Sequence record: OK272487.1
Length of the DNA stretch: 48,988 nt
Origin: Escherichia phage JLBYU09
Direction: 5' to 3' (one strand)
How positions within the stretch are numbered: position 1 is the stretch's first letter; every line of letters starts with the position of its first letter. Positions 1 through 48,988 of the stretch are shown in pieces. The translations under genes were made by a program, and so were the position numbers. Under the pieces are notes generated by a model. It saw only the letters and a list, made by a program, of their open reading frames with translations. It ran no database searches and was not told where the DNA came from.

Positions 1-1
1 G

Positions 2-712
2 CTATTTTGCGTTTGCTTCGAAGACTGCGCGAGCAAAACCGCGCGGAGTGAGGGAGCGGATCATCTTTGTGCGAGATGATTTTCCGCCAGTTTTGGCCCA
101 GCCTGGATTATCTTTGTCATTCTCTTTCGGCAGGATTAAAGCGCGCTGAGGAATAACAAATCCGTTTCCAGTCCAAAGGCATGTTTTCTTAAAGTAGCGA
201 TCCCGCGCCGGAATAATATCAGGAAAGTCGGGATGTTTATCATCTTCCGGAAGATAGCCAGCATAATCGCACGGATGGAACGTATAATCAGGCTTGCGCC
301 ATAACGTTGACAGCTTGCCTACAGGATTCTCTATCATGTACGGAACGCCGAAATAATCAGCAATTTGCGCCGCTATTTTGCAAGTGTCGGCGGCCTCATC
401 CTGGAAAGAGGGATTCTCAAGGCGTTTTTTGGACCAATGGCGAGATCCGCTATTTGCAAGGTCAGTGCACGGCGGAAATGCCATAATGAAATCAGGCTTG
501 CCCCAATTTTCAAGTTTTGCGGTATATTTGAATAGCTCATCAATCCACACATTAACGTAAAAAATATTATCATGGATTATGCGCACTGATTGGTAATCTC
601 CATGATCTGCATCATCGTAATTAAAGCAAATGCATTTATATCCAGCATCAGCCCAATCTTTAACGGCTTTACCAGATCCATCAAACAAAGAGAATATTAA
701 ACCTTTATACAT
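2..712 (-). CDS. DNA cytosine-5 methyltransferase
   Basis: 236 aa; AdoMet motif I FSLFDGSG, catalytic motif IV AFPPC, motif VI ENP; RBS GAGGTG before the ATG at 712; stop TAG at 2-4 lies inside the conserved box that wraps the window ends. Confidence 0.75.
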   Translation of the reverse strand: MYKGLIFSLFDGSGKAVKDWADAGYKCICFNYDDADHGDYQSVRIIHDNIFYVNVWIDELFKYTAKLENWGKPDFIMAFPPCTDLANSGSRHWSKKRLENPSFQDEAADTCKIAAQIADYFGVPYMIENPVGKLSTLWRKPDYTFHPCDYAGYLPEDDKHPDFPDIIPARDRYFKKTCLWTGNGFVIPQRALILPKENDKDNPGWAKTGGKSSRTKMIRSLTPRGFARAVFEANAK

Positions 713-721
713 TTCATCACC

Positions 722-946
722 TCAAAACGGAAAGCATCTAGGGCAGTTCGGATCAAAATTGCAACCACAATCATTAACAATCATGGTTGGATCTGCAAAT
801 GCAGCGCCGCATTCATGGTCCATATCCATTTCACCCAACGCATCATCAAGCGTCCTGATTTTATATGCGACCTCAAGCGCGGCCTCTTTATTCAGTCCGG
901 CATCTTCTGCTTTTTGCAGTCGCTCAAAAAAACCGTCTTGACTCAT
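722..946 (-). CDS. hypothetical protein, Cys-rich C-terminus
   Basis: 74 aa ORF; C-terminal CGCNFDPNCPRC; ATGA start/stop overlap with the upstream small ORF. Confidence 0.5.
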   Translation of the reverse strand: MSQDGFFERLQKAEDAGLNKEAALEVAYKIRTLDDALGEMDMDHECGAAFADPTMIVNDCGCNFDPNCPRCFPF

Positions 947-1056
947 TTAATAAACTCCTTAACAACAGCAAGAATAATCACAAGCCCAGCAGTAAAAACA
1001 AGCAAACCGACAAGGCCAATCATAACACCAAATAAAATATCAAGCGCCTTAATCAT
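943..1056 (-). CDS. small hydrophobic membrane peptide (37 aa)
   Basis: Hand-translated MIKALDILFGVMIGLVGLLVFTAGLVIILAVVKEFIK; below the track size cut-off; ATGA overlap with the next gene. Confidence 0.35.
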   Translation of the reverse strand: MIKALDILFGVMIGLVGLLVFTAGLVIILAVVKEFIK

Positions 1057-1103
1057 TTATTCACCATTGATAAAATGGGAGGCGGCAACCTCCCATTGAT
1101 TAA

Positions 1104-1331
1104 TCATACAGCCTTCCAGCTTTCAATAAACATGCTGTTTTCTTCCAGAAGTTTAATCAATTCTTCGCGCGTATATTTGCGGATTTTACTACCTGGATGT
1201 GAGCCAACAACAAACACACCTTTACCACTTGTGATGGTTAACTGGTTAATTCCGCAAGATTTATCCATTTTCACGGCGACGCGGTGATGTGCATCAACAG
1301 TGTGCATGATGTTAGTGACTTTAGCTTTCAT
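1104..1331 (-). CDS. hypothetical protein
   Basis: Track ORF 1104..1364; internal ATG at 1331 is preceded by GAGGAT RBS, so the start is moved there. Confidence 0.5.
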   Translation of the reverse strand: MKAKVTNIMHTVDAHHRVAVKMDKSCGINQLTITSGKGVFVVGSHPGSKIRKYTREELIKLLEENSMFIESWKAV

Positions 1332-1374
1332 TATGCGATCCTCATTGTACTTAGTGTAGGACATTATATTTACT

Positions 1375-1590
1375 TCAAATTCTCGATCTTGTTATTGCCA
1401 ATTGCAGAATGAACGCAACGCTCTTGCGTCTCCTTGTCGCCATGAACATCAATATAATAACCAGGTATGACAGTAAAAAANNCCAATTACCACGCCAGAA
1501 GAAATAAAGGCCATGCTTGCTTCCTTTCGCGCATTTATTAGCANATCCTNCNNNGNNNTNTGTTNNNGNGGGGCAATTGTACACCCTCAA
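1375..1590 (-). CDS. hypothetical protein, interrupted by N-run
   Basis: ORF crosses the ambiguous bases 1481-1570; frame and extent uncertain. Confidence 0.25.
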   Translation of the reverse strand: MRVYNCPXXTXXXXGXANKCAKGSKHGLYFFWRGNWXFLLSYLVIILMFMATRRRKSVAFILQLAITRSRI

Positions 1591-1619
1591 AATCCACGGT
1601 ATCGGTATAGCTGTAAAAC

Positions 1620-1772
1620 TTAGAACTCATAGTCAACAACTCCAAATTCGTTAACGATTTGCGCCTTATAGAATCCGCCATTTTTCGCAAGGTTGTAGCA
1701 GGCCGCTACAGTTTCAAATTCTCGCACTTCCGGCTGGCTGTTTTCATGTTCCCAGGTAATCAGAGTAACCAT
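1620..1772 (-). CDS. small hypothetical protein (50 aa)
   Basis: Hand-translated MVTLITWEHENSQPEVREFETVAACYNLAKNGGFYKAQIVNEFGVVDYEF; first ORF downstream of promoter-like element at 1806-1850. Confidence 0.4.
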   Translation of the reverse strand: MVTLITWEHENSQPEVREFETVAACYNLAKNGGFYKAQIVNEFGVVDYEF

Positions 1773-1805
1773 TTTCAAATCCTCGCATTCGTTGTCGATG
1801 TGTGT

Positions 1806-1850
1806 AATATATCGGATTGCGAGGATTGAGTTTTAACAAAAAGTGCTATT
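1806..1850 (-). promoter_or_regulatory. conserved-box promoter-like element (box, 19-nt spacer, TATATT)
   Basis: Minus-strand AATAGCACTTTTTGTTAAAA at 1850-1831, -10-like TATATT at 1811-1806; stop TAA of gene 1850..2116 abuts the box. Confidence 0.5.
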
Positions 1851-2116
1851 TAGTCCAGGAATTCGATTTCGCGCTCGCCAGTTAACGGATCTTTAATCCA
1901 GAATCCGAGCGCCTCACCGTAAATACCGCCATAGAATCCAAGCGCCGACAGATCCTCACCTTTAACAAATACCAGATCCCCGCTACGGCTTACGTGAGAT
2001 ACGTTAACGATAACCGGAAAGGTGCGATCCTTAAATGCAGGCCGCAGGGCGTAACATCCGTTATTGAGCAAACGTGCTTTGCGCTTAACTGGAATAGGTG
2101 CATTGATTCGCGCCAT
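1850..2116 (-). CDS. hypothetical protein
   Basis: 88 aa; AAGGAG RBS before the ATG at 2116. Confidence 0.55.
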   Translation of the reverse strand: MARINAPIPVKRKARLLNNGCYALRPAFKDRTFPVIVNVSHVSRSGDLVFVKGEDLSALGFYGGIYGEALGFWIKDPLTGEREIEFLD

Positions 2117-2129
2117 CTTTATTTCTCCT

Positions 2130-2375
2130 TCATTGTTGATCGTGTTTAACGGCCATCAGAACATCACAGGACTCGTTAATGAATTTAGCCATGCGTTTAT
2201 CATCACCAACAGGTATTAGCGCGTTAAACTCGCGTTTGCTACTGAATACCGTCACTTTATGAAACGATGCGAACGGCATCGACGGGAACTCGACTGTTTG
2301 CGTCAAGATTCGCAATCCCATCTTTTTGGCCCTTATCTGGGCCTCAGCGAGTTCAAAATCCACTTCACTAATCAT
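2130..2375 (-). CDS. hypothetical protein
   Basis: 81 aa; GAGGAG RBS; ATGA overlap with upstream gene. Confidence 0.55.
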   Translation of the reverse strand: MISEVDFELAEAQIRAKKMGLRILTQTVEFPSMPFASFHKVTVFSSKREFNALIPVGDDKRMAKFINESCDVLMAVKHDQQ

Positions 2376-2644
2376 TTCTTGATCTCCTCAGCAATAAACT
2401 TCAGGACTTTGCGCAAAAACACTTCATTATTGATGGTCGCTGGCAATTCTTCTTTTACTTCTTGCGGCAGGTAAACGTTGCCATGCCAGGTTAAGCAATC
2501 GTAGTTGATACGATAAGAGCAAAGCCACTCGCAATCGTTATCCGCTTCCCAAATGCAGAGTTGCAGAACATCACCGAAATCCTCAACAGTCAGATCCAGA
2601 CCGTGACGCTTTGCAAAGTTGAAAGTGGTTTTGCTGATGTTCAT
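2372..2644 (-). CDS. hypothetical protein
   Basis: 90 aa; AGGAGA RBS; first gene after promoter-like element at 2683-2727. Confidence 0.55.
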   Translation of the reverse strand: MNISKTTFNFAKRHGLDLTVEDFGDVLQLCIWEADNDCEWLCSYRINYDCLTWHGNVYLPQEVKEELPATINNEVFLRKVLKFIAEEIKK

Positions 2645-2682
2645 TTGCTTTCTCCTGATGGGTATCTCGTTTCGATGTGTGC

Positions 2683-2727
2683 ATTATGCCGAATCCAGTC
2701 AGGCACGTTTTAACAAAAAGTGCTATT
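2683..2727 (-). promoter_or_regulatory. conserved-box promoter-like element (box, 19-nt spacer, CATAAT)
   Basis: Minus-strand AATAGCACTTTTTGTTAAAA at 2727-2708; CATAAT at 2688-2683. Confidence 0.5.
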
Positions 2728-3316
2728 TGCTTACTGGTCATTATTCCATCTATTCCATTAATCAGGAATAACAGGAATAACTCATTCGCGATCACCTGGA
2801 TTGGGAGACTTTGAGTTTGGTCAATTTTAATCAAGTGATTAACTTTTTGTGTGGAGGGGATAGAGAAACGCTGCCCTCTTGCATCCTTTCCGACAATCCT
2901 GGCGCGCGCATCTGTTATTTCTGTTCCCCATGTTATCTCAAATAAGCCTCCGCACTTTTAGATAACAGAATCGGCGTTCATCAACAAAAAGAACAAAATA
3001 AAANTNANATATNNACNNANNANATCAATAAGTTAGTTATATATGTATTTATATTTGTTATTTACTGTTGAGCTTGTTCTATGGGTATATGGTGGAGTGG
3101 TATTGTTTGTGGTGATATGTATGTGTGATTGTATATTTTTTAATCAATGGTGATATGTGGTGATTTTTGTATGTATATATATAGGTATGGAGCAATCCTC
3201 CGTCAACCAAGTCAACAAGGTCATTTTTAAAAGAAAAACCAATGACTTAACTGAAGCATTTTGTTATCTTTAAACGCGCCACATGCCAAAAATTGTTATT
3301 AAAACACAAAAATACA

Positions 3317-3345
3317 TTGACACGTATGAAAGGCAAGGCAATAAT
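3317..3345 (+). promoter_or_regulatory. sigma70-like promoter (TTGACA, 17 nt, AATAAT)
   Basis: TTGACA at 3317-3322, AATAAT at 3340-3345; at the right end of AT-rich region A, before the first rightward gene. Confidence 0.5.
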
Positions 3346-3381
3346 GCATCCAGTTTAAACGCAACAAAAGGAGTAGACGCC

Positions 3382-3903
3382 ATGAGCGAAGAAAATATTA
3401 GCACCATGTCGCGTAGTGAGTTCTGCGATATGCTTCGCAGCCTGGGCGCGGCAATTGGTAGCGGTGAGCGTAATGATGTATTCATGCCAGCACTTTTTTT
3501 GTGCGCTAACGTGGAGAACGGCGAAGCAATTACGGCATCGTACATGCGCCAAGTGGTCAACCGTGTGCCAGAAGTAAAGCAAAAAGGCGTGATCAGCATT
3601 AAGCGAAAGGTGACTGATGAGGGTGATGGCTTTGTGTTTACGCTCACTGAAGCCAAAAGCAAGCCTCGCGTTCTGACTGGTGAAGAAATCGACGAGATCG
3701 CAGAAAAGCGCGCAGAGAAGGCGGTAAGCAAAATTCTTAATCACCTGGTAAACGTAATGCCAAATATCACAGACCTGGAAGGCGACAAACTTGCTGGGGC
3801 GTGTGAGGCTATCGGGCGCTACCAGGATATGATTCGTAAACTCGCTGGAGGAAAAGAGGATGAATANNNNATNNNNNNNNNTNTTNAAACTCGAAAACGA
3901 TAA
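3382..3903 (+). CDS. hypothetical protein (C-terminus crosses N-run)
   Basis: Track ORF 3283..3903; start moved to ATG 3382 after AAAGGAG RBS; N-run 3867-3893. Confidence 0.5.
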   Translation: MSEENISTMSRSEFCDMLRSLGAAIGSGERNDVFMPALFLCANVENGEAITASYMRQVVNRVPEVKQKGVISIKRKVTDEGDGFVFTLTEAKSKPRVLTGEEIDEIAEKRAEKAVSKILNHLVNVMPNITDLEGDKLAGACEAIGRYQDMIRKLAGGKEDEXXXXXXXXTRKR

Positions 3904-3969
3904 CCAGGCATAATAAATCACATAGGGCGGCACGGCGTCGCACAGTTAAACCAATCAGGAGAAAGCACC

Positions 3970-4863
3970 ATGTTAAAACTTGCTGACATTAAATTCCCGA
4001 TCACCTTCGAATCTCGCGGCATTGGTCATTACATTTTTACCGATGAAAAAACATGCCATAAGGTTGATATGAATAGCGACAAACTAACCCCATCAACAAT
4101 GGAGATTGAACACTTTATTGATGCACACAATACGCACTACAACGCACTTAAAGACTATGGCTATGCAATGCCAGGCTACACATGTTTGCACTACAAGCCA
4201 TATAAGGGCCAGGTGTTACCAGTGCGCTCACCGGAACGCGCAGAGATTCCGATGGTCAATATGAAAACCTGCGACTACAAAAAGCTGTGGTGCTTAAGTC
4301 TGGACAATATCAAGTATCCGATCACGTTCCACACGACTGGTAAGTCAACGATTCGCTACACATCGCGCGACAATGGCGTTTATAGCGATGGTACGAAATC
4401 AGGGTTGAAAGTTGATTTCTTTGTCAATGGTCACAACAAGTTCAATCCGCACAATGAAAAGGATAAGGTGTACTACGTGGAAGATATTACAAAACACTTG
4501 TTTGGAGAAACACCATTCGGCGGCGGTAAGACGTCAATTCAACAAATCATTGGCGAGGAGATCCACAAGGCAGCCGTTGAAATGAAAGCGCCTGGAGGAT
4601 GGCGTATTGATAAGAGCGCAATTGTCTATCAAGAAATAGTAACGCAGGGCGCAATTGAAGACATGCCACTTGCCGCCACGCTAAAAGGCGTCCAAATTGC
4701 GGATGGCACATGGTTTGAATTAACGGCAAAACCAAAGACTATCGAGATTCATGATGATGTTGTTATTCTTCTGCTTCATTACGGTAGCGCAAAAAACCGT
4801 ACCGTTGCGGGTGAGATTAGCATCAAGCGCGGAACGATGGTTAAGTGGAATGTCAAAGTGTAA
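3970..4863 (+). CDS. hypothetical protein with internal duplication
   Basis: 297 aa; AGGAGA RBS; two related modules (IKFPITFESRG and IKYPITFHTTG); stop TAA abuts the conserved box. Confidence 0.6.
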   Translation: MLKLADIKFPITFESRGIGHYIFTDEKTCHKVDMNSDKLTPSTMEIEHFIDAHNTHYNALKDYGYAMPGYTCLHYKPYKGQVLPVRSPERAEIPMVNMKTCDYKKLWCLSLDNIKYPITFHTTGKSTIRYTSRDNGVYSDGTKSGLKVDFFVNGHNKFNPHNEKDKVYYVEDITKHLFGETPFGGGKTSIQQIIGEEIHKAAVEMKAPGGWRIDKSAIVYQEIVTQGAIEDMPLAATLKGVQIADGTWFELTAKPKTIEIHDDVVILLLHYGSAKNRTVAGEISIKRGTMVKWNVKV

Positions 4864-4906
4864 ATAGCACGAATTGTTAAAACTCAAATGTGGGGCCAGG
4901 TATAAT
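4863..4906 (+). promoter_or_regulatory. conserved-box promoter-like element (box, 18-nt spacer, TATAAT)
   Basis: AATAGCACGAATTGTTAAAA at 4863-4882; TATAAT at 4901-4906 sits in the loop of GGCC...GGCC. Confidence 0.5.
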
Positions 4907-4936
4907 GGCCTCACTTTCAACGAAGGAGATAAAACG

Positions 4937-5374
4937 ATGTACATTAGCAAGAAGATGAAATGCGTTTCCGTTAATTATGGTTGTGCTGGAATGTTCAAGC
5001 CTGGCGAAATCTATACGGCGCAAAAACTGAAATCATCAACCGGATCCTTTTACGTGAGCAATAGTAAAGGGCATCGCATGTTCCTGAACGGTGGCGAAGG
5101 CACTAAGGTTATGGCGCACGCTATGGTGATTGCTGAATTTGAGGAAGTGAAAGATGGAACAAATAAGCGCGTTAAGCACAAGTTTATTGATAATCATGGC
5201 GATGCACTTGAGGTATATAAGTTCGGCGATCGCGTGTTTATTGATGGCACATTTGAAGGTGGACGCAGGCCGGATTTTAGATCGATACTCACCATTGACC
5301 AGGTGCGCAAGCTGGCGGATAAGTTAAATGATCTGGCAGATGAAATCGAATACAAGCAAATTCATTTTAATTGA
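4937..5374 (+). CDS. hypothetical protein
   Basis: Track ORF 4874..5374; start moved to ATG 4937 after GAAGGAGA RBS. Confidence 0.55.
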   Translation: MYISKKMKCVSVNYGCAGMFKPGEIYTAQKLKSSTGSFYVSNSKGHRMFLNGGEGTKVMAHAMVIAEFEEVKDGTNKRVKHKFIDNHGDALEVYKFGDRVFIDGTFEGGRRPDFRSILTIDQVRKLADKLNDLADEIEYKQIHFN

Positions 5375-5385
5375 TAGGTTTGATA

Positions 5386-5925
5386 ATGAAAAAATACGAA
5401 TTTGAACTTTGGGGCAGCAAATACCATTTTTCCACGAGCAAGCCGATTGTTATCGTTGACCTGGACGGAACGTTATCAGACGGAACGCATCGCTTACACC
5501 TGCTTCCGACAGAAGATTTGCACCTTACAGAAAGCTGGTCTGAGTTCAATAAGGCGGCTGTTGGCGATTCGCCGATTAAGAGCACGGTTGCAGTGGTTAA
5601 CGGTTTGTGGATGTCAGGATTTGCCATCGTTATCCTGACCGGACGTAGCGATGAAGTGATGGAGGACACCTGCAAATGGATTAACGAAAACGGCATCAAG
5701 TACGATGCGTTAATCATGCGCCGCAAGGAAGACAACCGCAAAGACACAATCATTAAAGAAGAAGTCTTGCGCGCTATCGGCCTAGAAAACATCGTGTGCG
5801 CTTTTGATGATTCGCCGAACGTGGTTAAGCACTTCCGCAGCCTGGGAATCACAACCTATCAGGTCACGGAATACGACAAGCCACATAATCATATCCAATC
5901 GCATGGCGTGGAGGAATTGAAATGA
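5386..5925 (+). CDS. HAD-superfamily phosphatase (polynucleotide 3-phosphatase / nucleotidase-like)
   Basis: HAD motif I VIVDLDGTL, downstream LTGR and FDDS motifs; start taken at ATG 5386. Confidence 0.6.
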   Translation: MKKYEFELWGSKYHFSTSKPIVIVDLDGTLSDGTHRLHLLPTEDLHLTESWSEFNKAAVGDSPIKSTVAVVNGLWMSGFAIVILTGRSDEVMEDTCKWINENGIKYDALIMRRKEDNRKDTIIKEEVLRAIGLENIVCAFDDSPNVVKHFRSLGITTYQVTEYDKPHNHIQSHGVEELK

Positions 5926-6135
5926 TCTGGTTACTTTTAATCTTTGTCACAAGTTACAATTCCGCCGCTATTGAATCGCAAGAGTTCCACGGCGAATCAA
6001 GATGCCAGGAAGCACGANNACNNGNNNNNCNNNANNTCNACGGNCGAATCAAGATGCCAGGAAGCACGAAAACAAGTTGTTCTCCACATGTCAGATAGTG
6101 GGAAAGATGTAACAGCGCTATGCGTTCGTAAATAG
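5922..6135 (+). CDS. small membrane protein (MIWLL family), interrupted by N-run and tandem duplicate
   Basis: ATG 5922 overlaps the upstream stop, GGAGGA RBS; N-terminus MIWLLLIFVTSYNS; frame ambiguous across Ns 6018-6043. Confidence 0.3.
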
Positions 6136-6175
6136 CACTTTTTGCAAAAACACATTATCGGGCTTGCGGTATAGT
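6131..6175 (+). promoter_or_regulatory. conserved-box promoter-like element (box variant TTTTTGCAAAAA, 19-nt spacer, TATAGT)
   Basis: AATAGCACTTTTTGCAAAAA at 6131-6150; TATAGT at 6170-6175 in the loop of GGGCTT...AAGCCC. Confidence 0.5.
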
Positions 6176-6246
6176 AAGCCCATCGACAACAAGCGAGGAT
6201 TAAATCATGGTTAATAAAGTTGAGTTTTTCAAAGCGGTAGACAAGA

Positions 6247-6471
6247 TTGACGGCGCGCCAAGTTTCTTTGCTATCCATTCCATTGACGGCGAAAGACGTT
6301 GCATACAACGTGATTAGTCGAGACGGTATATCAAAACTTAGTGACCTGGTGGGTTATATTGTGGCAAACGGGAAATGTGCATGGCCCGATTCGCCACGAG
6401 AGCCGCGCCGCCGCGACATGCAAAATCCAGTCCTGCTTTACACGCTGGTAATTGAAGGAGTCAACAAATGA
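6247..6471 (+). CDS. hypothetical protein (5-prime end uncertain, possible frameshift)
   Basis: Track ORF with TTG start; an RBS-preceded ATG at 6207 opens a 36-aa ORF in another frame; 3-prime end is coupled (ATGA) to the next gene. Confidence 0.35.
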   Translation: MTARQVSLLSIPLTAKDVAYNVISRDGISKLSDLVGYIVANGKCAWPDSPREPRRRDMQNPVLLYTLVIEGVNK

Positions 6472-6653
6472 TTTGGTTACTTGTATTTTTGGTGGTTTTC
6501 TTTTATATTTCAGGCTTATTCATCTTCCGTGCGCTGGTGAAAACATGCGATTGCACGGATAAAGATCATCCTCTTGTTCTGATGTTCTGGTTTGTGTGGT
6601 TTTGGGTTGCGCTTTATCAGATTGTACGGGATAAAAGCGGATTCAAGTGGTGA
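6468..6653 (+). CDS. small membrane protein (MIWLL family)
   Basis: 61 aa; N-terminus MIWLLVFLVVFFYISGLFIF; GAAGGAG RBS; paralog of the 5922 gene. Confidence 0.55.
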   Translation: MIWLLVFLVVFFYISGLFIFRALVKTCDCTDKDHPLVLMFWFVWFWVALYQIVRDKSGFKW

Positions 6654-6847
6654 TTCTTACTATAGCGCATTCACGCAGTGCGCTATGTTGAGATAACAAC
6701 ATGAGATCATGAAGATGCGAAACTTCGAAAAAATCGTATCCAAAAAGAAGCGATACAGCTACCACGAGCACCAAGAGATGAATCAACGCTATCGCAATAA
6801 GCGCCAGCGCAAAGGTAAACATTCCGGTAAACATGGAGAAAATCAAT

Positions 6848-7438
6848 ATGAAACGCGACATTATCATTCTTAACGGACCGCCAGGAGTTGGCAAAGATAC
6901 GCTTGCGGCATACTTAACGGGTCATCGTTACGCAGCGGTTAAAGCGTCATTTAAACAGCCTATGTTCGATATTGCATTCTCCATGCTTGGCGTTTACCGA
7001 TATGACGAGTTCATTGATCTGTATAACGACCGTGAGCAGAAAGAAAAGCCTCAAGCAATCTTGCAAGGTAAGTCTCCGCGACAATTCATGATCTGGATTA
7101 GCGAAGAAGTCATGAAGCCAGCTTTTGGCGAGCAATATTTTGGGAATCGCATGGTTGAGCAAGTACACGAGATGTACAGAGATTTAGCTGTTGTAATTAG
7201 TGATGGCGGATTCCCTGAAGAAATCAAGCCGCTCGTTAAGGCAGGCCATGAAGTTCACATTTGCCGACTGCATCGCGAAGGATTCACGTTTGATGGCGAT
7301 TCACGAAACTATATTGACCTGAGCGGATACCATCACCGAGTCAAGCATTACGACTTCACAATGATTGATGGCGAGCCAGAAAAGACTGTTGACGAGATCA
7401 TCAAAGCGGTGCAGTGGAAACACACAAAGATTGAATAG
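6848..7438 (+). CDS. P-loop nucleotide kinase (dNMP-kinase-like)
   Basis: Walker A LNGPPGVGKDT with GKDT and a GKSP motif, recalled as resembling T4 gp1 dNMP kinase; start moved to ATG 6848 after GGAG RBS; stop TAG inside the conserved box. Confidence 0.55.
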   Translation: MKRDIIILNGPPGVGKDTLAAYLTGHRYAAVKASFKQPMFDIAFSMLGVYRYDEFIDLYNDREQKEKPQAILQGKSPRQFMIWISEEVMKPAFGEQYFGNRMVEQVHEMYRDLAVVISDGGFPEEIKPLVKAGHEVHICRLHREGFTFDGDSRNYIDLSGYHHRVKHYDFTMIDGEPEKTVDEIIKAVQWKHTKIE

Positions 7439-7478
7439 CACGAATTGCTAAAAGCGGGGCGCAATGCCTCGCTATAAT
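7434..7478 (+). promoter_or_regulatory. conserved-box promoter-like element (box, 19-nt spacer, TATAAT)
   Basis: AATAGCACGAATTGCTAAAA at 7434-7453; TATAAT at 7473-7478. Confidence 0.5.
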
Positions 7479-7508
7479 GCAAACACCAATCAACGAGAGG
7501 AAATCATC

Positions 7509-7910
7509 ATGGTAGAGTTAAACGACATTCGCGTTGGAACAAAATTTCGCGTAACCTGGGCAGATGAATATTGCGGCGTTAGCAAGGGCCAGGTTGTTAC
7601 TGTGGATAGTATTTATCGCGGATGCAGCAAAGACTTTCGCCGCCCACGCATCAAGAATGGCTATATCATTACTCGCCGTTTTGGATTTGATCATTATTGC
7701 GTAGTGGCGACTCAAGGAGTTTTGATTGAGCTTAAGCGAATCAGCGATCATCGCGGCTGTCATGTTAAGACAATGAAGACACCATCTCAGCGATCGCGAT
7801 ACGATGCGCGCAGGATGCGCAGGCTTGCACGAAACGCGATCAAGTTCAAAAAGCCTGGTGGTAACTTTTACCGAATGTACAAAGGGATTGCGCGAAATGC
7901 TGGAAAATAA
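7509..7910 (+). CDS. hypothetical protein, basic C-terminus
   Basis: Track ORF 7464..7910; start moved to ATG 7509 after GAGAGGAAA RBS. Confidence 0.5.
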   Translation: MVELNDIRVGTKFRVTWADEYCGVSKGQVVTVDSIYRGCSKDFRRPRIKNGYIITRRFGFDHYCVVATQGVLIELKRISDHRGCHVKTMKTPSQRSRYDARRMRRLARNAIKFKKPGGNFYRMYKGIARNAGK

Positions 7911-8028
7911 CAACAACGCAACCAATCCAAAGCCGCCATTTGATTTTCATGAAATCATGATTGTGTTATTCTTGATTCTCTTAGTTATTTATTCAGTGAG
8001 GGCCGCACTATGGTTTTTAACGCACTAA
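7897..8028 (+). CDS. small membrane protein (43 aa)
   Basis: Internal ATG of track ORF 7804..8028 overlapping the upstream stop; hydrophobic IMIVLFLILLVIYSV. Confidence 0.35.
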   Translation: MLENNNNATNPKPPFDFHEIMIVLFLILLVIYSVRAALWFLTH

Positions 8029-8273
8029 AACGAATCTTTAAACCTGAATACCGGATCGTTGCTTGCACAGAATGCAAGATTTATTACCTGCAACGCCGCC
8101 GCGTTATTAGTGGGGATTGGGAATATCTGACGGATGATGCTTTCGGATTTTGGGCTATGGAGTTCAATAGCTACAGCGAAGCGCGTGAATACGCTAAAAA
8201 GTTGCACAAGTTCAGACCTTACAAGCTGCGTTTGCTGGTTGTCAAAAAATGCGATGTGTTGGATCACGAATGA
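8010..8273 (+). CDS. hypothetical protein
   Basis: 87 aa ORF in the co-directional early block. Confidence 0.5.
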   Translation: MVFNALKRIFKPEYRIVACTECKIYYLQRRRVISGDWEYLTDDAFGFWAMEFNSYSEAREYAKKLHKFRPYKLRLLVVKKCDVLDHE

Positions 8274-8449
8274 AAAGAGTAATTATCATTTTTATTACCA
8301 TTATCGCTGGTTGCTACCTGGCTTATAATTATAGCGGCATTGTTGAGTCAATCGGCGGGTTGATTATCTTCATGGCTGGCGGGTATGCTGGCTATTGTGA
8401 TGGATTCGAAAACGGAAAGCGTTACATGCTGACCGGAAAAAAGAAGTAA
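8270..8449 (+). CDS. small membrane protein
   Basis: ATGA overlap with upstream gene; two hydrophobic segments (VIIIFITIIAGCYLAY, GGLIIFMAGGYAGY). Confidence 0.5.
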   Translation: MKRVIIIFITIIAGCYLAYNYSGIVESIGGLIIFMAGGYAGYCDGFENGKRYMLTGKKK

Positions 8450-8491
8450 TGTTAACCGCGCCGCTCCGGTGGCGCTAAAAGGAGGAAGCAA

Positions 8492-8749
8492 ATGGCTAAA
8501 AGCAATCGTAAAATGTTGATTAACGCATTCGAAAAGGCAGCGCTTGAGCGTGGCTGGAATGACTCATTTCACACAGCAAACTGTATCCGCCGTTACGGAT
8601 TCAAGAATTGCCGCTCCTGGGCGCGTCAAATGGCTTCATGGTATGATCTTGATGCGCATTACCTTGATATGGATTGCGCCCTTGTTGAAATGATTGAGCA
8701 GGCCGCATTAGAGGATNGANCANNNNCGCANTNNNNNNTNGACCATTAA
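8492..8749 (+). CDS. hypothetical protein (3-prime end crosses N-run)
   Basis: AAAGGAGGAAGC RBS; Ns 8717-8738; true stop may be 8800-8802. Confidence 0.5.
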   Translation: MAKSNRKMLINAFEKAALERGWNDSFHTANCIRRYGFKNCRSWARQMASWYDLDAHYLDMDCALVEMIEQAALEDXXXXXXXXDH

Positions 8750-8800
8750 CGCAATCTGATTTTGACGATTTTGTGCGCGATGAAATTTATTATATGAGCT

Positions 8801-8845
8801 AATAGCACTTTTTGTTAAAACTTCCGCGAGGGCATTTGTTAAAGT
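8801..8845 (+). promoter_or_regulatory. conserved-box promoter-like element (box, 19-nt spacer, TAAAGT)
   Basis: AATAGCACTTTTTGTTAAAA at 8801-8820; TAAAGT at 8840-8845; stops TAA/TAG abut the box. Confidence 0.45.
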
Positions 8846-8877
8846 GTCCTCATTGAAGCGAAATAGAGGAAAGCGCA

Positions 8878-9096
8878 ATGAAAATCAAGATTATAGACGT
8901 GAACAATGCCATTAGTGGTGACGAACTTACACTTGAGGAGTGCGGGATTGAGGTTGGCGATGTGTTCGAAGTTACCGGACAATATCGCGATGGAACTTTG
9001 AGCATTCAAGCGCCACGAGATACCGATGATGGTTGCATCAAGGCTGGCGATGAATTGAGCGTTAACGAAGGTGAATATGAGGTTGTAGAAGAATGA
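8878..9096 (+). CDS. hypothetical acidic protein
   Basis: 72 aa; AGAGGAAAG RBS. Confidence 0.55.
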   Translation: MKIKIIDVNNAISGDELTLEECGIEVGDVFEVTGQYRDGTLSIQAPRDTDDGCIKAGDELSVNEGEYEVVEE

Positions 9097-9328
9097 TCAC
9101 GATTAACCTGTCAGAGCAGCANGCGNGNATNATGNNNGNNNNCAGGCAACGGTTAAAATCCCTGATACGGTAGCGCGTGAAGTTTTTAACCAGCTTGAAC
9201 ACGCATTTGTTCCTGTTGGCACTGATCAGGCAGAAACAGCGGCTTGGTTCGGAGAGAACGGATACAGAGATCAGCAAGTCGAAAACTGGAAGCGCAAAAA
9301 CGAGACTGCGGAGGAGGCCGGATTATGA
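9093..9328 (+). CDS. hypothetical protein (interrupted by N-run)
   Basis: ATG 9093 overlaps the upstream stop; Ns 9121-9143 shift the apparent frame; ends TGA 9326-9328, overlapping the next ATG. Confidence 0.3.
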
Positions 9329-9639
9329 TTTACATTCACTACTACCAGATCGGGACAAACGAAAACAAGCAGGAGCGCAGAGCAATTTGTGACACGCTCG
9401 ACGATGCGAAAGCACAGCAACGCGTTTTGGGTGGTGTAATTCAGGCTTTTGAGCCAGTGGAAGATATAGAGCACCGAGAGCATTTGAAAGAGATTGTTGT
9501 TGATGAAATTTCATCACTAATCGACGACATGACAAATCACGGGCCTGGTTCTCCGTGGGAAGAAGCCGGATCGACGGAGTGGGATTGTGCTAAAGTTGCA
9601 ACGCTTAACGAATTTCGTGAGTTGCTAGACGATTTTTAA
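9325..9639 (+). CDS. hypothetical protein
   Basis: Start taken at ATG 9325 (MIYIHYYQ) within track ORF 9244..9639, coupled to the upstream stop. Confidence 0.5.
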   Translation: MIYIHYYQIGTNENKQERRAICDTLDDAKAQQRVLGGVIQAFEPVEDIEHREHLKEIVVDEISSLIDDMTNHGPGSPWEEAGSTEWDCAKVATLNEFRELLDDF

Positions 9640-9709
9640 TTAAAATTGAATGCCTCATACAGCGAACAGGACGCATTTTGACGAGGTATTTTTTATGTAA
9701 GGTGATTCA

Positions 9710-9838
9710 ATGGGTAGCTATATAAAACCGTCGCAATGGTGCGCACAGAAGCAAGAGGAAGCATTAGAGCGCGGCAACAATGAAACAGCAATGCACTATT
9801 TCGAAATGTACAACTTGTGGAAGGGTAGAGGTCTGTAA
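9710..9838 (+). CDS. small hypothetical protein (42 aa)
   Basis: Hand-translated; AAGGTGA RBS; stop TAA overlaps the next ATG (TAATG). Confidence 0.35.
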   Translation: MGSYIKPSQWCAQKQEEALERGNNETAMHYFEMYNLWKGRGL

Positions 9839-10068
9839 TGTTTGGAATGAACGAGGCACAATTCAACGCTGCAAAACGCCAGGCTAAGAAGTGCGGCGAG
9901 GCAATGAAGGCGGATGTTGAAAAGCGCGGGAAGTATGTTGATGAAGTCATGAAGGGCATTATTGCCGAACATTATCAGCCAGTTGCGCCAATGCTGACAA
10001 TTACCCAATTCATCTGGTTGTGTGGTTATCTTCGTGGGAGATGGGGAAACGCATTTGACCGCGAATGA
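9838..10068 (+). CDS. hypothetical protein
   Basis: 76 aa track ORF. Confidence 0.5.
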   Translation: MFGMNEAQFNAAKRQAKKCGEAMKADVEKRGKYVDEVMKGIIAEHYQPVAPMLTITQFIWLCGYLRGRWGNAFDRE

Positions 10069-10232
10069 TTGACAACGATTTCCTGATTGGTTAGCATATT
10101 CAGCGTTTACATAAGAGCGGCATTAGTGCCGAACGGGTGGCGCGGTTGCCACGCAACAATGGCGATGTGCTGGAGGTTATTGCGATGCAATATAATCCGT
10201 AAGACGTATCGCCTTTTTTTATAGGTGAATAT

Positions 10233-10466
10233 ATGGAAAAGTACAAATTAACTTTCATGTTTAATAGCATGGTGATGAATCCCTTAAATGGTTACGCTTG
10301 CAATAGCTTTTCTGTTACCGTTAATGAGGATGAAATTGATGATGATGGAAAATTCATTCGAATTGGTGAATACTTGTACCCAGTGCACAATATCAATTGC
10401 ATCAAACGCGAGATCGTAAAAGATGAAGTACAAGGTAAGGTTGACGATCAGGCGAATGGGGCGTAA
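10233..10466 (+). CDS. hypothetical protein
   Basis: 77 aa; AGGTGA RBS. Confidence 0.5.
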   Translation: MEKYKLTFMFNSMVMNPLNGYACNSFSVTVNEDEIDDDGKFIRIGEYLYPVHNINCIKREIVKDEVQGKVDDQANGA

Positions 10467-10608
10467 TTGCTCGTCATGTAGACAAAGTTTTGAATGTGAT
10501 GTTGAAGCGCGCGGAGAGCTTGAGGCAGCAGCAAGAGCAAAAGAGTTGTCCGGCGCTAATCAAGACACTCACCAGTTTTCAATAGATCTTGTAAGGAAAA
10601 TGTCATGA
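10423..10608 (+). CDS. small Cys-containing hypothetical protein
   Basis: Overlaps upstream gene; start may be the internal ATG at 10456; CSSCRQSFEC; 3-prime ATGA coupling. Confidence 0.35.
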   Translation: MKYKVRLTIRRMGRNCSSCRQSFECDVEARGELEAAARAKELSGANQDTHQFSIDLVRKMS

Positions 10609-10844
10609 GTTCTGTAATTATTGGTTTGGTTGCTTTAATCATTGGTGTTCTAATCGGCTTTGTTGCTGTATCTTTCGTGGTGGCTGTTGGTGTTCGCTAT
10701 AAGTCAAAAAAAGGTGAATTTGCTTTAGCGTTTTGGGATGAAGATCAGAAAGTTTGGCAGGTTCGCGGTCACTACTTATCAATCGGTGGCAGGATTCACA
10801 GCACTATGAAGACAAATCCAGAAAAAGTAAAATACAAGTATTGA
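10605..10844 (+). CDS. membrane protein
   Basis: 79 aa; N-terminal hydrophobic segment VIIGLVALIIGVLIGFVAVSFVVAV. Confidence 0.5.
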   Translation: MSSVIIGLVALIIGVLIGFVAVSFVVAVGVRYKSKKGEFALAFWDEDQKVWQVRGHYLSIGGRIHSTMKTNPEKVKYKY

Positions 10845-10851
10845 ACAACTA

Positions 10852-10875
10852 CCCGCCAAATGGCGGGTTTTTTAT
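10852..10875 (+). terminator. rho-independent terminator
   Basis: Hairpin CCCGCC-aaat-GGCGGG followed by a T-run; separates the early block from the packaging genes. Confidence 0.6.
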
Positions 10876-10924
10876 TGCCTGCAATTTGTCTATAATGATG
10901 CTTTGTTATAAAGGAGGGCGCATT

Positions 10925-11446
10925 ATGGCTAAAAACGTTGAGCCAGCAGTAAAGGCTTGCAATTTTAAAAAACTATATAATAAGCAATATGGCGATATAG
11001 CAAAAATGACAAAGGCGCACAAGTACACGCCGGAGCAGGTATTTGATCTGGCTGTTCGTTACTTTACGTGGGCTGAGGAAAACCATATACAGGCTGCGGA
11101 AACGGCATCCTTTCAGGGTGACGTATACGAAAGTAAGATTCACAAGCCGCGCGTGTTCACCTTAAATGGATTCCGCTTATTCGCTGGCCTTTCTGCCTCC
11201 GTACTTGAAAAATGGCGACGTGAGCCAGGATTCAGCGATGTTATGGACTTTATCGACGGCGTTGTTTACGAGCAAAAATTCCAGCTTGCCGCAAACAATA
11301 TTGTTAACGCTGGATTCATTGGCAAAGAGATCGGCATTGAAAAGCCAGCTACCGTTACCATTGAGAATAACACAAGCGCCAGCGTTGACGCTGTAACGGC
11401 GGAGGAAGTAAAAGAGGCGGTAATTGACATTCTGGAGAAGATATAA
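10925..11446 (+). CDS. terS: terminase small subunit (putative)
   Basis: Called from position directly upstream of the large terminase and stop/start overlap at 11446; start moved to ATG 10925 after AAAGGAGGG RBS. Confidence 0.5.
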   Translation: MAKNVEPAVKACNFKKLYNKQYGDIAKMTKAHKYTPEQVFDLAVRYFTWAEENHIQAAETASFQGDVYESKIHKPRVFTLNGFRLFAGLSASVLEKWRREPGFSDVMDFIDGVVYEQKFQLAANNIVNAGFIGKEIGIEKPATVTIENNTSASVDAVTAEEVKEAVIDILEKI

Positions 11447-13014
11447 TGCTGATTTGGGAAGACTTAACAGCGGCGCAAAAACGCGCCGTTAAGGAAATGA
11501 GCGAATATTCATTCGAAAAGATGATCCGCATTTGGTTTCAACTTCTCCAGGGGCAAAGGTTTTTAGGAAACTGGCATTTCAGTTACCTATGCAGCGAAGT
11601 TGAAAAAATCATCAAAGGCGAGTCACAGAATGTAATTTTCAACATAACGCCAGGCAGTGGTAAAACAGAGATATTCTCGATCCACATGTCACCTTATGCG
11701 TCATTGAAAAGTAAGAAGGTGAGAAATCTTAATTTGTCGTTTAGTGATGGCCTTGTCCAGCAGAATAGCAACCGCATCAAAGAGATTATTGGTTCTCCAG
11801 AATGGCAGGAGCTATGGCCTGGAAAGTTGGCAAAGGCGAGCGCAAAGGATTTGATTGTAACTGATGGCGGCAAGGTTAAATTACAAGTTAACTCGCGTTC
11901 TATCGGAGGTCAGGTTACTGGTCTGCGTGGTGGCTACATGGACGATGGTTTTACTGGTATGTTGGTTCTTGATGATCCAGACAAGCCGGATGACATGCTT
12001 TCTAAGGTGAAGCGCGAAGCCGGACACATGCGCCTAAAGAACACGGTGCGATCGCGTCGAATGAAGGACACCACGCCAATTGTGATGGTTCAGCAACGTC
12101 TACACGTCAATGATTCAACATGGTTCATGACAAACGGCGGCATGGGCGGCATCAAGTTTAAGGTGGTTAGTATTCCGGCGCTCGTTACTAAGGAATATCG
12201 CGAAACGCTTCCTGATTGGTTAAAGCCTGAGTTTGATCGCGATGTTTTGTCCAGTAAGCCAGTGATGATTGATGGCGTTGCTCATTATTCATTCTGGCCT
12301 GCTAAGGAAAGCGCGGATGAATTGCTTGCGCTTCGCAATGCCGATCCGTACACGTTCGCTAGTCAGTATCAGCAACAGCCTGTTGCGCTTGGCGGTAACG
12401 TGTTTAAAACAGAGTGGTTTCAGTATTACGGAAGCAGCGAGAAATGCACGCTACCAAAACCGGATCGCTTTGAATATACATTTATCACGGTTGATACCGC
12501 GCAGAAAACAGGGGAGCTTAACGACTATTCCGTGATCTGTTATTGGGGGATGTATAAAGATCGTGTCTACTTCATTGATGGCGTTCGCGGGAAATGGGAA
12601 GCACCGGACCTTGAGACGAATTTTGTTGCATTCGTTAATCAGTGCTGGAAGCGCAATAAAGAATGCGGAACGTTGCGAAGGATTCATGTTGAAGATAAAT
12701 CGTCTGGCACTGGATTGATTCAGAGTGCGGCGAAAAAAATCATGATCAAGATCAATCCCGTTCAGCGCGATAAAGACAAGGTTACTCGTGCAATGGACGC
12801 AGCACCAGTAATGCGCGCCGGACGCGTGGCACTTCCAGAATCTCATTCTATGCTGGCTGAGATACTCGCTGAAGTTGCGGCGTTCACATTCGATGATTCG
12901 CATCCTCATGATGATATTGTTGATAACATCATTGATGCGGTTAACATTGAAATGAACATGGCAGATGATCCGGTTGGAAGAATGAAAAAATTGGCAGGTT
13001 TGCGGAACAAATAG
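11446..13014 (+). CDS. terL: terminase large subunit
   Basis: 522 aa; P-loop ITPGSGKTE near the N-terminus; size and position typical of TerL. Confidence 0.8.
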   Translation: MLIWEDLTAAQKRAVKEMSEYSFEKMIRIWFQLLQGQRFLGNWHFSYLCSEVEKIIKGESQNVIFNITPGSGKTEIFSIHMSPYASLKSKKVRNLNLSFSDGLVQQNSNRIKEIIGSPEWQELWPGKLAKASAKDLIVTDGGKVKLQVNSRSIGGQVTGLRGGYMDDGFTGMLVLDDPDKPDDMLSKVKREAGHMRLKNTVRSRRMKDTTPIVMVQQRLHVNDSTWFMTNGGMGGIKFKVVSIPALVTKEYRETLPDWLKPEFDRDVLSSKPVMIDGVAHYSFWPAKESADELLALRNADPYTFASQYQQQPVALGGNVFKTEWFQYYGSSEKCTLPKPDRFEYTFITVDTAQKTGELNDYSVICYWGMYKDRVYFIDGVRGKWEAPDLETNFVAFVNQCWKRNKECGTLRRIHVEDKSSGTGLIQSAAKKIMIKINPVQRDKDKVTRAMDAAPVMRAGRVALPESHSMLAEILAEVAAFTFDDSHPHDDIVDNIIDAVNIEMNMADDPVGRMKKLAGLRNK

Positions 13015-13044
13015 CACGAATCGACAAACCAATATATAATCAAA

Positions 13045-13070
13045 GGCTGGTAAATCCAGCCTTTTTTATT
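13045..13070 (+). terminator. rho-independent terminator
   Basis: Hairpin GGCTGG-taaat-CCAGCC followed by TTTTTTATT, after a partial conserved box (AATAGCACGAA). Confidence 0.55.
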
Positions 13071-13082
13071 GGAGGAAAGATA

Positions 13083-14363
13083 ATGAGTAAATCACGAATC
13101 GTTAAGGCTGATGGCTATAACGAGATCTTTAAAGGCGAGAATTGCAAATCGCGAGTAGAGCAACCATTCTACATGCAATCAATGCCATACAAGACACTTG
13201 CTGACTTTTACGAAAAAGACGGCCTGGCAAAAAGGGTTATTGACGTAGTACCAGAGGAAATGGTTTCCCCTGGCTTCACGGTTGACGGCGTGGCAGACGA
13301 GGCAGCATTCCGTTCTTTGTGGGATGAGAAGCGATTGAATGCAAAAATTATTGATGCGCTTTGCTGGTCGCGTTTGTTTGGTGGATCTGCAATCATTGCT
13401 CTTGTTCAGGATGGGCGAGCGCTCAAATCACCTGTAAAGCCTGGTGCCATGTTGGAGGATGTGCGAGTTTACGATCGCTATCAGATTCGCGTTGAAGCGC
13501 GCGAAACTAATCCCCGCAAGGTTCGCTATGGTGAGCCAGTGCTTTACACTGTAACGCCAGGCGGAGACTTGCCGGAATACCAGGTACACTACACGCGCGT
13601 TTGCATTATCGACGGTGAGCGGATACCTAACGCAAAGCGACGCAGCAATGATGGCTGGGGTGAGTCAGTTCTTAACAAGCGACTTGTTGAGGCTATTGTT
13701 GATTATAACTATTGTGAAACATTGGCAACGCAATTATTGCGGCGTAAGCAACAGGCGGTATGGAAGGCTAAAGGACTCGCTGACTTGTGCGATGATGAGG
13801 AAGGTGTTAGCGCGGCACGCCTGAGACTTGCGCAGGTTGACGATGAGGGCGGCGTAGGCAAGGCCATTGGTATTGATGCTGAGGATGAGGAATATGATGT
13901 TCTTAACTCTGACATTAGCGGAGTTGATTCTTTTCTGGAAAAGAAAATGGATCGCATAGTTTCCCTTTCAGGTATTCATGAAATCATCCTGAAAAATAAA
14001 AACGTTGGCGGCGTTAGCGCAAGCCAAAACACGGCGCTTGAAACATTCTATAAACTTATTGAGCGAAAACGCGTTGAGGATTACAAACCTATCCTTGAAT
14101 TTCTATTGCCGTTCATCATTAGTGAGCAGGAGTGGAGCATTGAGTTTTCACCTTTGAGCGTGCCTAGCGATAAAGATCAGGCTGAAATTCTGAATAAGAA
14201 TATCGACTCAATCAGCAAGGCTATTGATGGTCAGTTCCTTGATGTTGAAGAAGCGCGAGACACGTTGCGAGCAATCGCCCCAAGCGTTAAACTAAAGGAC
14301 ACTAATAAAATCAAGCTGCCGGAGCCATCGGAGCCGGAGCCAGGCACGCAGGGGAATGAGTAA
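13083..14363 (+). CDS. portal protein
   Basis: 426 aa directly after the terminase; acidic C-terminus; GGAGGAAAG RBS. Confidence 0.75.
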   Translation: MSKSRIVKADGYNEIFKGENCKSRVEQPFYMQSMPYKTLADFYEKDGLAKRVIDVVPEEMVSPGFTVDGVADEAAFRSLWDEKRLNAKIIDALCWSRLFGGSAIIALVQDGRALKSPVKPGAMLEDVRVYDRYQIRVEARETNPRKVRYGEPVLYTVTPGGDLPEYQVHYTRVCIIDGERIPNAKRRSNDGWGESVLNKRLVEAIVDYNYCETLATQLLRRKQQAVWKAKGLADLCDDEEGVSAARLRLAQVDDEGGVGKAIGIDAEDEEYDVLNSDISGVDSFLEKKMDRIVSLSGIHEIILKNKNVGGVSASQNTALETFYKLIERKRVEDYKPILEFLLPFIISEQEWSIEFSPLSVPSDKDQAEILNKNIDSISKAIDGQFLDVEEARDTLRAIAPSVKLKDTNKIKLPEPSEPEPGTQGNE

Positions 14364-15127
14364 TGAAAGTGAATGGCGTCGTTAAACAATGGCGCTTTCC
14401 TGAAGCAAGCGAGCGGCAATTTAGCCGCTCAATTCAGGAGGCAATTAGAGATCTTGTGGTTCTCATGCGCAAGCGTACAAAAGCGATGAAGTTTGACGCA
14501 ACAGATAATGAGATCAACAGCGCAGAAGATGAAATTAACAACTTGGCAACTGACCTTATAGCTGGCATTGTTTCCACTCTTCCTGCAATAGCGTTGACCA
14601 TCTATAAATTCAATGCGAAGCAGTTCATAAATGTTGCCAAGTCAACTGGCGGAAAGGATAACACGGCGGTAATTGTTTTGATCGCGGTTGGCGCTAACGC
14701 TAACGAGGAGTGGTATCAGACGCTTTACGGTCAATGGCACGGCCTTACAGAATCATCGCTAAGAAAGTTATTCACAAATATTGTGTCTGACTGGTCAACA
14801 AACATTCGCAATGCAAACTTTCGCGGAAGCAATGATAAACAGGTTAATGATCTTGCAGAAAAGAGATTTGCTGTTTATAGCTCCTGGGGTAAAACGAGAT
14901 CAGAAAACATTATCGGCGCGTGGAATAGTCGCCTGATGCGCCAGCGCCTTTATGATGCTAAGGTGACTCATTATTTCTGGCATGGAATGTTAGATGATAG
15001 AGAGCGCTTGCAGCATGTGTTATGGGAAGGTAAAAGAATAGCGCTTGATGCAATTCATGATTTCCCTGGTGAGCCGTGGGGTTGCCGTTGCTGGGCGATT
15101 CCAGATTGGAATAGTAAAGGAGAATAA
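14363..15127 (+). CDS. head morphogenesis / minor capsid protein (SPP1 gp7 or Mu F-like)
   Basis: Position after portal; C-terminal GEPWGCRCW motif. Confidence 0.55.
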   Translation: MKVNGVVKQWRFPEASERQFSRSIQEAIRDLVVLMRKRTKAMKFDATDNEINSAEDEINNLATDLIAGIVSTLPAIALTIYKFNAKQFINVAKSTGGKDNTAVIVLIAVGANANEEWYQTLYGQWHGLTESSLRKLFTNIVSDWSTNIRNANFRGSNDKQVNDLAEKRFAVYSSWGKTRSENIIGAWNSRLMRQRLYDAKVTHYFWHGMLDDRERLQHVLWEGKRIALDAIHDFPGEPWGCRCWAIPDWNSKGE

Positions 15128-15130
15128 TTA

Positions 15131-16243
15131 ATGAAGGCAAAACAAAGATTTGATAGCGTCCAGGTTAAGGCGCATTTTGATGATAATGGCTTTTTAGTGG
15201 ATCGCCCAATTGTGGCGCGAATTGGCTTGCAGGAGTACCGCACACCGTATGGAATCAGACGAGAGTTCCGTCCAGCGTCCGAGGTGTTCAAGGCTGATTC
15301 GCTTGCTACGTTCGCAGGCAAGCCGATCACTATCGGTCACGTCACAGTGACGCCAGATAATGCGGATCAGGTTGTTGTTGGTTCATGCGCTGGCGCTGGT
15401 GTTCCAAATGGGATTGGCGTTGAAGTTCCGTTAAGCATTTACTCAAAGCGAGCAATTGAGAGCGCAAAAAAGAAAGACACGGCGGAAATTTCAGTTGGTT
15501 ACACATCGGTTGATATTGATAAGCCAGGGTGGGGTAATAATAAAACTGGTGATTACTTGTTTGAGGAAGACCTTAAGGAAGACTGGAAGCCTGATTCTCC
15601 TGATTGGGTTAAATTTGACGCCATTCAGACGAATATTCGTGTTAATCACATTGCGCTCGTCTTTCGTGGTCGTGCTGGAATTGCCAAATTAAATCTTGAT
15701 AGCGAACAGGATTTTCCGTATAGTGACGAGGTTTCAAATGACAAAGGAGATGAGGAAATGACAGTAAAAATCAAACTTGATGGCGCGGTAGAATTTGATG
15801 TTCCAAAGGCCGTTGCTGATCATATTGAGGCGTTAAAGGCAGATGCAAAAGCTGCAACCGAAAAAGCTGATGGCCTTGAGGCCGAGCGTGACGCCCTGAA
15901 AACTAAAGTCGATGGCATTCCGGCGCAGATTGCAGAAGCTGTTAAGAAGGCAAAGACTGACGCAGAAGAACACGCCAAGCTGGTTGCAGATGCAACTGAA
16001 ATTGGCATCAAGTGTGACGGATTGGACGCTAAAGCGATCAAGGTTGCTTACGTCAAAGAAGTCACTGGCGCTGATATTTCAGAAAAAGCAGATGCATATA
16101 TTGAAACAGCTTTTGACCTTGCGAAGCAGTCTGATAAAATGGCGGCGCAGCGTAAATCTGTTAAGGGCGATTCTTTCGAATCTGGCAAGAGTGAAAAAAC
16201 CGACTCCCTTGATCCGACTGCGCGTTTGAAAAAACTTAAATAA
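15131..16243 (+). CDS. putative scaffolding / prohead maturation protein
   Basis: 370 aa; globular N-terminal half and Ala/Lys/Glu-rich helical C-terminal half. Confidence 0.45.
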   Translation: MKAKQRFDSVQVKAHFDDNGFLVDRPIVARIGLQEYRTPYGIRREFRPASEVFKADSLATFAGKPITIGHVTVTPDNADQVVVGSCAGAGVPNGIGVEVPLSIYSKRAIESAKKKDTAEISVGYTSVDIDKPGWGNNKTGDYLFEEDLKEDWKPDSPDWVKFDAIQTNIRVNHIALVFRGRAGIAKLNLDSEQDFPYSDEVSNDKGDEEMTVKIKLDGAVEFDVPKAVADHIEALKADAKAATEKADGLEAERDALKTKVDGIPAQIAEAVKKAKTDAEEHAKLVADATEIGIKCDGLDAKAIKVAYVKEVTGADISEKADAYIETAFDLAKQSDKMAAQRKSVKGDSFESGKSEKTDSLDPTARLKKLK

Positions 16244-16255
16244 GGAGAAATAAAC

Positions 16256-16768
16256 ATGGCTACAATTGGAGCAAGTTATTTTGCTGTAATGTCTCGTGCG
16301 TTACCTGGTCAGGTTTCTGACACTTCAGCTTATAATATTGATGGCGCTTGTGTTCTTGAGAATGCGGCAGGCAATCAGAATCAGTCTGTTTTTGTTGGTG
16401 TGGCGGTCCAGCATGGCGGCGTTGATGCTATGGGCAATAAGCTAATTAAGCCGATGGCGGCAAGCGGCAAGGCTTACGGCGTTGCAATTCGATCTCACTT
16501 TCAGACAACTTCGTCTGACGGTCGAATGATTTATGAATCTGGCGGCGGAATCAACGTAATGACTGAGGGGCGTGTTTGGATGTTGGCTAAAGACGCTTCC
16601 GCTCCAGCGTTCGGCGCTACAATCAAACTTTCTGATGATGGTCAGGTTGATACCGCGTCTGGCACTATCGAAACAAACTGGATCGCGACTGGTGATTTCA
16701 CCGAGTTTCAAGGCTTGAAGCTGGTAGAGGTTCAGGTGCAAAAAGTTCCGGCAGTTTCAGCAGGTTAA
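16256..16768 (+). CDS. capsid-associated protein (paralog 1)
   Basis: 170 aa; AAGGAGAAA RBS; followed by a strong terminator; paralogous to the next gene. Confidence 0.45.
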   Translation: MATIGASYFAVMSRALPGQVSDTSAYNIDGACVLENAAGNQNQSVFVGVAVQHGGVDAMGNKLIKPMAASGKAYGVAIRSHFQTTSSDGRMIYESGGGINVMTEGRVWMLAKDASAPAFGATIKLSDDGQVDTASGTIETNWIATGDFTEFQGLKLVEVQVQKVPAVSAG

Positions 16769-16775
16769 TAAATAT

Positions 16776-16799
16776 GGCGCTCACTGAGCGCCTTTTTTA
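16776..16799 (+). terminator. rho-independent terminator
   Basis: Hairpin GGCGCTC-act-GAGCGCC followed by TTTTTTAT. Confidence 0.6.
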
Positions 16800-16813
16800 T
16801 ATTTGGGGTTATC

Positions 16814-17248
16814 ATGAGTGATTATTCAGTCATTGTTGGCGCTGAGTCGCCAGGGTGCATGGTCGATTCTTCAATAATGGTGATTAACGGATCTTTCGTG
16901 TGCGGAGATGAATTTATTGCGCCAGGTAAGATTGTGCGACTATCACATATAATAAATGGATACAAAATAGCAAGTGTTCATGGGGATCTTGTTATTGGCG
17001 TGGTAGTAAGGCCGCCGGACTCGTGCATATATGAGGAGGGTGATCCCGTTAATGTGGTTAGTAGAGGTAGTGTGTGGTGCTTAACTTCTGAGAGCGAAGC
17101 GCCAGAATATGGAGATAAAGTATTTGTAACGCAAGATGGAGATGCGGCATACAGTGAAGGCGACTTGCTGAGCGGTTGGATCTTTACTGGCGAACATGTA
17201 AAGGTTGATCATGATTCATATATTGTCGGGGTAAGCATTAGCGCATAA
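16814..17248 (+). CDS. capsid-associated protein (paralog 2)
   Basis: 144 aa; shares the core GSVWCL...APEYGDKV with GRVWML...APAFGATI of paralog 1. Confidence 0.45.
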   Translation: MSDYSVIVGAESPGCMVDSSIMVINGSFVCGDEFIAPGKIVRLSHIINGYKIASVHGDLVIGVVVRPPDSCIYEEGDPVNVVSRGSVWCLTSESEAPEYGDKVFVTQDGDAAYSEGDLLSGWIFTGEHVKVDHDSYIVGVSISA

Positions 17249-17331
17249 CACAAAATTATGTTGCACGTTTAACAAAAAATGCTATCATTGTGGCGTTACA
17301 TACTAACAGCCTTTATATATGGAGGAAGAAA

Positions 17332-18306
17332 ATGGAAAAAGAAAAATTTGATCAGCTAGATGCGGATATTGTTTCTAGCTATCTGGCTACTCGCGGCGTT
17401 AAGGGTGATGCTTCTGATATGGGTATCTGGACGGCGCAAGAGCTTCACAAGATCCGCTCAACTGCTTACGAGAAAGAATATCCGGCAGGTTCAGCGCTTC
17501 GTGTATTCCCTGTAACTAATGAGCTTTCTGATACTGATAAGACTTTTGAATATCAGATGTTTGACAAGGTTGGTTACGCAAAAATTATCGCTGATTACAC
17601 CGACGATCTGCCGACCGTTGACGCGCTGATGTCCAGCGAATTTGGTAAAGTGTTCCGCTTGGGTAACGCGTTCTTGATCTCCATTGACGAAATCAAGGCT
17701 GGTCAGCGCACTGGTAAGAGCCTTTCCACTCGCAAGGCAAACGCAGCGCAAAACGCTCATGATCAGGAAGTTAACCGCCTGGTGTTTAAGGGTTCAAAGC
17801 CGCATAAGATTCTTTCGGTGTTTGAGCACCCTAACCTGACAAAGATCGTGTCAACTGGCTGGTTAAGTGCTGATGAAAACACTAAGTTCCCGCAGGCGGC
17901 ATCTGATGAACTGGAAAAGGCTATTGAAACAATTCAGACCATCACCAATGGTCAGCACCGAGCAACCAACATCCTGATTCCGCCGTCTATGCGCAAGGTT
18001 CTTTCCGTTCGAATGGAAAACACCACTGAAAGTTATCTGGAATACTTCCAGAAACAAAACAGCGGAATCACCATTGACTCAATCGCAGAGCTTGAGGATA
18101 TTGATGGCACAGGAACGAAAGGTTGCCTGGTATATGAGAAAGACCCGATGAACATGTCGATCGAAATTCCAGAAGCATTTAACATGCTTCCTGCGCAACC
18201 AAAAGATCTGCATTTCAAAGTTCCATGTACTTCAAAATGTACTGGCCTGACGATTTACCGTCCGTTTACGCTAGTACTTATTACTGGCTTGAAAAAATCA
18301 GGTTAA
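17332..18306 (+). CDS. major capsid protein (putative)
   Basis: Start moved to ATG 17332 after GGAGGAAGAAA RBS; 324 aa; flanked by strong terminators in the head block. Confidence 0.6.
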   Translation: MEKEKFDQLDADIVSSYLATRGVKGDASDMGIWTAQELHKIRSTAYEKEYPAGSALRVFPVTNELSDTDKTFEYQMFDKVGYAKIIADYTDDLPTVDALMSSEFGKVFRLGNAFLISIDEIKAGQRTGKSLSTRKANAAQNAHDQEVNRLVFKGSKPHKILSVFEHPNLTKIVSTGWLSADENTKFPQAASDELEKAIETIQTITNGQHRATNILIPPSMRKVLSVRMENTTESYLEYFQKQNSGITIDSIAELEDIDGTGTKGCLVYEKDPMNMSIEIPEAFNMLPAQPKDLHFKVPCTSKCTGLTIYRPFTLVLITGLKKSG

Positions 18307-18318
18307 TCGTATAACATT

Positions 18319-18348
18319 GGGGAATCCTTAACTGGATTCCCTTTTTTA
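18319..18348 (+). terminator. rho-independent terminator
   Basis: Hairpin GGGGAATCC-ttaact-GGATTCCC followed by TTTTTTATT. Confidence 0.65.
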
Positions 18349-18362
18349 TTGGAGGTTATGAA

Positions 18363-18635
18363 ATGGCTAAAGAAAAAACTGTAACGCTAAAGGTTTCCGG
18401 CGTGTGCCTTATCATTGTTGATGGTGAGCATTATCATCCAGGCAAAGAGTTTGACGTAGAAGAATCAAAATTGAAAACAAGCGCGTTTGAATATCTAATT
18501 GCAAAAGGCGATCTGGAGGTTAAAGACAACTCCGCATTGAATGAAGAAATCAAACAGAGCGCAGCAAGCAAACGTAAAAAAGACCCGCGAGAGGGCAAGA
18601 GCAAAGCCGAACTTGAAGACGGCGGCATCTATTAA
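18363..18635 (+). CDS. hypothetical structural protein
   Basis: 90 aa; GGAGG RBS; monocistronic between two terminators. Confidence 0.45.
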   Translation: MAKEKTVTLKVSGVCLIIVDGEHYHPGKEFDVEESKLKTSAFEYLIAKGDLEVKDNSALNEEIKQSAASKRKKDPREGKSKAELEDGGIY

Positions 18636-18682
18636 TAAAGAGGGCGCTATAAGCGCCCTTTGTCATATCTGGAGGAAACACA

Positions 18683-19099
18683 ATGGTTGATGAATTTTTC
18701 ACTGACGCAGAAATCACGCAGCAAATCGTGAAATTAGCTCCACCGATGAAACAGATTGATCCAGATTTAATGGTGACATGGATTGATCTGGCAAAGGAAT
18801 TTGTTTGCAAGAAGCGGTTTAAAGAATCATATCCAAAAGCGGTTGCTCTTTATACGTTGCACCTTATGACGCTTGATGGAGCCATGAAGCAAGAAGGGGA
18901 AAGCGTAGAAAGTTACTCGCGGCGAGTTGCGTCATTTTCCCTGACTGGTGAATTTAGCCAGACTTTTGATCGAGTGTCAGGCGACTCTGGCGGAAAAGAG
19001 ATTAGACAAACTCCCTGGGGGAAAATGTACGAAACGCTAAATCGTAAGAAAGGCGGTGGATTTGGCCTTGTGACTGGATTTCGGAGGCGCTGCAAATGA
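18683..19099 (+). CDS. head-tail connector / adaptor (putative)
   Basis: 138 aa; position between capsid and tail genes; GGAGGAAA RBS. Confidence 0.4.
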
Positions 19100-19467
19100 A
19101 CTATAACGAGATCGCAAGAATGGCAACCGAAGGAATTAACTTCTTTAGTGATAGCAACGGTGAGTTTAAGTGCATAACGCAGCGTGGAAGCGTTGAAATC
19201 ATTGGAGGCGAAGAAGTAGAAAAGCCAGAGATTAGTGTAATGATTAATGGTTTAATTCGATCCCCAAAAGTCCGAGAGGTTGACGGCGAGACAATACGAG
19301 TAACAGATAAGTTGGGAGTTTTTAACAATAAAGTTGAAATTAAGAACGGGTATCATATTGATGTTGATGGTGAATTATATGTTGTAGTTGAAGCAAGACC
19401 AATCAGGCAAACCAATGTCACTGTTGCTTATCGGCCTATTTTGAGAAGGATTTCTGTACATGGCTAA
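19096..19467 (+). CDS. head closure / neck protein (putative)
   Basis: 123 aa; ATGA coupling; position. Confidence 0.4.
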
Positions 19468-19903
19468 AAACTACACGATAAGGGAATTTCACGGCAACAT
19501 TGATGCGTGGATAAAAGCCGTTGATAGTGGACTAAAAGATTGCGTGGAGTTGTTCGCCGAAAAAGTACACACAGATTTGGTTAAGCGTTCTCCGGTAGAT
19601 ACTGGTCGTTACCGTGGAAACTGGCAGGTGACAGCAAATAAGCCGCCATTGTATGCGCTTAATCAGTACGATAAGCACGGAGACAAAACGATCGCGGAAG
19701 GAAAACGTGCCATATACGCAATATTACGAGGTGGCGGCGCAGTAAGAGCTATTTATTTTTCTAACATGCTTATTTATGCTAACGCGCTTGAGTACGGTCA
19801 TTCAAAACAAGCGCCAGCGGGTGTGCTTGGTATTGTTGCCGTGAAATTGCGTTCATATATGGCTGAGGCAATAAAAGAGTCGAGGGCAAAAAATGCACTA
19901 TGA
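19460..19903 (+). CDS. neck / tail completion protein (putative)
   Basis: 147 aa; overlapping start; position. Confidence 0.4.
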   Translation: MAKNYTIREFHGNIDAWIKAVDSGLKDCVELFAEKVHTDLVKRSPVDTGRYRGNWQVTANKPPLYALNQYDKHGDKTIAEGKRAIYAILRGGGAVRAIYFSNMLIYANALEYGHSKQAPAGVLGIVAVKLRSYMAEAIKESRAKNAL

Positions 19904-20291
19904 ATTAATGCTATCGGCGCGTAAGGCGCTGGCGACTGAATACGAAAGCAGATTCATGATCGCTTATGAAAACGTAGAGTTTACGCCACCTGGTGACGGT
20001 TCGCCGTGGTTGAAGTTTGACTATGCCGAAGTTAACACAGAATACTTGTCATTGGATCGAAAATGCGTTTCTTATATCGGAATGATTCAGGTTGGCATTG
20101 TGTTTCCACCAGGTTACGGAACTGACAGGCCGCGCGTTCTCGCTAAAGAGATTGCGCAATTCTTTTACGATGGTAAAATGCTGGAGCATGGTTATATATA
20201 TGAGGGTGCAAGAGTTCACAAACCGCTCAAGAGTGAAAGCGGATGGCTTCTCCCTATAAGGTTTTATGTTCGAATTGAAACAAAGGAGTAA
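19893..20291 (+). CDS. tail terminator (putative)
   Basis: 132 aa; immediately upstream of the major tail protein. Confidence 0.4.
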   Translation: MHYELMLSARKALATEYESRFMIAYENVEFTPPGDGSPWLKFDYAEVNTEYLSLDRKCVSYIGMIQVGIVFPPGYGTDRPRVLAKEIAQFFYDGKMLEHGYIYEGARVHKPLKSESGWLLPIRFYVRIETKE

Positions 20292-20296
20292 AAATT

Positions 20297-20959
20297 ATGC
20301 ATTTACCAAATGGATCGCAAATTTTCGTTGAGAGCAATCGCGGAAGCGAAATCCAAGCAACAGCAGTGTCAAACGCCAAAGATCCTGTTTTCACTGTTGC
20401 ATCTGGCGGCACTGCGTACAAGAAAGGTGATTATGTGATCATCACTGCGTCTTCTTGGGGTAAGCTGATTGATCGTGTTATGCGTGTAAAGGCTAACGGT
20501 GAAGAAACAAGCGTGACTCTTGAAGGTGTAGATACTACTGATCAGAACGTTTTCCCGACTGGCGGTACTGCATCTTTTGCCAAAATTGATGCATGGACTG
20601 AGATCCCTTGCGTTCAAGATTTGTCGCAGGACGGCGGCGAACAGCAATACTACACTTATCAGTGTTTGGCAGACGATCAGGAACAGCAGTTACCTACCTA
20701 TAAGAGCGCCGTTTCTCTTACCTACACTTTTGCGCACGAATACGATAACGCGATCTATCCGCTATTGCGTTCAGCAGATGAATCAGGCGAAGTAACCGCG
20801 CTTCGCATGTATGTACCAAAAGCAAAAGAGATGCGTTGCTGGGCTGGTGTCCTTTCGTTTAACGAAATCCCGAAGACCACAGTTAACGAAATGGAAACCG
20901 TTTCCCTATCTGTATCCCTGAAAGGTCGATTCACCTTCCTACCTTCTCAAGTAGCATAA
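20297..20959 (+). CDS. major tail protein
   Basis: 220 aa; AAGGAG RBS; followed by a strong terminator and the chaperone/tape-measure genes. Confidence 0.6.
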   Translation: MHLPNGSQIFVESNRGSEIQATAVSNAKDPVFTVASGGTAYKKGDYVIITASSWGKLIDRVMRVKANGEETSVTLEGVDTTDQNVFPTGGTASFAKIDAWTEIPCVQDLSQDGGEQQYYTYQCLADDQEQQLPTYKSAVSLTYTFAHEYDNAIYPLLRSADESGEVTALRMYVPKAKEMRCWAGVLSFNEIPKTTVNEMETVSLSVSLKGRFTFLPSQVA

Positions 20960-20965
20960 TCACAA

Positions 20966-20988
20966 GGGGCGTTGCGCCCCTTTTTTTG
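20966..20988 (+). terminator. rho-independent terminator
   Basis: Hairpin GGGGCG-ttgc-GCCCC followed by TTTTTTT. Confidence 0.7.
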
Positions 20989-21058
20989 TTACTGTACAAT
21001 CATGCTACACGATTCATAATCAATTCTTTTAACAAAAAGTGCTATCAAGGAGAAAGAA

Positions 21059-21376
21059 ATGTCAAAAATGAAATTGACGATTGGGCCGCTTCCTGACTTT
21101 AAATTACCAGTGAAATTTGCAATGCCTAACGGAGAAGATCAAACAATTATCTTCACAGTTCGCCACCGCAAAACAAGTGAGATTCACGATCGCTACACGT
21201 CAGATACTCCAATGAGCGATGTTGAAATGATCACCTTCCTTGCTTCCGGTTGGAATCTTGATGATGAATTTAACGAAGAAAATATTAAACAGCTTCTTGA
21301 TTACTACCCAGCAACAGCAATCGGATTAACTAGCGCATACATGAAAGCGCTTGCGGGGCAGCGAGTAAAAAACTAA
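21059..21376 (+). CDS. tail assembly chaperone (lambda G-like)
   Basis: 105 aa; AAGGAGAAAG RBS; ends at a slippery site just before the tape measure gene. Confidence 0.65.
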   Translation: MSKMKLTIGPLPDFKLPVKFAMPNGEDQTIIFTVRHRKTSEIHDRYTSDTPMSDVEMITFLASGWNLDDEFNEENIKQLLDYYPATAIGLTSAYMKALAGQRVKN

Positions 21377-21687
21377 AAAGGGCGGTTTACCTGTTTTATC
21401 AGAAACCGCCGACAGATGCAGAGCTTGAGGCTGTTGGCCTTACAAGGGCAGACTATGAAGGAGAAGATCCGCCAGAGGTTATATTTGATGAAAGCATGAT
21501 GCAATCATGGGATATATTTTGCGCAATGCAAACGCAATGGAGATGTTCTGGCGGTGGCGCTTACGGATTTGATTATAATGTCTTGCCTATGCTTTTTGAG
21601 ATTTACAAGGTTGAGGATCGCGAGATGGCGCTAAACGACTTGCGAATCATGGAGCAAAAAGCACTTGAAATGATGCATTCAAAATAA
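21059..21687 (+). CDS. tail assembly chaperone frameshift product (G-T-like, -1 frameshift near 21367-21373)
   Basis: Slippery heptamer A AAA AAC at 21367-21373 before the G stop; the -1 frame is open from there to 21687 and includes track ORF 21496..21687. Confidence 0.55.
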
Positions 21688-21709
21688 GCGCCTACGGGCG
21701 CTTTTTTAT
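21687..21709 (+). terminator. rho-independent terminator
   Basis: Hairpin AGCGCC-tacg-GGCGCT followed by TTTTTTATT. Confidence 0.6.
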
Positions 21710-21726
21710 TACCTGGAGGATTAATA

Positions 21727-24399
21727 ATGTCAGAACAATACGCAGGCTTGACGCTTGGGGTTGACGTTTCTCAACTCAACAATGCTGTAAAGTCTTTGCA
21801 GCAATTCAAGAAGGCAAACGACGACGCAAAGGGAAGCATTGAGAGTTTTGTTGATTCAGAGGTTGTTGCAAGACAAAGAGCCAAACAACTGGCTGAGGAA
21901 TTGGCAAAGCAGAAGCAAGAATTTAAAGCAATTCAGTCGGCAATAGATCCGACAGCAAGCAAAATGGATAAGTTGCGCCAGGCTGCGACACAGCTTGATG
22001 CGCTTTGGAAAAAAGGAATTGTTCCGGATGATACATTCTTTGAGTTAGGATCAATTCTTGAGACGCAGCAAAACAAACTGATCGCAACTAAAAAGGCGCT
22101 AACTGAAGAAGGCCGCGCGGCGCTTGAGGAAGCAAAAAACAAGGCAAGGGCAGAGGCTGAGGCAAGAAAGTTCATTGCGGCATTGCAGGCGCAAGCTGAC
22201 GCAGCGGAAAAAACAAAATCAGAGCTTGTCGAAATGAGAGCCGCACAACTTGGAGTTAGTGCAGAGGCAGCGCCATTTATTGCAAAAATGAAGGAGCAGG
22301 AAAAACAAGCCTCAAAACTTGGCGTTTCTATGGGGCAGTACAAGCAAGCAATGGCGCAATTGCCAATGCAGATCACTGACGTTGTTACTTCTCTTGCTTC
22401 AGGTATGCCAGTATGGATGATCGCAATCCAGCAGGGGGGGCAAATCAAGGACTCATTCGGCGGTGTTGCTAATACGTTTAAAGCGCTAATGACATTTGTC
22501 ACGCCGCTAAGTGTTGGCATGACGGCGCTGACTGGTGCGCTTGGTTATGCTGCATATAATGCATACAAAGCAAATGCGCAACTAAAGGAGATCACAAAAA
22601 CCGTTCAGGAGGCAACTGGTCTTTCTGGTGATTTTGCGGAGCGTATTGCAACTGGAATCCAGGCGCTATCTGACAAGACAGGAGAGAGCGCAGACAATAT
22701 CGCAAAGGCTTACATAAGCACGAAGGATGGAGCAAGCGAGGCTATACAAAAACTCGTCGATGTTGGTTTTACCTATGATGAAGCAAAGGCTAAGGTAAAC
22801 GAATACAAAAACGCATCAAGTTTTGTAAGTCTTAACAATGAAATTGCTGATCACAAAAACAAAGTTCTTGAGCTTGGTGATTCATGGTATGCGGTCTTAA
22901 AAGCAAAACGTGATTATGCTTCACCGTCCGGCGGGCTGTTGGGGAAAGAGCTTGGTTATGTGAATCCAATGCTGCAATTTGCGAAGAACACCTATGAGGA
23001 TATAGGAAAGATCGTAAAAGATGCGAATAAGGATATGGCGGAACGAGCAGCACGCATCGACAGAGAAAACCTTTCATTAAACAGAGTTCGAGCGGCGCAA
23101 GAGGCTTTAAACAAAGCCATAGAGGATCAGAAGAACGTAGCAAGGACAGCAGACGAAGAGTTGAAAAAGCGCGCGGCTGAGAACGTGGAGTTCAGGCGAA
23201 AAGAGCTTGAAGAGGCGAAGAAGGCGCAGCAGCAAAAGGAGAAAGTTGGTGGAGTTGTAAAAGCACCAACAGAGCAGCTTGATAAGGAGCTATATGTTCT
23301 CAAGGCGCAACTTGAAACGCTGAAAGAGCACCGAACTGTAAATGATGTTATTTCACGCCAGAGGCAATCTTTGTGGAGCATTGAAAAGCAGATCCAGATC
23401 CTTGAGGAAGCGCAAAGTAAACGCAAGCTGACAAAAGCGGAACAGGCGTTACTAAACGAGCAAAAAGCAGTTATTGCTATGGCAAAAGAAAAGGCAGAGA
23501 TAGGCGATCAGATTGTTTTGCAACAGAGAAAGAACAAGCAATACCAGGAAGGGCTTAAATTCATTCAGCAAACATCAGATGCTATTGACGCTATGAACTT
23601 GCGACAGTCTGGAGCTACAGATCTGCAAATCCAGCGAGAGCTTGAGTTGAAGAAGTTGCGAACTGATTATGTTGCTGGCGGCGGTAGTATCGACGATGAA
23701 ATTTATCAGCAGATGGAAGCAAAGCTGAAGGAGTATTACGCCACTGAGGATCAGCTTAGAAATAACTGGATTGCAGGAGCAAAAAACGCATGGGAGGTTT
23801 ACGGACAAGATGCAATGGATATGTACGGCAACGTGCAAGATATTGCAAGCGAGGCGCTCAACGGTCTAACCAACCAAATGGCTACATTCCTTGCAACAGG
23901 AAAGGCAAACTTTAAGAGCTTCGCAACGTCAATCATCCAAATGATTATCCAGATGATCACAAAGATGGTTATCTTTAATGCCATATCCGGTGCGATTGGC
24001 GGTGACACTTGGACGATTGGAAGCCTTCTTAAAAATGTTGGATTTGCAACTGGTGGATACACTGGCGACGGCGGGAAGTATGAGCCAGCAGGTGTTGTTC
24101 ATAAAGGCGAGTTTGTCATGACGAAGGAGGCCACGAAGCGGATCGGAGTTGGAAATCTTTACAAAATGATGCGCGGTTATGCAAATGGCGGCGTTGTTGG
24201 CGGCACTTCATACACTGGCGGCGGAGTTTCATCTGGAGCAACAAATCTTAATATTGGCGGGATCAGCGTTGATATTAACAACGGAAGCGATCCGAAAGGG
24301 TTGGAGACTGGCGTAAAAATGATTTTCACTGATATGATTAAGCGTTCCTGTACGCAGGGTGGGGAAGTTTACGAATTTGTTATGTCTAAGCGGGGGTGA
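21727..24399 (+). CDS. tail tape measure protein
   Basis: 890 aa; Ala/Gln/Lys-rich coiled-coil N-terminal two thirds, Gly-rich C-terminal region; position after the chaperone. Confidence 0.85.
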
Positions 24400-24752
24400 T
24401 AGTGAAACTTGAGCAATTCAAATGGTGCACGCAAACGCAAGGAGGCGGCGGCACTATGACCACATCAAATAACGACAGGGAAATCTCATTTGGTAATGGT
24501 TACACGCAGGTTGCGTCAGGAGGGTTTAACACGGTACGCAGGGAGTTTTCCATTGTCTATGTTGGCAAGGATTACAGAGACGTTGTTGACTTCCTGAATG
24601 GACACAGGCTGAAGCCGTTTTTATGGTTTATGCCTGACGGTCAACCTGGTCTATTCAGGGTAAAATCTGGTAGCGTTGGATTAACTCCAATATCAGCAAC
24701 CGTTCAGGAAGTGAAAGCAACATTTACTGAGCAATTTACATCAATGCAATAA
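24396..24752 (+). CDS. minor tail protein (lambda M-like)
   Basis: 118 aa; FGNGYTQ and FKW motifs resemble recalled lambda gpM (FGDGYSQ, FRWK); GTG start overlapping the tape-measure stop. Confidence 0.5.
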
Positions 24753-24813
24753 TTCAAGCCGCCTTTGTGCGGCTTTTTTATTGATGATACAATGCACGAA
24801 AGGAGGTGCAATC

Positions 24814-25575
24814 ATGGCTAATGAAACAACAGGTCGCGCGGATCTTGAAAATTGTCTGCAAAGCCTTTACCCTGGCGAGATTATCACGCTAATTGAGATT
24901 GACGGCACAAAGTTTGGCGCAAACATTTACCGCATACACAATGAGAACATCTCATACACTGCGGAAGAATTATTGCAGGCGCGAGAAACTGGAGTTCTTC
25001 CGCCGAAAGAGATTACATTCCGTGGCGAGGTTTACGGCGCGCGACCGTTTGGAATATCTGGAATCAACTTCACAAGCAACGGAAAGGCTGATAAGCCACA
25101 ATTGATACTATCAAACCTTGATAGCCAGGTGAGCGCGATGATTCGCAACTTTAACGGCATGATGCAAGCTAAGGTTACAATCTGGATCACGCCAGCGGAA
25201 TTAATGGGGAAAGATGGCAGCATTAAAGATGGAGCCTCAAGAAAGCTGGTTTACTACATTGAGCGCCCAAGCCATTACAATAGAATGATGGCGAAATTTG
25301 ACCTGACATCGCCTTATGATATGGATGGAATAATGATTCCTCCGCGAATAACTCAAAGCGTTTGTTATTGGGCGCAGCGTGGATGGTATAGAAGCGGAAA
25401 AGGTTGCGGATACAATGGATCGCGAATGTTTGACAAAGACAACAATCCTATAACCGATCCATCTCAAGACTTTTGCGCCGGAACTGTAACGGCGTGCAAA
25501 CTTCGTTTTGGTGCAGATAAGCAGCTTGATTTTGGCGGTGCACCAGTAGCAAGCCTGTTAAGGAGAAATCAGTGA
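24814..25575 (+). CDS. minor tail protein (lambda L-like)
   Basis: Start moved to ATG 24814 after GAAAGGAGG RBS; C-terminal cysteines (CYW..., GKGCGY, FCAGTVTAC). Confidence 0.55.
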   Translation: MANETTGRADLENCLQSLYPGEIITLIEIDGTKFGANIYRIHNENISYTAEELLQARETGVLPPKEITFRGEVYGARPFGISGINFTSNGKADKPQLILSNLDSQVSAMIRNFNGMMQAKVTIWITPAELMGKDGSIKDGASRKLVYYIERPSHYNRMMAKFDLTSPYDMDGIMIPPRITQSVCYWAQRGWYRSGKGCGYNGSRMFDKDNNPITDPSQDFCAGTVTACKLRFGADKQLDFGGAPVASLLRRNQ

Positions 25576-26306
25576 TGATTAGTGCAAAAATAAAACTTGA
25601 AATAATGCAGCACGTAAAAGATGAATACCCGCGCGAGGCGTGCGGGGTTATCACTCAAAAATCACGCGTGCAAAAATACCACCGCATAACCAACGTGCAT
25701 GATGATCCTGAAAATCATTTTGAGATGAACGCAATTGAATACGTTGAGGCGTGTGAAAGTGGCGAGCTTATTGCTGTTGTGCATAGCCACACTGGAGACG
25801 GTGCAAGTACAATTCCAAGCGCCCATGATACATGCATGTGTGATGAGATGGGTGTTTCATGGGTTATTGTGTCATGGCCAGAAGGTGATATGAGAATAAT
25901 TGAGCCTGAATCTCGTCCTCTGATTGGTCGCCCGTGGTCGCTTGGGGCGTATGATTGCTGGGGGCTTATTATGGCATGGCACAAGCAACATGGCGTTATC
26001 CTGAATGATTTCAGGAAACCATATGAATGGTGGAAGCCTGAGCACGGCGAAAATCTTTACCAGGAAAATTATCTGAAAGAGGGTTTTGTTGAAACAGGAG
26101 AGACGCCAAAACCTGGTGATATGGTTATCTTTCAGCTTTCCGCGCCAGTGTGGAATCATGCAGGCATTTATCTTGGCAACAATCAATTGCTTCATCATGC
26201 CTTTGGCAAGTTGTCAAGGGTTGATTTGTATTCTGGATGGTATCAGGAACATGCAAAAATGGTTTGTAGACACAAGGATCTGAAATATGACTTTGAAGGT
26301 AATTAA
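25572..26306 (+). CDS. tail tip assembly protein (lambda K-like; JAB/MPN plus NlpC/P60)
   Basis: JAMM motif VVHSHTGDGASTIPSAHD; NlpC/P60-type Cys and His (DCWGL, NHAGIY). Confidence 0.7.
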   Translation: MMISAKIKLEIMQHVKDEYPREACGVITQKSRVQKYHRITNVHDDPENHFEMNAIEYVEACESGELIAVVHSHTGDGASTIPSAHDTCMCDEMGVSWVIVSWPEGDMRIIEPESRPLIGRPWSLGAYDCWGLIMAWHKQHGVILNDFRKPYEWWKPEHGENLYQENYLKEGFVETGETPKPGDMVIFQLSAPVWNHAGIYLGNNQLLHHAFGKLSRVDLYSGWYQEHAKMVCRHKDLKYDFEGN

Positions 26307-26883
26307 ATTATCTGGATCTTTAGGCCGAAGATTTGGAGTATTTCATAAGCTGGCTGTTGATTCATACCCCGAAGCAATACGCGCACTATCTTCGCAGGTG
26401 GAAGGATTCAAGGACTACATGCAAAGCGAAGTAGGATCGCGAATGCGTTACGCTGTATTTGTTGACGGTAAGAATGTAGGACAGCACGATGAAAAAGCGT
26501 GGCAATGTGCAAAGGAAGTGAGGATTATTCCAATTCCAACAGGTTCAAAGTCTGGCGGGTTGTTTCAGGTTGTTCTTGGCGCGGTTATTATGGCGACTGC
26601 ATTTTTCACTGGCGGCTCTTCACTTGCTTTGATGGGCGCTTTTGCATCTTCTGCTTTCATGATGGGTGGTGCTATGGTGCTTGGCGGAGTAATGCAAATG
26701 ATTTCACCGCAGCAAGGCGGATCAAGATTGTCATCGCAGTCAGCAGAAAACAAACCGTCTTATGCTTTCGGTGGCGCTGTTAACACAACGGCAGCAGGAT
26801 ACCCAATACCATTGCCATACGGTCAAAGGACAGTCGGCGGAGCTATCTGGTCGGCTGGCAGCTATGCAGAGGACAAGGCTTAA
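26287..26883 (+). CDS. tail tip assembly protein (lambda I-like)
   Basis: 198 aa; hydrophobic Gly/Ala-rich C-terminal half; position between K-like and J-like genes. Confidence 0.55.
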   Translation: MTLKVIKLSGSLGRRFGVFHKLAVDSYPEAIRALSSQVEGFKDYMQSEVGSRMRYAVFVDGKNVGQHDEKAWQCAKEVRIIPIPTGSKSGGLFQVVLGAVIMATAFFTGGSSLALMGAFASSAFMMGGAMVLGGVMQMISPQQGGSRLSSQSAENKPSYAFGGAVNTTAAGYPIPLPYGQRTVGGAIWSAGSYAEDKA

Positions 26884-26890
26884 TATAAAA

Positions 26891-26920
26891 GAGTCGCGCG
26901 TTGCGCGGCTTTTTTTTTGC
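26891..26920 (+). terminator. rho-independent terminator
   Basis: GC hairpin (CGCG-ttg-CGCG) followed by nine T; TATAAT at 26924-26929 and a partial box AATAGCAC at 26941-26948 follow. Confidence 0.6.
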
Positions 26921-26963
26921 CCGTATAATTCAACAAATCAAATAGCACAAAAGGTGAAAAAGC

Positions 26964-29900
26964 ATGGCTGAAAATATGATAACGGGAAGTAAGGGCGGAT
27001 CATCAAAACCTTATGTTCCGAAAGAGATGGAAGATAACCTGATCTCAATCAACAAAATCAAAATTCTTCTTGCCGTTTCCGATGGCGAGTGCGATCCAGA
27101 TTTTACACTTCGCGATCTGTATCTTGATGATGTTCCGGTAATTGCAGGCGACGGAACTGTTAACTACCAGGGTGTGAAAGCTGAATTTCGACCTGGAACG
27201 CAGACGCAAGATTACATCCAGGGGTTTACTGACACATCAAGCGAAGTGACGCTGGCGCGTGACATTACGACAACAAATCCTTATGTAATTTCCGTAACCA
27301 ACAAAACATTATCGGCTATCAGAATCAAAATGCTAATGCCAACAGGCATTAAGCAAGAGGATAACGGCGATCTTGTTGGCGTTAAGGTTACTTATGCTGT
27401 TGATATGGCTGTTGACGGAGACTCTTACAAAGAAGTATTGCGAGACACTATCGAAGGTAAAACGCGATCAGGTTACGACAGAAGCAGAAGGATTGACCTT
27501 CCGGCATTTAATGATCGCGTATTACTTAGGGTTAGAAGGGTTACGGCAGACAGCACATCTTCTCGTGTTACTGATCTGATTAAACTACAAAGTTACGCTG
27601 AGGTTATTGATGCAAAATTCCGTTACCCTCTGACTGGTCTTGTATACGTTGAATTTGACAGTGAGTTGTTCCCTAACCAGATCCCTAACATTTCAATCAA
27701 GAAGAAATGGAAGTTGATTAATGTTCCGAGCAATTACGATCCGGTAATGCGAGAGTATCACGGTTCATGGGATGGTACGTTCAAAAAAGCGTGGTCGAAC
27801 AATCCGGCGTGGGTACTTTATGACATTATCACAAACCAGCGATACGGATTAGATCAGAGAGAGCTTGGTGTGCAGGTTGACAAATGGAGTCTTTACGAAG
27901 CGGCGCAATACTGCGATCAGAAAGTGCCGGACGGAAAAGGCGGTACAGAGCCGCGTTATCTATGCGACGTTGTGATTCAAAGCCAGATTGAGGCTTATCA
28001 GCTTATTCGTGATATTTGCTCAATCTTCCGAGGAATGAGCTTTTGGAATGGAGAGAGCTTGTCAATCGTCATTGATAAGCCGCGCGATCCGTCGTACATC
28101 TTCACCAATGACAACGTTGTTGATGGTGATTTTCAGTACACAACAGCAAGCGAAAAGAGCATGTACACGCAGTGCAACGTGACGTTCGACGACGAACAAA
28201 ACATGTATCAACAGGACGTAGAGGGCGTATTCGACACCGAGGCTGCATTGCGCTTTGGATACAATCCGACAAGCATAACAGCGATCGGATGTACACGCAG
28301 GAGTGAGGCTAATCGGCGCGGTCGATGGATACTAAAAACCAACTTGCGCAGCACTACGGTAAACTTTGCTACTGGACTGGAAGGAATGATCCCATCAATA
28401 GGTGATGTGATTGCTATTGCTGACAACTTTCACAGCAGCAACCTTAAATTAAACCTATCAGGGCGCGTGATGGAAGTTTCCGGCTTGCAGGTGTTCGTTC
28501 CGTTTAAGATTGACGCGCGACCAGGTGATTTCATTATCATCAACAAACCGGACGGAAAGCCAGTTAAGCGCACAATCTCAAAAGTAAGCGGCGACGGAAA
28601 AACCATTGAACTAAACATTGGGTTTGGGTTTGAAGTTAAACCGGATACAGTTTTTGCAATCGACCGCACTGATATTGCATTGCAGCAATACGTTGTAACG
28701 AGTATCGGCAAAGGTGATGATGATGATGAATTTACATACTCCATCACGGCTGTTGAATATGACCCGAACAAATACGACGAGATTGATTACGGAGTAAACA
28801 TTGACGACAGGCCAACTTCAATTGTCCAGCCTGACACAATGGCAGCACCGGAAAACGTGCAAATATCCTCATACTCGCGAATTGTCCAGGGTGCAAGCGT
28901 TGAAACAATGGTTGTGTCGTGGGATAAAGTACCTTACGCATCGCTGTATGAAATGCAATGGCGAAAAGGTGATGGAAACTGGCTGAATACACCACAGACC
29001 GCAAACAAAGAAATTGAGGTTGAAGGTATTTATTCAGGAAACTACCAGGTAAGGGTTAGATCTGTTTCCGCTTCAGGTTCTACTTCTCCGTGGTCCAGAA
29101 TTGTGACAGCATCACTGACTGGTAAGGTAGGAGAGCCAGGCGCGCCAGTTAACTTAACAGCATCCGACAATGAAGTGTTTGGCATTCGTGTTAAGTGGGG
29201 GATGCCAGAAGGGAGCGGGGACACGGCATACATTGAGCTTCATCAGTCGCCGGATGGAACGGCTGAAAACTCAAGCCTGCTAACGCTGATCCCGTATCCA
29301 CAATATGAATACTGGCACGGTACGCTTCCGGCTGGTCATGTTGTATGGTATCGGATCAGGAGCGTGGACAGGATCGGCAACGTTTCCGGTTGGACTGATT
29401 TTGTTAGAGGTATGGCTTCAGATGATGTGGAGGCTGTTTTAGGAGATATTCTTGATAAGATTTTTGATACTGAAGCAGGTCAGGATCTTAAAGAGAACGC
29501 CATTGACAGTGCAAACAAGATAAAGGACCAGGCGCAAGCAATCATCCAGAATGCTCTTGCTAATGATGCTGATATTAAGTGGACGCGAGTACAAAACGGA
29601 AAGAGAAAGGCTGAATATGGTCACGCTCTTGAGCTTATCGCCACAGAGACTGAGGCGCGAGTTACGCAGATTGAAGAATTGAGGGCGTCAATCGACGAGG
29701 ATATTGTTTCAAGCATAAAGACAGTGCAGGAGGCTATCGCCACAGAATCTGAAACGCGAGCAACTCAAATAAACGCTTTGGATTCAAAATTCACAACTGA
29801 AATTGACGGCGTAAAACGCAATACAGCAGCAAGCATTAATCAGGTGAATCAAACAATTGCCAATGAATCAGAGGCGCGAGCGCAGGCCGTTAACGCGCTT

Positions 29901-30542
29901 GATGCGAAGTTCACAAAGGAGATCGAAGATTTAAACGGAGTCATTAAGACTGAGGTTGAGGCTAACATCTCTGAAGTGAAACAGGCTATCGCTAATGAGA
30001 CAGAAGCAAGGGTGCAGGCTGACCAGGCTTTAACAGCTAAATTCGGAGACGTTGAATCTGCATTAGCTCAAAAACTTGATTCGTGGGCTGGCGTGTCATC
30101 TGTTGGTGCTAAATACTCAATGAAATTGGGGTTAACATACAATGGGCAGAAGTACAGCGCAGGAATGGTAATGCAGCTTTCGCAGAGTTCATCCGGCCTT
30201 GTCTCGCAAATCTTGTTTGACGCGAACAGGTTCGCGATCATGACAAGTTCGACTGGCGGGGTGTATACATTGCCTTTCGTGGTGGAAAATAACCAGGTAT
30301 TCATTAACAGCCTGTTAGTTAAAAACGGTTCAATTACAAATGCCATGATCGGTAATTATATTCAGTCGAATAACTTTGTTGCCAATCAGCAGGGTTGGAG
30401 GCTGGATAAAAACGGCAGATTTGAGAACTACGGTTCTACGTCTGGAGAGGGGGCCATGAAGTTGACCAATGAAACGATAAGTGTACGAGATGCAAACGGG
30501 CGCTTGCGTGTTCAGATTGGTAGGCTTACTGGTACGTGGTAA
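26964..30542 (+). CDS. central tail fibre / host specificity protein (lambda J-like)
   Basis: 1192 aa; AAGGTGAAAAAG RBS; follows K/I-like genes; C-terminal repeats (ANESEARAQAVNALDAKFT). Confidence 0.8.
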   Translation: MAENMITGSKGGSSKPYVPKEMEDNLISINKIKILLAVSDGECDPDFTLRDLYLDDVPVIAGDGTVNYQGVKAEFRPGTQTQDYIQGFTDTSSEVTLARDITTTNPYVISVTNKTLSAIRIKMLMPTGIKQEDNGDLVGVKVTYAVDMAVDGDSYKEVLRDTIEGKTRSGYDRSRRIDLPAFNDRVLLRVRRVTADSTSSRVTDLIKLQSYAEVIDAKFRYPLTGLVYVEFDSELFPNQIPNISIKKKWKLINVPSNYDPVMREYHGSWDGTFKKAWSNNPAWVLYDIITNQRYGLDQRELGVQVDKWSLYEAAQYCDQKVPDGKGGTEPRYLCDVVIQSQIEAYQLIRDICSIFRGMSFWNGESLSIVIDKPRDPSYIFTNDNVVDGDFQYTTASEKSMYTQCNVTFDDEQNMYQQDVEGVFDTEAALRFGYNPTSITAIGCTRRSEANRRGRWILKTNLRSTTVNFATGLEGMIPSIGDVIAIADNFHSSNLKLNLSGRVMEVSGLQVFVPFKIDARPGDFIIINKPDGKPVKRTISKVSGDGKTIELNIGFGFEVKPDTVFAIDRTDIALQQYVVTSIGKGDDDDEFTYSITAVEYDPNKYDEIDYGVNIDDRPTSIVQPDTMAAPENVQISSYSRIVQGASVETMVVSWDKVPYASLYEMQWRKGDGNWLNTPQTANKEIEVEGIYSGNYQVRVRSVSASGSTSPWSRIVTASLTGKVGEPGAPVNLTASDNEVFGIRVKWGMPEGSGDTAYIELHQSPDGTAENSSLLTLIPYPQYEYWHGTLPAGHVVWYRIRSVDRIGNVSGWTDFVRGMASDDVEAVLGDILDKIFDTEAGQDLKENAIDSANKIKDQAQAIIQNALANDADIKWTRVQNGKRKAEYGHALELIATETEARVTQIEELRASIDEDIVSSIKTVQEAIATESETRATQINALDSKFTTEIDGVKRNTAASINQVNQTIANESEARAQAVNALDAKFTKEIEDLNGVIKTEVEANISEVKQAIANETEARVQADQALTAKFGDVESALAQKLDSWAGVSSVGAKYSMKLGLTYNGQKYSAGMVMQLSQSSSGLVSQILFDANRFAIMTSSTGGVYTLPFVVENNQVFINSLLVKNGSITNAMIGNYIQSNNFVANQQGWRLDKNGRFENYGSTSGEGAMKLTNETISVRDANGRLRVQIGRLTGTW

Positions 30543-30549
30543 AATCAAA

Positions 30550-30573
30550 GCGGGGCGTTTGCCCCGCATTTAT
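30550..30573 (+). terminator. terminator / attenuator hairpin
   Basis: GCGGGGC-gttt-GCCCCGC followed by ATTTAT, then the RBS of the next gene; weak U-run. Confidence 0.4.
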
Positions 30574-30585
30574 GGAGGTTTAATA

Positions 30586-30891
30586 ATGGCTGAATATGGG
30601 ATCTCAACTTGGGATGCAAACGGGAAGTATAACAACTACGGAATCAAGCCAGTTTCCGTTGTTGGTGTCATTAGCCTTGCCGCTGGTCAGACAAGCGGAT
30701 CGTGGAGCTTTAGCATTCCAAGTGGTTTTAAGGTTGGGTATGTTGTTTCACTTGATGAAGGTGCCAGGGGAGTTGGAAGGGAAATAGTAGCATCTGGAAA
30801 CACAATAAGAATTAGTCCTACATCGTCGGTTGGTGCAAATAGATATTCTTCTTCAAAGTGCGAGTTAGTTGTTTTTCTTGAGAGGGTTTAA
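30586..30891 (+). CDS. putative tail fibre accessory / receptor-binding protein (MAEYG family, short)
   Basis: Start moved to ATG 30586 (MAEYGISTWDANGK) after GGAGG RBS; paralogous to the next gene. Confidence 0.45.
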   Translation: MAEYGISTWDANGKYNNYGIKPVSVVGVISLAAGQTSGSWSFSIPSGFKVGYVVSLDEGARGVGREIVASGNTIRISPTSSVGANRYSSSKCELVVFLERV

Positions 30892-30892
30892 A

Positions 30893-31531
30893 ATGGCTGA
30901 GTATGGAGCAATGTTATCTTTATCAAATGGGAATCCATTTGTCACACCAAAATCAACGCCATTTTGCTTATATGGCAAGTACACTTATTCATCTTCAGGT
31001 ACTTCTGCCTATCATAGTGCAAGCGCAAATATACCAGTAAACCAATCTTATCCATGCATGGCATTTATAAAAACAACAAACACACAGCAGCCAACTGCAT
31101 TAATAGCTTACAGGAATGGTGGCAACATTTATGTAAACGGAGGAAATCCATATGGTCAATCATTTACAATGACTGTTTATATATTTGCCATATTCCCTCA
31201 AACTCTACCCAAATATGGTATGGCTATATGGGATGCAAGCGGCAAGTTGGTTTTAACTAATGAAAGCAGGGTGCTAACAGATCTTGTTACAATTGGTACT
31301 CCTGGTTCTTCAGGTGGAACGAATATAGATCAAACGTTATCTGGTTCTTATGCCGTTTGCCCTTCAAGGCTTGGTGCGGTTATAGGTATGGGCGCTTCTG
31401 ATATATATACATCATGCAGGTATAATGGTTCAAGCACAAGGATAGGTGCAGCAAGGACAACGCCAGGAACAGGTTCTATAACAAATAACGGAAATTCAAT
31501 AATTGCAATAAAGACTGATATTTACGACTAA
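30893..31531 (+). CDS. putative receptor-binding protein (MAEYG family, long)
   Basis: Start moved to ATG 30893 (MAEYGAMLSLSNG); internal repeat KYGMAIWDASGK; last rightward structural gene, convergent with the Cor-like gene. Confidence 0.45.
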   Translation: MAEYGAMLSLSNGNPFVTPKSTPFCLYGKYTYSSSGTSAYHSASANIPVNQSYPCMAFIKTTNTQQPTALIAYRNGGNIYVNGGNPYGQSFTMTVYIFAIFPQTLPKYGMAIWDASGKLVLTNESRVLTDLVTIGTPGSSGGTNIDQTLSGSYAVCPSRLGAVIGMGASDIYTSCRYNGSSTRIGAARTTPGTGSITNNGNSIIAIKTDIYD

Positions 31532-31534
31532 TGA

Positions 31535-31560
31535 AAAGGGGCTTTCGCCCCTTTATTTTT
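31535..31560. terminator. bidirectional rho-independent terminator
   Basis: AAAGGGGC-tttc-GCCCCTTT flanked by A-run and T-run, between convergent genes. Confidence 0.6.
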
Positions 31561-31562
31561 AT

Positions 31563-31790
31563 TCACAGACTGCAATCAGCGTTTTTAAAGTTATCAATAC
31601 TTACCCACTGAAAATTAAACGGATAGCCAGCCTTAACAAGAGTGCGGTCGCCAACTCGTTTCACTCCGAAAATAGCAACTGAATACTGCATTCCGCTATT
31701 TTCATAAATAGCCGTGCATTCACGTTTAGGCATATTTGCACATCCAGTCAGTGCAACGGCTGCAATCAAAACGGCGATTAACTTTTTCAT
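31563..31790 (-). CDS. cor: Cor-like superinfection-exclusion lipoprotein
   Basis: 75 aa; signal peptide plus lipobox LTGC; convergent with the receptor-binding gene, as recalled for T1 and phi80 cor; AAGGAGA RBS. Confidence 0.55.
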   Translation of the reverse strand: MKKLIAVLIAAVALTGCANMPKRECTAIYENSGMQYSVAIFGVKRVGDRTLVKAGYPFNFQWVSIDNFKNADCSL

Positions 31791-31820
31791 TTTGTGTCTC
31801 CTTAGTTGTTATTGGTTGCA

Positions 31821-31864
31821 ACTATACACGATCTTGCGGTGGGCGTTTAGCAAAAAGTGCTATT
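31821..31864 (-). promoter_or_regulatory. conserved-box promoter-like element (box variant, 19-nt spacer, TATAGT)
   Basis: Minus-strand AATAGCACTTTTTGCTAAA at 31864-31846; TATAGT at 31826-31821; upstream of the Cor-like gene. Confidence 0.5.
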
Positions 31865-32231
31865 CTTGTTCTTTTTGTTATCCGGTGTTCTCAAATCTGC
31901 GGAGTCTTAAATTTAGCTCAAAAAGTGAACAACAATAGAGCGCAATACATACAGATAAATATATACATACATATAAATCAATAAGTTAGTAGTATATATA
32001 TTCATGTTTGTTCTTTATTGTTATCTATGTTTTGTGTGATTTTGTGCGTCTGGTGATTTTTCTGTGATTATGCATGTGTCAGTGGTTATGTGTGTCTATA
32101 TATCTATATCCGGCGCAAATGAGGGAACAAGAGAACAAAAAGACAACAAAGGTATTTATCAATCACTTACATGTGAATTTTGTTATCCAATTCTCCTAGA
32201 ACGTTGTTAGAACAGAAAAAACAAAATAACT

Positions 32232-32259
32232 GTTGACTAAACGCATTAAATAGCTAAAA
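32232..32259 (+). promoter_or_regulatory. sigma70-like promoter (TTGACT, 16 nt, TAAAAT)
   Basis: At the right end of AT-rich region B, upstream of the exonuclease/Erf/SSB operon. Confidence 0.5.
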
Positions 32260-32289
32260 TGCAGGCATACCAACCAACGAGGGCAAATC

Positions 32290-33351
32290 ATGAATAAGTT
32301 TATGGCGTACACCAGCGAAGAAATGAGTAACGAGCTTTATCACGATCCAGAAGCGTGGACGGCTGATTATGTTAGCGGTTCAAGCCTGGCAGAGATTTAC
32401 AGCACATGCCCGGCAGCGTGGAAGTTCAAGCCGCGTGATGACAAGAGCAAGGCGCTAGTTTTCGGTACGCAGTCGCATACCAACTTTGAAAGCAAGGAGC
32501 TTTTCGAAAAAACCTATCGCCGTGCGCCAGCACCAGAAGAATTTAAGGATCTGATAACCAGCCAAACGGCGCTTGCTGCAAAGCTGAAATCATTTGGACT
32601 GAAAGGTACAACCGGAAAGACTTATCCCGAACTTATAAAAATGATGGTTGACTGCGGAGAAGACCTTAACGTCATGTGGTTAATCGACATGATCGCAGAA
32701 AGTCAGGCCAGGGCCGATGGGGTTCAGTTAATCGAGGCTAAAGATTACGATTCTTGCGTGGCAATGCGCCAGGTTCTGGAATCAATACCGGAACATAACG
32801 CATGTATGAATAGCAAGACGGCACAACGTGAATTATCGTTGTTCGGTGAAATTAACGGCGTAAAAGTCAAAGTGCGATGCGATCACGTTGACGTAACAAA
32901 GAACGTCACCGCAACGCTTATTGATGGTTACGATGAAAAAGGTCAGCCAATTTGCCGCGATATTATTTATCCAGAGGCCATTGTGATCACAGACTACAAA
33001 ACCACAATGAGCGCGAATCCGGCTGAGTTTATGCGCCTGGCTTACAATCACGGCTATTATTTGAAAATGGCGTTGCAATGTGATTTATTCAGAAAAGCGT
33101 ATCCAGAAGAAAAGCGACCTATAGTTGTTCGACTGTTAGCGCAAGAGAAGAAAGAGCCTTATTTGCCGTTGGCTTTCCGCATGAACAGCGAGCAATTGAA
33201 GATCGGGCGCATTCAGTACATGAGCGTAATTAACCAGTTTGCCATGTGCCAGCAACATGACGTTTGGCCTTCGTATTCAAACGGCGAGCCGGAGGTTTGC
33301 CTTGATACTCCTGATTGGGTGCGACGCCAGTTTAAGCAATATCTTATTTAA
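32290..33351 (+). CDS. recombination exonuclease (PD-(D/E)xK family, putative)
   Basis: 353 aa; D...D-Y-K signature (CDHVD, ITDYKTT); first gene of an operon with Erf and SSB. Confidence 0.55.
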   Translation: MNKFMAYTSEEMSNELYHDPEAWTADYVSGSSLAEIYSTCPAAWKFKPRDDKSKALVFGTQSHTNFESKELFEKTYRRAPAPEEFKDLITSQTALAAKLKSFGLKGTTGKTYPELIKMMVDCGEDLNVMWLIDMIAESQARADGVQLIEAKDYDSCVAMRQVLESIPEHNACMNSKTAQRELSLFGEINGVKVKVRCDHVDVTKNVTATLIDGYDEKGQPICRDIIYPEAIVITDYKTTMSANPAEFMRLAYNHGYYLKMALQCDLFRKAYPEEKRPIVVRLLAQEKKEPYLPLAFRMNSEQLKIGRIQYMSVINQFAMCQQHDVWPSYSNGEPEVCLDTPDWVRRQFKQYLI

Positions 33352-33432
33352 ACAGCACAAATAGCTAAACAAATGAAAAATGCGGTGTTATAATTCACCG
33401 CATAAGTTAACAACAAGAGTAAGGAAATAAAC

Positions 33433-33711
33433 ATGGAAAACAAACAAGTGTCAGAGGTAGCAGTTCATATCAATAATTTTGCAACTGGCATGGCTATGTT
33501 GCTTCGTGATTTTGTTGCGCCGCTTGATCCAACGGCAGGCGCAGAAGAAATGGAGTACATCAGAAAAGTAATGGATGCAGTCGATAACGTCGTACTTGTT
33601 GCAACAATGAGCGAAGACAACGAGGAAGCAATCAAGGCGGTAAAAGAAAGCTCTGATCGCATGATGGAAAGTCTGATTAAATTACACACCAAAGAAGAAA
33701 CAAAACATTAA
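33433..33711 (+). CDS. hypothetical protein
   Basis: 92 aa; AAGGAAATAAAC RBS. Confidence 0.5.
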   Translation: MENKQVSEVAVHINNFATGMAMLLRDFVAPLDPTAGAEEMEYIRKVMDAVDNVVLVATMSEDNEEAIKAVKESSDRMMESLIKLHTKEETKH

Positions 33712-33756
33712 CAGCAATAAGGCGGCGAAAGCCGCCATTAATTACGGGAATTAATC

Positions 33757-34413
33757 ATGAAACTATCAGAGCAATTCGACAAGGTTTTACCAGCACTGCA
33801 TAAGGCGCGTAGTTTGTTTGTAAAGGTGAAGAAGGATAAGCAAAATACGCACCTTAAAAACCGTTACGCAACGCTTGATGCCGTACTTGATGCAATCACT
33901 CCAGCATTGAATGATAACGAGCTAATGTTGATGCAGGACATGATTGAAAGCGAACAACCAAACAGAATCAAGGTTGAGACAACAGTTCTTCATGTTTCCG
34001 GTCAGTGGGTGAAATTTTACGCAGAACTACCAATCGTTAAAAACGATCCTCAAGGTGTCGGATCCGCATTCACATACGCTCGTCGTTATGCAGCCGCAGC
34101 TGCATTTGGCTTAAGCCAGGCAGACGATGACGCGCAGATTGCCGTTAAATCTGCAAACGACTGGAAGCGTGACATTGAGAAATGCGAAAGCGTAAACGAA
34201 TTACAAGAAGTGCTCAAATCAGCATGGAAGGCAAGCGATCCGGCAAGCAAGCAGGTAATTAAAGAGCATTACGAAAAACGAAAAGCAGAGCTTGAGATCG
34301 GAAAAGCACGAGGATTTAATCCAGCGCAACCAAAACAAAATCTTGCCGCTCAAGACGTTGACACAAAAAACGACGAGCAAGTAAAATCACAAAGTATCAC
34401 TGATTTTGAATAA
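33757..34413 (+). CDS. erf: ERF-family single-strand annealing protein
   Basis: 218 aa; [13 protein letters not shown] core typical of the Erf family; adjacent to exonuclease and SSB. Confidence 0.65.
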
Positions 34414-34420
34414 TTGACAT

Positions 34421-34442
34421 GGGGCGCTTGCGCCCCTTTCTT
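34421..34442 (+). terminator. terminator-like hairpin
   Basis: GGGGCGC-ttg-CGCCCC followed by TTTCTTA. Confidence 0.4.
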
Positions 34443-34457
34443 ACAGGAGTATAAAAC

Positions 34458-34910
34458 ATGCATATTATTACTGGTGAGATCCGAAAAGAGCCGCGGGTAA
34501 AGCAAATGCCTAACGGCAGCACGCTTTATGTGGTTGAACTTTCAGAGCGATACAAAGATAAAGATGGAAACTGGCAATATACAAACTACAGTTTCTTTTT
34601 TAATGCTAAAACAGAAGGTCTTAAGGGTTGGTATGATGAGGCATTCCAGGTTGGCAAGGTTATTTCTGTATCTTGCGACACGCTGCGCATTGAAACGCGT
34701 GAATATAACGGAAAGATGTATTCAAGTTTAATGCCAGGAGGATTTGCAAATCTTATCTTCAGTCAGCGCGGGGAAAGCCAGCAACAATATCAGCAGCGAA
34801 CGCAAGGAGGATGGGGCCAACCACAACAACAGAATCAACCGCAACAACCGCAACAGCCAAGACAAAGCAATCAGCCTCCTATGGACTTTGACGACGACAT
34901 TCCTTTCTGA
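34458..34910 (+). CDS. ssb: single-stranded DNA-binding protein
   Basis: 150 aa; OB-fold-like N-terminus, Gln/Pro-rich linker, acidic tail DFDDDIPF typical of SSB. Confidence 0.8.
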   Translation: MHIITGEIRKEPRVKQMPNGSTLYVVELSERYKDKDGNWQYTNYSFFFNAKTEGLKGWYDEAFQVGKVISVSCDTLRIETREYNGKMYSSLMPGGFANLIFSQRGESQQQYQQRTQGGWGQPQQQNQPQQPQQPRQSNQPPMDFDDDIPF

Positions 34911-34915
34911 TCAAC

Positions 34916-34940
34916 AAAGGGGCACTACGCCCCTTTTTCA
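34916..34940. terminator. bidirectional rho-independent terminator
   Basis: AAAGGGGC-acta-CGCCCCTTTTT between convergent ssb and the minus-strand gene; overlaps the C-terminal codons of the latter. Confidence 0.55.
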
Positions 34941-35182
34941 CTTTCAGCCATCCCAAGCACGGCAATCACCTTAACAGCAATTCTCTTTGCAAGTTCAGTT
35001 TGATGAGCGTTAAGTTTTCCAGTGGTCATTATTGACAACATTCCGCTCATACTTCCAAGACCGTTAAAATCTGACATTGCCGATTTCATTATTGATATTG
35101 GCGAATGACCTTCATCAGCTATTGTGTGCGCTCTCTCTGACAGGTCTTTAACTACCTGATCAATTCCTTCACTTTTCGTCAT
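34925..35182 (-). CDS. hypothetical protein
   Basis: 85 aa; AAGGAAAAG RBS. Confidence 0.5.
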   Translation of the reverse strand: MTKSEGIDQVVKDLSERAHTIADEGHSPISIMKSAMSDFNGLGSMSGMLSIMTTGKLNAHQTELAKRIAVKVIAVLGMAESEKGA

Positions 35183-35660
35183 TTGCTTTTCCTTCAGGAG
35201 TTGATTGCTGTTCTGGCATTACAGGCCACGGGCTAATTGATTCCCTTTCTGCTACTGGCTTTTCAGGCTCAATTCCTAAAAACTTTCCTACAAACTCACC
35301 AACAAAATTTGAGCTATCGCTTACATAAACATGCATCCTGTCTAGATCTGCAACCGTAACGCTATTTGGTGCGATCATGATCCTCTGTTGGTGAAAACCG
35401 ATATACATCACATTAGCCGGACGCTCAAGAGTCCCCATATTTGGCGCAATTACGCCCATTATCCAACAATAATGAATGTTGCCATCAAGCGGCTCACATC
35501 CAGCGTTAAGCCAGTTTACTTTCTGGTGAGGAAACGCCATCGATGAATCAGTAGCATCACGCCGTAACGACCATTTAACGCCGCCAATCTCAATGATTTG
35601 TTTCGGCCTCATCCCGTTGAATTGAGTCACGCCAGCGCCATTTTGATTAATGTTTTGCAT
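35169..35660 (-). CDS. hypothetical protein
   Basis: 163 aa; AAAAGG RBS. Confidence 0.5.
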   Translation of the reverse strand: MQNINQNGAGVTQFNGMRPKQIIEIGGVKWSLRRDATDSSMAFPHQKVNWLNAGCEPLDGNIHYCWIMGVIAPNMGTLERPANVMYIGFHQQRIMIAPNSVTVADLDRMHVYVSDSSNFVGEFVGKFLGIEPEKPVAERESISPWPVMPEQQSTPEGKANDEK

Positions 35661-35674
35661 ATCGGTTAACCTTT

Positions 35675-35998
35675 TTACATTGATTTCATTTTACGCAATG
35701 CGCAGATACAAGCGGCAGCAAGATCGGTTAATTCTTTCTCAATGCCATGATGCGAGCCGTCTGCCTTTTCGGTCATTAGCTCTTTGTATTCCATTTCTAC
35801 AATCGACATTAAGCCGCCTGGCTTGTCAATGTGCGCGTCCCAGGTTTTAGGATGGTGCTTAGTTCTTTCAATAACACTTCCCATAACTGAATCATGTTCA
35901 TGATCTCGATCATAATCTCCATCATTGTCCTTTCCTCCAATTACTACTCGCGGCAAATGCACGCGAGGTAAATGATAGCCAGCGACACGAATTTTCAT
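35675..35998 (-). CDS. hypothetical protein, His/Asp-rich
   Basis: 107 aa; GDYDRDHEHD segment. Confidence 0.45.
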   Translation of the reverse strand: MKIRVAGYHLPRVHLPRVVIGGKDNDGDYDRDHEHDSVMGSVIERTKHHPKTWDAHIDKPGGLMSIVEMEYKELMTEKADGSHHGIEKELTDLAAACICALRKMKSM

Positions 35999-36010
35999 GA
36001 GTATATCCCC

Positions 36011-36038
36011 TTATAAAAAAGCGCCCCGAAAGGCGCTT
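36011..36038 (-). terminator. rho-independent terminator (minus strand)
   Basis: Minus-strand AAGCGCC-tttcg-GGGCGCTT followed by TTTTTTAT, right after the stop of the Gly-rich gene. Confidence 0.6.
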
Positions 36039-36044
36039 GATTTA

Positions 36045-45440: not shown

Positions 45441-45839
45441 ATGAGAAAGTTATCAATAATCGCAATCGCTGTTATTTTGTCTGGATGTTCAAGCGTTATG
45501 CCACTGACCGGATTAATCGGTAGTAAGCCGGAAATCACAGCACAGGCAGGAGCGGAGAACGTAAAGCAGACCGTTGGCGTTACCGCAAAGCAGGACACCA
45601 GCACAAAACAGGAAACTACAATAAATGAATCTGCGGTTGATAAGGTGGACAATTCCAGCAAGAAGGATTTTACTACGTCAACCATTCAGGCTAACACCAT
45701 CAAGGCTGATAAAATCCAGGTCGTGCAAGGTGGGCAAAGGAAGTGGTACGATCCTATAATCTATTGCGCGGCAATTTTTAGTGGTCTTTTGTCAATGCTT
45801 TACTTTTCCTACCGCAAAGGCAACAAAAAGGAGGCTTAA
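45441..45839 (+). CDS. unimolecular spanin (lipoprotein with C-terminal TMD)
   Basis: 132 aa; lipobox LSGC and C-terminal TMD IIYCAAIFSGLLSMLYFSY; matches the recalled T1 gp11 architecture. Confidence 0.65.
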   Translation: MRKLSIIAIAVILSGCSSVMPLTGLIGSKPEITAQAGAENVKQTVGVTAKQDTSTKQETTINESAVDKVDNSSKKDFTTSTIQANTIKADKIQVVQGGQRKWYDPIIYCAAIFSGLLSMLYFSYRKGNKKEA

Positions 45840-45855
45840 CGCCTCCTTTGTTTTA
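45830..45855. terminator. bidirectional rho-independent terminator
   Basis: GGAGGC-ttaac-GCCTCC followed by TTTGTTTTA between convergent blocks; the spanin stop lies in the loop. Confidence 0.55.
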
Positions 45856-45866
45856 TAGTGAATCCA

Positions 45867-46073
45867 TCAAATCTTGAAAGCTGTTTCCGCTATAATCATT
45901 CTCGACAAGAATGTAAGNACNTNTCTTCNTNNNATCNNNNANNNNNNNNTNTNNTCNTAACGATTTATTTCAAACGTGCTACCATCTTCTCTTGTCGCAG
46001 TTCCTTTGTCGTTGAAAACATCAAAAGTTACATTGATGATTTTTGTTTCTTTCTTTGTTACTTTGATAGCCAT
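45867..46073 (-). CDS. hypothetical protein (interrupted by N-run)
   Basis: Track ORF 45867..46088; start moved to ATG 46073 after GAGGA RBS; Ns 45918-45958. Confidence 0.4.
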   Translation of the reverse strand: MAIKVTKKETKIINVTFDVFNDKGTATREDGSTFEINRXXXXXXXXXXXRXXLTFLSRMIIAETAFKI

Positions 46074-46106
46074 TTTTAAAATCCTCATATTCGCTTCGAT
46101 GAAACA

Positions 46107-46151
46107 AATATACCCGATACGAGATCAGGTGTTTTAACAAAAAGTGCTATT
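46107..46151 (-). promoter_or_regulatory. conserved-box promoter-like element (box, 19-nt spacer, TATATT)
   Basis: Minus-strand AATAGCACTTTTTGTTAAAA at 46151-46132; TATATT at 46112-46107. Confidence 0.5.
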
Positions 46152-46260
46152 CAATACGCTTTACAGTAACCAACAAAACTCCGTCCTCATCACACAAATT
46201 ATGCTCTGATATATCAAACGCTCGCATGTCAGAATGAATGAGCGTTAACATTGCGTGCAT
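46147..46260 (-). CDS. small hypothetical protein
   Basis: Internal start of track ORF 46147..46341, chosen to avoid overlap with the upstream gene; stop TAG inside the conserved box. Confidence 0.35.
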   Translation of the reverse strand: MHAMLTLIHSDMRAFDISEHNLCDEDGVLLVTVKRIE

Positions 46261-46267
46261 GAAGTCG

Positions 46268-46660
46268 TCATGTGAGATTGAACTTACGGCGCAGAACTTC
46301 AATATTTTGTCTATTAGCATTTGACGTAAACAATTCTTCATCGCTCATTTCTCCGATCCGTAAAGCATCTCTTACCCATTCGTTTTGCATACCTTCCAGG
46401 CTGTAAAGTTCAAACGAGAAAGGGCGATTTGCTGATCCTTTCTTACACCAGAACTTTCCACCAACTCCATCAAGATAACCAGCGGTCATCATTCTTGCGC
46501 AAAATTCTTTTGAAACGGCACTTGCAAACATCCTCGGAGTAAATCCTGCGGCCCTTGCGAGCCGCTCACATTCTCTGTGCTGAAAGATAAATTTTGCTAT
46601 ATGTTGACGTGTAAACCATTCGAATGACTCACACCATCGATACAGATCCAGAAGAAACAT
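46268..46660 (-). CDS. hypothetical protein
   Basis: 130 aa; co-directional and tightly packed with the large P-loop gene. Confidence 0.5.
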   Translation of the reverse strand: MFLLDLYRWCESFEWFTRQHIAKFIFQHRECERLARAAGFTPRMFASAVSKEFCARMMTAGYLDGVGGKFWCKKGSANRPFSFELYSLEGMQNEWVRDALRIGEMSDEELFTSNANRQNIEVLRRKFNLT

Positions 46661-46662
46661 AA

Positions 46663-48246
46663 TTACCCCAGCAATGTTGGATTTACAAAAACAACGCCAT
46701 TAATCACACAAATATAATTTCTTTCTTCAAGCATCGGCAGCAGTTGCGTTTCCATACGCTTCATTACGCCAGCCTGGCCAACAAACGGCTTAACTTTTCG
46801 TGCAGCCTCATATATGGCGCGCACATTCAAGATCCCCTTGTTAGCCTTACCGTGTCGAGTGATGATCTCGATTAGTTTACCCATTTCAGCATCATCACCA
46901 GCATAGCCAGAAGCGTTGGCGGCGCTAATGTATGTTTTGCTCAACTCGCTAAACATCAGCAGTGCTTCCTGAACGGTTTCAACCTCAATCTCTTTCGACT
47001 TTTGAGGGTATCCGCCAGGATTAAACCAATTGCGGATAGTGTGCAAAACCGAAGCAATCCTGATCACCTGCTTATCCATTTTGCCAAGCGCACCGCGCAG
47101 CATTGTATGCGAATACTTTCCGCCATCGGCAAGGTGCGGTTCCATCTCCTGACGAGCCATGTTAAGAACTCGCATTGCGGATTTGCTGATCTTAAGCTGG
47201 ATGTTCGATTCACTCATGATGTTATGGATCAGCTTGAAATATTGGCTTTTCAGTTCTCCATCAACAGGTTCATAAGTAGAATCACCGTTATCATCAACAA
47301 ACTTTCTACGGCCTAAAAATGATTCCTCACGCACAAGCAAATAACGCTCACTTACACCGATACCGCGCGATCCTGCATCCATGATGGCATTGATTGTTTC
47401 ATCCTGGGCAATTACCGCCATACAGCCAAGAGCTTTAAAACTCATATTGTTGTCAGCGTTTGCGCGAGCTATAGAAACATGACCGTGATCCCATGCTTTT
47501 AATACAAGTTCGCTGTTGGTTTTACGTTCGCTATTGGCATATGTCAGACCTAAAAGGCTGTTAATACTTGTTGCCTCGTCTGAAATCACAGCAAAGTTAC
47601 CCTGGCGATTGTTGATTCTTGCAAGTCCTTCCGGCGTTGTGTCGGACACAGGGAAAACGATGTCACACATCTTTTCCAGTTTTTCTTCCAGATCTTCTTT
47701 CTCCTGGTACAGAGATTCCATATCAGCGCCGGAGCGCTCGCTTTTCATCTCTTTTGCAAGACCTGCCAACTTTGCCTGAATCTTTTTTCTTTCCTTCTTT
47801 CGCTGTTCATTAATTCTTTCCACTTCAGCAACCATAGGAGCAAGTGCCAGGCTGTTAACGGCAGATTTACCAGTTGATGGAGGCTGGCTTGTGACAACGT
47901 AAAGAGCGGTTGGTTGATCCGTTCCGTGATACTCAACCGTGAAGCGTCCAAGCATTGCAGCAGACACGCAGCCGATAAAATGCATATATGCCGATGATTC
48001 AGGGAACTGAACTGATCGAGCAATGTTGCGCGCCAACTTACCAACAACATCAATATCATTGCCAAGAGAAATTACAGGGTAGCGATCGTTTCCGTTATTA
48101 ACATCATTAACCTCACCCCAAAAGCTGGACGATTGACGGTATCCGTTTGCCTGAATGGACACGCGCACAGGAGACAATCCTTGTGCATCAGCTAATTCGA
48201 TAATTTGTTTTGGTGTTAGTTTATTGGTTTCAAACGAAAAATTCAT
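46663..48246 (-). CDS. large P-loop-containing protein (putative replication-associated NTPase)
   Basis: Track ORF 46663..48300; start moved to ATG 48246 (MNFSFETNK) after AAAGGAG RBS; Walker-A-like QPPSTGKSAV; family not identifiable without a search. Confidence 0.45.
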   Translation of the reverse strand: MNFSFETNKLTPKQIIELADAQGLSPVRVSIQANGYRQSSSFWGEVNDVNNGNDRYPVISLGNDIDVVGKLARNIARSVQFPESSAYMHFIGCVSAAMLGRFTVEYHGTDQPTALYVVTSQPPSTGKSAVNSLALAPMVAEVERINEQRKKERKKIQAKLAGLAKEMKSERSGADMESLYQEKEDLEEKLEKMCDIVFPVSDTTPEGLARINNRQGNFAVISDEATSINSLLGLTYANSERKTNSELVLKAWDHGHVSIARANADNNMSFKALGCMAVIAQDETINAIMDAGSRGIGVSERYLLVREESFLGRRKFVDDNGDSTYEPVDGELKSQYFKLIHNIMSESNIQLKISKSAMRVLNMARQEMEPHLADGGKYSHTMLRGALGKMDKQVIRIASVLHTIRNWFNPGGYPQKSKEIEVETVQEALLMFSELSKTYISAANASGYAGDDAEMGKLIEIITRHGKANKGILNVRAIYEAARKVKPFVGQAGVMKRMETQLLPMLEERNYICVINGVVFVNPTLLG

Positions 48247-48273
48247 TGGTGATAACTCCTTTTTGATGCGGCA

Positions 48274-48318
48274 ATAATACCGCACCAATGCTACCCGCAT
48301 TTAACAAAAAATGCTATT
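48274..48318 (-). promoter_or_regulatory. conserved-box promoter-like element (box variant, 19-nt spacer, TATTAT)
   Basis: Minus-strand AATAGCATTTTTTGTTAAAT at 48318-48299; TATTAT at 48279-48274 in the loop of GCGG...CCGC. Confidence 0.5.
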
Positions 48319-48535
48319 TGATCCGCTCTATGCTAACTAAGATTTTTTCTGGTTCCTTTGCACTATGGCAATGCGCGGTTACAGAATCAACAAAATCAAA
48401 GTAAAGTGATTTGTGATATGAGAATCCAATCAGCCACCCAACCATCGTTTTCTTTATTGGCCTGACTATATCGCCAGGCTTAAAGGTTTTTGTTGCCGAA
48501 TAAGTCACCTTATAGCGATATTCAGTCTTGATCAC
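48314..48535 (-). CDS. hypothetical protein
   Basis: 73 aa; overlapping start with the upstream gene. Confidence 0.45.
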   Translation of the reverse strand: MIKTEYRYKVTYSATKTFKPGDIVRPIKKTMVGWLIGFSYHKSLYFDFVDSVTAHCHSAKEPEKILVSIERIK

Positions 48536-48918
48536 TTATACATAGCCTCAAACAAATGACAGCCACCAGCGGAAAATCCTACTTCTTCGCGGTATAGCGT
48601 CCAGCGGTCGCCAGCTTCATCAAAAACATAACCAGCAACAGCACCAAGAGCGCGACCTTGCTCAATCTGGTAACGCTTTCCTTCTTTGAAATGTTTTTTG
48701 CACGGGATCTTGTGATCTACAAAGGTGCATTTAATTGTTTTTGTCTTGATATGACGATAGTCAGACTCAACAGCGTTTTGCCACTTGCTACCCTTTGTAA
48801 TGCTCTTTACCTGGAATTGCTCCAACTCGATCACATCATCGCTACCAGCAATTTTTTCGTATACAACTTTATAACGACCGTTCATCAAAACGTTGGTTTT
48901 ATTGCAGATAACTTTCAT
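48532..48918 (-). CDS. hypothetical protein
   Basis: 128 aa; AAAGGAG RBS; first gene downstream of the box that wraps the window ends. Confidence 0.5.
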   Translation of the reverse strand: MKVICNKTNVLMNGRYKVVYEKIAGSDDVIELEQFQVKSITKGSKWQNAVESDYRHIKTKTIKCTFVDHKIPCKKHFKEGKRYQIEQGRALGAVAGYVFDEAGDRWTLYREEVGFSAGGCHLFEAMYK

Positions 48919-48949
48919 CTTTTATTTCTCCTTTCGTTTCGGTGAAGTG

Positions 48950-48988
48950 ATTATGCCAGGCTTTTACACCTGGCTTTTAACAAAAAGT
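48950..48988 (-). promoter_or_regulatory. conserved-box promoter-like element split across the window ends
   Basis: Minus-strand box AATAGCACTTTTTGTTAAAA spans 6..1 and 48988..48975; spacer is the 6-bp-stem hairpin GCCAGG...CCTGGC; CATAAT at 48955-48950. Confidence 0.5.

Follow-up and report, generated by a model that had tools for sequence, protein, structure and literature searches.

A repeated marbox-like box in candidate promoter cassettes of the T1-like Escherichia phage JLBYU09

The repeat and its cassettes in the genome

The window, meaning the whole 48,988-nt stretch analysed (OK272487.1), is a complete Hanrivervirus (T1-like) genome and carries 17 full copies of a 20-nt box, inventoried as 15 same-sense cassettes and 2 antisense orphans, together with 2 half-boxes. 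The pattern AATAGCACNNNNNGTTAAAA, with ≤2 mismatches, matched 14 times against 0.12 expected from shuffles. A cassette consists, in order, of the box, a spacer of 18-19 nt (20 nt once), a -10 hexamer, a predicted start point (usually a conserved C-A 7 nt past the hexamer), an A-rich leader of 21-32 nt, an RBS and an ATG. The same-sense cassettes are as follows.

48943..48988, minus: main part of the wrap-around cassette; CATAAT 48955..48950, predicted +1 A at 48943
6..1 plus 48988..48975, minus: box of the wrap-around cassette, predicted to drive gene 48532-48918
1..6, minus: first 6 bases of that box (AATAGC), whose TAG is the stop of methylase gene 2-712(-)
1799..1850, minus: box 1850..1831, 19-nt spacer, TATATT 1811..1806, predicted +1 A 1799; without local hairpin, spacer ATCCTCGCA complementary to TGCGAGGAT in the downstream RBS region
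2676..2727, minus: opens the leftward block; box 2727..2708, CATAAT after a 19-nt spacer, predicted +1 A 2676; weak hairpin, -6.3 kcal/mol
4863..4913, plus: GAATT-type box, 18-nt spacer, TATAAT 4901..4906 flanked by hairpin arms (-15.2 kcal/mol), predicted +1 A 4913; the first box base is also the last base of the TAA that closes gene 3970-4863
6131..6182, plus: box AATAGCACTTTTTGCAAAAA, 19-nt spacer, TATAGT, predicted +1 A 6182; hairpin -14.9 kcal/mol
7434..7485, plus: GAATT-type box containing the TAG stop of gene 6833-7438, 19-nt spacer with a hairpin inside it (-13.1 kcal/mol), TATAAT, predicted +1 A 7485
8801..8852, plus: last same-sense cassette ahead of the structural genes; 19-nt spacer, extended -10 TGtTAAAGT, predicted +1 A 8852; hairpin -14.2 kcal/mol
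31814..31864, minus: cassette of cor-like superinfection-exclusion gene 31563-31790(-), which stands alone; TATAGT after an 18-nt spacer; no significant hairpin found
33351..33401, plus: diverged cassette AACAGCACAAATAGCTAAAC; recE stop ending on box base 1, 18-nt spacer, TGtTATAAT (33389..33394), -10 flanked by hairpin arms (-11.4 kcal/mol)
38806..38858, minus: diverged cassette GAAAGCACTAATTGCTAAAA preceding the primase gene (start ATG at 38785); 3' part of the box holds the TAA stop of the regulator gene; 20-nt spacer; TATCAT within the loop of a true terminator (GCCTGGCA...GTCAGGC then TTTTTT)
39327..39377, plus: head of the helicase block, adjoining the divergent regulator gene at its RBS and start; 18-nt spacer, TATTAT 39365..39370; no significant hairpin found
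41845..41896, plus: before the Dam methylase gene; VRR-NUC gene ending at a TAG within the box; CATAAT after a 19-nt spacer, predicted +1 A 41896; hairpin of -12.3 kcal/mol in the spacer
42886..42937, plus: 19-nt spacer, CATAAT, predicted +1 A 42937; spacer hairpin GCCCGAC...GTCGGGC then ATAATTATTT, terminator-like both ways
46100..46151, minus: box containing the TAG stop of gene 46147-46341; TATATT after a 19-nt spacer, predicted +1 A 46100; hairpin of -7.1 kcal/mol in the spacer
48267..48318, minus: before DUF3987 gene 46663-48300; box AATAGCATTTTTTGTTAAAT, 19-nt spacer, TATTAT, predicted +1 A 48267; hairpin -13.3 kcal/mol

The remaining elements are two antisense copies, both in the late operon, the two half-boxes and the regulator's own promoter.

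20995..21046, minus: antisense orphan cassette with full box 21027-21046(-), 19-nt spacer, TAGCAT and predicted +1 A; lies between the major tail protein and tape-measure chaperone genes and aims into bidirectional terminator 20964-20982
17267..17286, minus: antisense orphan box just upstream of the major capsid gene, no -10 found at proper spacing; read on the plus strand, an extended -10, TGcTATCAT, is aimed at the major capsid gene
13010..13029, plus: half-box AATAGCACGAATCGACAAAC, at whose TAG the large terminase gene ends; a terminator comes next, with no correctly spaced -10
26941..26960, plus: half-box AATAGCACAAAAGGTGAAAA, running into the RBS of the 1192-aa tail fibre gene
39366..39393, minus: canonical sigma-70 promoter (TTGAGT, 16-nt spacer, TATAAT) of the Cro-like regulator gene; its -10 overlaps that of rightward cassette 39327..39377(+), whose box falls within the regulator 5' UTR

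Several of these placements recur in relatives: T1 has a counterpart of the orphan cassette at the same site (box at 18850(-), TAAGAT), T1 and TLS share the arrangement upstream of the major capsid gene, the tail-fibre half-box occupies the same site in T1 (25021+) and TLS (24908+, DR8 in the TLS listing), and the regulator promoter/cassette overlap is annotated in T1 and listed for TLS. All 13 copies listed in the initial annotation were present as placed, including the wrap-around copy across the window ends, except that one box end, given as 42906, is in fact 42905; the coordinates listed for minus-strand copies were those of the box 5' end. That list lacked 33351-33370(+) (AACAGCAC..., after recE) and 38839-38858(-) (GAAAGCAC..., before the primase gene), as well as the antisense boxes 17267-17286(-) and 21027-21046(-) and the half-boxes 13010-13029(+) and 26941-26960(+). 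The boxes had been described as always oriented with the local gene block, which holds for 15 of the 17 full copies and fails for the 2 antisense ones.

Promoter features and their conservation

A -10-like hexamer, defined by A in the second and T in the sixth position plus at least 4/6 matches, stood exactly 18 or 19 nt past the box in 14/17 full copies against a background of 4.2% (P = 3e-17), with 1 further copy in the window at 20 nt, and GC content was 53% in the spacers compared with 44% in the window, so that the fixed hexamer and GC-rich spacer first noticed in this genome were both borne out. The same layout was found when T1-like relatives were scanned, being common to T1, TLS and Klebsiella phages, and about 150 non-redundant copies were collected (spacer of 19 nt in 126, 18 nt in 24). 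Among 126 non-redundant cassettes from T1, TLS, Rtp, Klebsiella phages and IMG/VR contigs, the start region was conserved at G(-14) (106/126), C(-1) (88/126) and A(+1) (107/126); together with A(-11) and T(-7) of the hexamer, these positions point to a real sigma-70 start site. They agree with the proposal of promoter cassettes that lack a -35 element and carry the box at about -51 to -32, and from the comparative data we infer that the cassettes are sigma-70 promoters of this kind.

Ahead of isolated or unit-initial genes, such as the isolated cor gene and those heading the helicase block and the leftward block, nothing promoter-like other than the cassette was seen. Canonical -35/-10 promoters showed no enrichment in the window (13 against 22.7 expected, 25 against 31.5 and 33 against 35.3), and the TLS authors found just three. 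The box had already been published in the TLS paper (2024) as a 21-nt direct repeat to which no function was given, and we found no measured start sites, box-protein binding or activation in T1-like phages in the literature searched. The comparative case for a promoter role is one of two additions made here. As first suggested, the upstream gene's stop codon is often embedded in the box: among 92 non-redundant cassettes abutting an upstream ORF of at least 40 codons, it was the TAG of aATAGcac in 67, the others being mostly TAA or TGA overlapping the first A's of the box.

Hairpins between box and start

Cassettes folded more stably than their shuffles (mean MFE -9.2 versus -3.9 kcal/mol, z = -2.6), and 106 of 150 non-redundant cassettes contained a hairpin of ≤-6 kcal/mol. 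Two sharp registers were seen, each across 14-15 different stem sequences, the hairpin's 3' end coinciding either with base 1 of the -10 hexamer or with -1/+1; the top register accounted for 22% of cassettes and shuffles never exceeded 6%. Hairpins were stronger where an upstream ORF abutted the box (mean -11.0, n=92) than otherwise (-5.6, n=40; P = 1e-7), and in the window a hairpin of ≤-7 kcal/mol occurred in 11/12 internal cassettes versus 0/4 unit-initial or orphan copies.

The initial annotation had read each element on the opposite strand as a hairpin followed by TTTTAAC, able to terminate antisense transcription. This was overstated: 42% of the 106 hairpins start 0-2 nt from the box, and antisense termination fits just a minority of them rather than being a general property. 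Hairpins ending at +1 mostly lack a U-tract (1.3 T on average across the 8 nt that follow) and are mostly not classical intrinsic terminators. Lying between the box and the predicted start, a hairpin would therefore be absent from the cassette's own transcript and present in upstream read-through RNA.

The box as a marbox and its candidate binder

The marbox is an asymmetric site that binds one monomer of a MarA/SoxS/Rob-type activator (AraC/XylS family), and at class II mar/sox/rob promoters the activator, at about -41, contacts sigma region 4 and the alpha C-terminal domain. The phage box agrees at all fixed positions with both published marbox consensus sequences, 5'-gcannwwntgnnaaa-3' (PMC12052159; 16 exact matches in the window versus 1.6 expected) and 5'-GCAHWWWWTGYYAAA-3' (PMC6900184; 12 versus 0.10), while AYNGCACNNWNNRYYAAAY with ≤1 mismatch gave 16 matches versus 1.4 expected. 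The N/W positions of the consensus accommodate the variable triplet of the box (TTT, GAA or AAA), and the positions left free in the search pattern agree with consensus W, W and T. Counts of gcannwwntgnnaaa were 18 in JLBYU41, 20 in T1, 19 in TLS and 13 in a 22-kb part of a Klebsiella phage, against 1 in an unrelated 47-kb Erwinia phage. The box is in forward orientation, centred at -41.5 and 18-19 bp before the -10, and class II is defined by a forward marbox overlapping the -35 with its centre at -36 to -55 (PMC12052159, PMC6900184). By sequence, the box is thus a consensus marbox in class II MarA/SoxS/Rob geometry; in the literature searched we found no earlier link between the repeat and the marbox, and this identity is the second addition made here. 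The box is accordingly that of the host and not phage-specific as first described, and the early guess of a box-binding activator sits well with a box that is a class II activator site. UP-element-like contacts, also proposed, were not supported, the invariant core AGCAC being no A/T tract and out of register with the UP consensus.

A phage-encoded protein could instead bind the box: about 45 small early phage proteins of unknown fold remain as possible binders, and the core is partly dyad-symmetric (TAGCA N5 TGCTA, perfect in some 55% of copies), a symmetry usable by a dimeric phage HTH protein. Against this, no AraC/MarA-type protein was found encoded by the phage: tblastn of MarA, SoxS and Rob against four phage genomes returned only E > 0.5, an HMM built from four sequences returned only E > 0.1 against all six-frame ORFs, and Pfam detected no AraC-type HTH in 20 window proteins. 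A 130-aa window protein has a winged helix fold and a 128-aa one is all-beta. Neither HTH protein initially put forward as the factor is supported in that role, that at 38841-39314 being a Cro-like HTH and that at 43473-44588 being annotated as a phosphoesterase/SbcD-like exonuclease in relatives, with a weak sub-threshold N-terminal HTH_28 match. Since the phage lacks a detectable MarA-like protein, a host activator is the best candidate, and the box-binding protein is most likely of host origin.

Cells contain Rob constitutively and MarA and SoxS under stress; Klebsiella also has RamA. The match suggests that the phage ties its early genes to the host stress/antibiotic-resistance regulators MarA/SoxS/Rob. 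In unstressed cells, however, MarA and SoxS are scarce and most Rob is kept inactive, while growth of T1-like phages on laboratory E. coli is very rapid, which makes strict activator dependence doubtful. A preprint on 1,050 genome-wide screens, with 64 T1-like phages included, names none of rob, marA and soxS in its main text. Its topic is receptors, and MarA, SoxS and Rob are redundant with one another.

The overall reading, which we consider reasonably probable, is of a compact intergenic expression cassette read by host sigma-70 RNA polymerase; we know of no polymerase or sigma factor encoded by T1-like phages. The marbox-type box centred at -41.5 would stand in for the -35 element and be bound by a host MarA/SoxS/Rob-type activator, as at class II promoters such as micF. 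The -10 hexamer is near-consensus or extended (G at -14 in most cassettes, a complete TGn extended -10 in many) and would probably provide basal activity without activator. Transcription would begin at the conserved C-A 7 nt after the hexamer and continue into the A-rich leader and RBS. The hairpin probably attenuates, terminates or 3'-stabilises incoming upstream transcripts, by analogy with the PeSLs of T4-type phages, stem-loops whose promoter and terminator activity has been tested; the GC hairpins seen here resemble them and occupy the same two positions. A parallel for the promoter itself is micF, where the RamA site, its centre near -41, has GCAC on its upstream and AAA on its downstream side: the E. 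coli micF sequence reads ACAGCACTGAATGTCAAAAC, 18 nt, TAGAAT, 7 nt and the annotated RNA 5' end, the same layout as in the phage, and the mar operon marbox, reverse-complemented, is ATGCCACGTTTTGCTAAAT, compared with ATAGCACGTTTTGCTAAAA for the phage variants.

Genome layout and census of the box

The window was a complete, circularly permuted T1-like genome of 48,988 bp with a 99.7% match over 8 kb to JLBYU41 (Drexlerviridae, Tempevirinae, Hanrivervirus), and its gene order was the same as that of T1.

Gene layout of the window and insertion points of JLBYU41
Across the window ends, - strand, leftward small early gene block
About 3.3-10.8 kb, + strand, rightward small early gene block, leading into the structural genes
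10.8-31.5 kb, + strand, structural genes
After the structural genes, in order: isolated leftward cor-like gene; recombination block; leftward block headed by the gene for a Cro-like regulator; rightward block starting with the helicase gene
1543/1570, 3866/3884 and 37158/37172, insertion points of JLBYU41 in window coordinates

Of the three JLBYU41 insertions, one of about 550 bp carries small genes, one of 264 bp carries a DUF4884 gene, and one of 1.6 kb lies within a tail fibre gene. The annotations of JLBYU41, T1 and TLS list neither an integrase nor a repressor, and no Rfam family matched the window.

The conserved 20-nt box described in the initial annotation was recovered in 14 matches with at most two mismatches, against 0.12 expected, and the copy spanning the window ends proved genuine. 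Broader patterns added 33351-33370(+) and 38839-38858(-) to the 13 copies originally listed, giving 15 same-sense cassettes, each consisting of the box, a spacer, a -10 hexamer, a predicted start, a leader, a ribosome-binding site (RBS) and an ATG, with 74-76 nt from box start to ATG in typical window copies. Besides these, two antisense orphan boxes lay within the rightward late operon (17267-17286 and 21027-21046, both -), and two half-boxes were found at 13010-13029 and 26941-26960, while the structural region from 8.9 to 31.5 kb contained no same-sense cassette. A -10-like hexamer had been proposed 18-19 nt after each copy; this was the case for 14 of the 17 full boxes (4.2% background, p = 3e-17), with one further hexamer at 20 nt. 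The claim that the elements are always oriented with the local gene block held for 15 of the 17 full boxes and failed for the two antisense orphans. The spacers were GC-rich as described (53% versus 44% for the genome), and the stop codon of the upstream gene indeed sat inside the box, as the TAG of aATAGcac, in 67 of 92 non-redundant cassettes that directly follow an ORF of 40 codons or longer; in the others, the ORF mostly ended with TAA or TGA overlapping the leading A's of the box.

A scan of related genomes revealed the same cassettes in T1 (AY216660), TLS (AY308796), Rtp and a Klebsiella phage, together with many contigs of about 50 kb among the IMG/VR matches listed; these matches were mostly single chance hits and T1-like contigs, and served as an extra source of cassettes. 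Among 150 non-redundant copies, the spacer measured 19 nt in 126 and 18 nt in 24. With the hexamer defined by A-11 and T-7 and start points predicted from it, the 126 copies with a 19-nt spacer displayed G at -14 in 106, T or C at -12 in 124, C at -1 in 88 and A at +1 in 107. A TG extended -10 was present in about 40% of copies and G at -14 in 84%, and many hexamers read TATAAT or TATAGT. The pyrimidine-purine step C-A exactly 7 nt past the A-11/T-7 hexamer, which has a background frequency of 8.6%, resembles a sigma-70 start site, and it is followed by an A-rich leader of 21-32 nt (A T/C C G A A A C G A A ...) and then the RBS. The box was nearly invariant between genera whose proteins share just 50-75% identity. 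One 78-nt cassette recurred at 80-97% identity in 499 phage records with hosts Escherichia, Klebsiella, Shigella, Salmonella, Citrobacter, Enterobacter and Cronobacter, and it was annotated as regulatory in none of the 30 matches listed.

Putative promoter architecture and marbox identity

The best -35 alignment in the cassettes reached 2 of 6 positions, and only one cassette passed a scan for consensus -35/-10 promoters, which showed no enrichment anywhere in the window. Three canonical promoters were nevertheless located at the heads of transcription units, corresponding to the three listed for TLS.

Canonical promoters in the window
3317-3345, + strand, TTGACA, 17-nt spacer, AATAAT; before the first rightward gene, whose true start is ATG at 3383
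32233-32260, + strand, before recE
39393-39366, - strand, before the regulator gene

For all other units, among them the helicase block, the leftward early block and the cor gene that stands on its own, a cassette alone lay in front. T1-like phages encode neither an RNA polymerase nor a sigma factor (PMC11447400). Comparative evidence gives good support to reading the cassettes as putative sigma-70 promoters lacking a -35, and the promoter interpretation in the initial annotation gains from the fixed -10, the start point and the family-wide conservation. Two other assignments were rejected: TTGNTA in the box as a -35 would lie 21-22 bp from the -10, which is too long, and CCCCAT past the hexamer as a sigma-32 -10 appeared only in stems pairing a G-run with a C-run, with no properly spaced sigma-32 -35.

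Because the box is asymmetric and has an invariant core containing G and C, we compared it with the marbox, the host site bound by the monomeric two-HTH activators MarA, SoxS and Rob. The consensus 5'-gcannwwntgnnaaa-3' (PMC12052159) had 16 exact matches in the window versus 1.6 expected, and the consensus 5'-GCAHWWWWTGYYAAA-3' (PMC6900184) had 12 versus 0.10 expected, both published sequences being applied unaltered. The common T-type box, GCA-C-TTTT-TG-TT-AAA, equals GCAHWWWWTGYYAAA letter for letter, the variable triplet of the box coincides with N/W positions of the marbox consensus, and the positions left free in our search pattern (W, W, T) agreed with the marbox in 120-125 of 126 copies. 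A third consensus, the 20-mer AYnGCACnnWnnRYYAAAYn, reportedly from the 1999 work of Martin and colleagues, gave 16 window matches with at most one mismatch versus 1.4 expected. Elsewhere, gcannwwntgnnaaa had 20 exact matches in T1, 19 in TLS, 18 in JLBYU41 and 13 in a 22-kb part of the Klebsiella phage, and one in an unrelated 47-kb Erwinia phage.

The geometry was equally close. In a class II mar/sox/rob promoter, a forward marbox overlaps the -35 with its centre between -36 and -55 (PMC12052159, PMC6900184), and the cryo-EM structure of RamA with RNA polymerase shows the micF site centred at about -41, its GCAC on the upstream side and its AAA on the downstream side. Counted from the predicted start, the phage box lies at -51 to -32 with a 19-nt spacer (centre -41.5) or at -50 to -31 with an 18-nt spacer, and every one of the 15 same-sense cassettes had AAA nearer to the -10 and GCAC farther from it, the orientation seen at micF. 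In the E. coli sequence, which we checked, micF reads ACAGCACTGAATGTCAAAAC, 18 nt, TAGAAT, 7 nt and the annotated RNA 5' end, a layout identical to that of the phage; marbox-like sequences before sodA and fumC stand 18 and 17-19 nt from -10-like hexamers, respectively; and the reverse complement of the mar operon's marbox, ATGCCACGTTTTGCTAAAT, is close to the phage variants ATAGCACGTTTTGCTAAAA. By our own estimate, allowing for many transcription-factor motifs, a joint match of sequence, orientation and spacing would arise by chance with a probability of about 1e-5. Judged by its letters and placement, the box corresponds to the marbox of the host at a class II position, so that calling it phage-specific was not borne out, and we consider it fairly probable that it is a class II marbox with a host activator as the candidate factor.

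Regarding that factor, no homologue of MarA, SoxS or Rob was detected below E = 0.5 by tblastn in the window, T1, TLS or the Klebsiella phage, nor any MarA-type homologue below E = 0.1 among all six-frame ORFs by a small HMM built on four sequences. Pfam assigned an AraC-type HTH to none of 20 window proteins, and PHROGs, a PDB sequence search and two AlphaFold models likewise returned no phage MarA homologue. Two MarA-sized proteins are labelled HTH-like in the T1 record, but AlphaFold models gave their window counterparts other folds, a winged helix for 46268-46660 (pLDDT 87, without an AraC-family fold match) and an all-beta fold for 48532-48918, and the regulator (38841-39314) carries a Cro-type HTH. 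Since the phage encodes no homologue of MarA, SoxS, Rob or RamA, binding by a host protein appears the simplest reading; a phage protein of unclassified fold is a possible binder. Rob is constitutively abundant, MarA and SoxS appear under stress, and RamA is found in Klebsiella. The known hosts of cassette-bearing phages are all Enterobacteriaceae, two doubtful host labels apart. About 20 records named 'Campylobacter phage' (e.g. A16a, A123), as well as 'Vibrio phage Vc1' and 'Pseudomonas phage Motto', carry cassettes and are near-identical to enterobacterial T1-like phages (82-88% identical for Motto), and probably these host labels are wrong or the phages are contaminants. Erwinia phage phiEt88 was discarded as a T1-like host-range comparison, being an unrelated temperate myovirus with the portal protein alone in common.

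A phage protein was also weighed as the binder, whether the regulator, next to whose gene a box lies, the winged-helix protein or some further small early protein. In that case the marbox likeness would be convergence or coincidence, and the protein would either switch the cassettes on as middle promoters, once immediate-early transcription had run from the three canonical promoters, or repress them later in a stoperator-like manner. A canonical sigma-70 promoter of its own serves the regulator gene, and a box in the 5' UTR of that gene shares the -10 region with the rightward cassette, a switch-like layout also kept in T1, TLS and Klebsiella phages; the box core contains a partial dyad, TAGCA N5 TGCTA, centred at -42; promoterless antisense boxes persist beside late-gene start sites; and stoperator-like or enhancer-binding roles were suggested by the TLS authors (PMC11447400). 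About 45% of copies, however, have an imperfect dyad (51 of 126 carry T at -37), and the asymmetric conservation (A-50, C-44, T-40 and the 3' AAAA), together with an orientation to the -10 that is fixed in 15 of 17 boxes, suits a monomer site, not a dimeric Cro-type operator; for these reasons the dimeric operator, once a candidate, is retained just as a rival. A repressor site, moreover, needs no fixed distance of 18-19 nt to the -10, the near-invariance of the box across genera with such divergent proteins also argues against a phage-encoded binder, and so does the agreement of two independent marbox consensus sequences with the box at every fixed position and at class II spacing. We therefore regard a phage-encoded binder as unlikely.

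Substantial transcription without an activator may also be possible from the good -10 elements, which would agree with how rapidly T1 grows on laboratory strains that are not under stress. Taken further, this would make the cassettes activator-independent sigma-70 promoters in which the extended or near-consensus -10 does the work and the T- and A-tracts, both within the box, are contacted by the alpha C-terminal domain, as in the strongly conserved upstream regions of T4 and T5 early promoters. The frequent G at -14, the TG motifs and the many TATAAT or TATAGT hexamers speak for it. The UP element consensus is NNAAAWWTWTTTTNNNAAANNN at -59 to -38; in the cassettes, by contrast, -57 to -53 is unconserved and the conserved core at -50 to -44 reads ATAGCAC, so the suggestion of an UP-element-like box was not supported. 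The invariant parts of the box (ATAGCAC, TTG, TAAA) include a G/C core that does not resemble the A/T-rich consensus of UP elements, the tracts do not line up with the UP positions, and GAA freely substitutes for the T-tract. UP elements are among the options of the TLS authors (PMC11447400), but the position-by-position identity with the marbox would be left unexplained, and we consider this account rather improbable.

Hairpins, possible cassette mobility and individual loci

The segment from box end to +2 had a mean minimum free energy of -9.2 kcal/mol versus -3.9 in shuffles (z = -2.6), with z below -1.5 in 68% of copies, and the 3' end of the stem was sharply bimodal, with one peak on the opening base of the hexamer and the other at -1/+1/+2. 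The dominant register, which places the 5' arm at about -24 to -18 and the 3' arm within the discriminator, showed five consecutive pairs in 22% of cassettes versus at most 6% in any shuffle, and these used 14-15 different stem sequences, which indicates that pairing is conserved, not sequence. The hairpin mean was -11.0 (n = 92) where an upstream ORF ran into the box and -5.6 (n = 40) otherwise (P = 1e-7); within the window, hairpins of at least -7 kcal/mol in strength were present in 11 of 12 internal cassettes versus none of four unit-initial or orphan ones (Fisher one-sided 0.003, by our own arithmetic). This tie to an abutting upstream ORF suggests that the hairpin has to do with transcripts entering from upstream, and RNA started by the cassette itself would begin downstream of it. 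In the sense direction, what comes after the stem differs between the two classes: it is the T-rich hexamer region (mean 3.4 T in 8 nt; at least 4 T in 45%) for hairpins that end at the hexamer and the A-rich leader (mean 1.3 T in 8 nt) for those that end at +1, so most of the latter are not textbook terminators. Two cassettes passed a simple sense-direction terminator scan, and that at 38806-38858 contained a full terminator. The proposed antisense termination would fit only the 42% of hairpins that begin 0-2 nt from the box, with TTTTAAC or TTTTAGC close behind on the antisense strand.

These hairpins, together with the stop codon held in most boxes and the two copies passing the terminator scan, could be taken to mean that the elements are gene-end signals only, that is, bidirectional terminators in a conserved stop-codon context without promoter function. 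Unit-initial cassettes, however, have no upstream gene or hairpin and still keep the box, the hexamer and the start point, the U-tract is missing from most hairpins, and the fixed -10 (A-11, T-7), G-14 and start C-A play no part in termination, which makes this reading barely credible.

It has also to be weighed whether the cassettes are recombination modules, similar to the promoter-early stem-loop (PeSL) cassettes of T4-type phages, that have spread and been homogenized both within and among T1-like genomes, the box being kept by copying, not binding. The identity of the 78-nt cassette across records is far above that of the flanking proteins, cassettes separate small variable ORFs in the genome arms, PeSL provide a precedent, and 4 of 14 homology breakpoints with phage vojen fell inside cassettes versus 7% expected. 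No such enrichment was observed against T1 (1 of 16) or TLS (3 of 23), though, and none of the JLBYU41 insertions or indels was bounded by cassettes in the window. The box and hexamer remain invariant while the spacers differ completely, which points to selection on specific positions, not copying. We judge copying without binding to be very improbable, and mobility as such would be compatible with the class II marbox reading, not an alternative to it.

At 39327-39393, two overlapping promoters stand face to face: the minus-strand sigma-70 promoter of the regulator gene (TTGAGT, 16-nt spacer, TATAAT, 39393..39366) has its -10 on the same bases as that of the helicase cassette (TATTAT, 39365-39370), inside the short palindrome GTGTAttaTACAC, and the marbox of the helicase cassette falls in the regulator 5' UTR, an arrangement conserved in T1 and TLS that looks like a candidate mutually exclusive switch. 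JLBYU41 is annotated with a helicase start (window 39356) that precedes the predicted transcription start at about 39377, and the true start codon is probably the in-frame ATG at 39381 or 39405. In the minus-strand cassette at 38806-38858, which precedes the primase gene, the loop of the full intrinsic terminator (stem plus a run of T6-7; TLS counterpart at 35240(-)) contains the -10; incoming transcripts should stop here, and those initiated by the cassette would begin in the 3' arm and escape. Primase starts at ATG 38785, with an RBS, and the TTG at 38847 of the automated ORF call is not a real start. No local hairpin is present in the cassette at 1799-1850(-); its spacer ATCCTCGCA can pair perfectly with TGCGAGGAT over the downstream RBS, so that read-through RNA could mask this RBS and the cassette's own transcript could not.

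As for the antisense boxes, that at 17267-17286(-) precedes the major capsid gene and reads TGcTATCAT on the + strand, an extended -10 matched at the same site by TGcTATTAT in T1 (15060-15140) and TGcTATATT in TLS; within 17267-17340 it is followed by a terminator-like hairpin, an RBS and an ATG, and the capsid gene most likely starts at ATG 17333 (RBS GGAGGA), not at the GTG at 17290 annotated in JLBYU41. Between the major tail protein and tape-measure chaperone genes, an antisense cassette within 20964-21046 (box, 19-nt spacer, TAGCAT) has a T1 counterpart with its box at 18850(-) and TAAGAT; its predicted short RNA would run into a bidirectional terminator at 20964-20982, and the cassette may be a source of small antisense RNA or be decaying. 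Antisense boxes were rejected as class I (reverse, upstream) marboxes for late genes, an RBS and not a -10 lying at class I distance. The half-boxes, in 13010-13064 and 26941-26963, contain AATAGCAC only: the former supplies the TAG stop of the large terminase gene, with a terminator next, and the latter merges into the RBS of the gene for a 1192-aa tail fibre, at the same site in T1 and TLS (TLS DR8). Between the divergent early blocks, a 650-bp non-coding region (2728-3382) includes an N run at 3004-3024, an A/T-rich stretch with short repeats at about 3030-3190 and the canonical promoter at 3317-3345, followed by an RBS and ATG 3383, and an ORF call from 3283 is probably too long; this region may hold an origin or pac site.

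Significance and comparison with known systems

T1-like phages are classic, abundant and notorious as laboratory contaminants, and their transcription programme is essentially unmapped, recent annotation having given only three recognizable promoters and a repeat without assigned function. The class II marbox reading would give the family 15-20 promoters per genome with predicted start sites and name a concrete, cheaply testable host factor. More tentatively, and with somewhat less than even confidence, we propose that the Drexlerviridae, as a whole family of virulent enterobacterial phages, put nearly all early and middle genes under consensus class II marboxes, that MarA, SoxS and Rob (RamA) drive or tune their expression, that bile salts, salicylate, oxidants or mar-type mutations boost infection, and that 15-20 perfect sites per replicating genome could titrate the activators off host defence genes. 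If these activators do drive the cassettes, phage growth would be coupled to the multidrug-tolerance regulon, with a bearing on phage therapy of mar-type resistant Enterobacteriaceae and on phage behaviour in the bile-rich gut. The cassettes would further be of use as promoter parts that are compact, insulated and activator-responsive, and if the box instead binds a phage protein, this would be a new activator whose specificity is MarA-like.

The box is known as a repeat, since it was already published for TLS: a 21-nt direct repeat, aaATAGCACnnnTTGnTAAAA, occurs there in 21 copies oriented along transcription, about 76 nt before start codons and in AAA, TTT and GAA subgroups (German, Kropinski and Misra, PHAGE 2024, PMC11447400), and it was also noted in T1, Rtp and Rogue1 (PMC11447400). 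In consensus, subtypes, orientation and distance to the ATG, it is the same element as the box in the window. Its role was left open between stoperator-like sites, enhancer-binding sites and UP elements, the repeats were not listed as promoters, and the fixed -10, start point, hairpin classes and marbox identity reported here do not appear in that paper (PMC11447400). A link between the repeat and the marbox was not found in the literature searched, which left out the T1 (2004) and Rtp (2006) genome papers.

The class II MarA/SoxS/Rob(/RamA) promoters of Enterobacteriaceae (micF, fumC, sodA) share with the phage elements an asymmetric 20-bp site, made up of GCAC, a 7-bp A/T-rich linker and AAA, that is forward, overlaps or replaces the -35, is centred at about -41 and stands 18-19 bp from a sigma-70 -10. 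Host marboxes are degenerate, single and chromosomal, whereas the phage has 15-20 near-consensus copies in a virulent 49-kb genome; these would drive most of its non-structural genes as candidate MarA/SoxS/Rob sites, and the phage box also carries the upstream stop codon, with a hairpin in the spacer or around the -10. In the E. coli fumA-fumC intergenic region, the fumC marbox-like sequence ATGGCACGAAAGACCAAACA begins 2 nt past the fumA terminator hairpin and T-run, an order of terminator, marbox and -10 that resembles the phage cassettes.

In packaging, the putative class II marbox promoter, with its hypothesized host factor, is PeSL-like. PeSL cassettes of T4-type myoviruses (Arbiol et al. 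2010, PMC2839356; Comeau et al. 2014, PMC4122927) have shown promoter and terminator activity with reporters, mini-circles also having been tested experimentally (PMC2839356, PMC4122927). Like the T1-like cassettes, they combine a conserved sigma-70-type promoter with a GC stem-loop, mostly between -35 and -10 or over the -10, in which G-runs pair with C-runs. PeSL, however, have a normal -35 and an A/T-rich upstream region, where T1-like cassettes have a marbox and no -35; they also occur in myoviruses. T4 middle promoters use a 9-bp MotA box centred at -30 and a phage activator after AsiA remodels sigma; they resemble the cassettes in joining a sigma-70 -10 to a conserved activator box that replaces the -35, but the cassette box is 20 bp long, is centred at -41.5 and has no phage activator that we found. 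The stoperators of mycobacteriophage L5 are likewise many asymmetric sites placed in short intergenic regions along transcription; they are repressor sites of a temperate phage without a fixed relation to a -10, whereas JLBYU09 is virulent and its sites have full promoter geometry.

What the first reader, a model, noticed from the sequence alone, without database searches (positions are those of the whole stretch)
2..712. A cytosine-5 methyltransferase and a Dam-like adenine methyltransferase (41924-42625) in one virulent genome
The genome carries both a C5 methyltransferase (motifs FxGxG, PPC, ENP) and an NPPY-type N6-adenine methyltransferase with no cognate restriction endonucleases, consistent with self-methylation as anti-restriction. 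The target specificities cannot be read from the sequence. The C5 gene is the last gene of a leftward operon of small unknown proteins (722-2644) that could be further anti-defence candidates.
Basis: partly seen in the sequence, partly recalled or inferred. Interest (0 to 1): 0.5.

Follow-up and report, generated by a model that had tools for sequence, protein, structure and literature searches.

The report
Two known orphan methyltransferases, T1-like phage
Both genes are real DNA methyltransferases without restriction partners, but they are standard, already studied equipment of T1-like coliphages, so the finding is correct and ordinary.

Summary
The window is a complete, circularly permuted genome of a virulent T1-like coliphage (Drexlerviridae, Hanrivervirus), 99.9% identical to phage JLBYU41. 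Both ORFs exist exactly as described.

ORF 41924-42625(+) is a T1-type Dam. It hits PF05869 and TIGR01712 above their cut-offs and is 66% identical to T1 Dam. GATC sites in T1 and TLS virion DNA are adenine-methylated.

ORF 2-712(-) is a compact 236-aa C5-cytosine methyltransferase. It is too divergent for Pfam, but its predicted fold matches C5 methyltransferases. It is 97% identical to the "Dcm-like" gene of phage KarlJaspers. The strain K42 copy of that gene puts 5mC on retron Ec86 msDNA and triggers that defence.

No restriction endonuclease is present, so both enzymes are orphans.

The claim that the C5 gene is the "last gene of a leftward operon" is an artefact of where the circle was cut.

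New supporting evidence comes from site counts:
- This genome purges many palindromes: EcoRI 1 site, EcoRV 0, EcoKI 0, CCSGG 1.
- It keeps GATC (264 sites) and CCWGG (117 sites) at expected levels.
- Relatives lacking the gene (IME347, BrunoManser) have about 4 CCWGG sites.

Verdict: already known, low interest.

The parts
2..712 (-). Compact (236 aa) Dcm-like DNA cytosine-C5 methyltransferase. Catalytic C82 lies in PPC, with E128 in ENP and FDGSG at residues 10-14. The target-recognition loop is very short (about residues 183-212).
713..724 (-). Ribosome-binding region of the C5 gene. On the coding strand it reads ...TTTTGAGGTGATGAA-ATG. The GAGG overlaps the TGA stop of the upstream 74-aa ORF, which suggests translational coupling.
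   Evidence: Read from the sequence. Inference: two K42 retron-escape mutants carry a base change 9 bp upstream of the dcm start codon, which falls in this GAGG.
41924..42625 (+). T1-type Dam-like DNA N6-adenine methyltransferase (233 aa), with NPPY at 111-114 and DIDAAAS at 75-81.
   Evidence: PF05869 at 6.1e-61. TIGR01712 at 2.3e-54. PADLOC 'orphan methyltransferase' at 4.6e-102. 66% identical to T1 ST20 Dam. Same position as Dam in T1 and JLBYU41.
722..2644 (-). Small ORFs upstream of the C5 gene on the same strand (74, 37, 86, 52, 88, 81 and 90 aa). Function unknown.
   Evidence: ORFs. Only unknown-function PHROGs and DUF7170. No PADLOC hit for the 74-aa ORF.
45867..48918 (-). Continuation of the same leftward gene block across the window junction. 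It holds a 128-aa ORF, a 73-aa ORF, a 545-aa DUF3987 helicase and three more small ORFs, so the C5 gene sits in the middle of the block.
   Evidence: Circular permutation shown. ORFs. Helicase PHROG 2373 and PF13148. Same order in KarlJaspers. A terminator-like hairpin at 45827-45849 lies at the far end.
41430..41849 (+). VRR-NUC nuclease gene directly upstream of the Dam gene. It is context only, not a restriction partner.
   Evidence: PF08774 at 1.1e-09. No PADLOC hit. The same helicase, small ORF, Dam order occurs in T1, IME347 and BrunoManser. The matching T1-like gene is annotated VRR-NUC in Sfin-1.

Best explanation
The phage carries two solitary (orphan) DNA methyltransferases that modify its own replicating DNA.

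The Dam-like enzyme makes N6-methyladenine at GATC. The compact Dcm-like enzyme makes 5-methylcytosine, most probably at CCWGG.

These are the two short, frequent palindromes that this genome has not eliminated. Most other restriction-type palindromes have been purged instead. Methylation and site avoidance therefore work together against type II restriction. Methylation covers GATC cutters (MboI/DpnII type), CCWGG cutters (EcoRII type) and the W half of CCNGG cutters (SsoII type). Purging of CCSGG covers the S half.

The C5 enzyme is also a liability, because its orthologue is the trigger that the retron Ec86/Eco1 abortive-infection system senses.

What is shown:
- Gene identity, fold and motifs.
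- Orphan status.
- Orthology to studied enzymes.
- The site statistics.

What is inferred:
- The exact targets in this particular phage.
- That protection from restriction is the selected function.
For: Identity of the genes.

Orthology:
- The C5 protein is 97% identical to the KarlJaspers Dcm-like protein.
- The Dam is 66% identical to T1 Dam.

Experimental data on relatives:
- K42 Dcm raises 5mC on msDNA by LC-MS. The catalytic mutant (C82A, E128A, K175A, K176A) does not.
- Mutating the CCTGG site in the msDNA abolishes defence.
- 34 of 35 Ec86-sensitive phages encode the gene.
- T1 and TLS GATC sites are adenine-methylated.

Orphan status.

Site statistics in the window:
- GATC 264 observed against 261 expected. 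CCWGG 117 against 115.
- CCSGG 1 against 12.5 (Markov) or 51 (composition).
- GAATTC 1 against 14.8. GATATC 0 against 9.6. AAGCTT 0 against 13.4. EcoKI sites 0.
- 20 of 64 six-base palindromes are absent, against 3.7% of non-palindromic hexamers.

Natural contrast:
- Drexlerviridae with no dcm-like gene have CCWGG almost eliminated. IME347 has 4 against 72 expected. BrunoManser has 4 against 66 expected.
- Apart from three error-laden records (L032, L057, L058), every locus that carries the gene keeps CCWGG.

Indirect sign of modification: three public records of relatives have base-calling-type errors at CCWGG sites. L032 was tested most fully: 0 of 39-41 sites are kept, while the control motif GCWGC is largely kept.
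Against: - No methylome or restriction data exist for this phage.
- The CCWGG target of the phage enzyme was assumed by analogy with E. coli Dcm, not mapped. Those experiments were done in dcm+ MG1655, where host Dcm evidently did not methylate the msDNA. The two enzymes therefore differ in some respect.
- Host Dam and Dcm of K-12 also modify GATC and CCWGG. Retention of these sites, and the error pattern in L032, could owe something to the host.
- T1 lacks the gene yet keeps CCWGG (83 observed, 100 expected).
- Many genomes that carry the gene do not purge CCSGG.
- The contrast rests on few independent lineages.
- BASEL saw no correlation between methyltransferase content and restriction sensitivity.
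Confidence: 0.75

Rival explanations
1. The methyltransferases mainly serve the phage's own DNA transactions rather than defence evasion. Possible roles are marking new DNA for packaging or replication control, evading host mismatch repair, or timing gene expression, as Dam does for phage P1 packaging (own knowledge).
For: The Dam gene sits inside the replication and recombination module (helicase, VRR-NUC, Dam, repair exonuclease), conserved from T1 to this phage. GATC is 1.4 times the composition expectation. The TLS paper notes GATC clustering in the helicase gene. BASEL found no link between methyltransferases and restriction phenotype.
Against: Nothing in the sequence points to a methylation-dependent step. 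The C5 gene is dispensable: K42 escape mutants delete or frameshift it and still form plaques. Whole lineages lack it. The inverse relation between gene presence and CCWGG purging is what a protective role predicts.
Confidence: 0.12
2. The compact C5 enzyme is not a CCWGG-specific duplex-DNA methyltransferase. It may have a broader or different target, a preference for hairpin or single-stranded DNA, or a different transferred group.
For: - The target-recognition region is only about 30 residues and is the least confident part of the model (pLDDT 62-83).
- The best structural matches are DNMT3A/B, which recognise just CpG.
- There is no Pfam PF00145 hit.
- Host Dcm in MG1655 did not substitute for the phage enzyme on msDNA.
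- The recognition-loop sequence does not differ between genomes that purge CCSGG and those that do not.
Against: - LC-MS detected 5mC itself, and it depended on the catalytic residues.
- All three CCTGG mutants of the msDNA lost defence.
- CCSGG is purged to 1 site, which would be unnecessary if the enzyme covered CCNGG or all CC.
- Sequencing errors in relatives hit CCWGG specifically and spare GCWGC.
- Lineages without the gene purge CCWGG specifically.
Confidence: 0.15
3. One of the genes is half of a restriction-modification system, with an unrecognised endonuclease nearby. Candidates would be the VRR-NUC protein next to Dam or a small ORF next to the C5 gene.
For: VRR-NUC belongs to the PD-(D/E)xK nuclease superfamily, as do most type II enzymes (own knowledge), and it lies 75 bp upstream of Dam.
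Against: - VRR-NUC overlaps the end of the helicase gene, and the same gene order is conserved in T1-like phages.
- It has no PADLOC hit.
- The Dam matches PADLOC's orphan-methyltransferase model at 4.6e-102.
- The C5 neighbours are 37-128 aa proteins of unknown-function families.
- A phage-borne GATC or CCWGG endonuclease would have to act before host DNA is protected, and nothing suggests that.
Confidence: 0.02

Closest known systems
Dcm of phage K42 (KarlJaspers strain Hzau42) and the 'Dcm-like C5 cytosine methyltransferase' of KarlJaspers Bas06. This is the trigger of retron Ec86/Eco1.
   Same: Same genus. Same 711-bp gene in the same place in the leftward block. 97% amino-acid identity to the Bas06 protein. 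Identical catalytic residues C82, E128, K175 and K176.
   Different: Six amino-acid differences from Bas06. None is in the conserved motifs. Two lie in the short recognition loop (Q189P, L192T) and one more nearby (N198D). No experiment has been done on this exact phage.
Phage T1 Dam (ST20; PF05869 / TIGR01712 phage N6-adenine methyltransferase family)
   Same: 66% identity over 218 residues. Same NPPY and DxDAAAS motifs. Same genomic position after the helicase and VRR-NUC genes. Virion GATC methylation is documented for T1 and TLS.
   Different: The N-terminal 15 or so residues differ. Specificity in this phage is inferred, not measured.
E. coli Dcm (M.EcoKDcm) and M.EcoRII, the classical CCWGG C5 methyltransferases
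   Same: Same chemistry (5mC). Presumed same target, CCWGG. Same catalytic motifs I, IV and VI.
   Different: The phage protein is about half the size; E. coli Dcm is 472 aa (own knowledge). It has no detectable PF00145 match. It lacks a full-size target-recognition domain. In MG1655 the host enzyme did not replace it in activating the retron.
DNMT3A/DNMT3B catalytic domain (closest solved structures)
   Different: Only 13-17% identity. Eukaryotic CpG enzymes that work as oligomers. There is no evidence of shared specificity or of direct descent.

Membership tests
DNA cytosine-C5 methyltransferases (Pfam PF00145 type) | Motif I, the AdoMet-binding FxGxG | tested here: met
   F10-D-G12-S-G14. 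G12, S13 and G14 are invariant in 29 homologues.
DNA cytosine-C5 methyltransferases (Pfam PF00145 type) | Motif IV, a Pro-Cys with the catalytic cysteine | tested here: met
   F79-P80-P81-C82. P81 and C82 are invariant. C82 is the residue mutated in the inactive K42 Dcm.
DNA cytosine-C5 methyltransferases (Pfam PF00145 type) | Motif VI, ENV, with the glutamate that protonates N3 | tested here: met
   E128-N129-P130-V131 is invariant. It is an ENP variant of ENV.
DNA cytosine-C5 methyltransferases (Pfam PF00145 type) | Significant match to the family profile (PF00145 gathering score) | tested here: not met
   No Pfam hit at E up to 0.1. No NCBIfam hit. No PADLOC type II methyltransferase hit. 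Only 3 of the 120 listed homologues carry a precomputed PF00145 hit. The protein is a divergent branch of the superfamily, not a member of the profile as built.
DNA cytosine-C5 methyltransferases (Pfam PF00145 type) | C5-methyltransferase catalytic fold | tested here: met
   [not shown]
DNA cytosine-C5 methyltransferases (Pfam PF00145 type) | A sizeable target-recognition domain between motifs VIII and IX | tested here: not met
   [not shown]
DNA cytosine-C5 methyltransferases (Pfam PF00145 type) | Formation of 5-methylcytosine in DNA | not testable with these tools
   Shown by LC-MS for K42 Dcm. K42 is a KarlJaspers strain, and the window protein is 97% identical to the Dcm-like protein of KarlJaspers strain Bas06. 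Indirect sign: CCWGG-specific sequencing errors in records of relatives.
Phage T1-type Dam (PF05869 / TIGR01712) | Profile match above the curated cut-offs | tested here: met
   PF05869 205.4 bits (cut-off 28.1). TIGR01712 equivalog 183.4 bits (cut-off 97.05).
Phage T1-type Dam (PF05869 / TIGR01712) | Catalytic (D/N)PPY motif | tested here: met
   W109-L-N111-P-P-Y114-S, identical in T1 Dam.
Phage T1-type Dam (PF05869 / TIGR01712) | N6-adenine methylation of GATC | not testable with these tools
   Reported for T1 and TLS virion DNA from Sau3A, MboI and DpnI digests (PMC11447400). GATC is not avoided here: 264 observed, 261 expected.
Orphan (solitary) methyltransferase, as opposed to a restriction-modification system | No cognate restriction endonuclease in the genome or next to the gene | tested here: met
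   No restriction enzyme among the 84 of 86 features listed for JLBYU41 1-50000. The window aligns to that stretch apart from about 1.3 kb at its 3' end (47642-48918), which was checked directly and holds the helicase and two unknown ORFs. Neighbours give only unknown-function, VRR-NUC or helicase hits and no PADLOC nuclease hit. The Dam matches PADLOC 'orphan methyltransferase'.

The most novel reading that the evidence does not exclude
T1-like phages may solve restriction at CCNGG-type sites by dividing the work, under a trade-off set by a retron.

Lineages that carry the compact Dcm-like gene keep CCWGG at normal frequency. Several of them, including this one and TLS, purge only the unprotected CCSGG half. 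Lineages without the gene (Badaguanvirus and Sertoctavirus: IME347, SRT8, BrunoManser) have purged CCWGG about 20-fold and keep CCSGG.

Losing the gene lets a phage grow on E. coli B hosts, which carry retron Ec86, but it then has to remove the sites. If this holds, the target of an uncharacterised phage methyltransferase could be read from genome-wide site avoidance. I did not find this stated in the papers I searched.
Probability: 0.45. Interest if true: 0.45.

Novelty: already known. Interest (0 to 1): 0.2.

Why it matters
As stated, the finding adds nothing new. Dam-like and Dcm-like orphan methyltransferases are annotated in hundreds of T1-like phages. The C5 family occurs in 1503 phage records and the Dam family in 1843. 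The Dam function has been known for T1 for decades. The C5 orthologue has been characterised as the retron Ec86/Eco1 trigger.

Its practical value is for annotation and for phage use. This phage should be aborted by Ec86-carrying hosts such as E. coli B and BL21. It should be insensitive to EcoRI, EcoRV and EcoKI simply because it has 1, 0 and 0 sites for them. The complementary pattern of methylated and purged sites is a modest, testable extension.

Tried and rejected
1. A specificity swap in a close relative. L032 has a Dam 96% identical to the window's, a C5 hit of only 33% identity, 0 CCWGG and 22 CCSGG. This looked like a natural swap. It is an artefact. Every CCWGG of its relatives is replaced by CC-GG, CCGGG or CCGTG, while the control motif GCWGC is mostly kept, and its ORFs are scrambled. 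L057 and L058 are the same kind of record: their dcm ORF breaks exactly at the CCAGG that encodes N-P-G-W.

2. A recognition-loop difference between genomes that purge CCSGG and those that do not. There is none. Nearly identical loops occur in both groups, for example L012/L013 against L022/L025.

3. ORF coverage as a way to detect error-laden records. It did not discriminate.

4. Sequence and profile searches of the C5 protein against PDB sequences. Only marginal DNMT3B matches appeared (E 0.24-1.2). The fold search was needed.

5. Promoter and terminator scans around the leftward block. Promoter-like sites were below chance (3 found, 8.3 expected), so the transcription-unit boundaries remain inferred from gene order alone.

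6. VRR-NUC as a hidden restriction partner of Dam. Rejected on its conserved position in the helicase module and the absence of defence-model hits.

7. The JLBYU41 label 'putative cytosine DNA methylase' on the 74-aa ORF (window 722-946). No family search supports it.

8. A strict association test between gene presence and CCWGG retention. It could not be done properly. Most 20-kb loci that lack a hit end before the place where the gene would be. Only four or five independent lineages are informative.

Full report
WHAT THE WINDOW IS

A megablast of window 1-3000 finds Escherichia phage JLBYU41 (OK272479.1) at 99.9% identity, along with more than 100 other T1-like phages. JLBYU41 belongs to Drexlerviridae, Tempevirinae, Hanrivervirus. 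Aligning the whole window to JLBYU41 shows that it is the same genome rotated by 70 bp: window 48919-48988 equals record 1-70. A few segments are missing, and the joins carry short patches of N. The window is therefore a complete, circularly permuted genome of a virulent T1-like siphovirus. The JLBYU41 annotation holds no integrase and no restriction endonuclease.

THE OBSERVATION

ORF 41924-42625(+), 233 aa:
- It matches Pfam PF05869 (Dam) at 6.1e-61 and the NCBIfam equivalog TIGR01712 (phage N-6-adenine methyltransferase) at 2.3e-54. Both scores are far above the curated cut-offs.
- It matches PADLOC's 'orphan methyltransferase' model at 4.6e-102.
- It carries NPPY at residues 111-114.
- It is 66% identical to the Dam of phage T1 (ST20) and sits in the same place, after the helicase and a VRR-NUC gene.

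ORF 2-712(-), 236 aa:
- These motif residues are invariant across 29 homologues down to 54% identity.
- It has no Pfam, NCBIfam or PADLOC hit at all.
- Sequence and profile searches against PDB sequences give only marginal DNMT3B matches.
- PHROG 757 ('DNA methyltransferase') matches at 7.8e-86.

- DNMT3B 14.0
- a cytosine C5-carboxymethyltransferase 12.8
- DNMT3A 12.5
- M.HhaI 11.3
- M.HaeIII 11.0

The protein is thus a genuine but very compact and divergent C5 methyltransferase. The segment that should hold the target-recognition domain is only about 30-45 residues long. It is also the least confident part of the model.

WHAT IS ALREADY KNOWN ABOUT THESE TWO GENES

The C5 protein is 97% identical to the 'Dcm-like C5 cytosine methyltransferase' of BASEL phage KarlJaspers (Bas06). 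A bioRxiv paper (10.1101/2023.08.16.553469) studied the same gene in KarlJaspers strain K42. It reports the following:
- Four mutants that escape retron Ec86 all disrupt this 711-bp dcm gene or its upstream region.
- Expressing the protein is toxic only in cells that carry the retron.
- LC-MS shows increased 5mC on the retron msDNA. This depends on C82, E128, K175 and K176, and the window protein has these residues at the same positions.
- Mutating the CCTGG in the msDNA stem-loop abolishes defence.
- 34 of 35 Ec86-sensitive phages encode the gene.

A 2026 NSMB paper restates this as established for retron Eco1.

For the Dam, the TLS paper states that T1 and TLS virion DNA is adenine-methylated at its more than 200 GATC sites. 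[quoted passage not shown] It adds that earlier work proposed them as anti-restriction devices, but it found no pattern linking them to restriction phenotype.

Both families are abundant. The C5 protein has relatives in 1503 phage records, 3339 protein clusters at 90% identity and 1229 representatives at 50% identity. The Dam has relatives in 1843 phage records. The finding is therefore correct but already known.

The C5 gene is not the last gene of the leftward block. Because the window is a rotated circle, the genes downstream of it on the minus strand lie at the window's right end:
- 48918-48532 (128 aa)
- 48535-48314 (73 aa)
- 48300-46663 (545-aa DUF3987 helicase)
- three more small ORFs, down to 45867

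The same order is seen uninterrupted in KarlJaspers. The upstream small ORFs (722-2644) match only unknown-function PHROGs and DUF7170. Nothing supports or excludes an anti-defence role for them.

The ribosome-binding site of the C5 gene (GAGG) overlaps the stop codon of the preceding 74-aa ORF. [quoted passage not shown] That placement is my inference.

CAN THE TARGETS BE INFERRED FROM SEQUENCE AFTER ALL?

I counted restriction-type motifs against a maximal-order Markov expectation. This genome avoids palindromes strongly:
- 20 of 64 six-base palindromes are absent, against 3.7% of non-palindromic hexamers.
- GAATTC occurs once (14.8 expected).
- GATATC, AAGCTT, CTGCAG, CCATGG and AGGCCT do not occur at all.
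- There is no EcoKI site.

This by itself explains resistance to the EcoRI, EcoRV and EcoKI systems.

In contrast, GATC (264 observed, 261 expected) and CCWGG (117 observed, 115 expected) are not avoided. The sister motif CCSGG is almost gone: 1 observed, against 12.5 expected by Markov or 51 by composition. T1 has no dcm-like gene and carries 83 CCWGG and 65 CCSGG.

I then fetched 57 loci of about 20 kb around Dam genes of T1-like phages.
- Every locus that keeps CCWGG while purging CCSGG, and that extends far enough, carries the dcm-like gene. TLS is among them.
- Many gene-carrying genomes keep both motifs.
- The recognition loop does not differ between genomes that purge CCSGG and those that do not. 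The CCSGG purge therefore reflects host pressure, not a change in enzyme specificity.

Records with almost no CCWGG fall into two kinds.

The first kind is error-laden assemblies: L032, L057 and L058. In L032, 0 of 39-41 CCWGG sites of 94%-identical relatives are kept. They read CC-GG, CCGGG or CCGTG, while the control motif GCWGC is mostly kept. In L057 the dcm ORF itself is frameshifted exactly at the CCAGG that encodes N-P-G-W. Systematic base-calling errors at Dcm motifs are a known feature of nanopore data (own knowledge). These records therefore hint that CCWGG is modified in virions of relatives, by the phage or the host enzyme.

The second kind is genuine depletion. IME347 (host BL21(DE3)) and BrunoManser (Bas12) have intact gene sets and no dcm-like gene anywhere. 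Each has only 4 CCWGG (66-72 expected), against 152-168 CCSGG. SRT8 (host BL21) looks the same in the part I hold: 1 CCWGG against 47 CCSGG.

E. coli B strains lack dcm (own knowledge), and BL21(DE3) carries a native retron Ec86 operon. It is therefore coherent that phages isolated on them lack the trigger gene and have removed the sites instead.

The pattern supports CCWGG as the protected motif. It suggests a division of labour against CCWGG- and CCNGG-specific enzymes of enterobacteria (EcoRII; SsoII, Ecl18kI and StyD4I; own knowledge). It rests on few independent lineages, and T1 is an exception.

MECHANISM AND RIVALS

Best explanation (0.75): two orphan methyltransferases modify replicating phage DNA at GATC (m6A) and CCWGG (5mC). 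They complement extensive site avoidance. The C5 enzyme doubles as the signal sensed by retron Ec86.

Rivals:
- Roles in phage DNA transactions rather than defence (0.12). This is weakened by the dispensability of dcm in escape mutants and in whole lineages.
- A different or broader specificity, substrate or transferred group for the compact enzyme (0.15). This stays open because the CCWGG target was assumed by analogy, because host Dcm did not substitute in MG1655, and because the recognition loop is tiny. It is weakened by the LC-MS detection of 5mC and by the CCSGG purge.
- A hidden restriction partner (0.02).

VERDICT

Novelty: already known. Interest is low (0.2). The only modestly new element is the complementary pattern of methylated and purged sites and its link to presence or absence of the gene.

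Noticed in passing
whole window (e.g. single CCSGG; CCWGG at 117 positions listed): Strong palindrome avoidance. 20 of 64 six-base palindromes are absent, against 3.7% of non-palindromic hexamers. GAATTC occurs once; GATATC, AAGCTT, CTGCAG, CCATGG, AGGCCT and EcoKI sites do not occur; GGWCC 8; CCSGG 1 against 117 CCWGG. GATC and CCWGG are at expectation.
   Followed up: yes
L062 (IME347, NC_047960.1), L063 (BrunoManser, MZ501053.1), L042 (SRT8): T1-like phages with no dcm-like gene have CCWGG depleted about 20-fold (4 sites against 66-72 expected) and GGWCC depleted (0-2 sites), but normal CCSGG, EcoRI and EcoRV counts. Two of them were isolated on E. coli BL21; BL21(DE3) carries the Dcm-triggered retron Ec86.
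   Followed up: partly
L032 (IMGVR_UViG_2974632794_000001), L057, L058: These public records of relatives carry systematic errors at every CCWGG site (CC-GG, CCGGG, CCGTG), with frameshifted and scrambled ORFs, including the dcm gene itself. They look like uncorrected base-calling errors at methylated Dcm motifs.
   Followed up: yes
window 1481-1569, 3004-3023, 3867-3886, 6018-6044, 8717-8740, 9122-9142, 37122-37199, 45918-45957: 126 N bases lie in small clusters. Several mark joins where the window lacks JLBYU41 sequence: about 546 bp at 1544-1569, about 263 bp at 3867-3883, and about 1584 bp at 37159-37171 inside the lateral tail-fibre gene. Whether these are real deletions, assembly gaps or masking is unknown.
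   Followed up: partly
window 722-946 (-): This 74-aa ORF is translationally coupled to the C5 gene and has a Cys-rich C-terminus (CGCNFDPNCPRC). JLBYU41 labels it 'putative cytosine DNA methylase', but only unknown-function PHROGs match (9323, 9085). Other JLBYU41 labels (polyribonucleotide nucleotidyltransferase, zonula occludens toxin, ribonucleoside-triphosphate reductase on small ORFs) also look unreliable.
   Followed up: partly
proteins P0213, P0224, P0229, P0123: Some distant family members are 330-450 aa, with the C5 module at the C-terminus and an N-terminal extension of about 180 residues of unknown nature.
   Followed up: no
[not shown]
   Followed up: no
L053 (IMGVR_UViG_3300048920_000084): This divergent T1-like contig has both CCWGG and CCSGG almost absent (1 and 1 in 16.6 kb) and good ORF coverage. 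It may be a full CCNGG purge. The locus ends before the place where a dcm-like gene would lie.
   Followed up: partly

Follow-up and report, generated by a model that had tools for sequence, protein, structure and literature searches.

T1 is one of the classical T phages, yet where its replication starts and how its early genes are controlled is still to be found. Family papers report the origin of T1-like phages as unknown or not found (PMC11447400, PMC7718038), and no iterons were reported for TLS, where the authors' search was aimed at lambda-type tandem repeats (PMC11447400). Drexlerviridae phages encode a helicase, a primase and an SSB, and a recognised initiator is absent. The question raised by the locus described here is what two long non-coding regions, A and B, by far the largest non-coding regions of the T1 genome, are maintained for. 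The window, meaning the whole stretch of DNA that was analysed, is a T1-like siphophage genome of 48,988 nucleotides (Escherichia phage JLBYU09, OK272487.1; Drexlerviridae, Tempevirinae, Hanrivervirus). Region A is flanked on one side by small early genes in a leftward block, which leads toward the DUF3987 helicase and methylase genes, and on the other by a block of early genes read rightward. Region B separates the leftward Cor superinfection-exclusion gene (31563-31790) from the exoVIII, Erf, and SSB genes, which are read rightward. An earlier inspection of the letters alone (the sequence-only reading) had described region A (2728-3316) as a non-coding stretch homologous to region B (31865-32231) and had proposed that it serves as a hub of early promoters and operators, as an iteron-bearing origin or as a source of small RNAs. 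The window contains 126 N's in eight clusters, and ten of these N's, at 3004-3023, fall inside region A. The nearest record, Escherichia phage JLBYU41, is identical to the window over 2645-3381 except at the window N's, and the bases under the N's at 3004-3023 were taken from it for the element coordinates given below. No description of a module shared by A and B was found in the literature searched, and nothing relevant on the mapping of a T1 origin or on a T1 transcriptome, the genome paper of T1 and earlier work on its replication being outside the reach of that search. Iterons combined with an AT core and IHF sites are a known kind of element; as a feature of the Drexlerviridae they appear to be new.

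Homology between A and B was supported far above chance by both pairwise alignment and profile search. The Smith–Waterman score of 46 compares with 12.9±1.6 for dinucleotide shuffles (z = 20) and with 20.8±3.3 for 40-nt block shuffles that keep the local composition (z = 7.6), and reciprocal BLASTN searches between A and the B regions of relatives returned E values from 1e-7 to 5e-11. An nhmmer profile of 370 positions, built solely from the region-B orthologues of 24 other phages, found B at 31857-32228 (E = 2.1e-73) and A at 2907-3312 (E = 5.8e-20, profile positions 7-362), with no + strand match in the window beyond these two. A reverse-strand match of the profile within B (E = 1.4e-6) corresponds to internal dyad symmetry of the sites. 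The homology proposed by the sequence-only reading is therefore upheld with revised borders: in region A it covers 2907-3312, with 2728-2906 being specific to A, and in region B it begins at about 31857. The shared blocks are colinear, as had been claimed, with ATCAATAAGTTAGT at 3024 in A and 31977 in B, GTGTGATT at 3123 and 32034, GGTGATTTTT at 3159 and 32052, and TTTTGTTATC at 3259 and 32178 (with a further copy at 31873). On the strength of these matches, the homologous unit is approximately 370-400 bp long and A and B are ancient paralogous copies of one cis-acting DNA module.

The elements of the module follow a common order in both copies. A triplet of short repeats is followed by two inverted ..AACA sites, an AT core with AATCAATAAGTTA, a second triplet and a GT-rich stretch; then come a TA tract, two to three inverted AACA sites approximately 10 nt apart and a second IHF-type element; and at the promoter end ATTTTGTTATC and further AACA sites precede the −35 element of the rightward promoter (PA or PB). 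In copy A (2907-3312, + strand), the left triplet TGTTAT/TGTTCC/TGTTAT (2913-2936, + strand; sites at 2913, 2922, and 2931) and inverted ATAACA/AGAACA sites (2960-2996) lead into an AT core of 88% AT with a (TA)5 tract (2997-3062, N's filled from JLBYU41). The IHF consensus match AATCAATAAGTTA of the core is located at 3023-3035 (one N filled from JLBYU41), and the centre triplet TGTTAT/TGTTGA/TGTTCT at 3056-3080 (+ strand; sites at 3056, 3066, and 3075). The adjoining GT-rich stretch (3081-3190, + strand) contains 1 C in 110 nt and includes a second (TA)5 tract (3174-3183). Further to the right are CAACC/CAACA sites (3203-3217), the IHF-like element AACCAATGACTTA with one mismatch to the consensus (3237-3249), TTTTGTTATC (3259-3268) and, at the promoter end, TGTTAT..AAAACACAAAAA (3294-3312). 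The repeats previously listed for region A are all present at their coordinates: CAGGAATAA at 2763 and 2772, TATTCCAT at 2742 and 2751, GGTGATATGT at 3111 and 3149 (with GGTGAT again at 3159), the inverted repeat TGTTATCT(CAAA)/(TTTT)AGATAACA at 2931-2942/2956-2967, and TGTTATC at 2931, at 3262 and, as its reverse complement, at 2961.

Copy B (31857-32228, + strand), delimited by the nhmmer match and by conservation across 45 loci, begins with the left triplet TGTTCT/TGTTAT/TGTTCT (31867-31891, + strand; sites at 31867, 31876, and 31886), inverted AACA sites (31926-31934) and an AT core of 82% AT (31943-32008) that carries an exact copy of AATCAATAAGTTA (31976-31988). The centre triplet TGTTCT/TGTTAT/TGTTTT (32009-32033, + strand; sites at 32009, 32019, and 32028) runs into the GT-rich stretch (32028-32095), followed by CGGCGCAAAT (32111-32120), inverted GGAACA/AGAACA/ACAACA sites (32124-32148), a second exact IHF consensus match, TATCAATCACTTA (32157-32169), TTTTGTTATC (32178-32187) and the promoter-proximal sites AGAACA/AAAACA (32209-32223). 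The left and centre triplets are 143 nt apart in A and 142 nt apart in B, and the repeat arrays beside the AT core have opposite orientations on its two sides. The AT cores hold (TA)4-5 tracts, and an AT-rich core is kept across lineages.

The repeats are helically phased. Among 50 non-identical modules, the spacing between TGT motifs on the same strand has sharp maxima at 9-10 nt (z = 25 and 15) and again at 19-20 nt, the z-scores being inflated by kinship among the modules and the shape of the distribution being clear. In both A and B, TGTT(A/C)(T/C) attains a density of nine per 400 nt; the genome averages 1.0, and nowhere else in the window is such a density approached. In their sequence pattern the two regions thus match iteron-type elements, which combine clustered, regularly spaced short repeats with an adjacent AT-rich element. 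DnaA boxes (TTWTNCACA, at most one mismatch) number zero in A and B and 102 elsewhere in the window, which speaks against a DnaA-dependent, oriC-like origin. GC skew along the window tracks gene orientation and is uninformative with regard to an origin.

Sites matching the IHF consensus are concentrated in the same DNA. Three of the eight exact WATCAANNNNTTR matches in the 49-kb window fall within A and B (approximately 1 kb), or four of nine if the N-masked site is counted with the JLBYU41 base; they are located at 2829, 3023 (one N filled), 31976, and 32157. A conservation map of the core element shows that its invariant columns are the specified positions of the IHF consensus and its variable columns the N's of that consensus. 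The element AATCA(A/G)TCACTTA is retained in lineages with unrelated iterons, a persistence that would be expected if a conserved host factor binds the element and a co-evolving phage protein binds the repeats. IHF is very probably a partner on this putative platform.

At its right border each copy adjoins a promoter. The proposed TTGACA-N17-AATAAT promoter at 3317-3345 was recovered as a near-consensus sigma-70 promoter (PA, + strand, 11/12 matches) that precedes the early rightward operon and is kept in close relatives. Its counterpart PB (TTGACT-N16-TAAAAT, 32233-32260, + strand) precedes exoVIII, Erf, and SSB, and in 43 of the 45 distinct B sequences the spacing between TTGAC(A/T) and the exoVIII ATG is constant. 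The promoter-proximal AACA sites end at the −35 element, and TGTTGA overlaps the −35 element of PB; a clear overlap is found only in the uncultivated phage genome L328, the repeats of which lie in the promoter spacer and at +1. In Enterobacter phage Ec_L1 the promoters beside the modules are of a 21-nt direct-repeat type and not of the TTGACA type.

The left borders are of a different nature. For the leftward promoter proposed at 2683-2727, a 21-nt repeat, AATAGCACTTTTTGTTAAAAC (2707-2727, − strand), and a −10-like hexamer, CATAAT (2683-2688, − strand), 22 nt downstream of the repeat were found at the left border of A, and a canonical sigma-70 promoter was not called. An equivalent element (31821-31864, − strand) precedes the Cor gene at the left border of B and consists of the repeat AATAGCACTTTTTGCTAAA (31846-31864) and the −10-like TATAGT. 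A 21-nt direct repeat with the consensus aaATAGCACnnnTTGnTAAAA and of unknown function has been described in TLS (PMC11447400), and both left-border repeats agree with it in sequence, orientation and position (approximately 76 nt before the start codon). The window contains 11-12 copies, every one oriented along transcription. The likeness of the two left borders in AAAAAGTGCTATT is consequently not specific to A and B but belongs to this genome-wide, promoter-associated repeat. A and B each carry one copy of it; the 21-nt repeats are conserved in the family and occur 11-12 times in the window, whereas the module is much larger and occurs only twice.

Between the leftward 21-nt repeat and the module, region A contains a segment that the B profile does not cover (2728-2906), and an equivalent segment was present in every lineage inspected. 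It includes TTATTCC/GGAATAA repeats in inverted orientation (2741-2780), which the window shares with T1 and other lineages, an exact IHF consensus match, AATCAAGTGATTA (2829-2841), the element GGAGGGG...CCCTC (2853-2878) and a GATT/TGAT-rich stretch. The left-end repeats stressed by the sequence-only reading (CAGGAATAA, ATTCCA) are present and belong to this A-only segment, not to the module shared with B. The GenBank records of T1, TLS, G29-2 (about 2862), haarsle (about 2853), and BEK1-23 (about 2958) have their start or end in region A, mostly within 2728-2906, with BEK1-23 alone starting just inside the shared module. The pac site of T1-like phages has been placed in this untranslated region (PMC7718038), and because of this statement and the record ends, which as ends of deposited records are indirect evidence, 2728-2906 is probably the pac or first-cut region. 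Three elements that were formerly lumped together as "the UTR" are hereby separated (the probable pac segment, the genome-wide 21-nt repeats and the module that occurs twice), which is useful for engineering or rebooting T1-like phages and for annotating Drexlerviridae genomes.

For a comparison across the family, relatives were gathered through flanking proteins rather than by a motif scan. Region-B orthologues were recovered via exoVIII (45 loci, later 58) and region-A orthologues via the DUF3987 helicase (51 loci, several of which end before region A); the first gene to the right of A was too variable to serve as an anchor and yielded two loci. A scan of IMG/VR for ATCAATAAGTTAGT, TCATTATTCCATCWAT, and TTGTCCCA-N-TTGTCCCA gave, among the matches listed, mostly chance or unrelated contigs. 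BLAST searches with A and B found zero matches in E. coli genomes and plasmids, and a satellite or prophage that carries the module is therefore unsupported. The B-derived profile found an A-type copy in 29 of the 51 helicase-linked loci. Both copies are found across subfamilies, so the duplication predates the divergence of the subfamilies of the family.

The layout of the module is conserved across the family in 50 modules, and the sequence of the repeats differs by lineage and changes alike in the A and B copies of one genome. The repeat is TGTT(A/C)(T/C) in Hanrivervirus and the TLS-like phages, TGTAAC with TGTATA or TGTCTA in T1 and its relatives, TGCGGTAGAT in Pantoea phage AAS23, (A)CGGAGGATT in Ec_L1, and TTGTCCCA in L328, for which only copy A is available. 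A and B belong to the same repeat class within a genome in four lineages. In L162, which is related to T1, the two triplets of B have undergone a joint change of their middle site; AAS23 carries an identical 22-mer, AAAATCTACCGCAAAAATAATA, in A and B; and 14 of the 15 genomic copies of CGGAGGAT in Ec_L1 lie within the two modules, including five in tandem, 10-11 nt apart, in module B. This turnover in step implies, and we read it as pointing to, a phage-encoded, co-evolving DNA-binding protein that recognises the repeats. With different repeats in one layout, these four or five lineages constitute a natural experiment. The sequence-only reading had placed the duplication at both points of divergent transcription, which holds in the window and fails in AAS23 and Ec_L1, where copy B directly follows the primase gene on its 3' side, after the primase terminator and before exoVIII, with all genes on one strand. 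Since B keeps with exoVIII in these phages, the module travels with the exoVIII promoter and is not intrinsically an element of divergence points.

Several phage proteins were considered as the putative repeat binder. The first gene downstream of PA (3382-3903, + strand) encodes a DUF7174 protein that is hypervariable and winged-helix-like according to weak fold matches, and that is absent from Ec_L1; it is a weak candidate. A Cro/YdaS-like HTH protein encoded beside the primase is 56-58% identical among the window, T1, and AAS23, recognition helix included, and was judged too conserved, across lineages with unrelated repeats, for a binder of the lineage-specific repeats; being so conserved, it is a better match for the family-wide 21-nt repeat. 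The helicases and the primase were likewise judged too conserved, since they change little between lineages that have entirely different iterons. A possible exception to this cross-lineage conservation is the last ~60 residues of the primase. A hypervariable specificity domain was sought in the DUF3987 helicase, the primase, the SF2 helicase and the Cro-like regulator, and none that was convincing emerged.

From the sequence pattern we infer that A and B are selectively maintained as a platform on which a nucleoprotein complex assembles; most likely they bind protein either as replication origins or as control elements of early promoters. A conserved module of phased repeats, IHF-type sites, an AT core and a promoter fits both the promoter-operator hub and the iteron origin that had been proposed, and the tools used here cannot separate the two. 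In the reading that we favour, at a probability of roughly 45%, A and B are a pair of replication origins, and the sites nearest the promoters have an additional influence on PA and PB. A phage-encoded sequence-specific protein, with a specificity that drifts with the repeats in each lineage, would oligomerise on the arrays, host IHF would bend the DNA of the module, and the strained AT/(TA)n core would open, with the divergent promoters around the module in the window feeding negative supercoils into it. The opened core would allow the phage DUF3987 helicase and the primase to load, each module thereby acting as an origin, and PA and PB would meanwhile be modulated through occupancy of the sites closest to them. 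This reading is favoured because opposed, phased repeats that flank an AT core, together with an IHF bend, are the classical architecture of an iteron origin. The presence of exactly two copies in the window according to the profile, the presence in the family of a helicase and a primase without a recognised initiator, and the position of B 3' of the primase gene in AAS23 and Ec_L1 are in agreement with it. Binding of a protein, the identity of that protein, unwinding and origin activity are all predicted from this pattern of sites. Each genome would thus offer two precisely bounded candidate elements with a conserved parts list, which makes the origin, its binder and the early control of the family directly testable.

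Known origins show several of the same features. The origins of staphylococcal pathogenicity islands (SaPIs), and similar satellite or phage origins, have an AT-rich region with a set of short repeats on either side; the element-specific repeats co-vary with a helicase-initiator, and primase and helicase genes adjoin. The phage module resembles them in having repeat sets around an AT-rich region, in its lineage-specific repeats and in the position of B beside the primase in AAS23 and Ec_L1, but differs from them by occurring twice per genome, by being fused to a promoter and by its IHF-type sites and its GT-rich, C-free stretch; moreover, a phage initiator with an obvious specificity domain was not found. 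In satellite phage P4, two cis regions, ori and crr, share TGTTCACC repeats that are bound by the alpha primase-helicase. Two well-separated cis regions with the same short repeats are common to both systems, the T1 primase is annotated as similar to the P4-type alpha/primase, and TGTTMY resembles the P4 repeat, which may be a coincidence. However, the primase (331 aa, Zn-ribbon) and the DUF3987 helicase (545 aa) of the phage are encoded by separate genes and are conserved across lineages with unrelated repeats, and a P4-type fused primase-helicase with a C-terminal origin-binding domain was not found among the phage genes. A and B are furthermore full paralogues, each with an AT core and a promoter, and not an origin and an enhancer. 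With the lambda origin, pSC101, R6K gamma, and oriC the module shares phased, opposed sites, an AT-rich element and an IHF site in or beside it, and flanking transcription could activate the phage element as well. It differs from these in its repeats, which are 6-12 nt long and degenerate in the lineage of the window, in the absence of DnaA boxes and in its location outside an initiator gene.

An extended form of the favoured reading, which we regard as doubtful, is a two-site origin in which both modules must be occupied, and perhaps paired, by a fast-evolving phage initiator, which might be the product of the hypervariable first early gene (DUF7174 in many lineages) or some other small early protein. 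This complex would also set the timing of both early promoters and, located beside pac, would physically couple early transcription, the initiation of replication and the initiation of packaging. If this were the case, the co-variation of repeats and binder would amount to a replication "immunity" barrier between co-infecting T1-like phages.

The close rival of the origin reading is a purely regulatory role, in which the module consists of operators or enhancer sites that, with bending or looping by IHF, switch two early operons and have no part in replication; we consider this possible, though on balance it is not the probable answer. The module always abuts a promoter, at the fixed distance noted above for B and likewise with PA for A, a fusion that also speaks against the origin reading. 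A second IHF-type site lies approximately 75 nt upstream of the −35 element, as in IHF-dependent promoters; the L328 repeats occupy the promoter spacer and the start site, which a pure operator explains equally well, and TGTTGA in B overlaps the −35 element. Two copies before two operons (the early genes and the exoVIII-Erf-SSB recombination genes) are reminiscent of a regulon, and the rearrangements in AAS23 and Ec_L1 have left B beside exoVIII. The candidate initiators, moreover, are too conserved or, in the case of DUF7174, absent from Ec_L1, and the lack of DnaA boxes and the report of no iterons in TLS, based on a search for lambda-type repeats, likewise count against an origin. On the other hand, a length of approximately 400 bp with at least 12 sites, a (TA)n core of 82-88% AT and a C-free stretch exceed known phage operators, and most of the sites lie 100-380 nt upstream of the promoter. 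The 21-nt type of the Ec_L1 promoters indicates that the module is not bound to one promoter class, and the sole recognisable HTH regulator is too conserved for the turnover of the repeats. IHF-assisted operator clusters such as those of Mu Pe/Pc and lambda pL are a parallel, as they too combine multiple sites for a phage protein (putative here) with an IHF site upstream of early promoters, and as the L328 sites likewise overlap the core promoter. Compared with them, the phage module is larger, has more sites, an AT/(TA)n core and a strand-asymmetric stretch, and belongs to a lytic phage in which a repressor was not found.

A different architectural use of the DNA appears unlikely, such as a pairing ("handcuffing") of A with B, a part in anchoring or compacting the genome, or a decoy that titrates a host or defence protein. 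The fact that the two copies lie far apart and, in each lineage, agree in repeat specificity would suit such a role, as would the conserved and otherwise unexplained GT-rich, C-poor stretch, but it requires neither the tight linkage to promoters nor an AT core with IHF sites, and a supporting protein was not found.

Packaging offers another explanation, with A as pac and B as a secondary or cryptic pac. In phage P1, pac consists of hexamer arrays around an IHF site, and the arrays of the module resemble that layout of arrays flanking an IHF site and a cut. The record ends of five phages in region A and the placement of pac there (PMC7718038) point in the same direction. Most of these ends, however, fall within 2728-2906, which B lacks, only that of BEK1-23 being inside the module. 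Across the family the small terminase is kept while the repeats are replaced altogether, and T1 and TLS yield a single submolar pac fragment (PMC11447400). It is thus quite improbable that the shared module itself is a packaging signal.

Small regulatory RNAs encoded by A and B are very unlikely, although the stretches between the genes are long and non-coding and the folding z-score of A is mildly negative (−2.2). Rfam returned nothing at the gathering threshold (only chance hits to eukaryotic miRNAs, E of about 0.8), no internal promoter or terminator was called in A or B, and the z-scores are unremarkable on both strands (−2.2 and −1.9 for the strands of A, −0.8 and −0.65 for those of B). 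Their strand symmetry is expected of DNA palindromes rather than of RNA, and what is conserved are short motifs in both orientations with dyad symmetry. The suggestion of a small-RNA source is accordingly unsupported. Finally, a chance resemblance of two AT-rich spacers of low complexity, or a decaying duplication without function, is ruled out by the alignment (z = 20 and 7.6, where a score no better than AT-rich chance would have spoken for it), by the profile match (E = 6e-20) and by a layout that is kept across subfamilies while the repeats turn over in step in both copies.

The absence of a convincing ORF from region A, noted from the sequence alone, is confirmed by its relatives. Each of the small ORFs is broken in at least one of four relatives with 93-98% identity, which excludes them as genes, and all are broken in more distant relatives. 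Annotators disagree on this stretch and call different ORFs in region A.

The 21-nt direct repeat of the T1-like family (AATAGCACTTTTTG(T/C)TAAAAC) is present in 11–12 copies in the window, with 13-nt cores at positions 1838, 2715, 6131, 8801, 21034, 31852, 39327, 41845, 42886, 46139, and 48306. The copies are oriented along transcription in every case, and TTGnTA is separated from a -10-like hexamer by an invariable gap of 22 nt, in or near which short inverted repeats are frequent. The two hexamers were rejected as a sigma-70 -35/-10 pair because this gap exceeds the allowed length. Based on these sequence features, the repeat looks like an activator-dependent promoter class. The conservation of both protein and repeat suggests a Cro/YdaS-like HTH protein, encoded on the minus strand next to the primase gene (38841–39314), as a candidate factor for the repeats. 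This protein displays 56–58% identity among the window phage, T1, and Pantoea phage AAS23, and its recognition helix and a basic N-terminal stretch (NGNNGTRRGKDKKPRKR) are also kept across the three phages.

The segment 2728–2906 is present in region A only and contains TTATTCC/GGAATAA repeats in inverted orientation, a GGAGGGG...CCCTC element, and an exact match to the IHF consensus (2829–2841). The starts or ends of the GenBank records of T1, TLS, G29-2, and haarsle map to this segment and the record of BEK1-23 starts slightly past it (at approximately 2958), which makes this segment the probable pac region. Region A of T1 and of the T1 relatives has the 21-nt repeat a second time, in an inward copy (TTTTTAGCAAAAAGTGCTATCG, at approximately 95–115 in the T1 record) that lies where the module begins on the left and mirrors the left border of region B. 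This arrangement suggests that the pac segment was inserted between the inward repeat and the leftward genes.

Within both module copies, the AT core is followed closely on its right by a GT-rich, C-poor stretch (3081–3190 in region A and 32028–32095 in region B) in which the two strands differ extremely in composition. The plus strand of the stretch in region A contains a single C in 110 nt, the stretch in region B contains 5 C versus 21 G, and a GT-rich stretch is kept at the same place in other lineages. The first gene after PA, the rightward sigma-70 promoter at the right end of module A, encodes a DUF7174 protein (3382–3903) that is hypervariable in sequence while its synteny is kept in several lineages. 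The predicted model of the protein consists of a winged-helix-like domain and a helical hairpin, and the coding sequence is annotated as longer in the closest relative JLBYU41 (194 aa) than in the homologues (153–171 aa). Module B and the adjoining SSB-Erf-exoVIII block are inverted relative to the window in the genera represented by Pantoea phage AAS23 (22299–26628) and Enterobacter phage Ec_L1; there, the inverted block shares its strand with the regulator-primase genes and directly follows them in the downstream direction.

Repeats of the TTGTCCC/GGGACAA type form clusters, in many cases with a spacing of 9–12 nt, in many unrelated viral contigs among the matches listed (IMG/VR contigs L345–L464) and, judged by sequence, may represent a widespread type of iteron or operator.

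The window contains 126 N's that are scattered base by base in eight clusters (1481–1569, 3004–3023, 3867–3886, 6018–6044, 8717–8740, 9122–9142, 37122–37199, and 45918–45957). Masking or ambiguity seems a better account of them than biology because the bases hidden in region A (3004–3023) are identical to those of JLBYU41. Approximately 20 records labeled as Campylobacter jejuni phages (MG0656xx, "Campylobacter phage A1xx") share 88–96% identity with the window across both regions; contamination with coliphages or an incorrect host label is the probable cause.

Follow-up and report, generated by a model that had tools for sequence, protein, structure and literature searches.

A repeated box and its downstream hexamer

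The window, by which we mean the whole 48,988 bp stretch that was analysed, is the genome of a T1-like siphophage. Its bases 4000-9000 are 99.5% identical to Escherichia phage JLBYU41 (Drexlerviridae, Tempevirinae, Hanrivervirus), and about 190 other T1-like phages match the same segment at lower identity. At the focal locus, a plus-strand gene ends at a copy of the box ATAGCACnnnTTGnTAAAA, which is followed by a dyad that takes in a TATAAT hexamer (Table 1). The box occurs in 15 copies in the window, with a TATAAT-like hexamer 18-19 nt after each. A search with the pattern ATAGCACTTTTTGTTAAAA at up to 3 mismatches identified 13 of these, against 0.09 expected by chance; the other two are a copy that runs across the window ends and a copy with 4 mismatches at 38839-38857 (-).

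The box is a known repeat of the Drexlerviridae. The 2024 re-annotation of phage TLS described a 21-nt direct repeat, aaATAGCACnnnTTGnTAAAA, at 21 places, oriented along the direction of transcription and about 76 nt 5' of start codons (PMC11447400). The same study found the repeat to be common to TLS, T1, Rtp and Rogue1 and left its function undecided between stoperator, enhancer and UP element. The window box is the same element: it shares the consensus, is present in many copies and is oriented with transcription, and the consensus of the 463 elements collected below agrees. The exact box string returned only unrelated matches in the literature, and an Rfam search of the window matched no family.

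For family-wide comparisons, we scanned IMG/VR with the exact box and obtained 120 contigs of T1-like DNA (1.04 Mb). They contained 463 unique elements, which were placed in 188 groups according to the downstream gene; the sample is rich in related phages and the groups are partly non-independent. When the family was aligned on the box, 81% of 454 elements had the hexamer at offset 19, with A at its second position in 98% and T at its sixth in 97%. There was a G at -14 in 81% and a T at -15 in only 41%, and the dinucleotide C(-1)A(+1), 7 bases after the hexamer, was kept and followed by TCGAAACGA, a ribosome-binding site and ATG. Base composition after the box ran from C-rich to G-rich, then through the hexamer to C-rich again. 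TTGnTA lies 21-22 bp 5' of the hexamer and TTAAAA 18-19 bp, not at the 16-18 bp of a -35 element; TTGnTA is thus too far upstream for a -35 role, and a standard promoter scan accepted only one of the box copies in the window. We also considered a -10 element placed 17 bp after TTGnTA, and the position matrix had none at that place.

The alignment has the appearance of a sigma-70 promoter dependent on its -10 region. No mapped 5' or 3' RNA ends of any T1-like phage were found in the literature searched, so that we infer both the start site, at the conserved A(+1), and the termination discussed below. On this basis, a box gap would consist of the box from -50 to -32, a 19-nt spacer, a hexamer of the extended -10 type, a 6-nt discriminator and an A start.

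Stem-loops in the spacers of the window copies

The original prediction had drawn attention to six dyads in these spacers, with the -10-like hexamers inside or directly after them. All six are present. Four of them agree with the stated positions to within 1-2 nt, and the first two begin some 5 nt away; when G·U pairs are allowed, the stems are longer than first reported. In the focal copy, the GGCC arms are at 4894-4897 and 4907-4910, on either side of TATAAT. We folded bases +1 to +34 after the box as RNA for 14 copies, the copy at 38839 being folded separately. Nine of the 14 had z ≤ -2.1 relative to dinucleotide shuffles. The summed fold energy of the 14 copies was -132 kcal/mol, as compared to -64 ± 6.7 kcal/mol for the shuffles, none of which (0/500) reached the observed sum (summed z about -10). 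Dyad symmetry no greater than in shuffled sequence, the outcome that would have spoken against the original prediction, was thus not what we saw. A second, independent folding tool gave the same outcome for the window copies, 9 or 10 of which contain a hairpin far more stable than shuffles. In the 14-copy shuffle test no significant local hairpin was detected for 1831 (-), 2708 (-), 21027 (-), 31845 (-) and 39328 (+), and 17267 (-) was marginal.

Table 1. Box copies in the window with their predicted stem-loops, hexamers and putative start sites; energies are in kcal/mol and copies are named by the first base of the box except for the wrap-around copy.
Feature	Span (strand)	Box	Stem	Hexamer	Putative +1	Fold energy; z	Remarks
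Copy 1831	1775..1849 (-)	1831-1849	1818-1829 with 1775-1787, long-range	TATATT 1806-1811		-17.4; z -3.8	no local hairpin; helix pairs spacer with Shine-Dalgarno region of downstream gene
Copy 2708	2676..2726 (-)	2708-2726	weak dyad only	CATAAT 2683-2688		z about 0	
Gene upstream of focal copy	3970-4863 (+)						ends at box 4864-4882
Focal copy 4864	4864..4914 (+)	4864-4882	4890-4898 with 4906-4914, 9 bp, one G·U	TATAAT 4901-4906, in loop and 3' arm	A 4913	-16.4; z -4.3 vs shuffles	
Copy 6132	6132..6182 (+)	6132-6150	6160-6167 with 6174-6181	TATAGT 6170-6175	6182	-14.9; z about -4.5 to -5	
Copy 8802	8802..8858 (+)	8802-8820	inner 8828-8837 with 8842-8851; outer helix 8821-8824 with 8855-8858	TAAAGT 8840-8845	8852	-16.8	outer helix extends to +4 to +7; paralogues and orthologues covary in both helices
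Copy 17267	17238..17285 (-)	17267-17285	marginal dyad	no good hexamer			against late head-gene operon, in 41-nt gap before major capsid gene
Copy 21027	20991..21045 (-)	21027-21045	no significant hairpin	poor hexamer			against late tail-gene operon
Copy 31845	31814..31863 (-)	31845-31863	no hairpin	TATAGT 31821-31826			divergent from 32290-33351 (+)
Copy 38839, fifteenth, degenerate	38798..38857 (-)	38839-38857, AAAGCACTAATTGCTAAAA	38820-38832 with 38804-38815	TATCAT 38813-38818, enclosed by stem			TTTTTT 38798-38803 after stem; canonical-looking intrinsic terminator with -10-like hexamer in its loop
Copy 39328	39328..39377 (+)	39328-39346	no significant hairpin	TATTAT 39365-39370			divergent from Cro-like gene 38841-39314 (-)
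Copy 41846	41846..41896 (+)	41846-41864	41866-41873 with 41878-41885, wholly in spacer	CATAAT 41884-41889	41896	-12.3; z about -3	
Copy 42887	42887..42937 (+)	42887-42905	42907-42913 with 42919-42925	CATAAT 42925-42930	42937	-13.6	T-rich discriminator TATTTC 3' of hexamer; terminator-like in simple scan; A-U to C-G compensatory change in orthologues
Copy 46132	46100..46150 (-)	46132-46150	46124-46130 with 46112-46118, one U·G	TATATT 46107-46112	46100		terminator-like in simple scan
Copy 48299	48263..48317 (-)	48299-48317	48278-48288 with 48263-48273, 11 bp	TATTAT 48274-48279, in loop and arms	48267	-18.2	orthologues have different stems at same place
Wrap-around copy	48943..48988 (-)	48975 to window end, on into bases 1-5	48968-48974 with 48955-48961	CATAAT 48950-48955	48943	-13.9; z about -4	

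Pairing and covariation across the family

Since position-specific base composition could mimic dyads, we used a column-permuted null in which the composition of each column is preserved. Among 156 non-orthologous elements from the 120 contigs, 75% folded at -8 kcal/mol or lower as compared to 10% in the null (mean MFE z = -36), at energy thresholds that are arbitrary and were applied equally to the controls. Two geometries predominated. In class U, the spacer contains the whole of a 7-9 bp stem with a loop of 4-6 nt, and the stem extends as far as the first base of the hexamer. Class E hairpins take their 5' arm from the spacer, their loop roughly from TTGnTA and their 3' arm from the end of the hexamer and the discriminator; an outer helix that reaches to +1 to +7 is often present. 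These are the two placements of the hexamer, directly after a hairpin or inside it, that had been noticed in the single genome.

To quantify the conservation of pairing, we examined 132 variable stem pairs in the orthologue groups. Pairing was kept in 55 of these, by double changes in 30 and one-sided changes in 25, while 77 had at least one disrupted sequence. In a control with the 3' partner slid by 1-2 columns, pairing was kept in only 59 of 589 cases (18 double and 41 one-sided changes, 530 disrupted). An ungapped alignment of 51 class E elements had 91.6% of cells paired, as compared to 72% in shuffled and 45-57% in slid alignments, and contained 87 double-change cells against 28.8 ± 3.8 in shuffles (0/500); the percentages are biased because the set was picked by predicted fold, while the double-change count is unbiased. 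For the 38839 and 48299 copies, orthologues form a stem at the corresponding position from unrelated sequence. The loops vary freely in sequence and in length (mostly 4-6 nt, range 4-8 nt), and GNRA accounts for 20 of 66 tetraloops against about 2 expected.

Chance is excluded as the source of the dyads: pairing in the spacers is non-random and covaries. The central claim of the original prediction, that spacer sequences differ while pairing is kept and that structure is under selection, is borne out by these comparisons, and the compensatory changes across related phages by which it had proposed to check the claim were found.

Strand of the selected structure

For each group, we determined the best stem with a strand-neutral rule that allowed one interior mismatch of any kind. 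The single mismatches were G·T in 54 stems, A·C in 6 and others in 8 (binomial p = 1e-10), whereas the column-permuted null yielded 112 and 112. The asymmetry was also seen after exclusion of the hexamer positions (37 versus 5) and in class U stems alone (23 versus 0). Likewise, the sense strand had an MFE of -10.2 kcal/mol and the antisense strand of -8.0 kcal/mol, a difference of 2.2 kcal/mol (Wilcoxon p = 2e-18). A cruciform, as originally suggested, cannot produce such an asymmetry since each G·T on one strand is an A·C on the other, and the counts indicate selection on the sense strand as a single strand. The selected form is a single-stranded sense nucleic acid, RNA being the most natural candidate; the tolerance of G·T would also fit a hairpin in the non-template DNA strand when single-stranded. 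We also considered a terminator on the antisense strand, in which the hairpin would be followed by the TTTT of the box, and rejected it; on the antisense strand the stems would contain A·C mismatches, and the tail score showed no gain.

Hairpins depend on the upstream gene

We also examined the genomic context of the hairpins. A group was classified as co-oriented if a same-strand start-to-stop ORF of at least 50 codons ended at or just before the box, and as having a hairpin if the MFE of 40 nt was -9 kcal/mol or lower. The presence of a hairpin depends on this context: of the 129 groups in which a co-oriented ORF lies upstream, 109 had one, against 0 of 9 divergent groups (Fisher p = 2.6e-7), a contrast that is based on crude ORF rules and on 9 divergent groups only, several of which have no good hexamer and possibly represent a different functional class. 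About 16% of the co-oriented groups had no strong local hairpin. A first, cruder context rule had given a weaker contrast (p = 0.04) and was replaced by the start-to-stop ORF rule. Box subtype was considered as the cause and rejected; AAAC-type boxes occur in tandem context with hairpins and AAAA-type boxes in divergent context without them.

The window shows the same pattern. No significant hairpin is present in 39328 (+), 31845 (-), 21027 (-) and 17267 (-), the four copies that lack a co-oriented gene upstream, and a local hairpin is present in 9 of the 11 co-oriented copies, the exceptions being 1831 (-), which has a long-range helix, and 2708 (-), which has none. The spacer hairpin was also absent from all three box copies that are located directly 3' of a convincing canonical terminator (0.0, -1.4 and -3.8 kcal/mol). 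For gaps between tandem genes in JLBYU41 the threshold was set to -13 kcal/mol because -9 kcal/mol was too lenient (57% of the coding controls passed). Hairpins at or below -13 kcal/mol were found in 18 of 25 gaps with no box, mostly with T-tracts, and in 7 of 10 gaps with a box, compared to 14% of the coding control. A stem-loop at the end of a gene is thus the rule in this T1-like phage, and in the box gaps it is placed inside the promoter.

Terminator character of the hairpins

As expected for intrinsic terminators, a stable GC-rich stem-loop is predicted in the RNA 3' of a co-oriented gene. A U-tract directly 3' of the stem is, however, absent from most copies, so that classical intrinsic termination is unsupported for the majority. 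Class U discriminators contain 28% T as compared to 31% in copies with no hairpin, and in view of this lack of enrichment we refrain from classifying them as canonical terminators; in class E, the sequence after the stem is AUCGAAACGA. The mean tail score was 2.5, against about 5 for canonical terminators of the same phage. The exceptions are the 38839 copy, which has a T6 tract, and the hairpins at 42907 and 46130, which are borderline and pass a simple terminator scan. In the 38839 copy and all of its orthologues the stem is followed by T5-6 and has the hexamer in its loop. Two terminators listed for TLS, T57 and T62, are ARNold calls (PMC11447400); they start 7 and 0 nt after the TLS repeats DR10 and DR12, respectively, and T57 is the orthologue of the 38839 hairpin. 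That study makes no mention of a fixed -10 hexamer or of spacer hairpins, and these two hairpins are listed there as terminators and no further comment is made on them.

The stems are located upstream of the putative start site or span it, and RNA from the box promoter would accordingly hold at most a 3' arm. The hairpins may rather have a role at the 3' end of the upstream RNA, either in weak termination helped by the overlapping promoter or in protection of the upstream mRNA from 3' exonucleases.

Interpretation and alternatives

We think it probable (about 0.6) that the dyads are gene-end RNA stem-loops, acting as weak promoter-coupled terminators or as 3'-end protectors, that are nested in the promoter spacer and discriminator. 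The stem-loops would form in sense transcripts that arrive from the co-oriented gene ending at the box, and the dyads in the DNA would be their image. Almost all gaps between tandem genes in T1-like phages seem to contain a stem-loop. In a box gap the promoter leaves only spacer and discriminator open to variation, so the stem would have to be encoded there, a constraint that explains the fixed registers. The two geometries would follow from the same layout, class U being confined to the spacer and class E having the hexamer in its loop. The hairpin would serve the upstream transcription unit, as a weak or promoter-coupled terminator or attenuator, as a barrier to 3' exonucleases, or both, and would not be part of promoter recognition; we infer that an RNA 3' end is formed or protected at it.

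The evidence for a sense RNA and for the dependence on context also fits an action on the downstream gene in read-through RNA. The hairpin could then be a processing site, a mask over the 5' leader or the ribosome-binding site that restricts translation to mRNA started at the promoter, a shield of untranslated RNA against Rho or RNase E, or a nut-like signal composed of box and hairpin. Such a role would suit the outer helices of class E, which pair the spacer with +1 to +7, and the conserved single-stranded box directly 5' of the hairpin; it would also suit the 1831 copy, where the helix between spacer and Shine-Dalgarno region is present in two relatives, with a U·G change. In most copies, however, 20-30 nt separate the hairpin from the ribosome-binding site, with which it makes no contact, and the observation that it is dispensable after a canonical terminator is better explained by a role at the 3' end. 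Furthermore, the loops are not conserved, which makes a specific loop-binding protein of the lambda N type unlikely, and stems of 7-15 bp are short for processing by RNase III. Overall, we regard an action on the downstream gene as rather unlikely. Much less probable is a start at or just after the box, by which the hairpin would become a protective stem-loop at the 5' end of the box-driven mRNA, as the original prediction had proposed among its options. Stabilisation of mRNA by 5' hairpins is known and the box contains TGnTAAAA, a weak string similar to an extended -10 element. This string does not have the essential final T, whereas the classical -10 signature is found at a fixed distance at the downstream hexamer (A2 98%, T6 97%, G-14 81%, C(-1)A(+1)) and places the start downstream of the 3' arm or inside it. 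The putative start would split the class E stems in two, and where no co-oriented gene lies upstream, box and hexamer are kept but the hairpin is absent (0/9 divergent groups).

The two remaining explanations assign the function to the DNA. A cruciform or single-strand hairpin in a supercoil-sensitive or N4-like hairpin promoter would account for dyads at fixed registers over the -10 region and for a distance from TTGnTA to the hexamer, 21-22 bp, that is abnormal for sigma-70. Yet the template strand would be the one to carry the bad mismatches, given 54 G·T to 6 A·C, and divergent copies of the same promoter do without the hairpin. Extrusion of a hairpin of 19-21 nt, which might shorten the distance, would leave about 2 bp between box and hexamer, and the annotations of JLBYU41 and TLS include no phage RNA polymerase; we consider a function of the dyad as DNA structure highly improbable. 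As for operators of a dimeric repressor or activator, a dyad over the promoter core is their classical layout and a gene for a 157-aa Cro-like helix-turn-helix protein is present. An operator is nevertheless hardly credible here, since the stems are unrelated in sequence between copies and between orthologues, with only the pairing kept, and G·U wobble is tolerated; the conserved and partly palindromic element, with the pattern TAGCA-N5-TGYTA, is the box, not the spacer.

A more speculative extension, to which we give little weight, is that box promoter and hairpin form an obligatory module. Hairpins with no U-tract would then terminate only when the promoter is occupied, perhaps by polymerase recruited by a dimer of the phage Cro-like protein on the palindromic box centred at -42, and the insulation of the 15-20 transcription units of a T1-like phage would be switched by occupancy during infection.

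With the fixed -10 hexamer and the nested RNA stem-loop, the Drexlerviridae repeat can be turned into a concrete map of transcription units for a family of phages that is widely used in therapy and in studies of defence systems. More generally, dyad symmetry within a promoter does not by itself imply an operator or a DNA structure, and the asymmetry of G·T over A·C together with the orientation of the upstream gene provides simple tests, based on sequence only, of selection at the RNA versus the DNA level. If the hairpins terminate, T1-like phages contain more than 150 natural, sequence-diverse modules with a terminator inside a promoter, which could be used to test the proposed coupling of promoters and terminators and serve in compact synthetic designs. 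The general rule, a context-dependent and covarying sense-RNA stem-loop in the spacer or discriminator, appears to be undescribed in the literature searched.

Comparison with known systems

Like the elements described here, the early hairpin promoters of phage N4 carry an inverted repeat whose centre is close to -12. In N4, the hairpin is on the template strand, has a stem of 5-7 bp, a loop of 3 nt and a conserved sequence, and is used by the phage's own virion RNA polymerase. The T1-like hairpins differ in that they have loops of 4-8 nt and no fixed sequence, are selected on the non-template sense strand and are accompanied by no annotated phage polymerase. The boxA and boxB arrangement of the lambda nut site includes a conserved loop bound by N, whereas the loops here vary and have no match in Rfam.

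With intrinsic terminators, the phage hairpins share the GC-rich stem-loop just after a gene and the abundance of GNRA-type loops, and in the 38839 copy, as in its orthologues, the stem is completed by a T5-6 tract; unlike such terminators, most of the box-nested hairpins have no U-tract beyond that of the -10 hexamer itself. The REP hairpins of the E. coli malEFG operon are stable stem-loops between cistrons that have no U-tract and are thought to block 3'-to-5' exonucleases and to set differential mRNA stability. Stabilisers of the REP type are not embedded in promoters, unlike the phage hairpins, for which a protective role would be by analogy.

A close likeness is to the promoter-coupled terminators that have been mapped in bacteria by Fletcher, Forrest, Grainger and colleagues (bioRxiv 10.64898/2026.08.19.745784), in which a stem-loop lies over promoter elements and the coupled promoter raises termination efficiency. 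In these, the stem is at the -35 region, the T-tract is just upstream of the -10 element and termination occurs about 10 bp upstream of the start. They are enriched between tandem genes, save intergenic space and have weaker hairpins than stand-alone terminators, with an efficiency that can depend on the coupled promoter. Here too, the stem-loop of the upstream unit overlaps the next promoter on the same strand between tandem genes, the promoter in our case being deduced from its sequence. Unlike in the bacterial examples, the phage stem occupies the spacer between box and hexamer or surrounds the hexamer, no T-tract separates stem and hexamer and T-tracts are mostly missing altogether, and the putative promoter is a repeated element with a conserved upstream box. 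The element is thus a variant of promoter-terminator coupling and of intercistronic stem-loops rather than a new kind of system.

Start region, discriminator and hexamer

The initial transcribed sequence of each copy, A-TCGAAACGA, which covers about +1 to +11, was conserved throughout the family of 463 unique elements from the 120 IMG/VR stretches with an exact box. In the class E copies, where the nested hairpin has its 5' arm in the spacer between box and hexamer, the hexamer in its loop and its 3' arm in the hexamer end and discriminator, the start of the spacer pairs with the first bases of this sequence.

The choice of -10 hexamer went with hairpin class across the family. TATAGT occupied this position in 28 of the 62 groups of class E, as compared to 1 of 51 groups of class U, the hairpins of which lie wholly in the spacer and for which the most common hexamer was CATAAT (21/51 groups). 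The variable positions of the hexamer appear to have been recruited into the stem. The discriminators, a 6-nt stretch separating the hexamer from the inferred start, contained 44-52% C and were poor in G, a composition that in class E is forced by the stem. A high GC content of the discriminator has been linked in E. coli to open complexes with a short lifetime and to stringent control, so that the hairpin nested here may influence the kinetics of the promoter as well.

Features of the start region, the late-operon boxes, the long-range helix and the Cro-like gene
Feature	Position	Strand	Evidence
Initial transcribed sequence (examples)	4913-4925; 42937-42947		
C-rich discriminators (examples)	4907-4912; 6176-6181; 8846-8851		
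Long-range helix, promoter spacer with Shine-Dalgarno region of downstream gene	1775-1829	-	Folding
Box opposing late head operon, short gap before major capsid gene	17267-17285	-	
Box opposing late tail operon, short gap after major tail gene	21027-21045	-	
Cro/YdaS-like helix-turn-helix protein, 157 aa	38841-39314	-	PHROG, Pfam, PDB matches
Near-consensus sigma-70 promoter of the Cro-like gene, TTGAGT-16-TATAAT	39393-39366	-	

Long-range helix and boxes facing the late operons

The long-range helix at the 1831 copy (-17.4 kcal/mol, z -3.8) was retained in two relatives, with a U·G change. Such a helix would mask the ribosome-binding site in read-through RNA only, leaving transcripts that initiate from the box promoter unmasked. 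The two boxes that oppose the late operons had neither a good -10 hexamer nor a hairpin, and may represent protein-binding sites or antisense promoters. The counterpart in the related phage TLS of the box facing the head operon is the repeat DR7.

The box palindrome and a candidate regulator

The box itself is a partial palindrome, TAGCA-N5-TG(C/T)TA, in all copies (e.g. 4864-4882), with a variable centre. All five pairs were of the Watson-Crick type in 181 of the 463 elements and four of the five in another 263, in which the fifth was usually G·T. A small RNA hairpin of 5 bp could form from the same bases. In our numbering, the dyad centre is located at -42 relative to the inferred start, which is where activators of class II bind, lambda cI at PRM being an example. 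One exact box match was also present on a contig of 174,436 bp (L017, IMGVR_UViG_648019609_000001), far above the size of T1-like genomes.

The 157-aa Cro-like protein is a candidate for a factor that could bind the box. It matched PHROG 2856, 'transcriptional regulator', at 3e-78 and Cro proteins in the PDB at 2e-5 to 3e-4; the Pfam matches fell slightly under threshold. The gene is followed by the box copy that contains a terminator (38839-38857, minus strand). In TLS, only three sigma-70-like promoters were found, one of which belongs to the orthologue of the Cro-like gene (PMC11447400).

Follow-up and report, generated by a model that had tools for sequence, protein, structure and literature searches.

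A Pnkp-type phosphatase gene linked to a dNMP kinase gene in Escherichia phage JLBYU09 and its relatives, with a likely part for both in nucleotide recycling

Escherichia phage JLBYU09, a T1-like Hanrivervirus of the Drexlerviridae, encodes a HAD phosphatase and a P-loop kinase upstream of its terminase genes, an arrangement that raises the question of what these two enzymes do and whether they do it together. The initial annotation of the window (the whole 48,988-nucleotide stretch of record OK272487.1) proposed that they could cooperate, either as a split polynucleotide kinase/phosphatase that counters tRNA or DNA nicking or as a dNMP kinase and nucleotidase in nucleotide salvage. The pair itself is already known. 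Both genes are ordinary and catalogued in T1-like coliphages; their annotation goes back to phage T1 (2004), where the block likewise lies upstream of the terminase genes, and papers of 2024 to 2026 discuss them. The features that bear on the question are listed below, with counterparts in Escherichia phage JLBYU41, which is 99.9% identical to JLBYU09 over the 3 kb searched.

5386..5925, plus strand: predicted stand-alone Pnkp-type HAD phosphatase, 179 aa (Pfam PF25109, PHROG 415)
5922..6098, plus strand: small ORF with a hydrophobic N-terminus (counterpart JLBYU41 CDS 6756-6917)
6283..6471, plus strand: small soluble ORF, 62 aa (counterpart JLBYU41 CDS 7065-7253)
6468..6653, plus strand: small membrane protein, 61 aa, two predicted helices (PHROG 9755, 1.7e-27)
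6709..6873, plus strand: small, very basic ORF, 54 aa (PHROG 8176, 1.7e-5)
6848..7438, plus strand: predicted phage dNMP kinase (DNK), 196 aa (PHROG 139, 6.7e-51)
43473..44588, plus strand: HTH plus metallophosphoesterase (MPE), 'DNA repair exonuclease' (PHROG 704, 1.9e-151)

The phosphatase and kinase reading frames are both real, far above chance expectation, and the motifs from which the initial annotation started are present: 5386-5925 carries VIVDLDGTLS, with the DxDGT aspartates at D25 and D27, and GPPGVGKDT lies in the reading frame 6833-7438 (201 aa). The spacing of about 900 bp is also correct, with 907 bp between the end of the HAD ORF at 5925 and the start of the kinase ORF at 6833. 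Translation of the kinase more likely begins at 6848, where GGAG stands 9 nt upstream and the start agrees with that of most homologues; the alternative start at 6833 is the one annotated in GenBank relatives. The description of the intervening genes as small membrane-protein genes survives in part. It fits only 6468-6653 clearly (the Kyte-Doolittle 19-residue mean peaks at 2.73); 5922-6098 has a hydrophobic N-terminus, 6283-6471 is soluble, a Kyte-Doolittle scan having found no hydrophobic segment in it, and 6709-6873 is very basic and runs into the start of the kinase gene. ORF 5922-6098 starts with a 4-bp overlap at the HAD stop codon and is disturbed by a run of Ns and a duplication of about 52 bp. 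Predicted promoters and terminators between 3000 and 8200 were no more numerous than in shuffled sequence.

Homology identifies the P-loop protein as a phage dNMP kinase, predicted to be of broad specificity. Its identity is 98% to the DNK of phage KarlJaspers (QXV82329), 47% to R1DNK of phage Rao1 (E 5e-59 over 187 aligned positions) and 47% to T1 gp62; its PHROG is also that of T5 Dnk, and tblastn finds homologues in 1462 phage records. With R1DNK, KarlJaspers DNK, T5 Dnk and T4 gp1 it has in common a GxGKDT P-loop, its length and full-length homology. Within the P-loop, G15, K16, D17 and T18 are invariant among 37 homologues, and K16 aligns with K15 of R1DNK, whose replacement by alanine abolishes triggering of the Kongming defence system. 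Enzymatic activity and in vivo function have been established by others, in orthologues: R1DNK phosphorylates dAMP, dGMP, dCMP and dTMP in vitro, and co-expression of KarlJaspers DNK with KomABC results in Kongming toxicity. From these assayed orthologues, the JLBYU09 kinase is predicted to phosphorylate dNMPs.

Structural comparison is consistent with this assignment. The AF2 model of the kinase is confident (pLDDT 92.8), and its best Foldseek match in the PDB is the T4 dNMP kinase 1DEK (TMq 0.70), after which come phosphomevalonate kinases and adenylate kinases. Alignment of the kinase family with T4 gp1 by hhalign covers 73 columns (E 2e-5), and the likeness extends past the P-loop to include the LNGKSP motif, although the two proteins are about 15% identical even with gp1 as the closest solved fold. 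The DVRFxNE motif of T5 Dnk is missing from the JLBYU09 protein, which has SDGGFPEE instead. No Pfam or NCBIfam model scored above threshold for the kinase, and sequence and profile searches against PDB sequences were uninformative since they returned P-loop matches only, such as McrB and AAA+ proteins. The kinase half of the salvage proposal in the initial annotation proves largely right in view of the identities to KarlJaspers DNK and R1DNK.

The HAD protein is, judged by its motifs, a stand-alone phosphatase domain of the Pnkp type with every catalytic motif intact, and we regard it as a putative phosphomonoesterase, T4 Pnkp-like and competent for catalysis. It scores 80 bits on Pfam PF25109 (HAD_PNKP), where the cut-off is 27.6 (2.4e-22; profile positions 3-140 of 143). 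Identity is 30% across the full phosphatase domain of a T4-like Pnkp (E 8e-17), 55% with T1 gp64 and 58% with Rao1 gp57; homologues occur in 3405 phage records by tblastn. Seven residues (D25, D27, G28, R87, D120, K124 and D142) are invariant among 72 homologues and three more (T85, G86 and D141) are conserved in 70 of these, the catalytic residues aligning with D164, D166, S210, G211, R212, D252, K256, D275 and D276 of T4-like Pnkp. The HAD fold and the motifs DxDGT, (S/T)GR, RKD...K and DD are thereby held in common with the C-terminal 3'-phosphatase domain of T4 Pnkp (1LTQ, 2IA5, 5UJ0) and with Capnocytophaga Pnkp1. The HAD model, built on the shallower of two HAD alignments, has a pLDDT of 73; its core is confident, but residues 29-65 and 162-179 are poorly modelled. 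The first 11 Foldseek matches of this model in the PDB all fall on the T4 Pnkp phosphatase (5uj0, 2ia5) and Pnkp1, with E-values down to 1.7e-8. Unlike T4 Pnkp, the JLBYU09 protein has an additional N-terminal beta-hairpin and a conserved insert, HRLHLLPTxDLHLTESWSEFN, where the model is of low confidence. It is also unfused to a Pnk kinase domain, and in relatives the HAD is coupled or fused to a dNMP kinase, phosphatase first.

Databases label this gene 'polynucleotide kinase' or 'kinase-phosphatase' despite the missing kinase domain. Its 179 residues cover only positions 158-292 of 295 in PHROG 505 and Pnkp residues 151-298, and the Pnk kinase domain, sought in the ORF with PHROG 505 and the Pnkp alignment, is not present. 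On these alignments the label 'polynucleotide kinase' is a misnomer, a widespread one that has its source in PHROG 415, the family that also includes T5 Dmp. Major concepts are unaffected, but relabelling the HAD and defining the role of a Pnkp-type phosphatase beside a dNMP kinase would give a clearer picture of dNTP supply in small phages that encode neither a polymerase nor nucleotide-synthesis genes of their own.

A HAD of the Pnkp end-healing type invites the first of the two proposals, in which nicked DNA or cleaved tRNA would be healed for ligation by two enzymes, the P-loop protein acting as the kinase of 5'-OH polynucleotide ends and the HAD taking off 3'-phosphates. The natural HAD-kinase fusions described below run phosphatase then kinase, the domain order of mammalian PNKP, and DNK adjoins a DNA ligase in some phages. 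The kinase itself argues against such a division of labour. Its likeness to T4-like Pnkp is confined to 27 P-loop columns in hhalign, and its top 50 fold matches contain T4 gp1, phosphomevalonate kinases and adenylate kinases but no T4 Pnk structure. In T4 Pnk the general base after strand 2 is Asp35; no acidic residue is conserved there among the kinase homologues (D41 is D, E, N, K, Q or G), and the invariant residue nearby, K36, is basic. Its orthologues, moreover, are proven dNMP kinases. From the sequence comparisons we conclude that the kinase is very unlikely to be a polynucleotide kinase. As a further difference from the T4 Pnkp system, the annotation of the close relative egaa (50 kb examined) includes no RNA or DNA ligase, which makes repair of tRNA or DNA ends unlikely, and the tRNA-repair reading was dropped on this ground. 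The split-enzyme proposal, and with it a role against nicking defences, therefore seems very improbable to us. The PNK that appears in the Retron-Eco2 paper is a laboratory reagent only.

Cooperation between the two genes is better founded. Of 80 related IMG/VR loci, 70 have both genes on one strand with HAD upstream, and in 26 of these 70 the two reading frames abut or overlap; the order of the pair stays constant between genera while its position in the genome changes. The overlap is 4 bp in phage Sushi. Natural HAD-DNK fusions occur in two divergent proteins with a conserved linker in common (P0257 and P0263); the P0257 fusion was found on three contigs, two of them from different samples, in an unrelated background (a 60.8-kb contig with 55% G+C). 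Synteny and fusions together support the earlier proposal that the two genes act together. They also weigh against the reading that HAD and DNK are functionally unrelated accessory genes, neighbours merely through shared T1-like descent, since pair order and strand are kept despite shifting genome position, the genes overlap in Sushi and fusions exist in an unrelated phage background. That reading can point to the syntenic loci being mostly those of related siphoviruses of 44-53 kb, to the four unrelated small ORFs that separate the genes in JLBYU09, and to the occurrence of DNK alone in several other phage families: no HAD of this type lies within 8 kb of DNK in T7-like phages, Vequintavirus, Chaseviridae or Melnykvirinae. 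The partnership is thus not obligatory, but we consider simple co-inheritance of unrelated genes improbable.

The metallophosphoesterase may be the third member of such a module. In JLBYU09 it is unlinked to HAD and DNK, but it adjoins them in many relatives, with the order MPE-HAD-DNK in 25 of the 80 loci and also in Sushi, Rao1 and PsgS01F, and an MPE homologue lies immediately downstream of the P0257 fusion gene (in L097). The JLBYU09 protein is 64% identical to Sushi gp37 and gives a weak match to Pfam Metallophos. An MPE found beside DNK in a further set of contigs (L041-type) was considered as a member of the same Drexlerviridae family and dropped, as it has no BLAST similarity to it.

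For the substrate of the HAD, T5 Dmp offers one comparison. Dmp, a 244-aa protein encoded in the pre-early region of T5 and expressed ahead of DNK, is a proven 5'-dNMPase and a proven anti-Kongming factor, affects Clover sensing as well, and co-occurs with DNK in phages; its published sequence contains the HAD DxDGT motif. The JLBYU09 HAD may accordingly be its analogue, a 5'-dNMP phosphatase, perhaps one that prefers particular dNMPs or non-canonical ones such as dIMP or dUMP, that edits the dNMP pool, blunts Kongming and Clover, or both. By profile comparison the two proteins may be distant relatives. They share PHROG 415 (7e-66 for the HAD, 3.6e-57 for Dmp), a DLDGT...HR motif, the Dmp-like N-terminal signature 'DGTxxDxxHR', a DNK in the same genome and 72 hhalign columns (E 4e-6), and Drexlerviridae-type HADs are the best phmmer matches to T5 Dmp among 8606 ORFs, albeit below threshold (E 0.007-0.06). 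On the shared PHROG and N-terminal signature, the HAD may have a 5'-nucleotidase activity.

Overall, the HAD is far nearer to the Pnkp phosphatase (51.7 bits by HMM) than to the Dmps (17-19 bits; T5 Dmp 17.6), and BLAST aligns it with T5 Dmp in motif I alone. Searching the same 8606 ORFs with jackhmmer from T5 Dmp at 1e-3 recruited nothing, and tblastn with T5 Dmp gave no Drexlerviridae record among the matches listed (40 shown; these, like the tally of host genera, belong to T5-like phages). Given the failed BLAST link and the empty jackhmmer search, the published 'Dmp homologue' set probably omits this clade. Gene arrangement differs too: the JLBYU09 phosphatase gene lies just upstream of DNK, whereas T5 keeps Dmp and DNK apart in time. 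A general 5'-dNMPase co-translated or fused with a dNMP kinase would, we reason, drive a futile cycle that wastes ATP. The behaviour of Rao1 points the same way. This phage carries the 58%-identical HAD beside DNK, yet dAMP rises 2- to 3-fold during its infection, and it is sensitive to Kongming and needs T5 Dmp in trans for its rescue, which argues that the orthologous HAD, in contrast to Dmp, does not protect against Kongming. By analogy with Rao1, the JLBYU09 HAD probably does not hydrolyse 5'-dNMPs in bulk as T5 Dmp does, and we consider the analogue reading as a whole unlikely.

We propose instead, as the probable explanation, that DNK and HAD serve one nucleotide-recycling pathway in which the HAD acts on 3'-phosphates. 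DNK, with ATP, would convert dNMPs, presumably released by DNA breakdown, to dNDPs; host Ndk would then turn these into dNTPs, with which the host polymerase replicates the phage genome. The HAD would most likely serve to strip 3'-phosphates from DNA ends, oligonucleotides or nucleotides, yielding usable 5'-dNMPs; the scheme takes for granted that infection generates 3'-phosphorylated breakdown products. The HTH-metallophosphoesterase 'exonuclease' probably belongs to the pathway as well in relatives. Family identity, motifs, linkage and fusion are observed; beyond them, we infer the HAD substrate and the pathway logic. A more ambitious version, which we offer tentatively, is that the Pnkp-type HAD, DNK and HTH-metallophosphoesterase form a dedicated three-enzyme 'DNA-to-dNTP' module, in some cases with HAD and DNK fused. 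Its HAD would have a specificity undescribed for phage HADs (for example, for 3'-phosphates of degradation products or for non-canonical dNMPs), and the module as a whole would shape the visibility of the phage to nucleotide-sensing defences such as Kongming and Clover.

T7, another small phage that recycles host DNA, offers a parallel to the kinase step. T7 gp1.7 shares with the JLBYU09 kinase the role of dNMP phosphorylation; it is not known to contain a P-loop or to be related to the kinase in sequence. The assignment of the kinase is further supported by the company that its homologues keep in other phage families, where they lie among genes of nucleotide metabolism: one takes the gene-1.7 position in the T7-like Salmonella phage C2, one adjoins thymidylate synthase and ribonucleotide reductase in a Vequintavirus, and in Chaseviridae the homologue sits between DNA ligase and dUTPase. 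The benefit of salvage appears to be conditional, as Rao1 deleted for dnk showed no measurable loss of fitness under laboratory conditions. The practical relevance of the kinase lies in the triggering of Kongming by phage DNKs, from which we predict that JLBYU09 is Kongming-sensitive and could escape through loss of dnk.

Both open reading frames proposed in the initial annotation as a phosphatase-kinase pair, one with a DxDGT-type HAD motif and one with GPPGVGKDT, are present on the + strand, 907 bp apart when the kinase is read from 6833. A kinase start at 6848 (196 aa) is likelier, because GGAG lies 9 nt upstream and most homologues share this start. Four small ORFs lie in between. Their description as membrane-protein genes holds for one but fails as a blanket label, since the other three comprise a soluble product, a very basic one and one that is hydrophobic at its N-terminus.

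5386-5925, + strand: predicted HAD phosphatase, 179 aa, motif VIVDLDGTLS
6468-6653: clear two-helix membrane protein
6833-7438, + strand: P-loop kinase, long form, 201 aa, motif GPPGVGKDT
43473-44588, + strand: "DNA repair exonuclease" (MPE), PHROG 704, HTH plus divergent metallophosphoesterase

We conclude that the P-loop protein is a deoxynucleoside monophosphate kinase (DNK), not a polynucleotide kinase, because it matches PHROG 139 ("deoxynucleoside monophosphate kinase", 6.7e-51), resembles T4 gp1 in fold and profile, and has tested orthologues, this published evidence being decisive. No Pfam or NCBIfam model exceeded threshold, and PDB sequences matched only at the P-loop. The AlphaFold2 model (alignment of 37 homologues; pLDDT 92.8) finds T4 dNMP kinase as its best PDB match (1DEK, TMq 0.70); phosphomevalonate kinases and adenylate kinases come next. 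Profile comparison aligned 73 columns with T4 gp1, including the shared LNGKSP motif (gp1 sequence 100% identical to T4 records). Clustered at 50%, the family numbers 4137 representatives. The KomABC (Kongming) defence system is set off by phage DNKs, KarlJaspers protein QXV82329 triggered toxicity when tested, and the model enzyme of that study, Rao1 gp58 (R1DNK), phosphorylates dAMP, dGMP, dCMP and dTMP and is inactivated by K15A (bioRxiv 10.1101/2024.12.20.629578). The window kinase shares 98% identity with the KarlJaspers gene product and, over the full length, 47% with R1DNK (E 5e-59), with K16 aligned to K15 of R1DNK; T1 gp62 is a further homologue (47% identity). The earlier suggestion of a dNMP kinase is thus largely borne out. 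The competing suggestion, that the HAD and P-loop proteins form a split polynucleotide kinase/phosphatase (Pnkp), we regard as highly improbable: the kinase profile aligned only 27 columns with T4-like Pnkp, all P-loop, and T4 Pnk structures are absent from the best 50 PDB fold matches of the model.

The likeness to Pnkp resides in the HAD protein, which scores 80 bits against Pfam HAD_PNKP (cut-off 27.6), matches PHROG 415 (7e-66) and shares 30% identity with a T4-like Pnkp over the full length of the latter's phosphatase domain (residues 151-298; E 8e-17). Across 72 homologues D25, D27, R87, D120, K124 and D142 never vary, 70 of the 72 retain T85, G86 and D141, and all nine residues pair with their Pnkp counterparts. 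Its model, confident in the core and poor in the insert (29-65) and tail, best matches the T4 Pnkp phosphatase and Pnkp1. The protein lacks a kinase domain, which makes the database name "polynucleotide kinase" a misnomer. Matching records call the HAD gene "putative kinase-phosphatase" or "polynucleotide kinase", and the P-loop gene "putative ATP-binding" or "P-loop NTPase protein". PHROG 415 itself is named "polynucleotide kinase", yet T5 Dmp and the T1-like phages' stand-alone HADs, which belong to it, all lack a kinase domain; many T5-like dmp genes in GenBank now bear this wrong name.

T5 Dmp has been proven to act as a deoxynucleoside 5'-monophosphatase and to counter Kongming (bioRxiv 10.1101/2024.12.20.629578). 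Its published sequence is also a DxDGT HAD and also falls in PHROG 415 (3.6e-57), and therefore the catalytic signature cannot decide between 3'-phosphate and 5'-dNMP specificity. However, BLAST aligns Dmp with the window HAD at motif I only, hhalign recovers 72 columns (E 4e-6), and an HMM of the Drexlerviridae clade gives Dmps 17-19 bits versus 52 for Pnkp. Drexlerviridae records are absent from the tblastn matches listed for T5 Dmp, where the individual records and the tally of host genera are those of T5-like phages. Judged by sequence, the HAD clade appears distinct from, and remotely related to, T5 Dmp.

In the annotation of a close relative, nucleases are present (exonuclease VIII, a VRR-NUC protein and MPE), and DNA polymerase, ligase and any credible enzyme of nucleotide synthesis are absent; a "ribonucleoside-triphosphate reductase" label on one small gene of the virion-structural block looks like a misannotation. 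In the best-supported pathway, DNK would act on dNMPs released by DNA degradation and, via host Ndk, replenish dNTPs, as proposed for Rao1 DNK (bioRxiv 10.1101/2024.12.20.629578) and, at the level of annotation, in the KanT1 paper (PMC13164509) for Drexlerviridae. We favour a role for HAD as a Pnkp-like 3'-phosphatase that would make breakdown products usable, because its similarity to Pnkp far exceeds that to Dmp and because a general 5'-dNMPase co-translated or fused with a dNMP kinase would presumably be futile. Rao1 argues in the same direction, since its HAD (gp57, 58% identical to that of the window) is encoded next to DNK, dAMP builds up during infection, and the phage is Kongming-sensitive, protection requiring T5 Dmp in trans (bioRxiv 10.1101/2024.12.20.629578). 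A Dmp-like pool editor or anti-defence factor, which the shared signature would allow, is on these grounds rather unlikely.

Of 80 IMG/VR loci that the kinase profile picked out, 70 have HAD upstream of DNK in the same orientation. In 26 of these 70 the two ORFs adjoin or overlap, in 9 they lie 26-250 nt apart, and the other 35 resemble the window in having 0.6-2.1 kb of small ORFs between them. The overlap is 4 bp in Klebsiella phage Sushi; in T1 a homing HNH endonuclease gene intervenes. The order is constant although genome position varies, the pair preceding the terminase genes in T1 and Hanrivervirus and lying between the "DNA repair exonuclease" and holin genes in Webervirus, Rao1 and PsgS01F. 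Several phage families have DNK without this HAD within 8 kb, and the partnership is therefore frequent, not obligatory. Such solitary DNKs would fit two genes with no functional relationship, which the linkage elsewhere makes improbable.

Two divergent proteins fusing HAD_PNKP to DNK, P0257 (403 aa) and P0263 (461 aa), turned up among 1.84 billion representatives. HAD_PNKP is N-terminal and DNK C-terminal in both, the opposite of the T4 Pnkp domain order, and the linker of ~50-100 residues contains a conserved GPELHG motif. P0257 is encoded on three contigs, two read from different samples; its carrier is an unrelated contig of 60.8 kb with 55% G+C. Directly after its gene lies an MPE homologue (42% identity to Sushi gp37). 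MPE is the immediate HAD-DNK neighbour in many relatives, and the order MPE-HAD-DNK occurs in 25 of the 80 loci; in the window MPE is unlinked from the pair.

L097 8001-9212: P0257 fusion gene
L097 9340-10500, L003 1344-2474 and L095 36693-37826: MPE homologues

The fusions and the trio support a real module with a putative phosphatase step. In Aeromonas phage Atoyac13 and L041-type contigs, the metallophosphatases adjoining DNK are different ones, not BLAST-similar to MPE.

The HAD-DNK finding is already known, because both products have counterparts 100% identical at the protein level (tblastn) in Escherichia phage JLBYU41 (OK272479; Drexlerviridae, Tempevirinae, Hanrivervirus), the T1 genome record already annotates the HAD, the DNK family is characterised biochemically and genetically (bioRxiv 10.1101/2024.12.20.629578), and the pairing has been noted in print. 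In megablast, window 5000-8000 is 99.9% identical to JLBYU41 and 92-94% identical to many other T1-like coliphages. Our additions are modest: the kinase is placed firmly as a DNK and the "polynucleotide kinase" label corrected, the HAD clade is set apart from T5 Dmp, and the fusions and trio point to a module.

Many close HAD homologues (P0121, P0123, P0124 and others) are called as 236-237 aa, with an N-terminus ~57 residues longer than the 179-aa form; the window frame upstream of the ORF is closed just before 5371. Nine patches of the window are N or partly N (1481-1482, 1544-1569, 3004-3023, 3867-3886, 6018-6044, 8717-8740, 9122-9142, 37122-37199 and 45918-45957). A ~52-bp insertion relative to JLBYU41 at 6018-6069 duplicates CGAATCAAGATGCCAGGAAGCACGA around an N patch and throws a small ORF (5922-6098) out of frame; an artefact of assembly or masking seems likelier than biology.

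In other phage families, DNK homologues keep company with genes of nucleotide metabolism. The Vequintavirus homologue adjoins thymidylate synthase and ribonucleotide reductase genes, and that of Chaseviridae lies between DNA ligase and dUTPase genes. The product of T7 gene 1.7 is a nucleotide kinase that lacks a P-loop. In the T7-like Salmonella phage C2, a P-loop homologue (L087 7998-8564; 44% identity to the window kinase) sits between the DNA ligase and gp2 genes, the gene-1.7 position of T7, and looks like a non-orthologous replacement. Some homologues carry N- or C-terminal extensions of ~100-130 residues that have no Pfam match (L090 7689-8582 of Escherichia phage FH3; P0266, P0278, P0281, P0351 and P0356). 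In Yersinia phage PYps3T (Chaseviridae; L004), two genes annotated as dNMP kinase, 2736-3260 and 3923-4624, flank the DNA ligase gene, and homology to the window kinase is confined to the second.

Follow-up and report, generated by a model that had tools for sequence, protein, structure and literature searches.

A candidate leader RNA conserved ahead of the late genes in a Hanrivervirus coliphage and its relatives

We identified in a 164-bp intergenic gap of Escherichia phage JLBYU09 (Drexlerviridae, Tempevirinae, Hanrivervirus) what is, with high probability, a real functional RNA element. A structured plus-strand RNA starting just after a sigma-70-type promoter is strongly supported by sequence comparison across several genera, and the element exceeds chance because of its conservation and covariation. 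The role that we favor, at even odds or slightly better, is that of a cis-acting leader which stands at the head of a transcription unit and governs the entry of RNA polymerase into the operon downstream. The first-pass annotation of this sequence had offered two readings, a small regulatory RNA and a structured leader. A plus-strand structured RNA is indeed backed by compensatory changes and by G·U pairs without A·C; the structured leader is the stronger half of the proposal, and a discrete small RNA is limited to the clades that carry a terminal hairpin and U-tract (HP3-U7, below).

T1 belongs to the original set of ‘T’ phages, and the Drexlerviridae supply some of the most frequently isolated coliphages and Klebsiella phages, therapy candidates included. 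In their published annotations, terminators are numerous, promoters few and regulators lacking, and the gap is left empty or lies under doubtful ORFs. A single-copy, covarying RNA that is conserved in much of the family and follows the best sigma-70 promoter, where the late operon begins, provides a testable handle on how the late genes are switched on and, if the antitermination reading proposed below is true, would supply the missing explanation for late-gene expression in T1 and its relatives. The outcome is a new phage RNA family, of a leader/attenuator type at the late-operon head, and the correction of several gene calls. The compact promoter-leader-attenuator module could also be used in engineering.

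Promoter and RNA elements of the gap

All coordinates refer to the window, the whole 48,988-nt stretch of DNA that was analyzed, and features are on the plus strand unless otherwise stated. The gap (10069-10232) carries no annotation in record OK272479.1 (phage JLBYU41; window position = record position - 787). It begins right after the TGA stop codon (10066-10068) of gene 9838-10068, whose 76-aa product is a homologue of T1p59 and also of ‘Ipe’ of phage mEp021, the source of the label ‘inducer of pleiotropic effects’. Near its other end, the RBS GGUGA (10224-10228) serves gene 10233-10466, which opens the downstream operon and has its ATG at 10233 (RBS-to-ATG feature, 10224-10235). Two further small genes, a terminator, terS, terL and the portal gene follow, with structural genes beyond. 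The terminator, at the boundary between the small-gene cluster and terS, is a canonical intrinsic one (ACCCGCC-AAAT-GGCGGGT followed by T5; 10851-10873, stem 10851-10868); its counterpart is annotated in G29-2, Sazh and T1, and it is the next barrier for transcripts initiated in the gap.

The -35 hexamer TTGACA, previously placed at about 10073, lies at exactly 10069-10074, where it directly abuts the upstream stop codon, and its first five letters (TTGAC) are invariant in every relative examined. The TAGCAT reported to follow it is the -10 hexamer (10092-10097), reached after a 17-nt spacer (10075-10091). Both its second letter (A) and its sixth (T) recur in the variants found among relatives (TAACAT, TAACCT, TAGATT, TAGTAT and TATCGT; all TAnnnT). 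TTGACA-17-TAGCAT matches the sigma-70 hexamers at 10 of 12 positions and has them at the 16-18 nt distance by which sigma-70 promoters are recognized. The pattern TTGACA-N17-TAnnnT has a single perfect match in the 49-kb window, against 0.56 expected, and occurs at least once in 37 of 100 shuffles; by this chance test, the promoter pattern alone has no significance. The 3' part of the spacer, CTGATTGGT (10083-10091), is kept in Hanriver-, Warwick-, Henuseptima- and Tlsvirus and in the K50 group, with CTGAGCGGTGA as its counterpart in T1 and CTGACCGGGT in Webervirus, a degree of conservation that, judging from the sequences, well exceeds the requirement of a spacer. From its distance to the -10 hexamer, the transcript start is predicted at ~10103-10105. 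Sequence conservation starts exactly at this predicted +1, past a variable discriminator of 5-6 nt.

The predicted RNA opens with a single-stranded 5' motif of 14 nt, GCGUUUACAUAAGAG (10103-10117 with the start region), whose consensus is N-CGU-NN-AC-NN-A-N-GAG. A small hairpin, HP1 (CGGCA-UUAG-UGCCG, 10118-10131), follows as a second dyad that the first-pass annotation had missed; the internal GC dyad that it did describe was confirmed as GTGGC-GCGGTT-GCCAC and corresponds to HP2 (GUGGC-GCGGUU-GCCAC, 10137-10152). Between the two hairpins lies the linker AACGG (10132-10136; family consensus AACGN). HP2 combines a 5-bp stem with a conserved loop of 5-6 nt of the GCGAUA type, present as GCGGUU, GCGAUA, GCGGA or ACGGA and not A-rich. 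A second linker, GCAACAAU (10153-10160; consensus RCAACAAC), leads into HP3, a 53-nt interrupted hairpin (10161-10213) with the ends GGCGATGTG...CGTATCGCC.

The base stem of HP3 is 9 bp long (GGCGAUGUG/CGUAUCGCC), and the invariant CCGUAAGAC (10197-10205) lies in an asymmetric internal loop. The apical mini-hairpin (10178-10192) is missing in most close relatives owing to a 17-nt indel, which leaves them a shorter HP3 of 36 nt with an 18-nt ‘loop’ region; in one relative (L049) the apical hairpin is swapped for a different sequence of the same shape. HP3 folds at -20.2 kcal/mol (z = -3.3), a stability matched by 1 of 200 shuffles, and the 126-nt stretch folded whole is not exceptional (z = -0.97). 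The tract that follows is, as had been noted, exactly seven T long (U7, 10214-10220), and the GC stem described before it proved to be only the foot of the 53-nt hairpin. Together, HP3 and U7 resemble an intrinsic terminator and would form the 3' end of an RNA of ~114-118 nt. The 9-bp base stem and U7 provide the stable G+C-rich stem abutting a U-tract that defines intrinsic terminators. HP3 lacks the compact loop of 3-8 nt, and its long, branched loop kept it from being called in a consensus terminator scan.

Conservation, covariation and coding potential

The third codon positions of the adjacent gene, a gene that is itself very conserved, served as the reference for conservation. The gap retains 83% identity with Warwickvirus, against 61% at these positions, and 69% with Henuseptimavirus, against 45%; it is under purifying selection and far better conserved than its neighbor's synonymous sites. 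An alignment with 19 distinct relatives from three genera showed the -35 hexamer, most of the spacer, the 5' motif, the linkers and CCGUAAGAC to be invariant or nearly so and the discriminator, the hairpin stems and the loops to be variable. The gap is retained even though, from phage to phage, the gene that comes next is drawn from three unrelated families.

Structure and covariation in related phages, a check suggested along with the first-pass annotation, bore out the fold: all three hairpins keep their pairing via two-sided changes. The analysis used plain MAFFT alignments, unfitted to structure. For the full RNA (20 distinct sequences), 95% of the cells were paired, compared to 25-51% in slid controls; nine pairs had two-sided changes, and none of 500 shuffles reached the covariation score. 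The 5' domain, aligned from 34 distinct sequences of several genera, was paired in 97% of cells (19-52% in slid controls), with two-sided changes in 7 of 9 pairs and a covariation score of 0.76 versus 0.23 in shuffled alignments (0/500). In this 34-sequence alignment, HP1 (95.6% of cells paired) had two-sided changes in three of its four pairs and HP2 (98.2%) in four of five. Pairing is kept by at least 11 different stems of HP1 across the family and by 10 different stems of HP2. HP3 was paired in 99.5% of cells of the 20-sequence alignment, with two-sided changes in 5 of 10 base-stem pairs, and relatives replace GGCGAU/AUCGCC in its base stem with GGCGCU/AGCGCC, GGCGGUG/CACCGCC or CGCCGCG/CGCGGCG. 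RNAalifold recovered HP3 independently. Further, the pairs of the full-length RNA include 24 G·U and no A·C and, therefore, the plus-strand RNA is the folded molecule; the same count rules out a minus-strand RNA or a DNA cruciform. A pac site is also unlikely, as the terminal repeat of T1 begins 7.6 kb from the element and the signal is at the RNA level.

The homologous stretch has been annotated as a ‘hypothetical protein’ or as a gene extension in G29-2, pSf-1, egaa and other GenBank records, and a 150-nt CDS is annotated over the element in Klebsiella phage K50. The gap could thus code for a small protein or for an N-terminal extension of gene 10233-10466, with which a 21-aa ORF (GTG start) of the window is in frame. 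We consider this extremely improbable. The ORFs in the gap are, as had been stated, very short (45 aa with a TTG start, the 21-aa GTG ORF and 56 aa on the minus strand), and no ORF of 12 or more codons exists in 15 of the 20 distinct sequences. The extension is open only when the T-run has six letters, whereas T5, T7 and indels of 1, 2 and 17 nt shift the frame; in the window, the frame of the extension is closed by a TAA at 10200-10202. A conserved small protein, which the first-pass annotation had named as the finding that would count against its RNA reading, is absent from the relatives, since indels and T-runs (4-8 nt) break all frames. The substitutions are paired, as in an RNA, rather than codon-like. 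The 100-aa ORF of G29-2, which starts at a TTG inside HP2, the similar ‘hypothetical proteins’ and the 150-nt CDS of K50 are, consequently, annotation artefacts.

Distribution and architectures in the Drexlerviridae

The gap is present in 124 deposited phage records. We built two covariance models, one for the full RNA and one for the 5' domain, and recovered matches in T1 (7622-7675, 65 bits; in the unannotated ST58-ST57 gap), Klebsiella phage K50 (59 bits), Cronobacter phage CS01 (51 bits), Citrobacter phage Sazh (Tlsvirus), Shigella phage Shfl1 and, in a reduced form, Rogunavirus Jk06 (20 bits). These searches found one copy of the element per genome; the sole extra match in the window (36015-36089, minus strand, E = 0.1), a candidate second copy or dispersed repeat, is an ordinary terminator. 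The combination of promoter and 5' motif occurs in at least 120 IMG/VR loci, at least 100 of them of the Drexlerviridae type, and was also found in Tlsvirus and Klebsiella phages; among the IMG/VR loci, L069 carries the element. Two other IMG/VR groups (L070 and L074), with CCGTAAACAAAAGAG after consensus promoters, lie in unrelated elements and are possibly unrelated matches, being compatible with chance (~50 random matches estimated for that pattern). A search of 5,426 complete E. coli genomes for the gap sequence returned no match. Rfam 15 gave no match at gathering thresholds across the whole window, a permissive Rfam scan of the gap (E up to 10) returned only a chance snoRNA match (E = 4), and no tRNA or tmRNA was found in the window. 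Our literature search returned nothing relevant on transcriptomes, small RNAs or antitermination in the T1 family.

The element comes in three architectures. Type A, that of this phage and its relatives, runs from the 5' domain to HP3, a tract of U4-8 and the RBS. Type B (T1, Tlsvirus and others) has extra hairpins after the 5' domain, then a final hairpin with a CCGUAA loop and AACCAUUC-AGGAG, and no U-tract. Type C (Klebsiella Webervirus-like) retains the 5' motif and HP1, followed by one GC hairpin; a U-tract is present in some cases and missing in others, and there is no HP2. In all three, the element lies 3' of a TTGACN-17/18-TAnnnT promoter and 5' of a small-gene cluster that includes a conserved 60-aa protein (phrog_2919) and is followed by a terminator, terS and terL. 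The T-run measures 4-8 nt, sometimes interrupted, in Hanriver-, Warwick- and Henuseptimavirus and the K50 group, is variable in the Webervirus type and is absent in the T1 and Tlsvirus types. Termination is, therefore, probably not the conserved function. The conserved core is the promoter together with the 5' domain rather than the terminator, and the ancestral role would therefore be that of a cis-acting leader.

This distribution also bears on the possibility that the gap encodes a trans-acting small regulatory RNA, for example of the Hfq type, in which a terminated product of ~115 nt would use its 5' single strand as a seed for host or phage mRNAs. The layout is typical of small RNAs, with a strong promoter of its own, the AAC-AAC linker and a stable terminator hairpin ahead of U7; among the single-stranded segments, conservation is highest at the extreme 5' end. 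Hfq-dependent small RNAs of bacteria and prophages share the own promoter, the length of ~100 nt, the conserved 5' single strand and the terminal hairpin with six or more U. Unlike them, however, the homologous RNA in several genera, including T1 and Tlsvirus, is a 5' untranslated region that conserves the 5' domain without a terminator; leaders of the T1 and Tlsvirus type, which have no U-tract, extend to the next RBS, which favors action in cis over action in trans. As whole genera lack the 3' end signal, the function common to the family cannot be that of a small RNA acting in trans. Moreover, the putative seed varies (ACAUAAGAG, ACAAAAGAG, ACAGACGAG and ACACAAGAG) with no known co-varying target, and sites complementary to the 5' motif in the window, with up to 3 mismatches, are at chance level (17 versus 13 expected). 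We therefore regard a small RNA acting in trans as unlikely.

Proposed late-operon control and comparison with known systems

The arrangement of signals further downstream is consistent with a cis-acting leader. The window has intrinsic terminators ahead of late genes at 13042, 16776, 18319, 21686 and 34421, each leaving 10-25 nt before the next ATG and, with this, no room for promoters; the HP3-U7-SD layout of the gap matches theirs. The T1 record likewise has 11 plus-strand terminators annotated between 8322 and 29628. The repeat ATAGCACnnnTTGnTAAAA, described for phage TLS (PMC11447400), is present in 15 copies in the window and reads in its context as a sigma-70-type promoter: TTGTTA serves as the -35 hexamer, a TATAAT-like hexamer lies 17-18 nt further along, and the copies have a short leader in common. 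None of these repeated promoters (ATAGCAC...TTGTTA...TATAAT) points rightward within 10233-31500. The re-annotation of TLS listed only three sigma-70 promoters versus 21 terminators and was unable to confirm internal ‘transcriptons’ (PMC11447400); the gap promoter is not among the three (PMC11447400). With terminators before the late genes and no internal rightward repeat promoters, polymerases would therefore arrive from the gap or from upstream and pass many terminators. Some terminators are followed by -10-like sequences (TATAAT at 10889-10894, TGATACAAT after 24775) from which transcription could start anew, making antitermination less necessary, and leaky terminators alone could tune expression.

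We propose that the strong sigma-70 promoter (10069-10097) starts a plus-strand RNA at ~10104, of which the first 50 nt (5' motif, HP1, AACGN and HP2) would fold as the conserved structured domain and the last 60 nt as a stable hairpin with U7 right before the RBS of the first operon gene. The path from there would lead through the three small genes to terS, terL and the structural genes. In type A, HP3-U7 would act as a promoter-proximal attenuator at which many transcripts end as a small RNA of ~115 nt. The 5' domain, found family-wide, would be the functional core. Its most probable role is to be recognized, either by RNA polymerase itself or by a factor from the phage or the host, and the complexes that bear it would read through HP3, the 10851 terminator and the late-gene terminator series, which would amount to processive antitermination. 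We infer the start of transcription, the termination at U7 and the whole antitermination step from this arrangement. Terminator resistance is proposed for the 5' domain because it is the sole conserved, structured, single-copy RNA at the start of the path. Tentatively, it could represent a novel class of antitermination RNA that marks polymerases started at this one promoter and carries them past ~10 late terminators, alone as in put or, as with N, together with a small protein encoded just downstream, although we think this somewhat improbable. No antiterminator protein is recognizable; the neighboring genes match only families of unassigned function in Pfam and PHROG. Further, the Webervirus-type leaders have no HP2, so that a mechanism with HP2 as its key element would not extend to all of these phages.

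The same signals could mark an ordinary operon boundary, at which the hairpin and U7 end an early transcript, the promoter restarts transcription and the conservation reflects DNA signals only. The scans do find promoter-like and terminator-like signals, and the phage is full of terminators. The order is wrong, however: the promoter is upstream of HP3-U7, so its own transcript would meet the terminator after ~110 nt. HP1 and HP2 show strong covariation from genus to genus although neither is a terminator, and neither a promoter nor a terminator needs conserved single-stranded motifs or the invariant CCGUAAGAC. A plain boundary is, thus, very unlikely.

A leader could also act after transcription, tuning the translation of the first gene or determining how stable the operon mRNA is or how it is processed, with HP3 or the CCGUAA hairpin as a protein operator or RNase site. 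In support of this, the final hairpin is always 10-20 nt or closer to the RBS and keeps CCGUAA in both architectures (CCGUAAGAC in the window; GCGGG-AACCGUAA-CCCGC and GCCGC-AGACCCGUAA-GCGGC in T1 and Tlsvirus). The first gene differs by clade, however, encoding three unrelated small proteins, and a gene-specific operator is therefore unlikely. The unpaired 5' end of 14 nt is unlike the usual protective 5' structure, and a post-transcriptional role would leave unexplained why a 5' domain that lies 60-130 nt before the RBS is conserved. We doubt that control of this kind is the main function and retain the leader that governs polymerase entry as the preferred reading.

By analogy, such a leader would most resemble in its working the lambda pR'-6S-tR' region, the nut sites or the put RNA of HK022, and it is a member of none of these systems. 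As in lambda pR', which is under Q control, a constitutive sigma-70 promoter would head the late operon right after the preceding stop codon. The promoter-proximal terminator would yield a short transcript (~115 nt here versus 194 nt for lambda 6S RNA), with the late genes beyond this first terminator, which here is HP3-U7 ~110 nt past the predicted start, and beyond further ones. In contrast, lambda Q uses a promoter DNA site and a sigma-dependent pause, whereas in the gap RNA hairpins are conserved and covary. The flanking genes have no Q-like match in Pfam or PHROG, and no -10-like pause element is conserved at +1 to +10, the hexamers at +3 to +10 (TTACAT, AAACAT, AGACAG) not keeping A2 and T6. 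Unlike lambda tR', the corresponding terminator is missing in T1 and Tlsvirus.

The nut sites of lambda, P22 and mEp021 share with the gap RNA a linear motif and a 5-bp hairpin with a loop of 5-6 nt between promoter and terminators, and small basic proteins are encoded immediately downstream of the gap RNA, as in nut/N systems. The boxA sequence CGCUCUUA, however, is not on the gap transcript; the plus strand has its reverse complement, UAAGAGCG, in some clades only, and many clades read AAGAGGC in its place. The HP2 loop is GCGAUA-like, whereas that of boxB is an A-rich, GNRA-like pentaloop, and each genome has one element rather than two or three nut sites. No N homologue or arginine-rich protein was identified; the neighboring proteins match only families of unassigned function. 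Comparisons by eye with the RfaH ops element, with a GUAAGA k-turn or loop-E motif and with a pairing between the 5' motif and CCGUAAG ended in a sequence misfit or showed no covariation.

A covariance-model search of the complete HK022 genome (model R2, E-value up to 1) gave no match. The put RNA of this phage is nevertheless similar in that a two-hairpin domain stands right after the promoter and before the terminators, and the gap RNA could, like put, act in cis without a dedicated protein, which would fit with there being no recognizable antiterminator gene. Unlike put, the gap RNA has much shorter hairpins (4-5 bp), a conserved 5-nt linker between them and a conserved single-stranded 5' end of 14 nt.

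Gene calls and RNA genes around the leader

The gene at 9838-10068, which adjoins the promoter of the RNA element (window gap 10069-10232), has T1p59 and the Ipe protein (ORF4) of phage mEp021 among its homologues; by tblastn, 834 phage records contain a homologue. Ipe itself is small and toxic, and a haemolytic phenotype has been linked to it. In two relatives, an annotated CDS overlies the RNA element itself: in the G29-2 locus (L002, 2147-2449) as an N-terminal extension that begins at a TTG within hairpin HP2, and in the locus of Klebsiella phage K50 (L067, 2035-2184) as a 150-nt ORF. Both annotations are likely to be spurious; the extension in G29-2 requires that the T-run after hairpin HP3 have 6 residues, not 5 or 7. 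In Rogunavirus Jk06, the same promoter and a reduced 5' domain are followed by a homologous leader that carries a tRNA-Arg(CCU) gene (L064, 2503-2578). This promoter-proximal position can accommodate other non-coding RNAs.

Two groups of unrelated IMG/VR elements (loci L070, L080, L099, L139, L140 and L159; and the L074 group) have a consensus promoter followed by CCGTAAACAAAAGAG, as in some Drexlerviridae leaders. Judged by gene content (a serine recombinase and an FtsK-like gene), both groups look Firmicutes-like. For the search pattern used, the occurrence of CCGTAAACAAAAGAG in unrelated groups is compatible with chance, yet the sequence may instead be an initial-transcribed motif that these groups have in common with the Drexlerviridae leaders.

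Putative promoters at the T1-family repeat

The T1-family repeat ATAGCACnnnTTGnTAAAA, sought as 19-nt sites on both strands, has 15 copies in the window versus 0.27 expected by chance (positions 1831, 2708, 4864, 6132, 7435, 8802, 17267, 21027, 31845, 38839, 39328, 41846, 42887, 46132 and 48299). A TATAAT-like hexamer follows every copy at 17-18 nt, and the copies share a short leader (..CAUCGAMAACGA..GAGGA..AUG). Because of this hexamer and common leader, the repeats resemble promoters of the sigma-70 type that have an ATAGCAC box upstream, rather than "stoperators". None of the 15 window copies is a rightward-pointing one inside the late operon.

Signals within the late operon

The structural-gene operon has strong intrinsic terminators at 13042-13064, 16776-16792, 18319-18342, 21686-21703 and 34421-34436; the following gene has its ribosome-binding site and ATG within 10-25 nt of the terminator, with no promoter space in between, an arrangement that implies systematic read-through or antitermination in this operon. 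The T1 record annotates 11 terminators of this kind. Upstream, the terminator at 10851-10868 is followed by a perfect TATAAT (10889-10894), in a region (10889-10928) that also contains a candidate terS start (ATG 10926) with AAGGAGG 7 nt upstream. ATG 10926 is a more plausible start than the ATG annotated in the record at 10895.

The window also contains 126 N bases, single masked positions amid readable sequence that form eight small clusters (1481-1569, 3004-3023, 3867-3886, 6018-6044, 8717-8740, 9122-9142, 37122-37199 and 45918-45957) and introduce X residues in several ORF translations.
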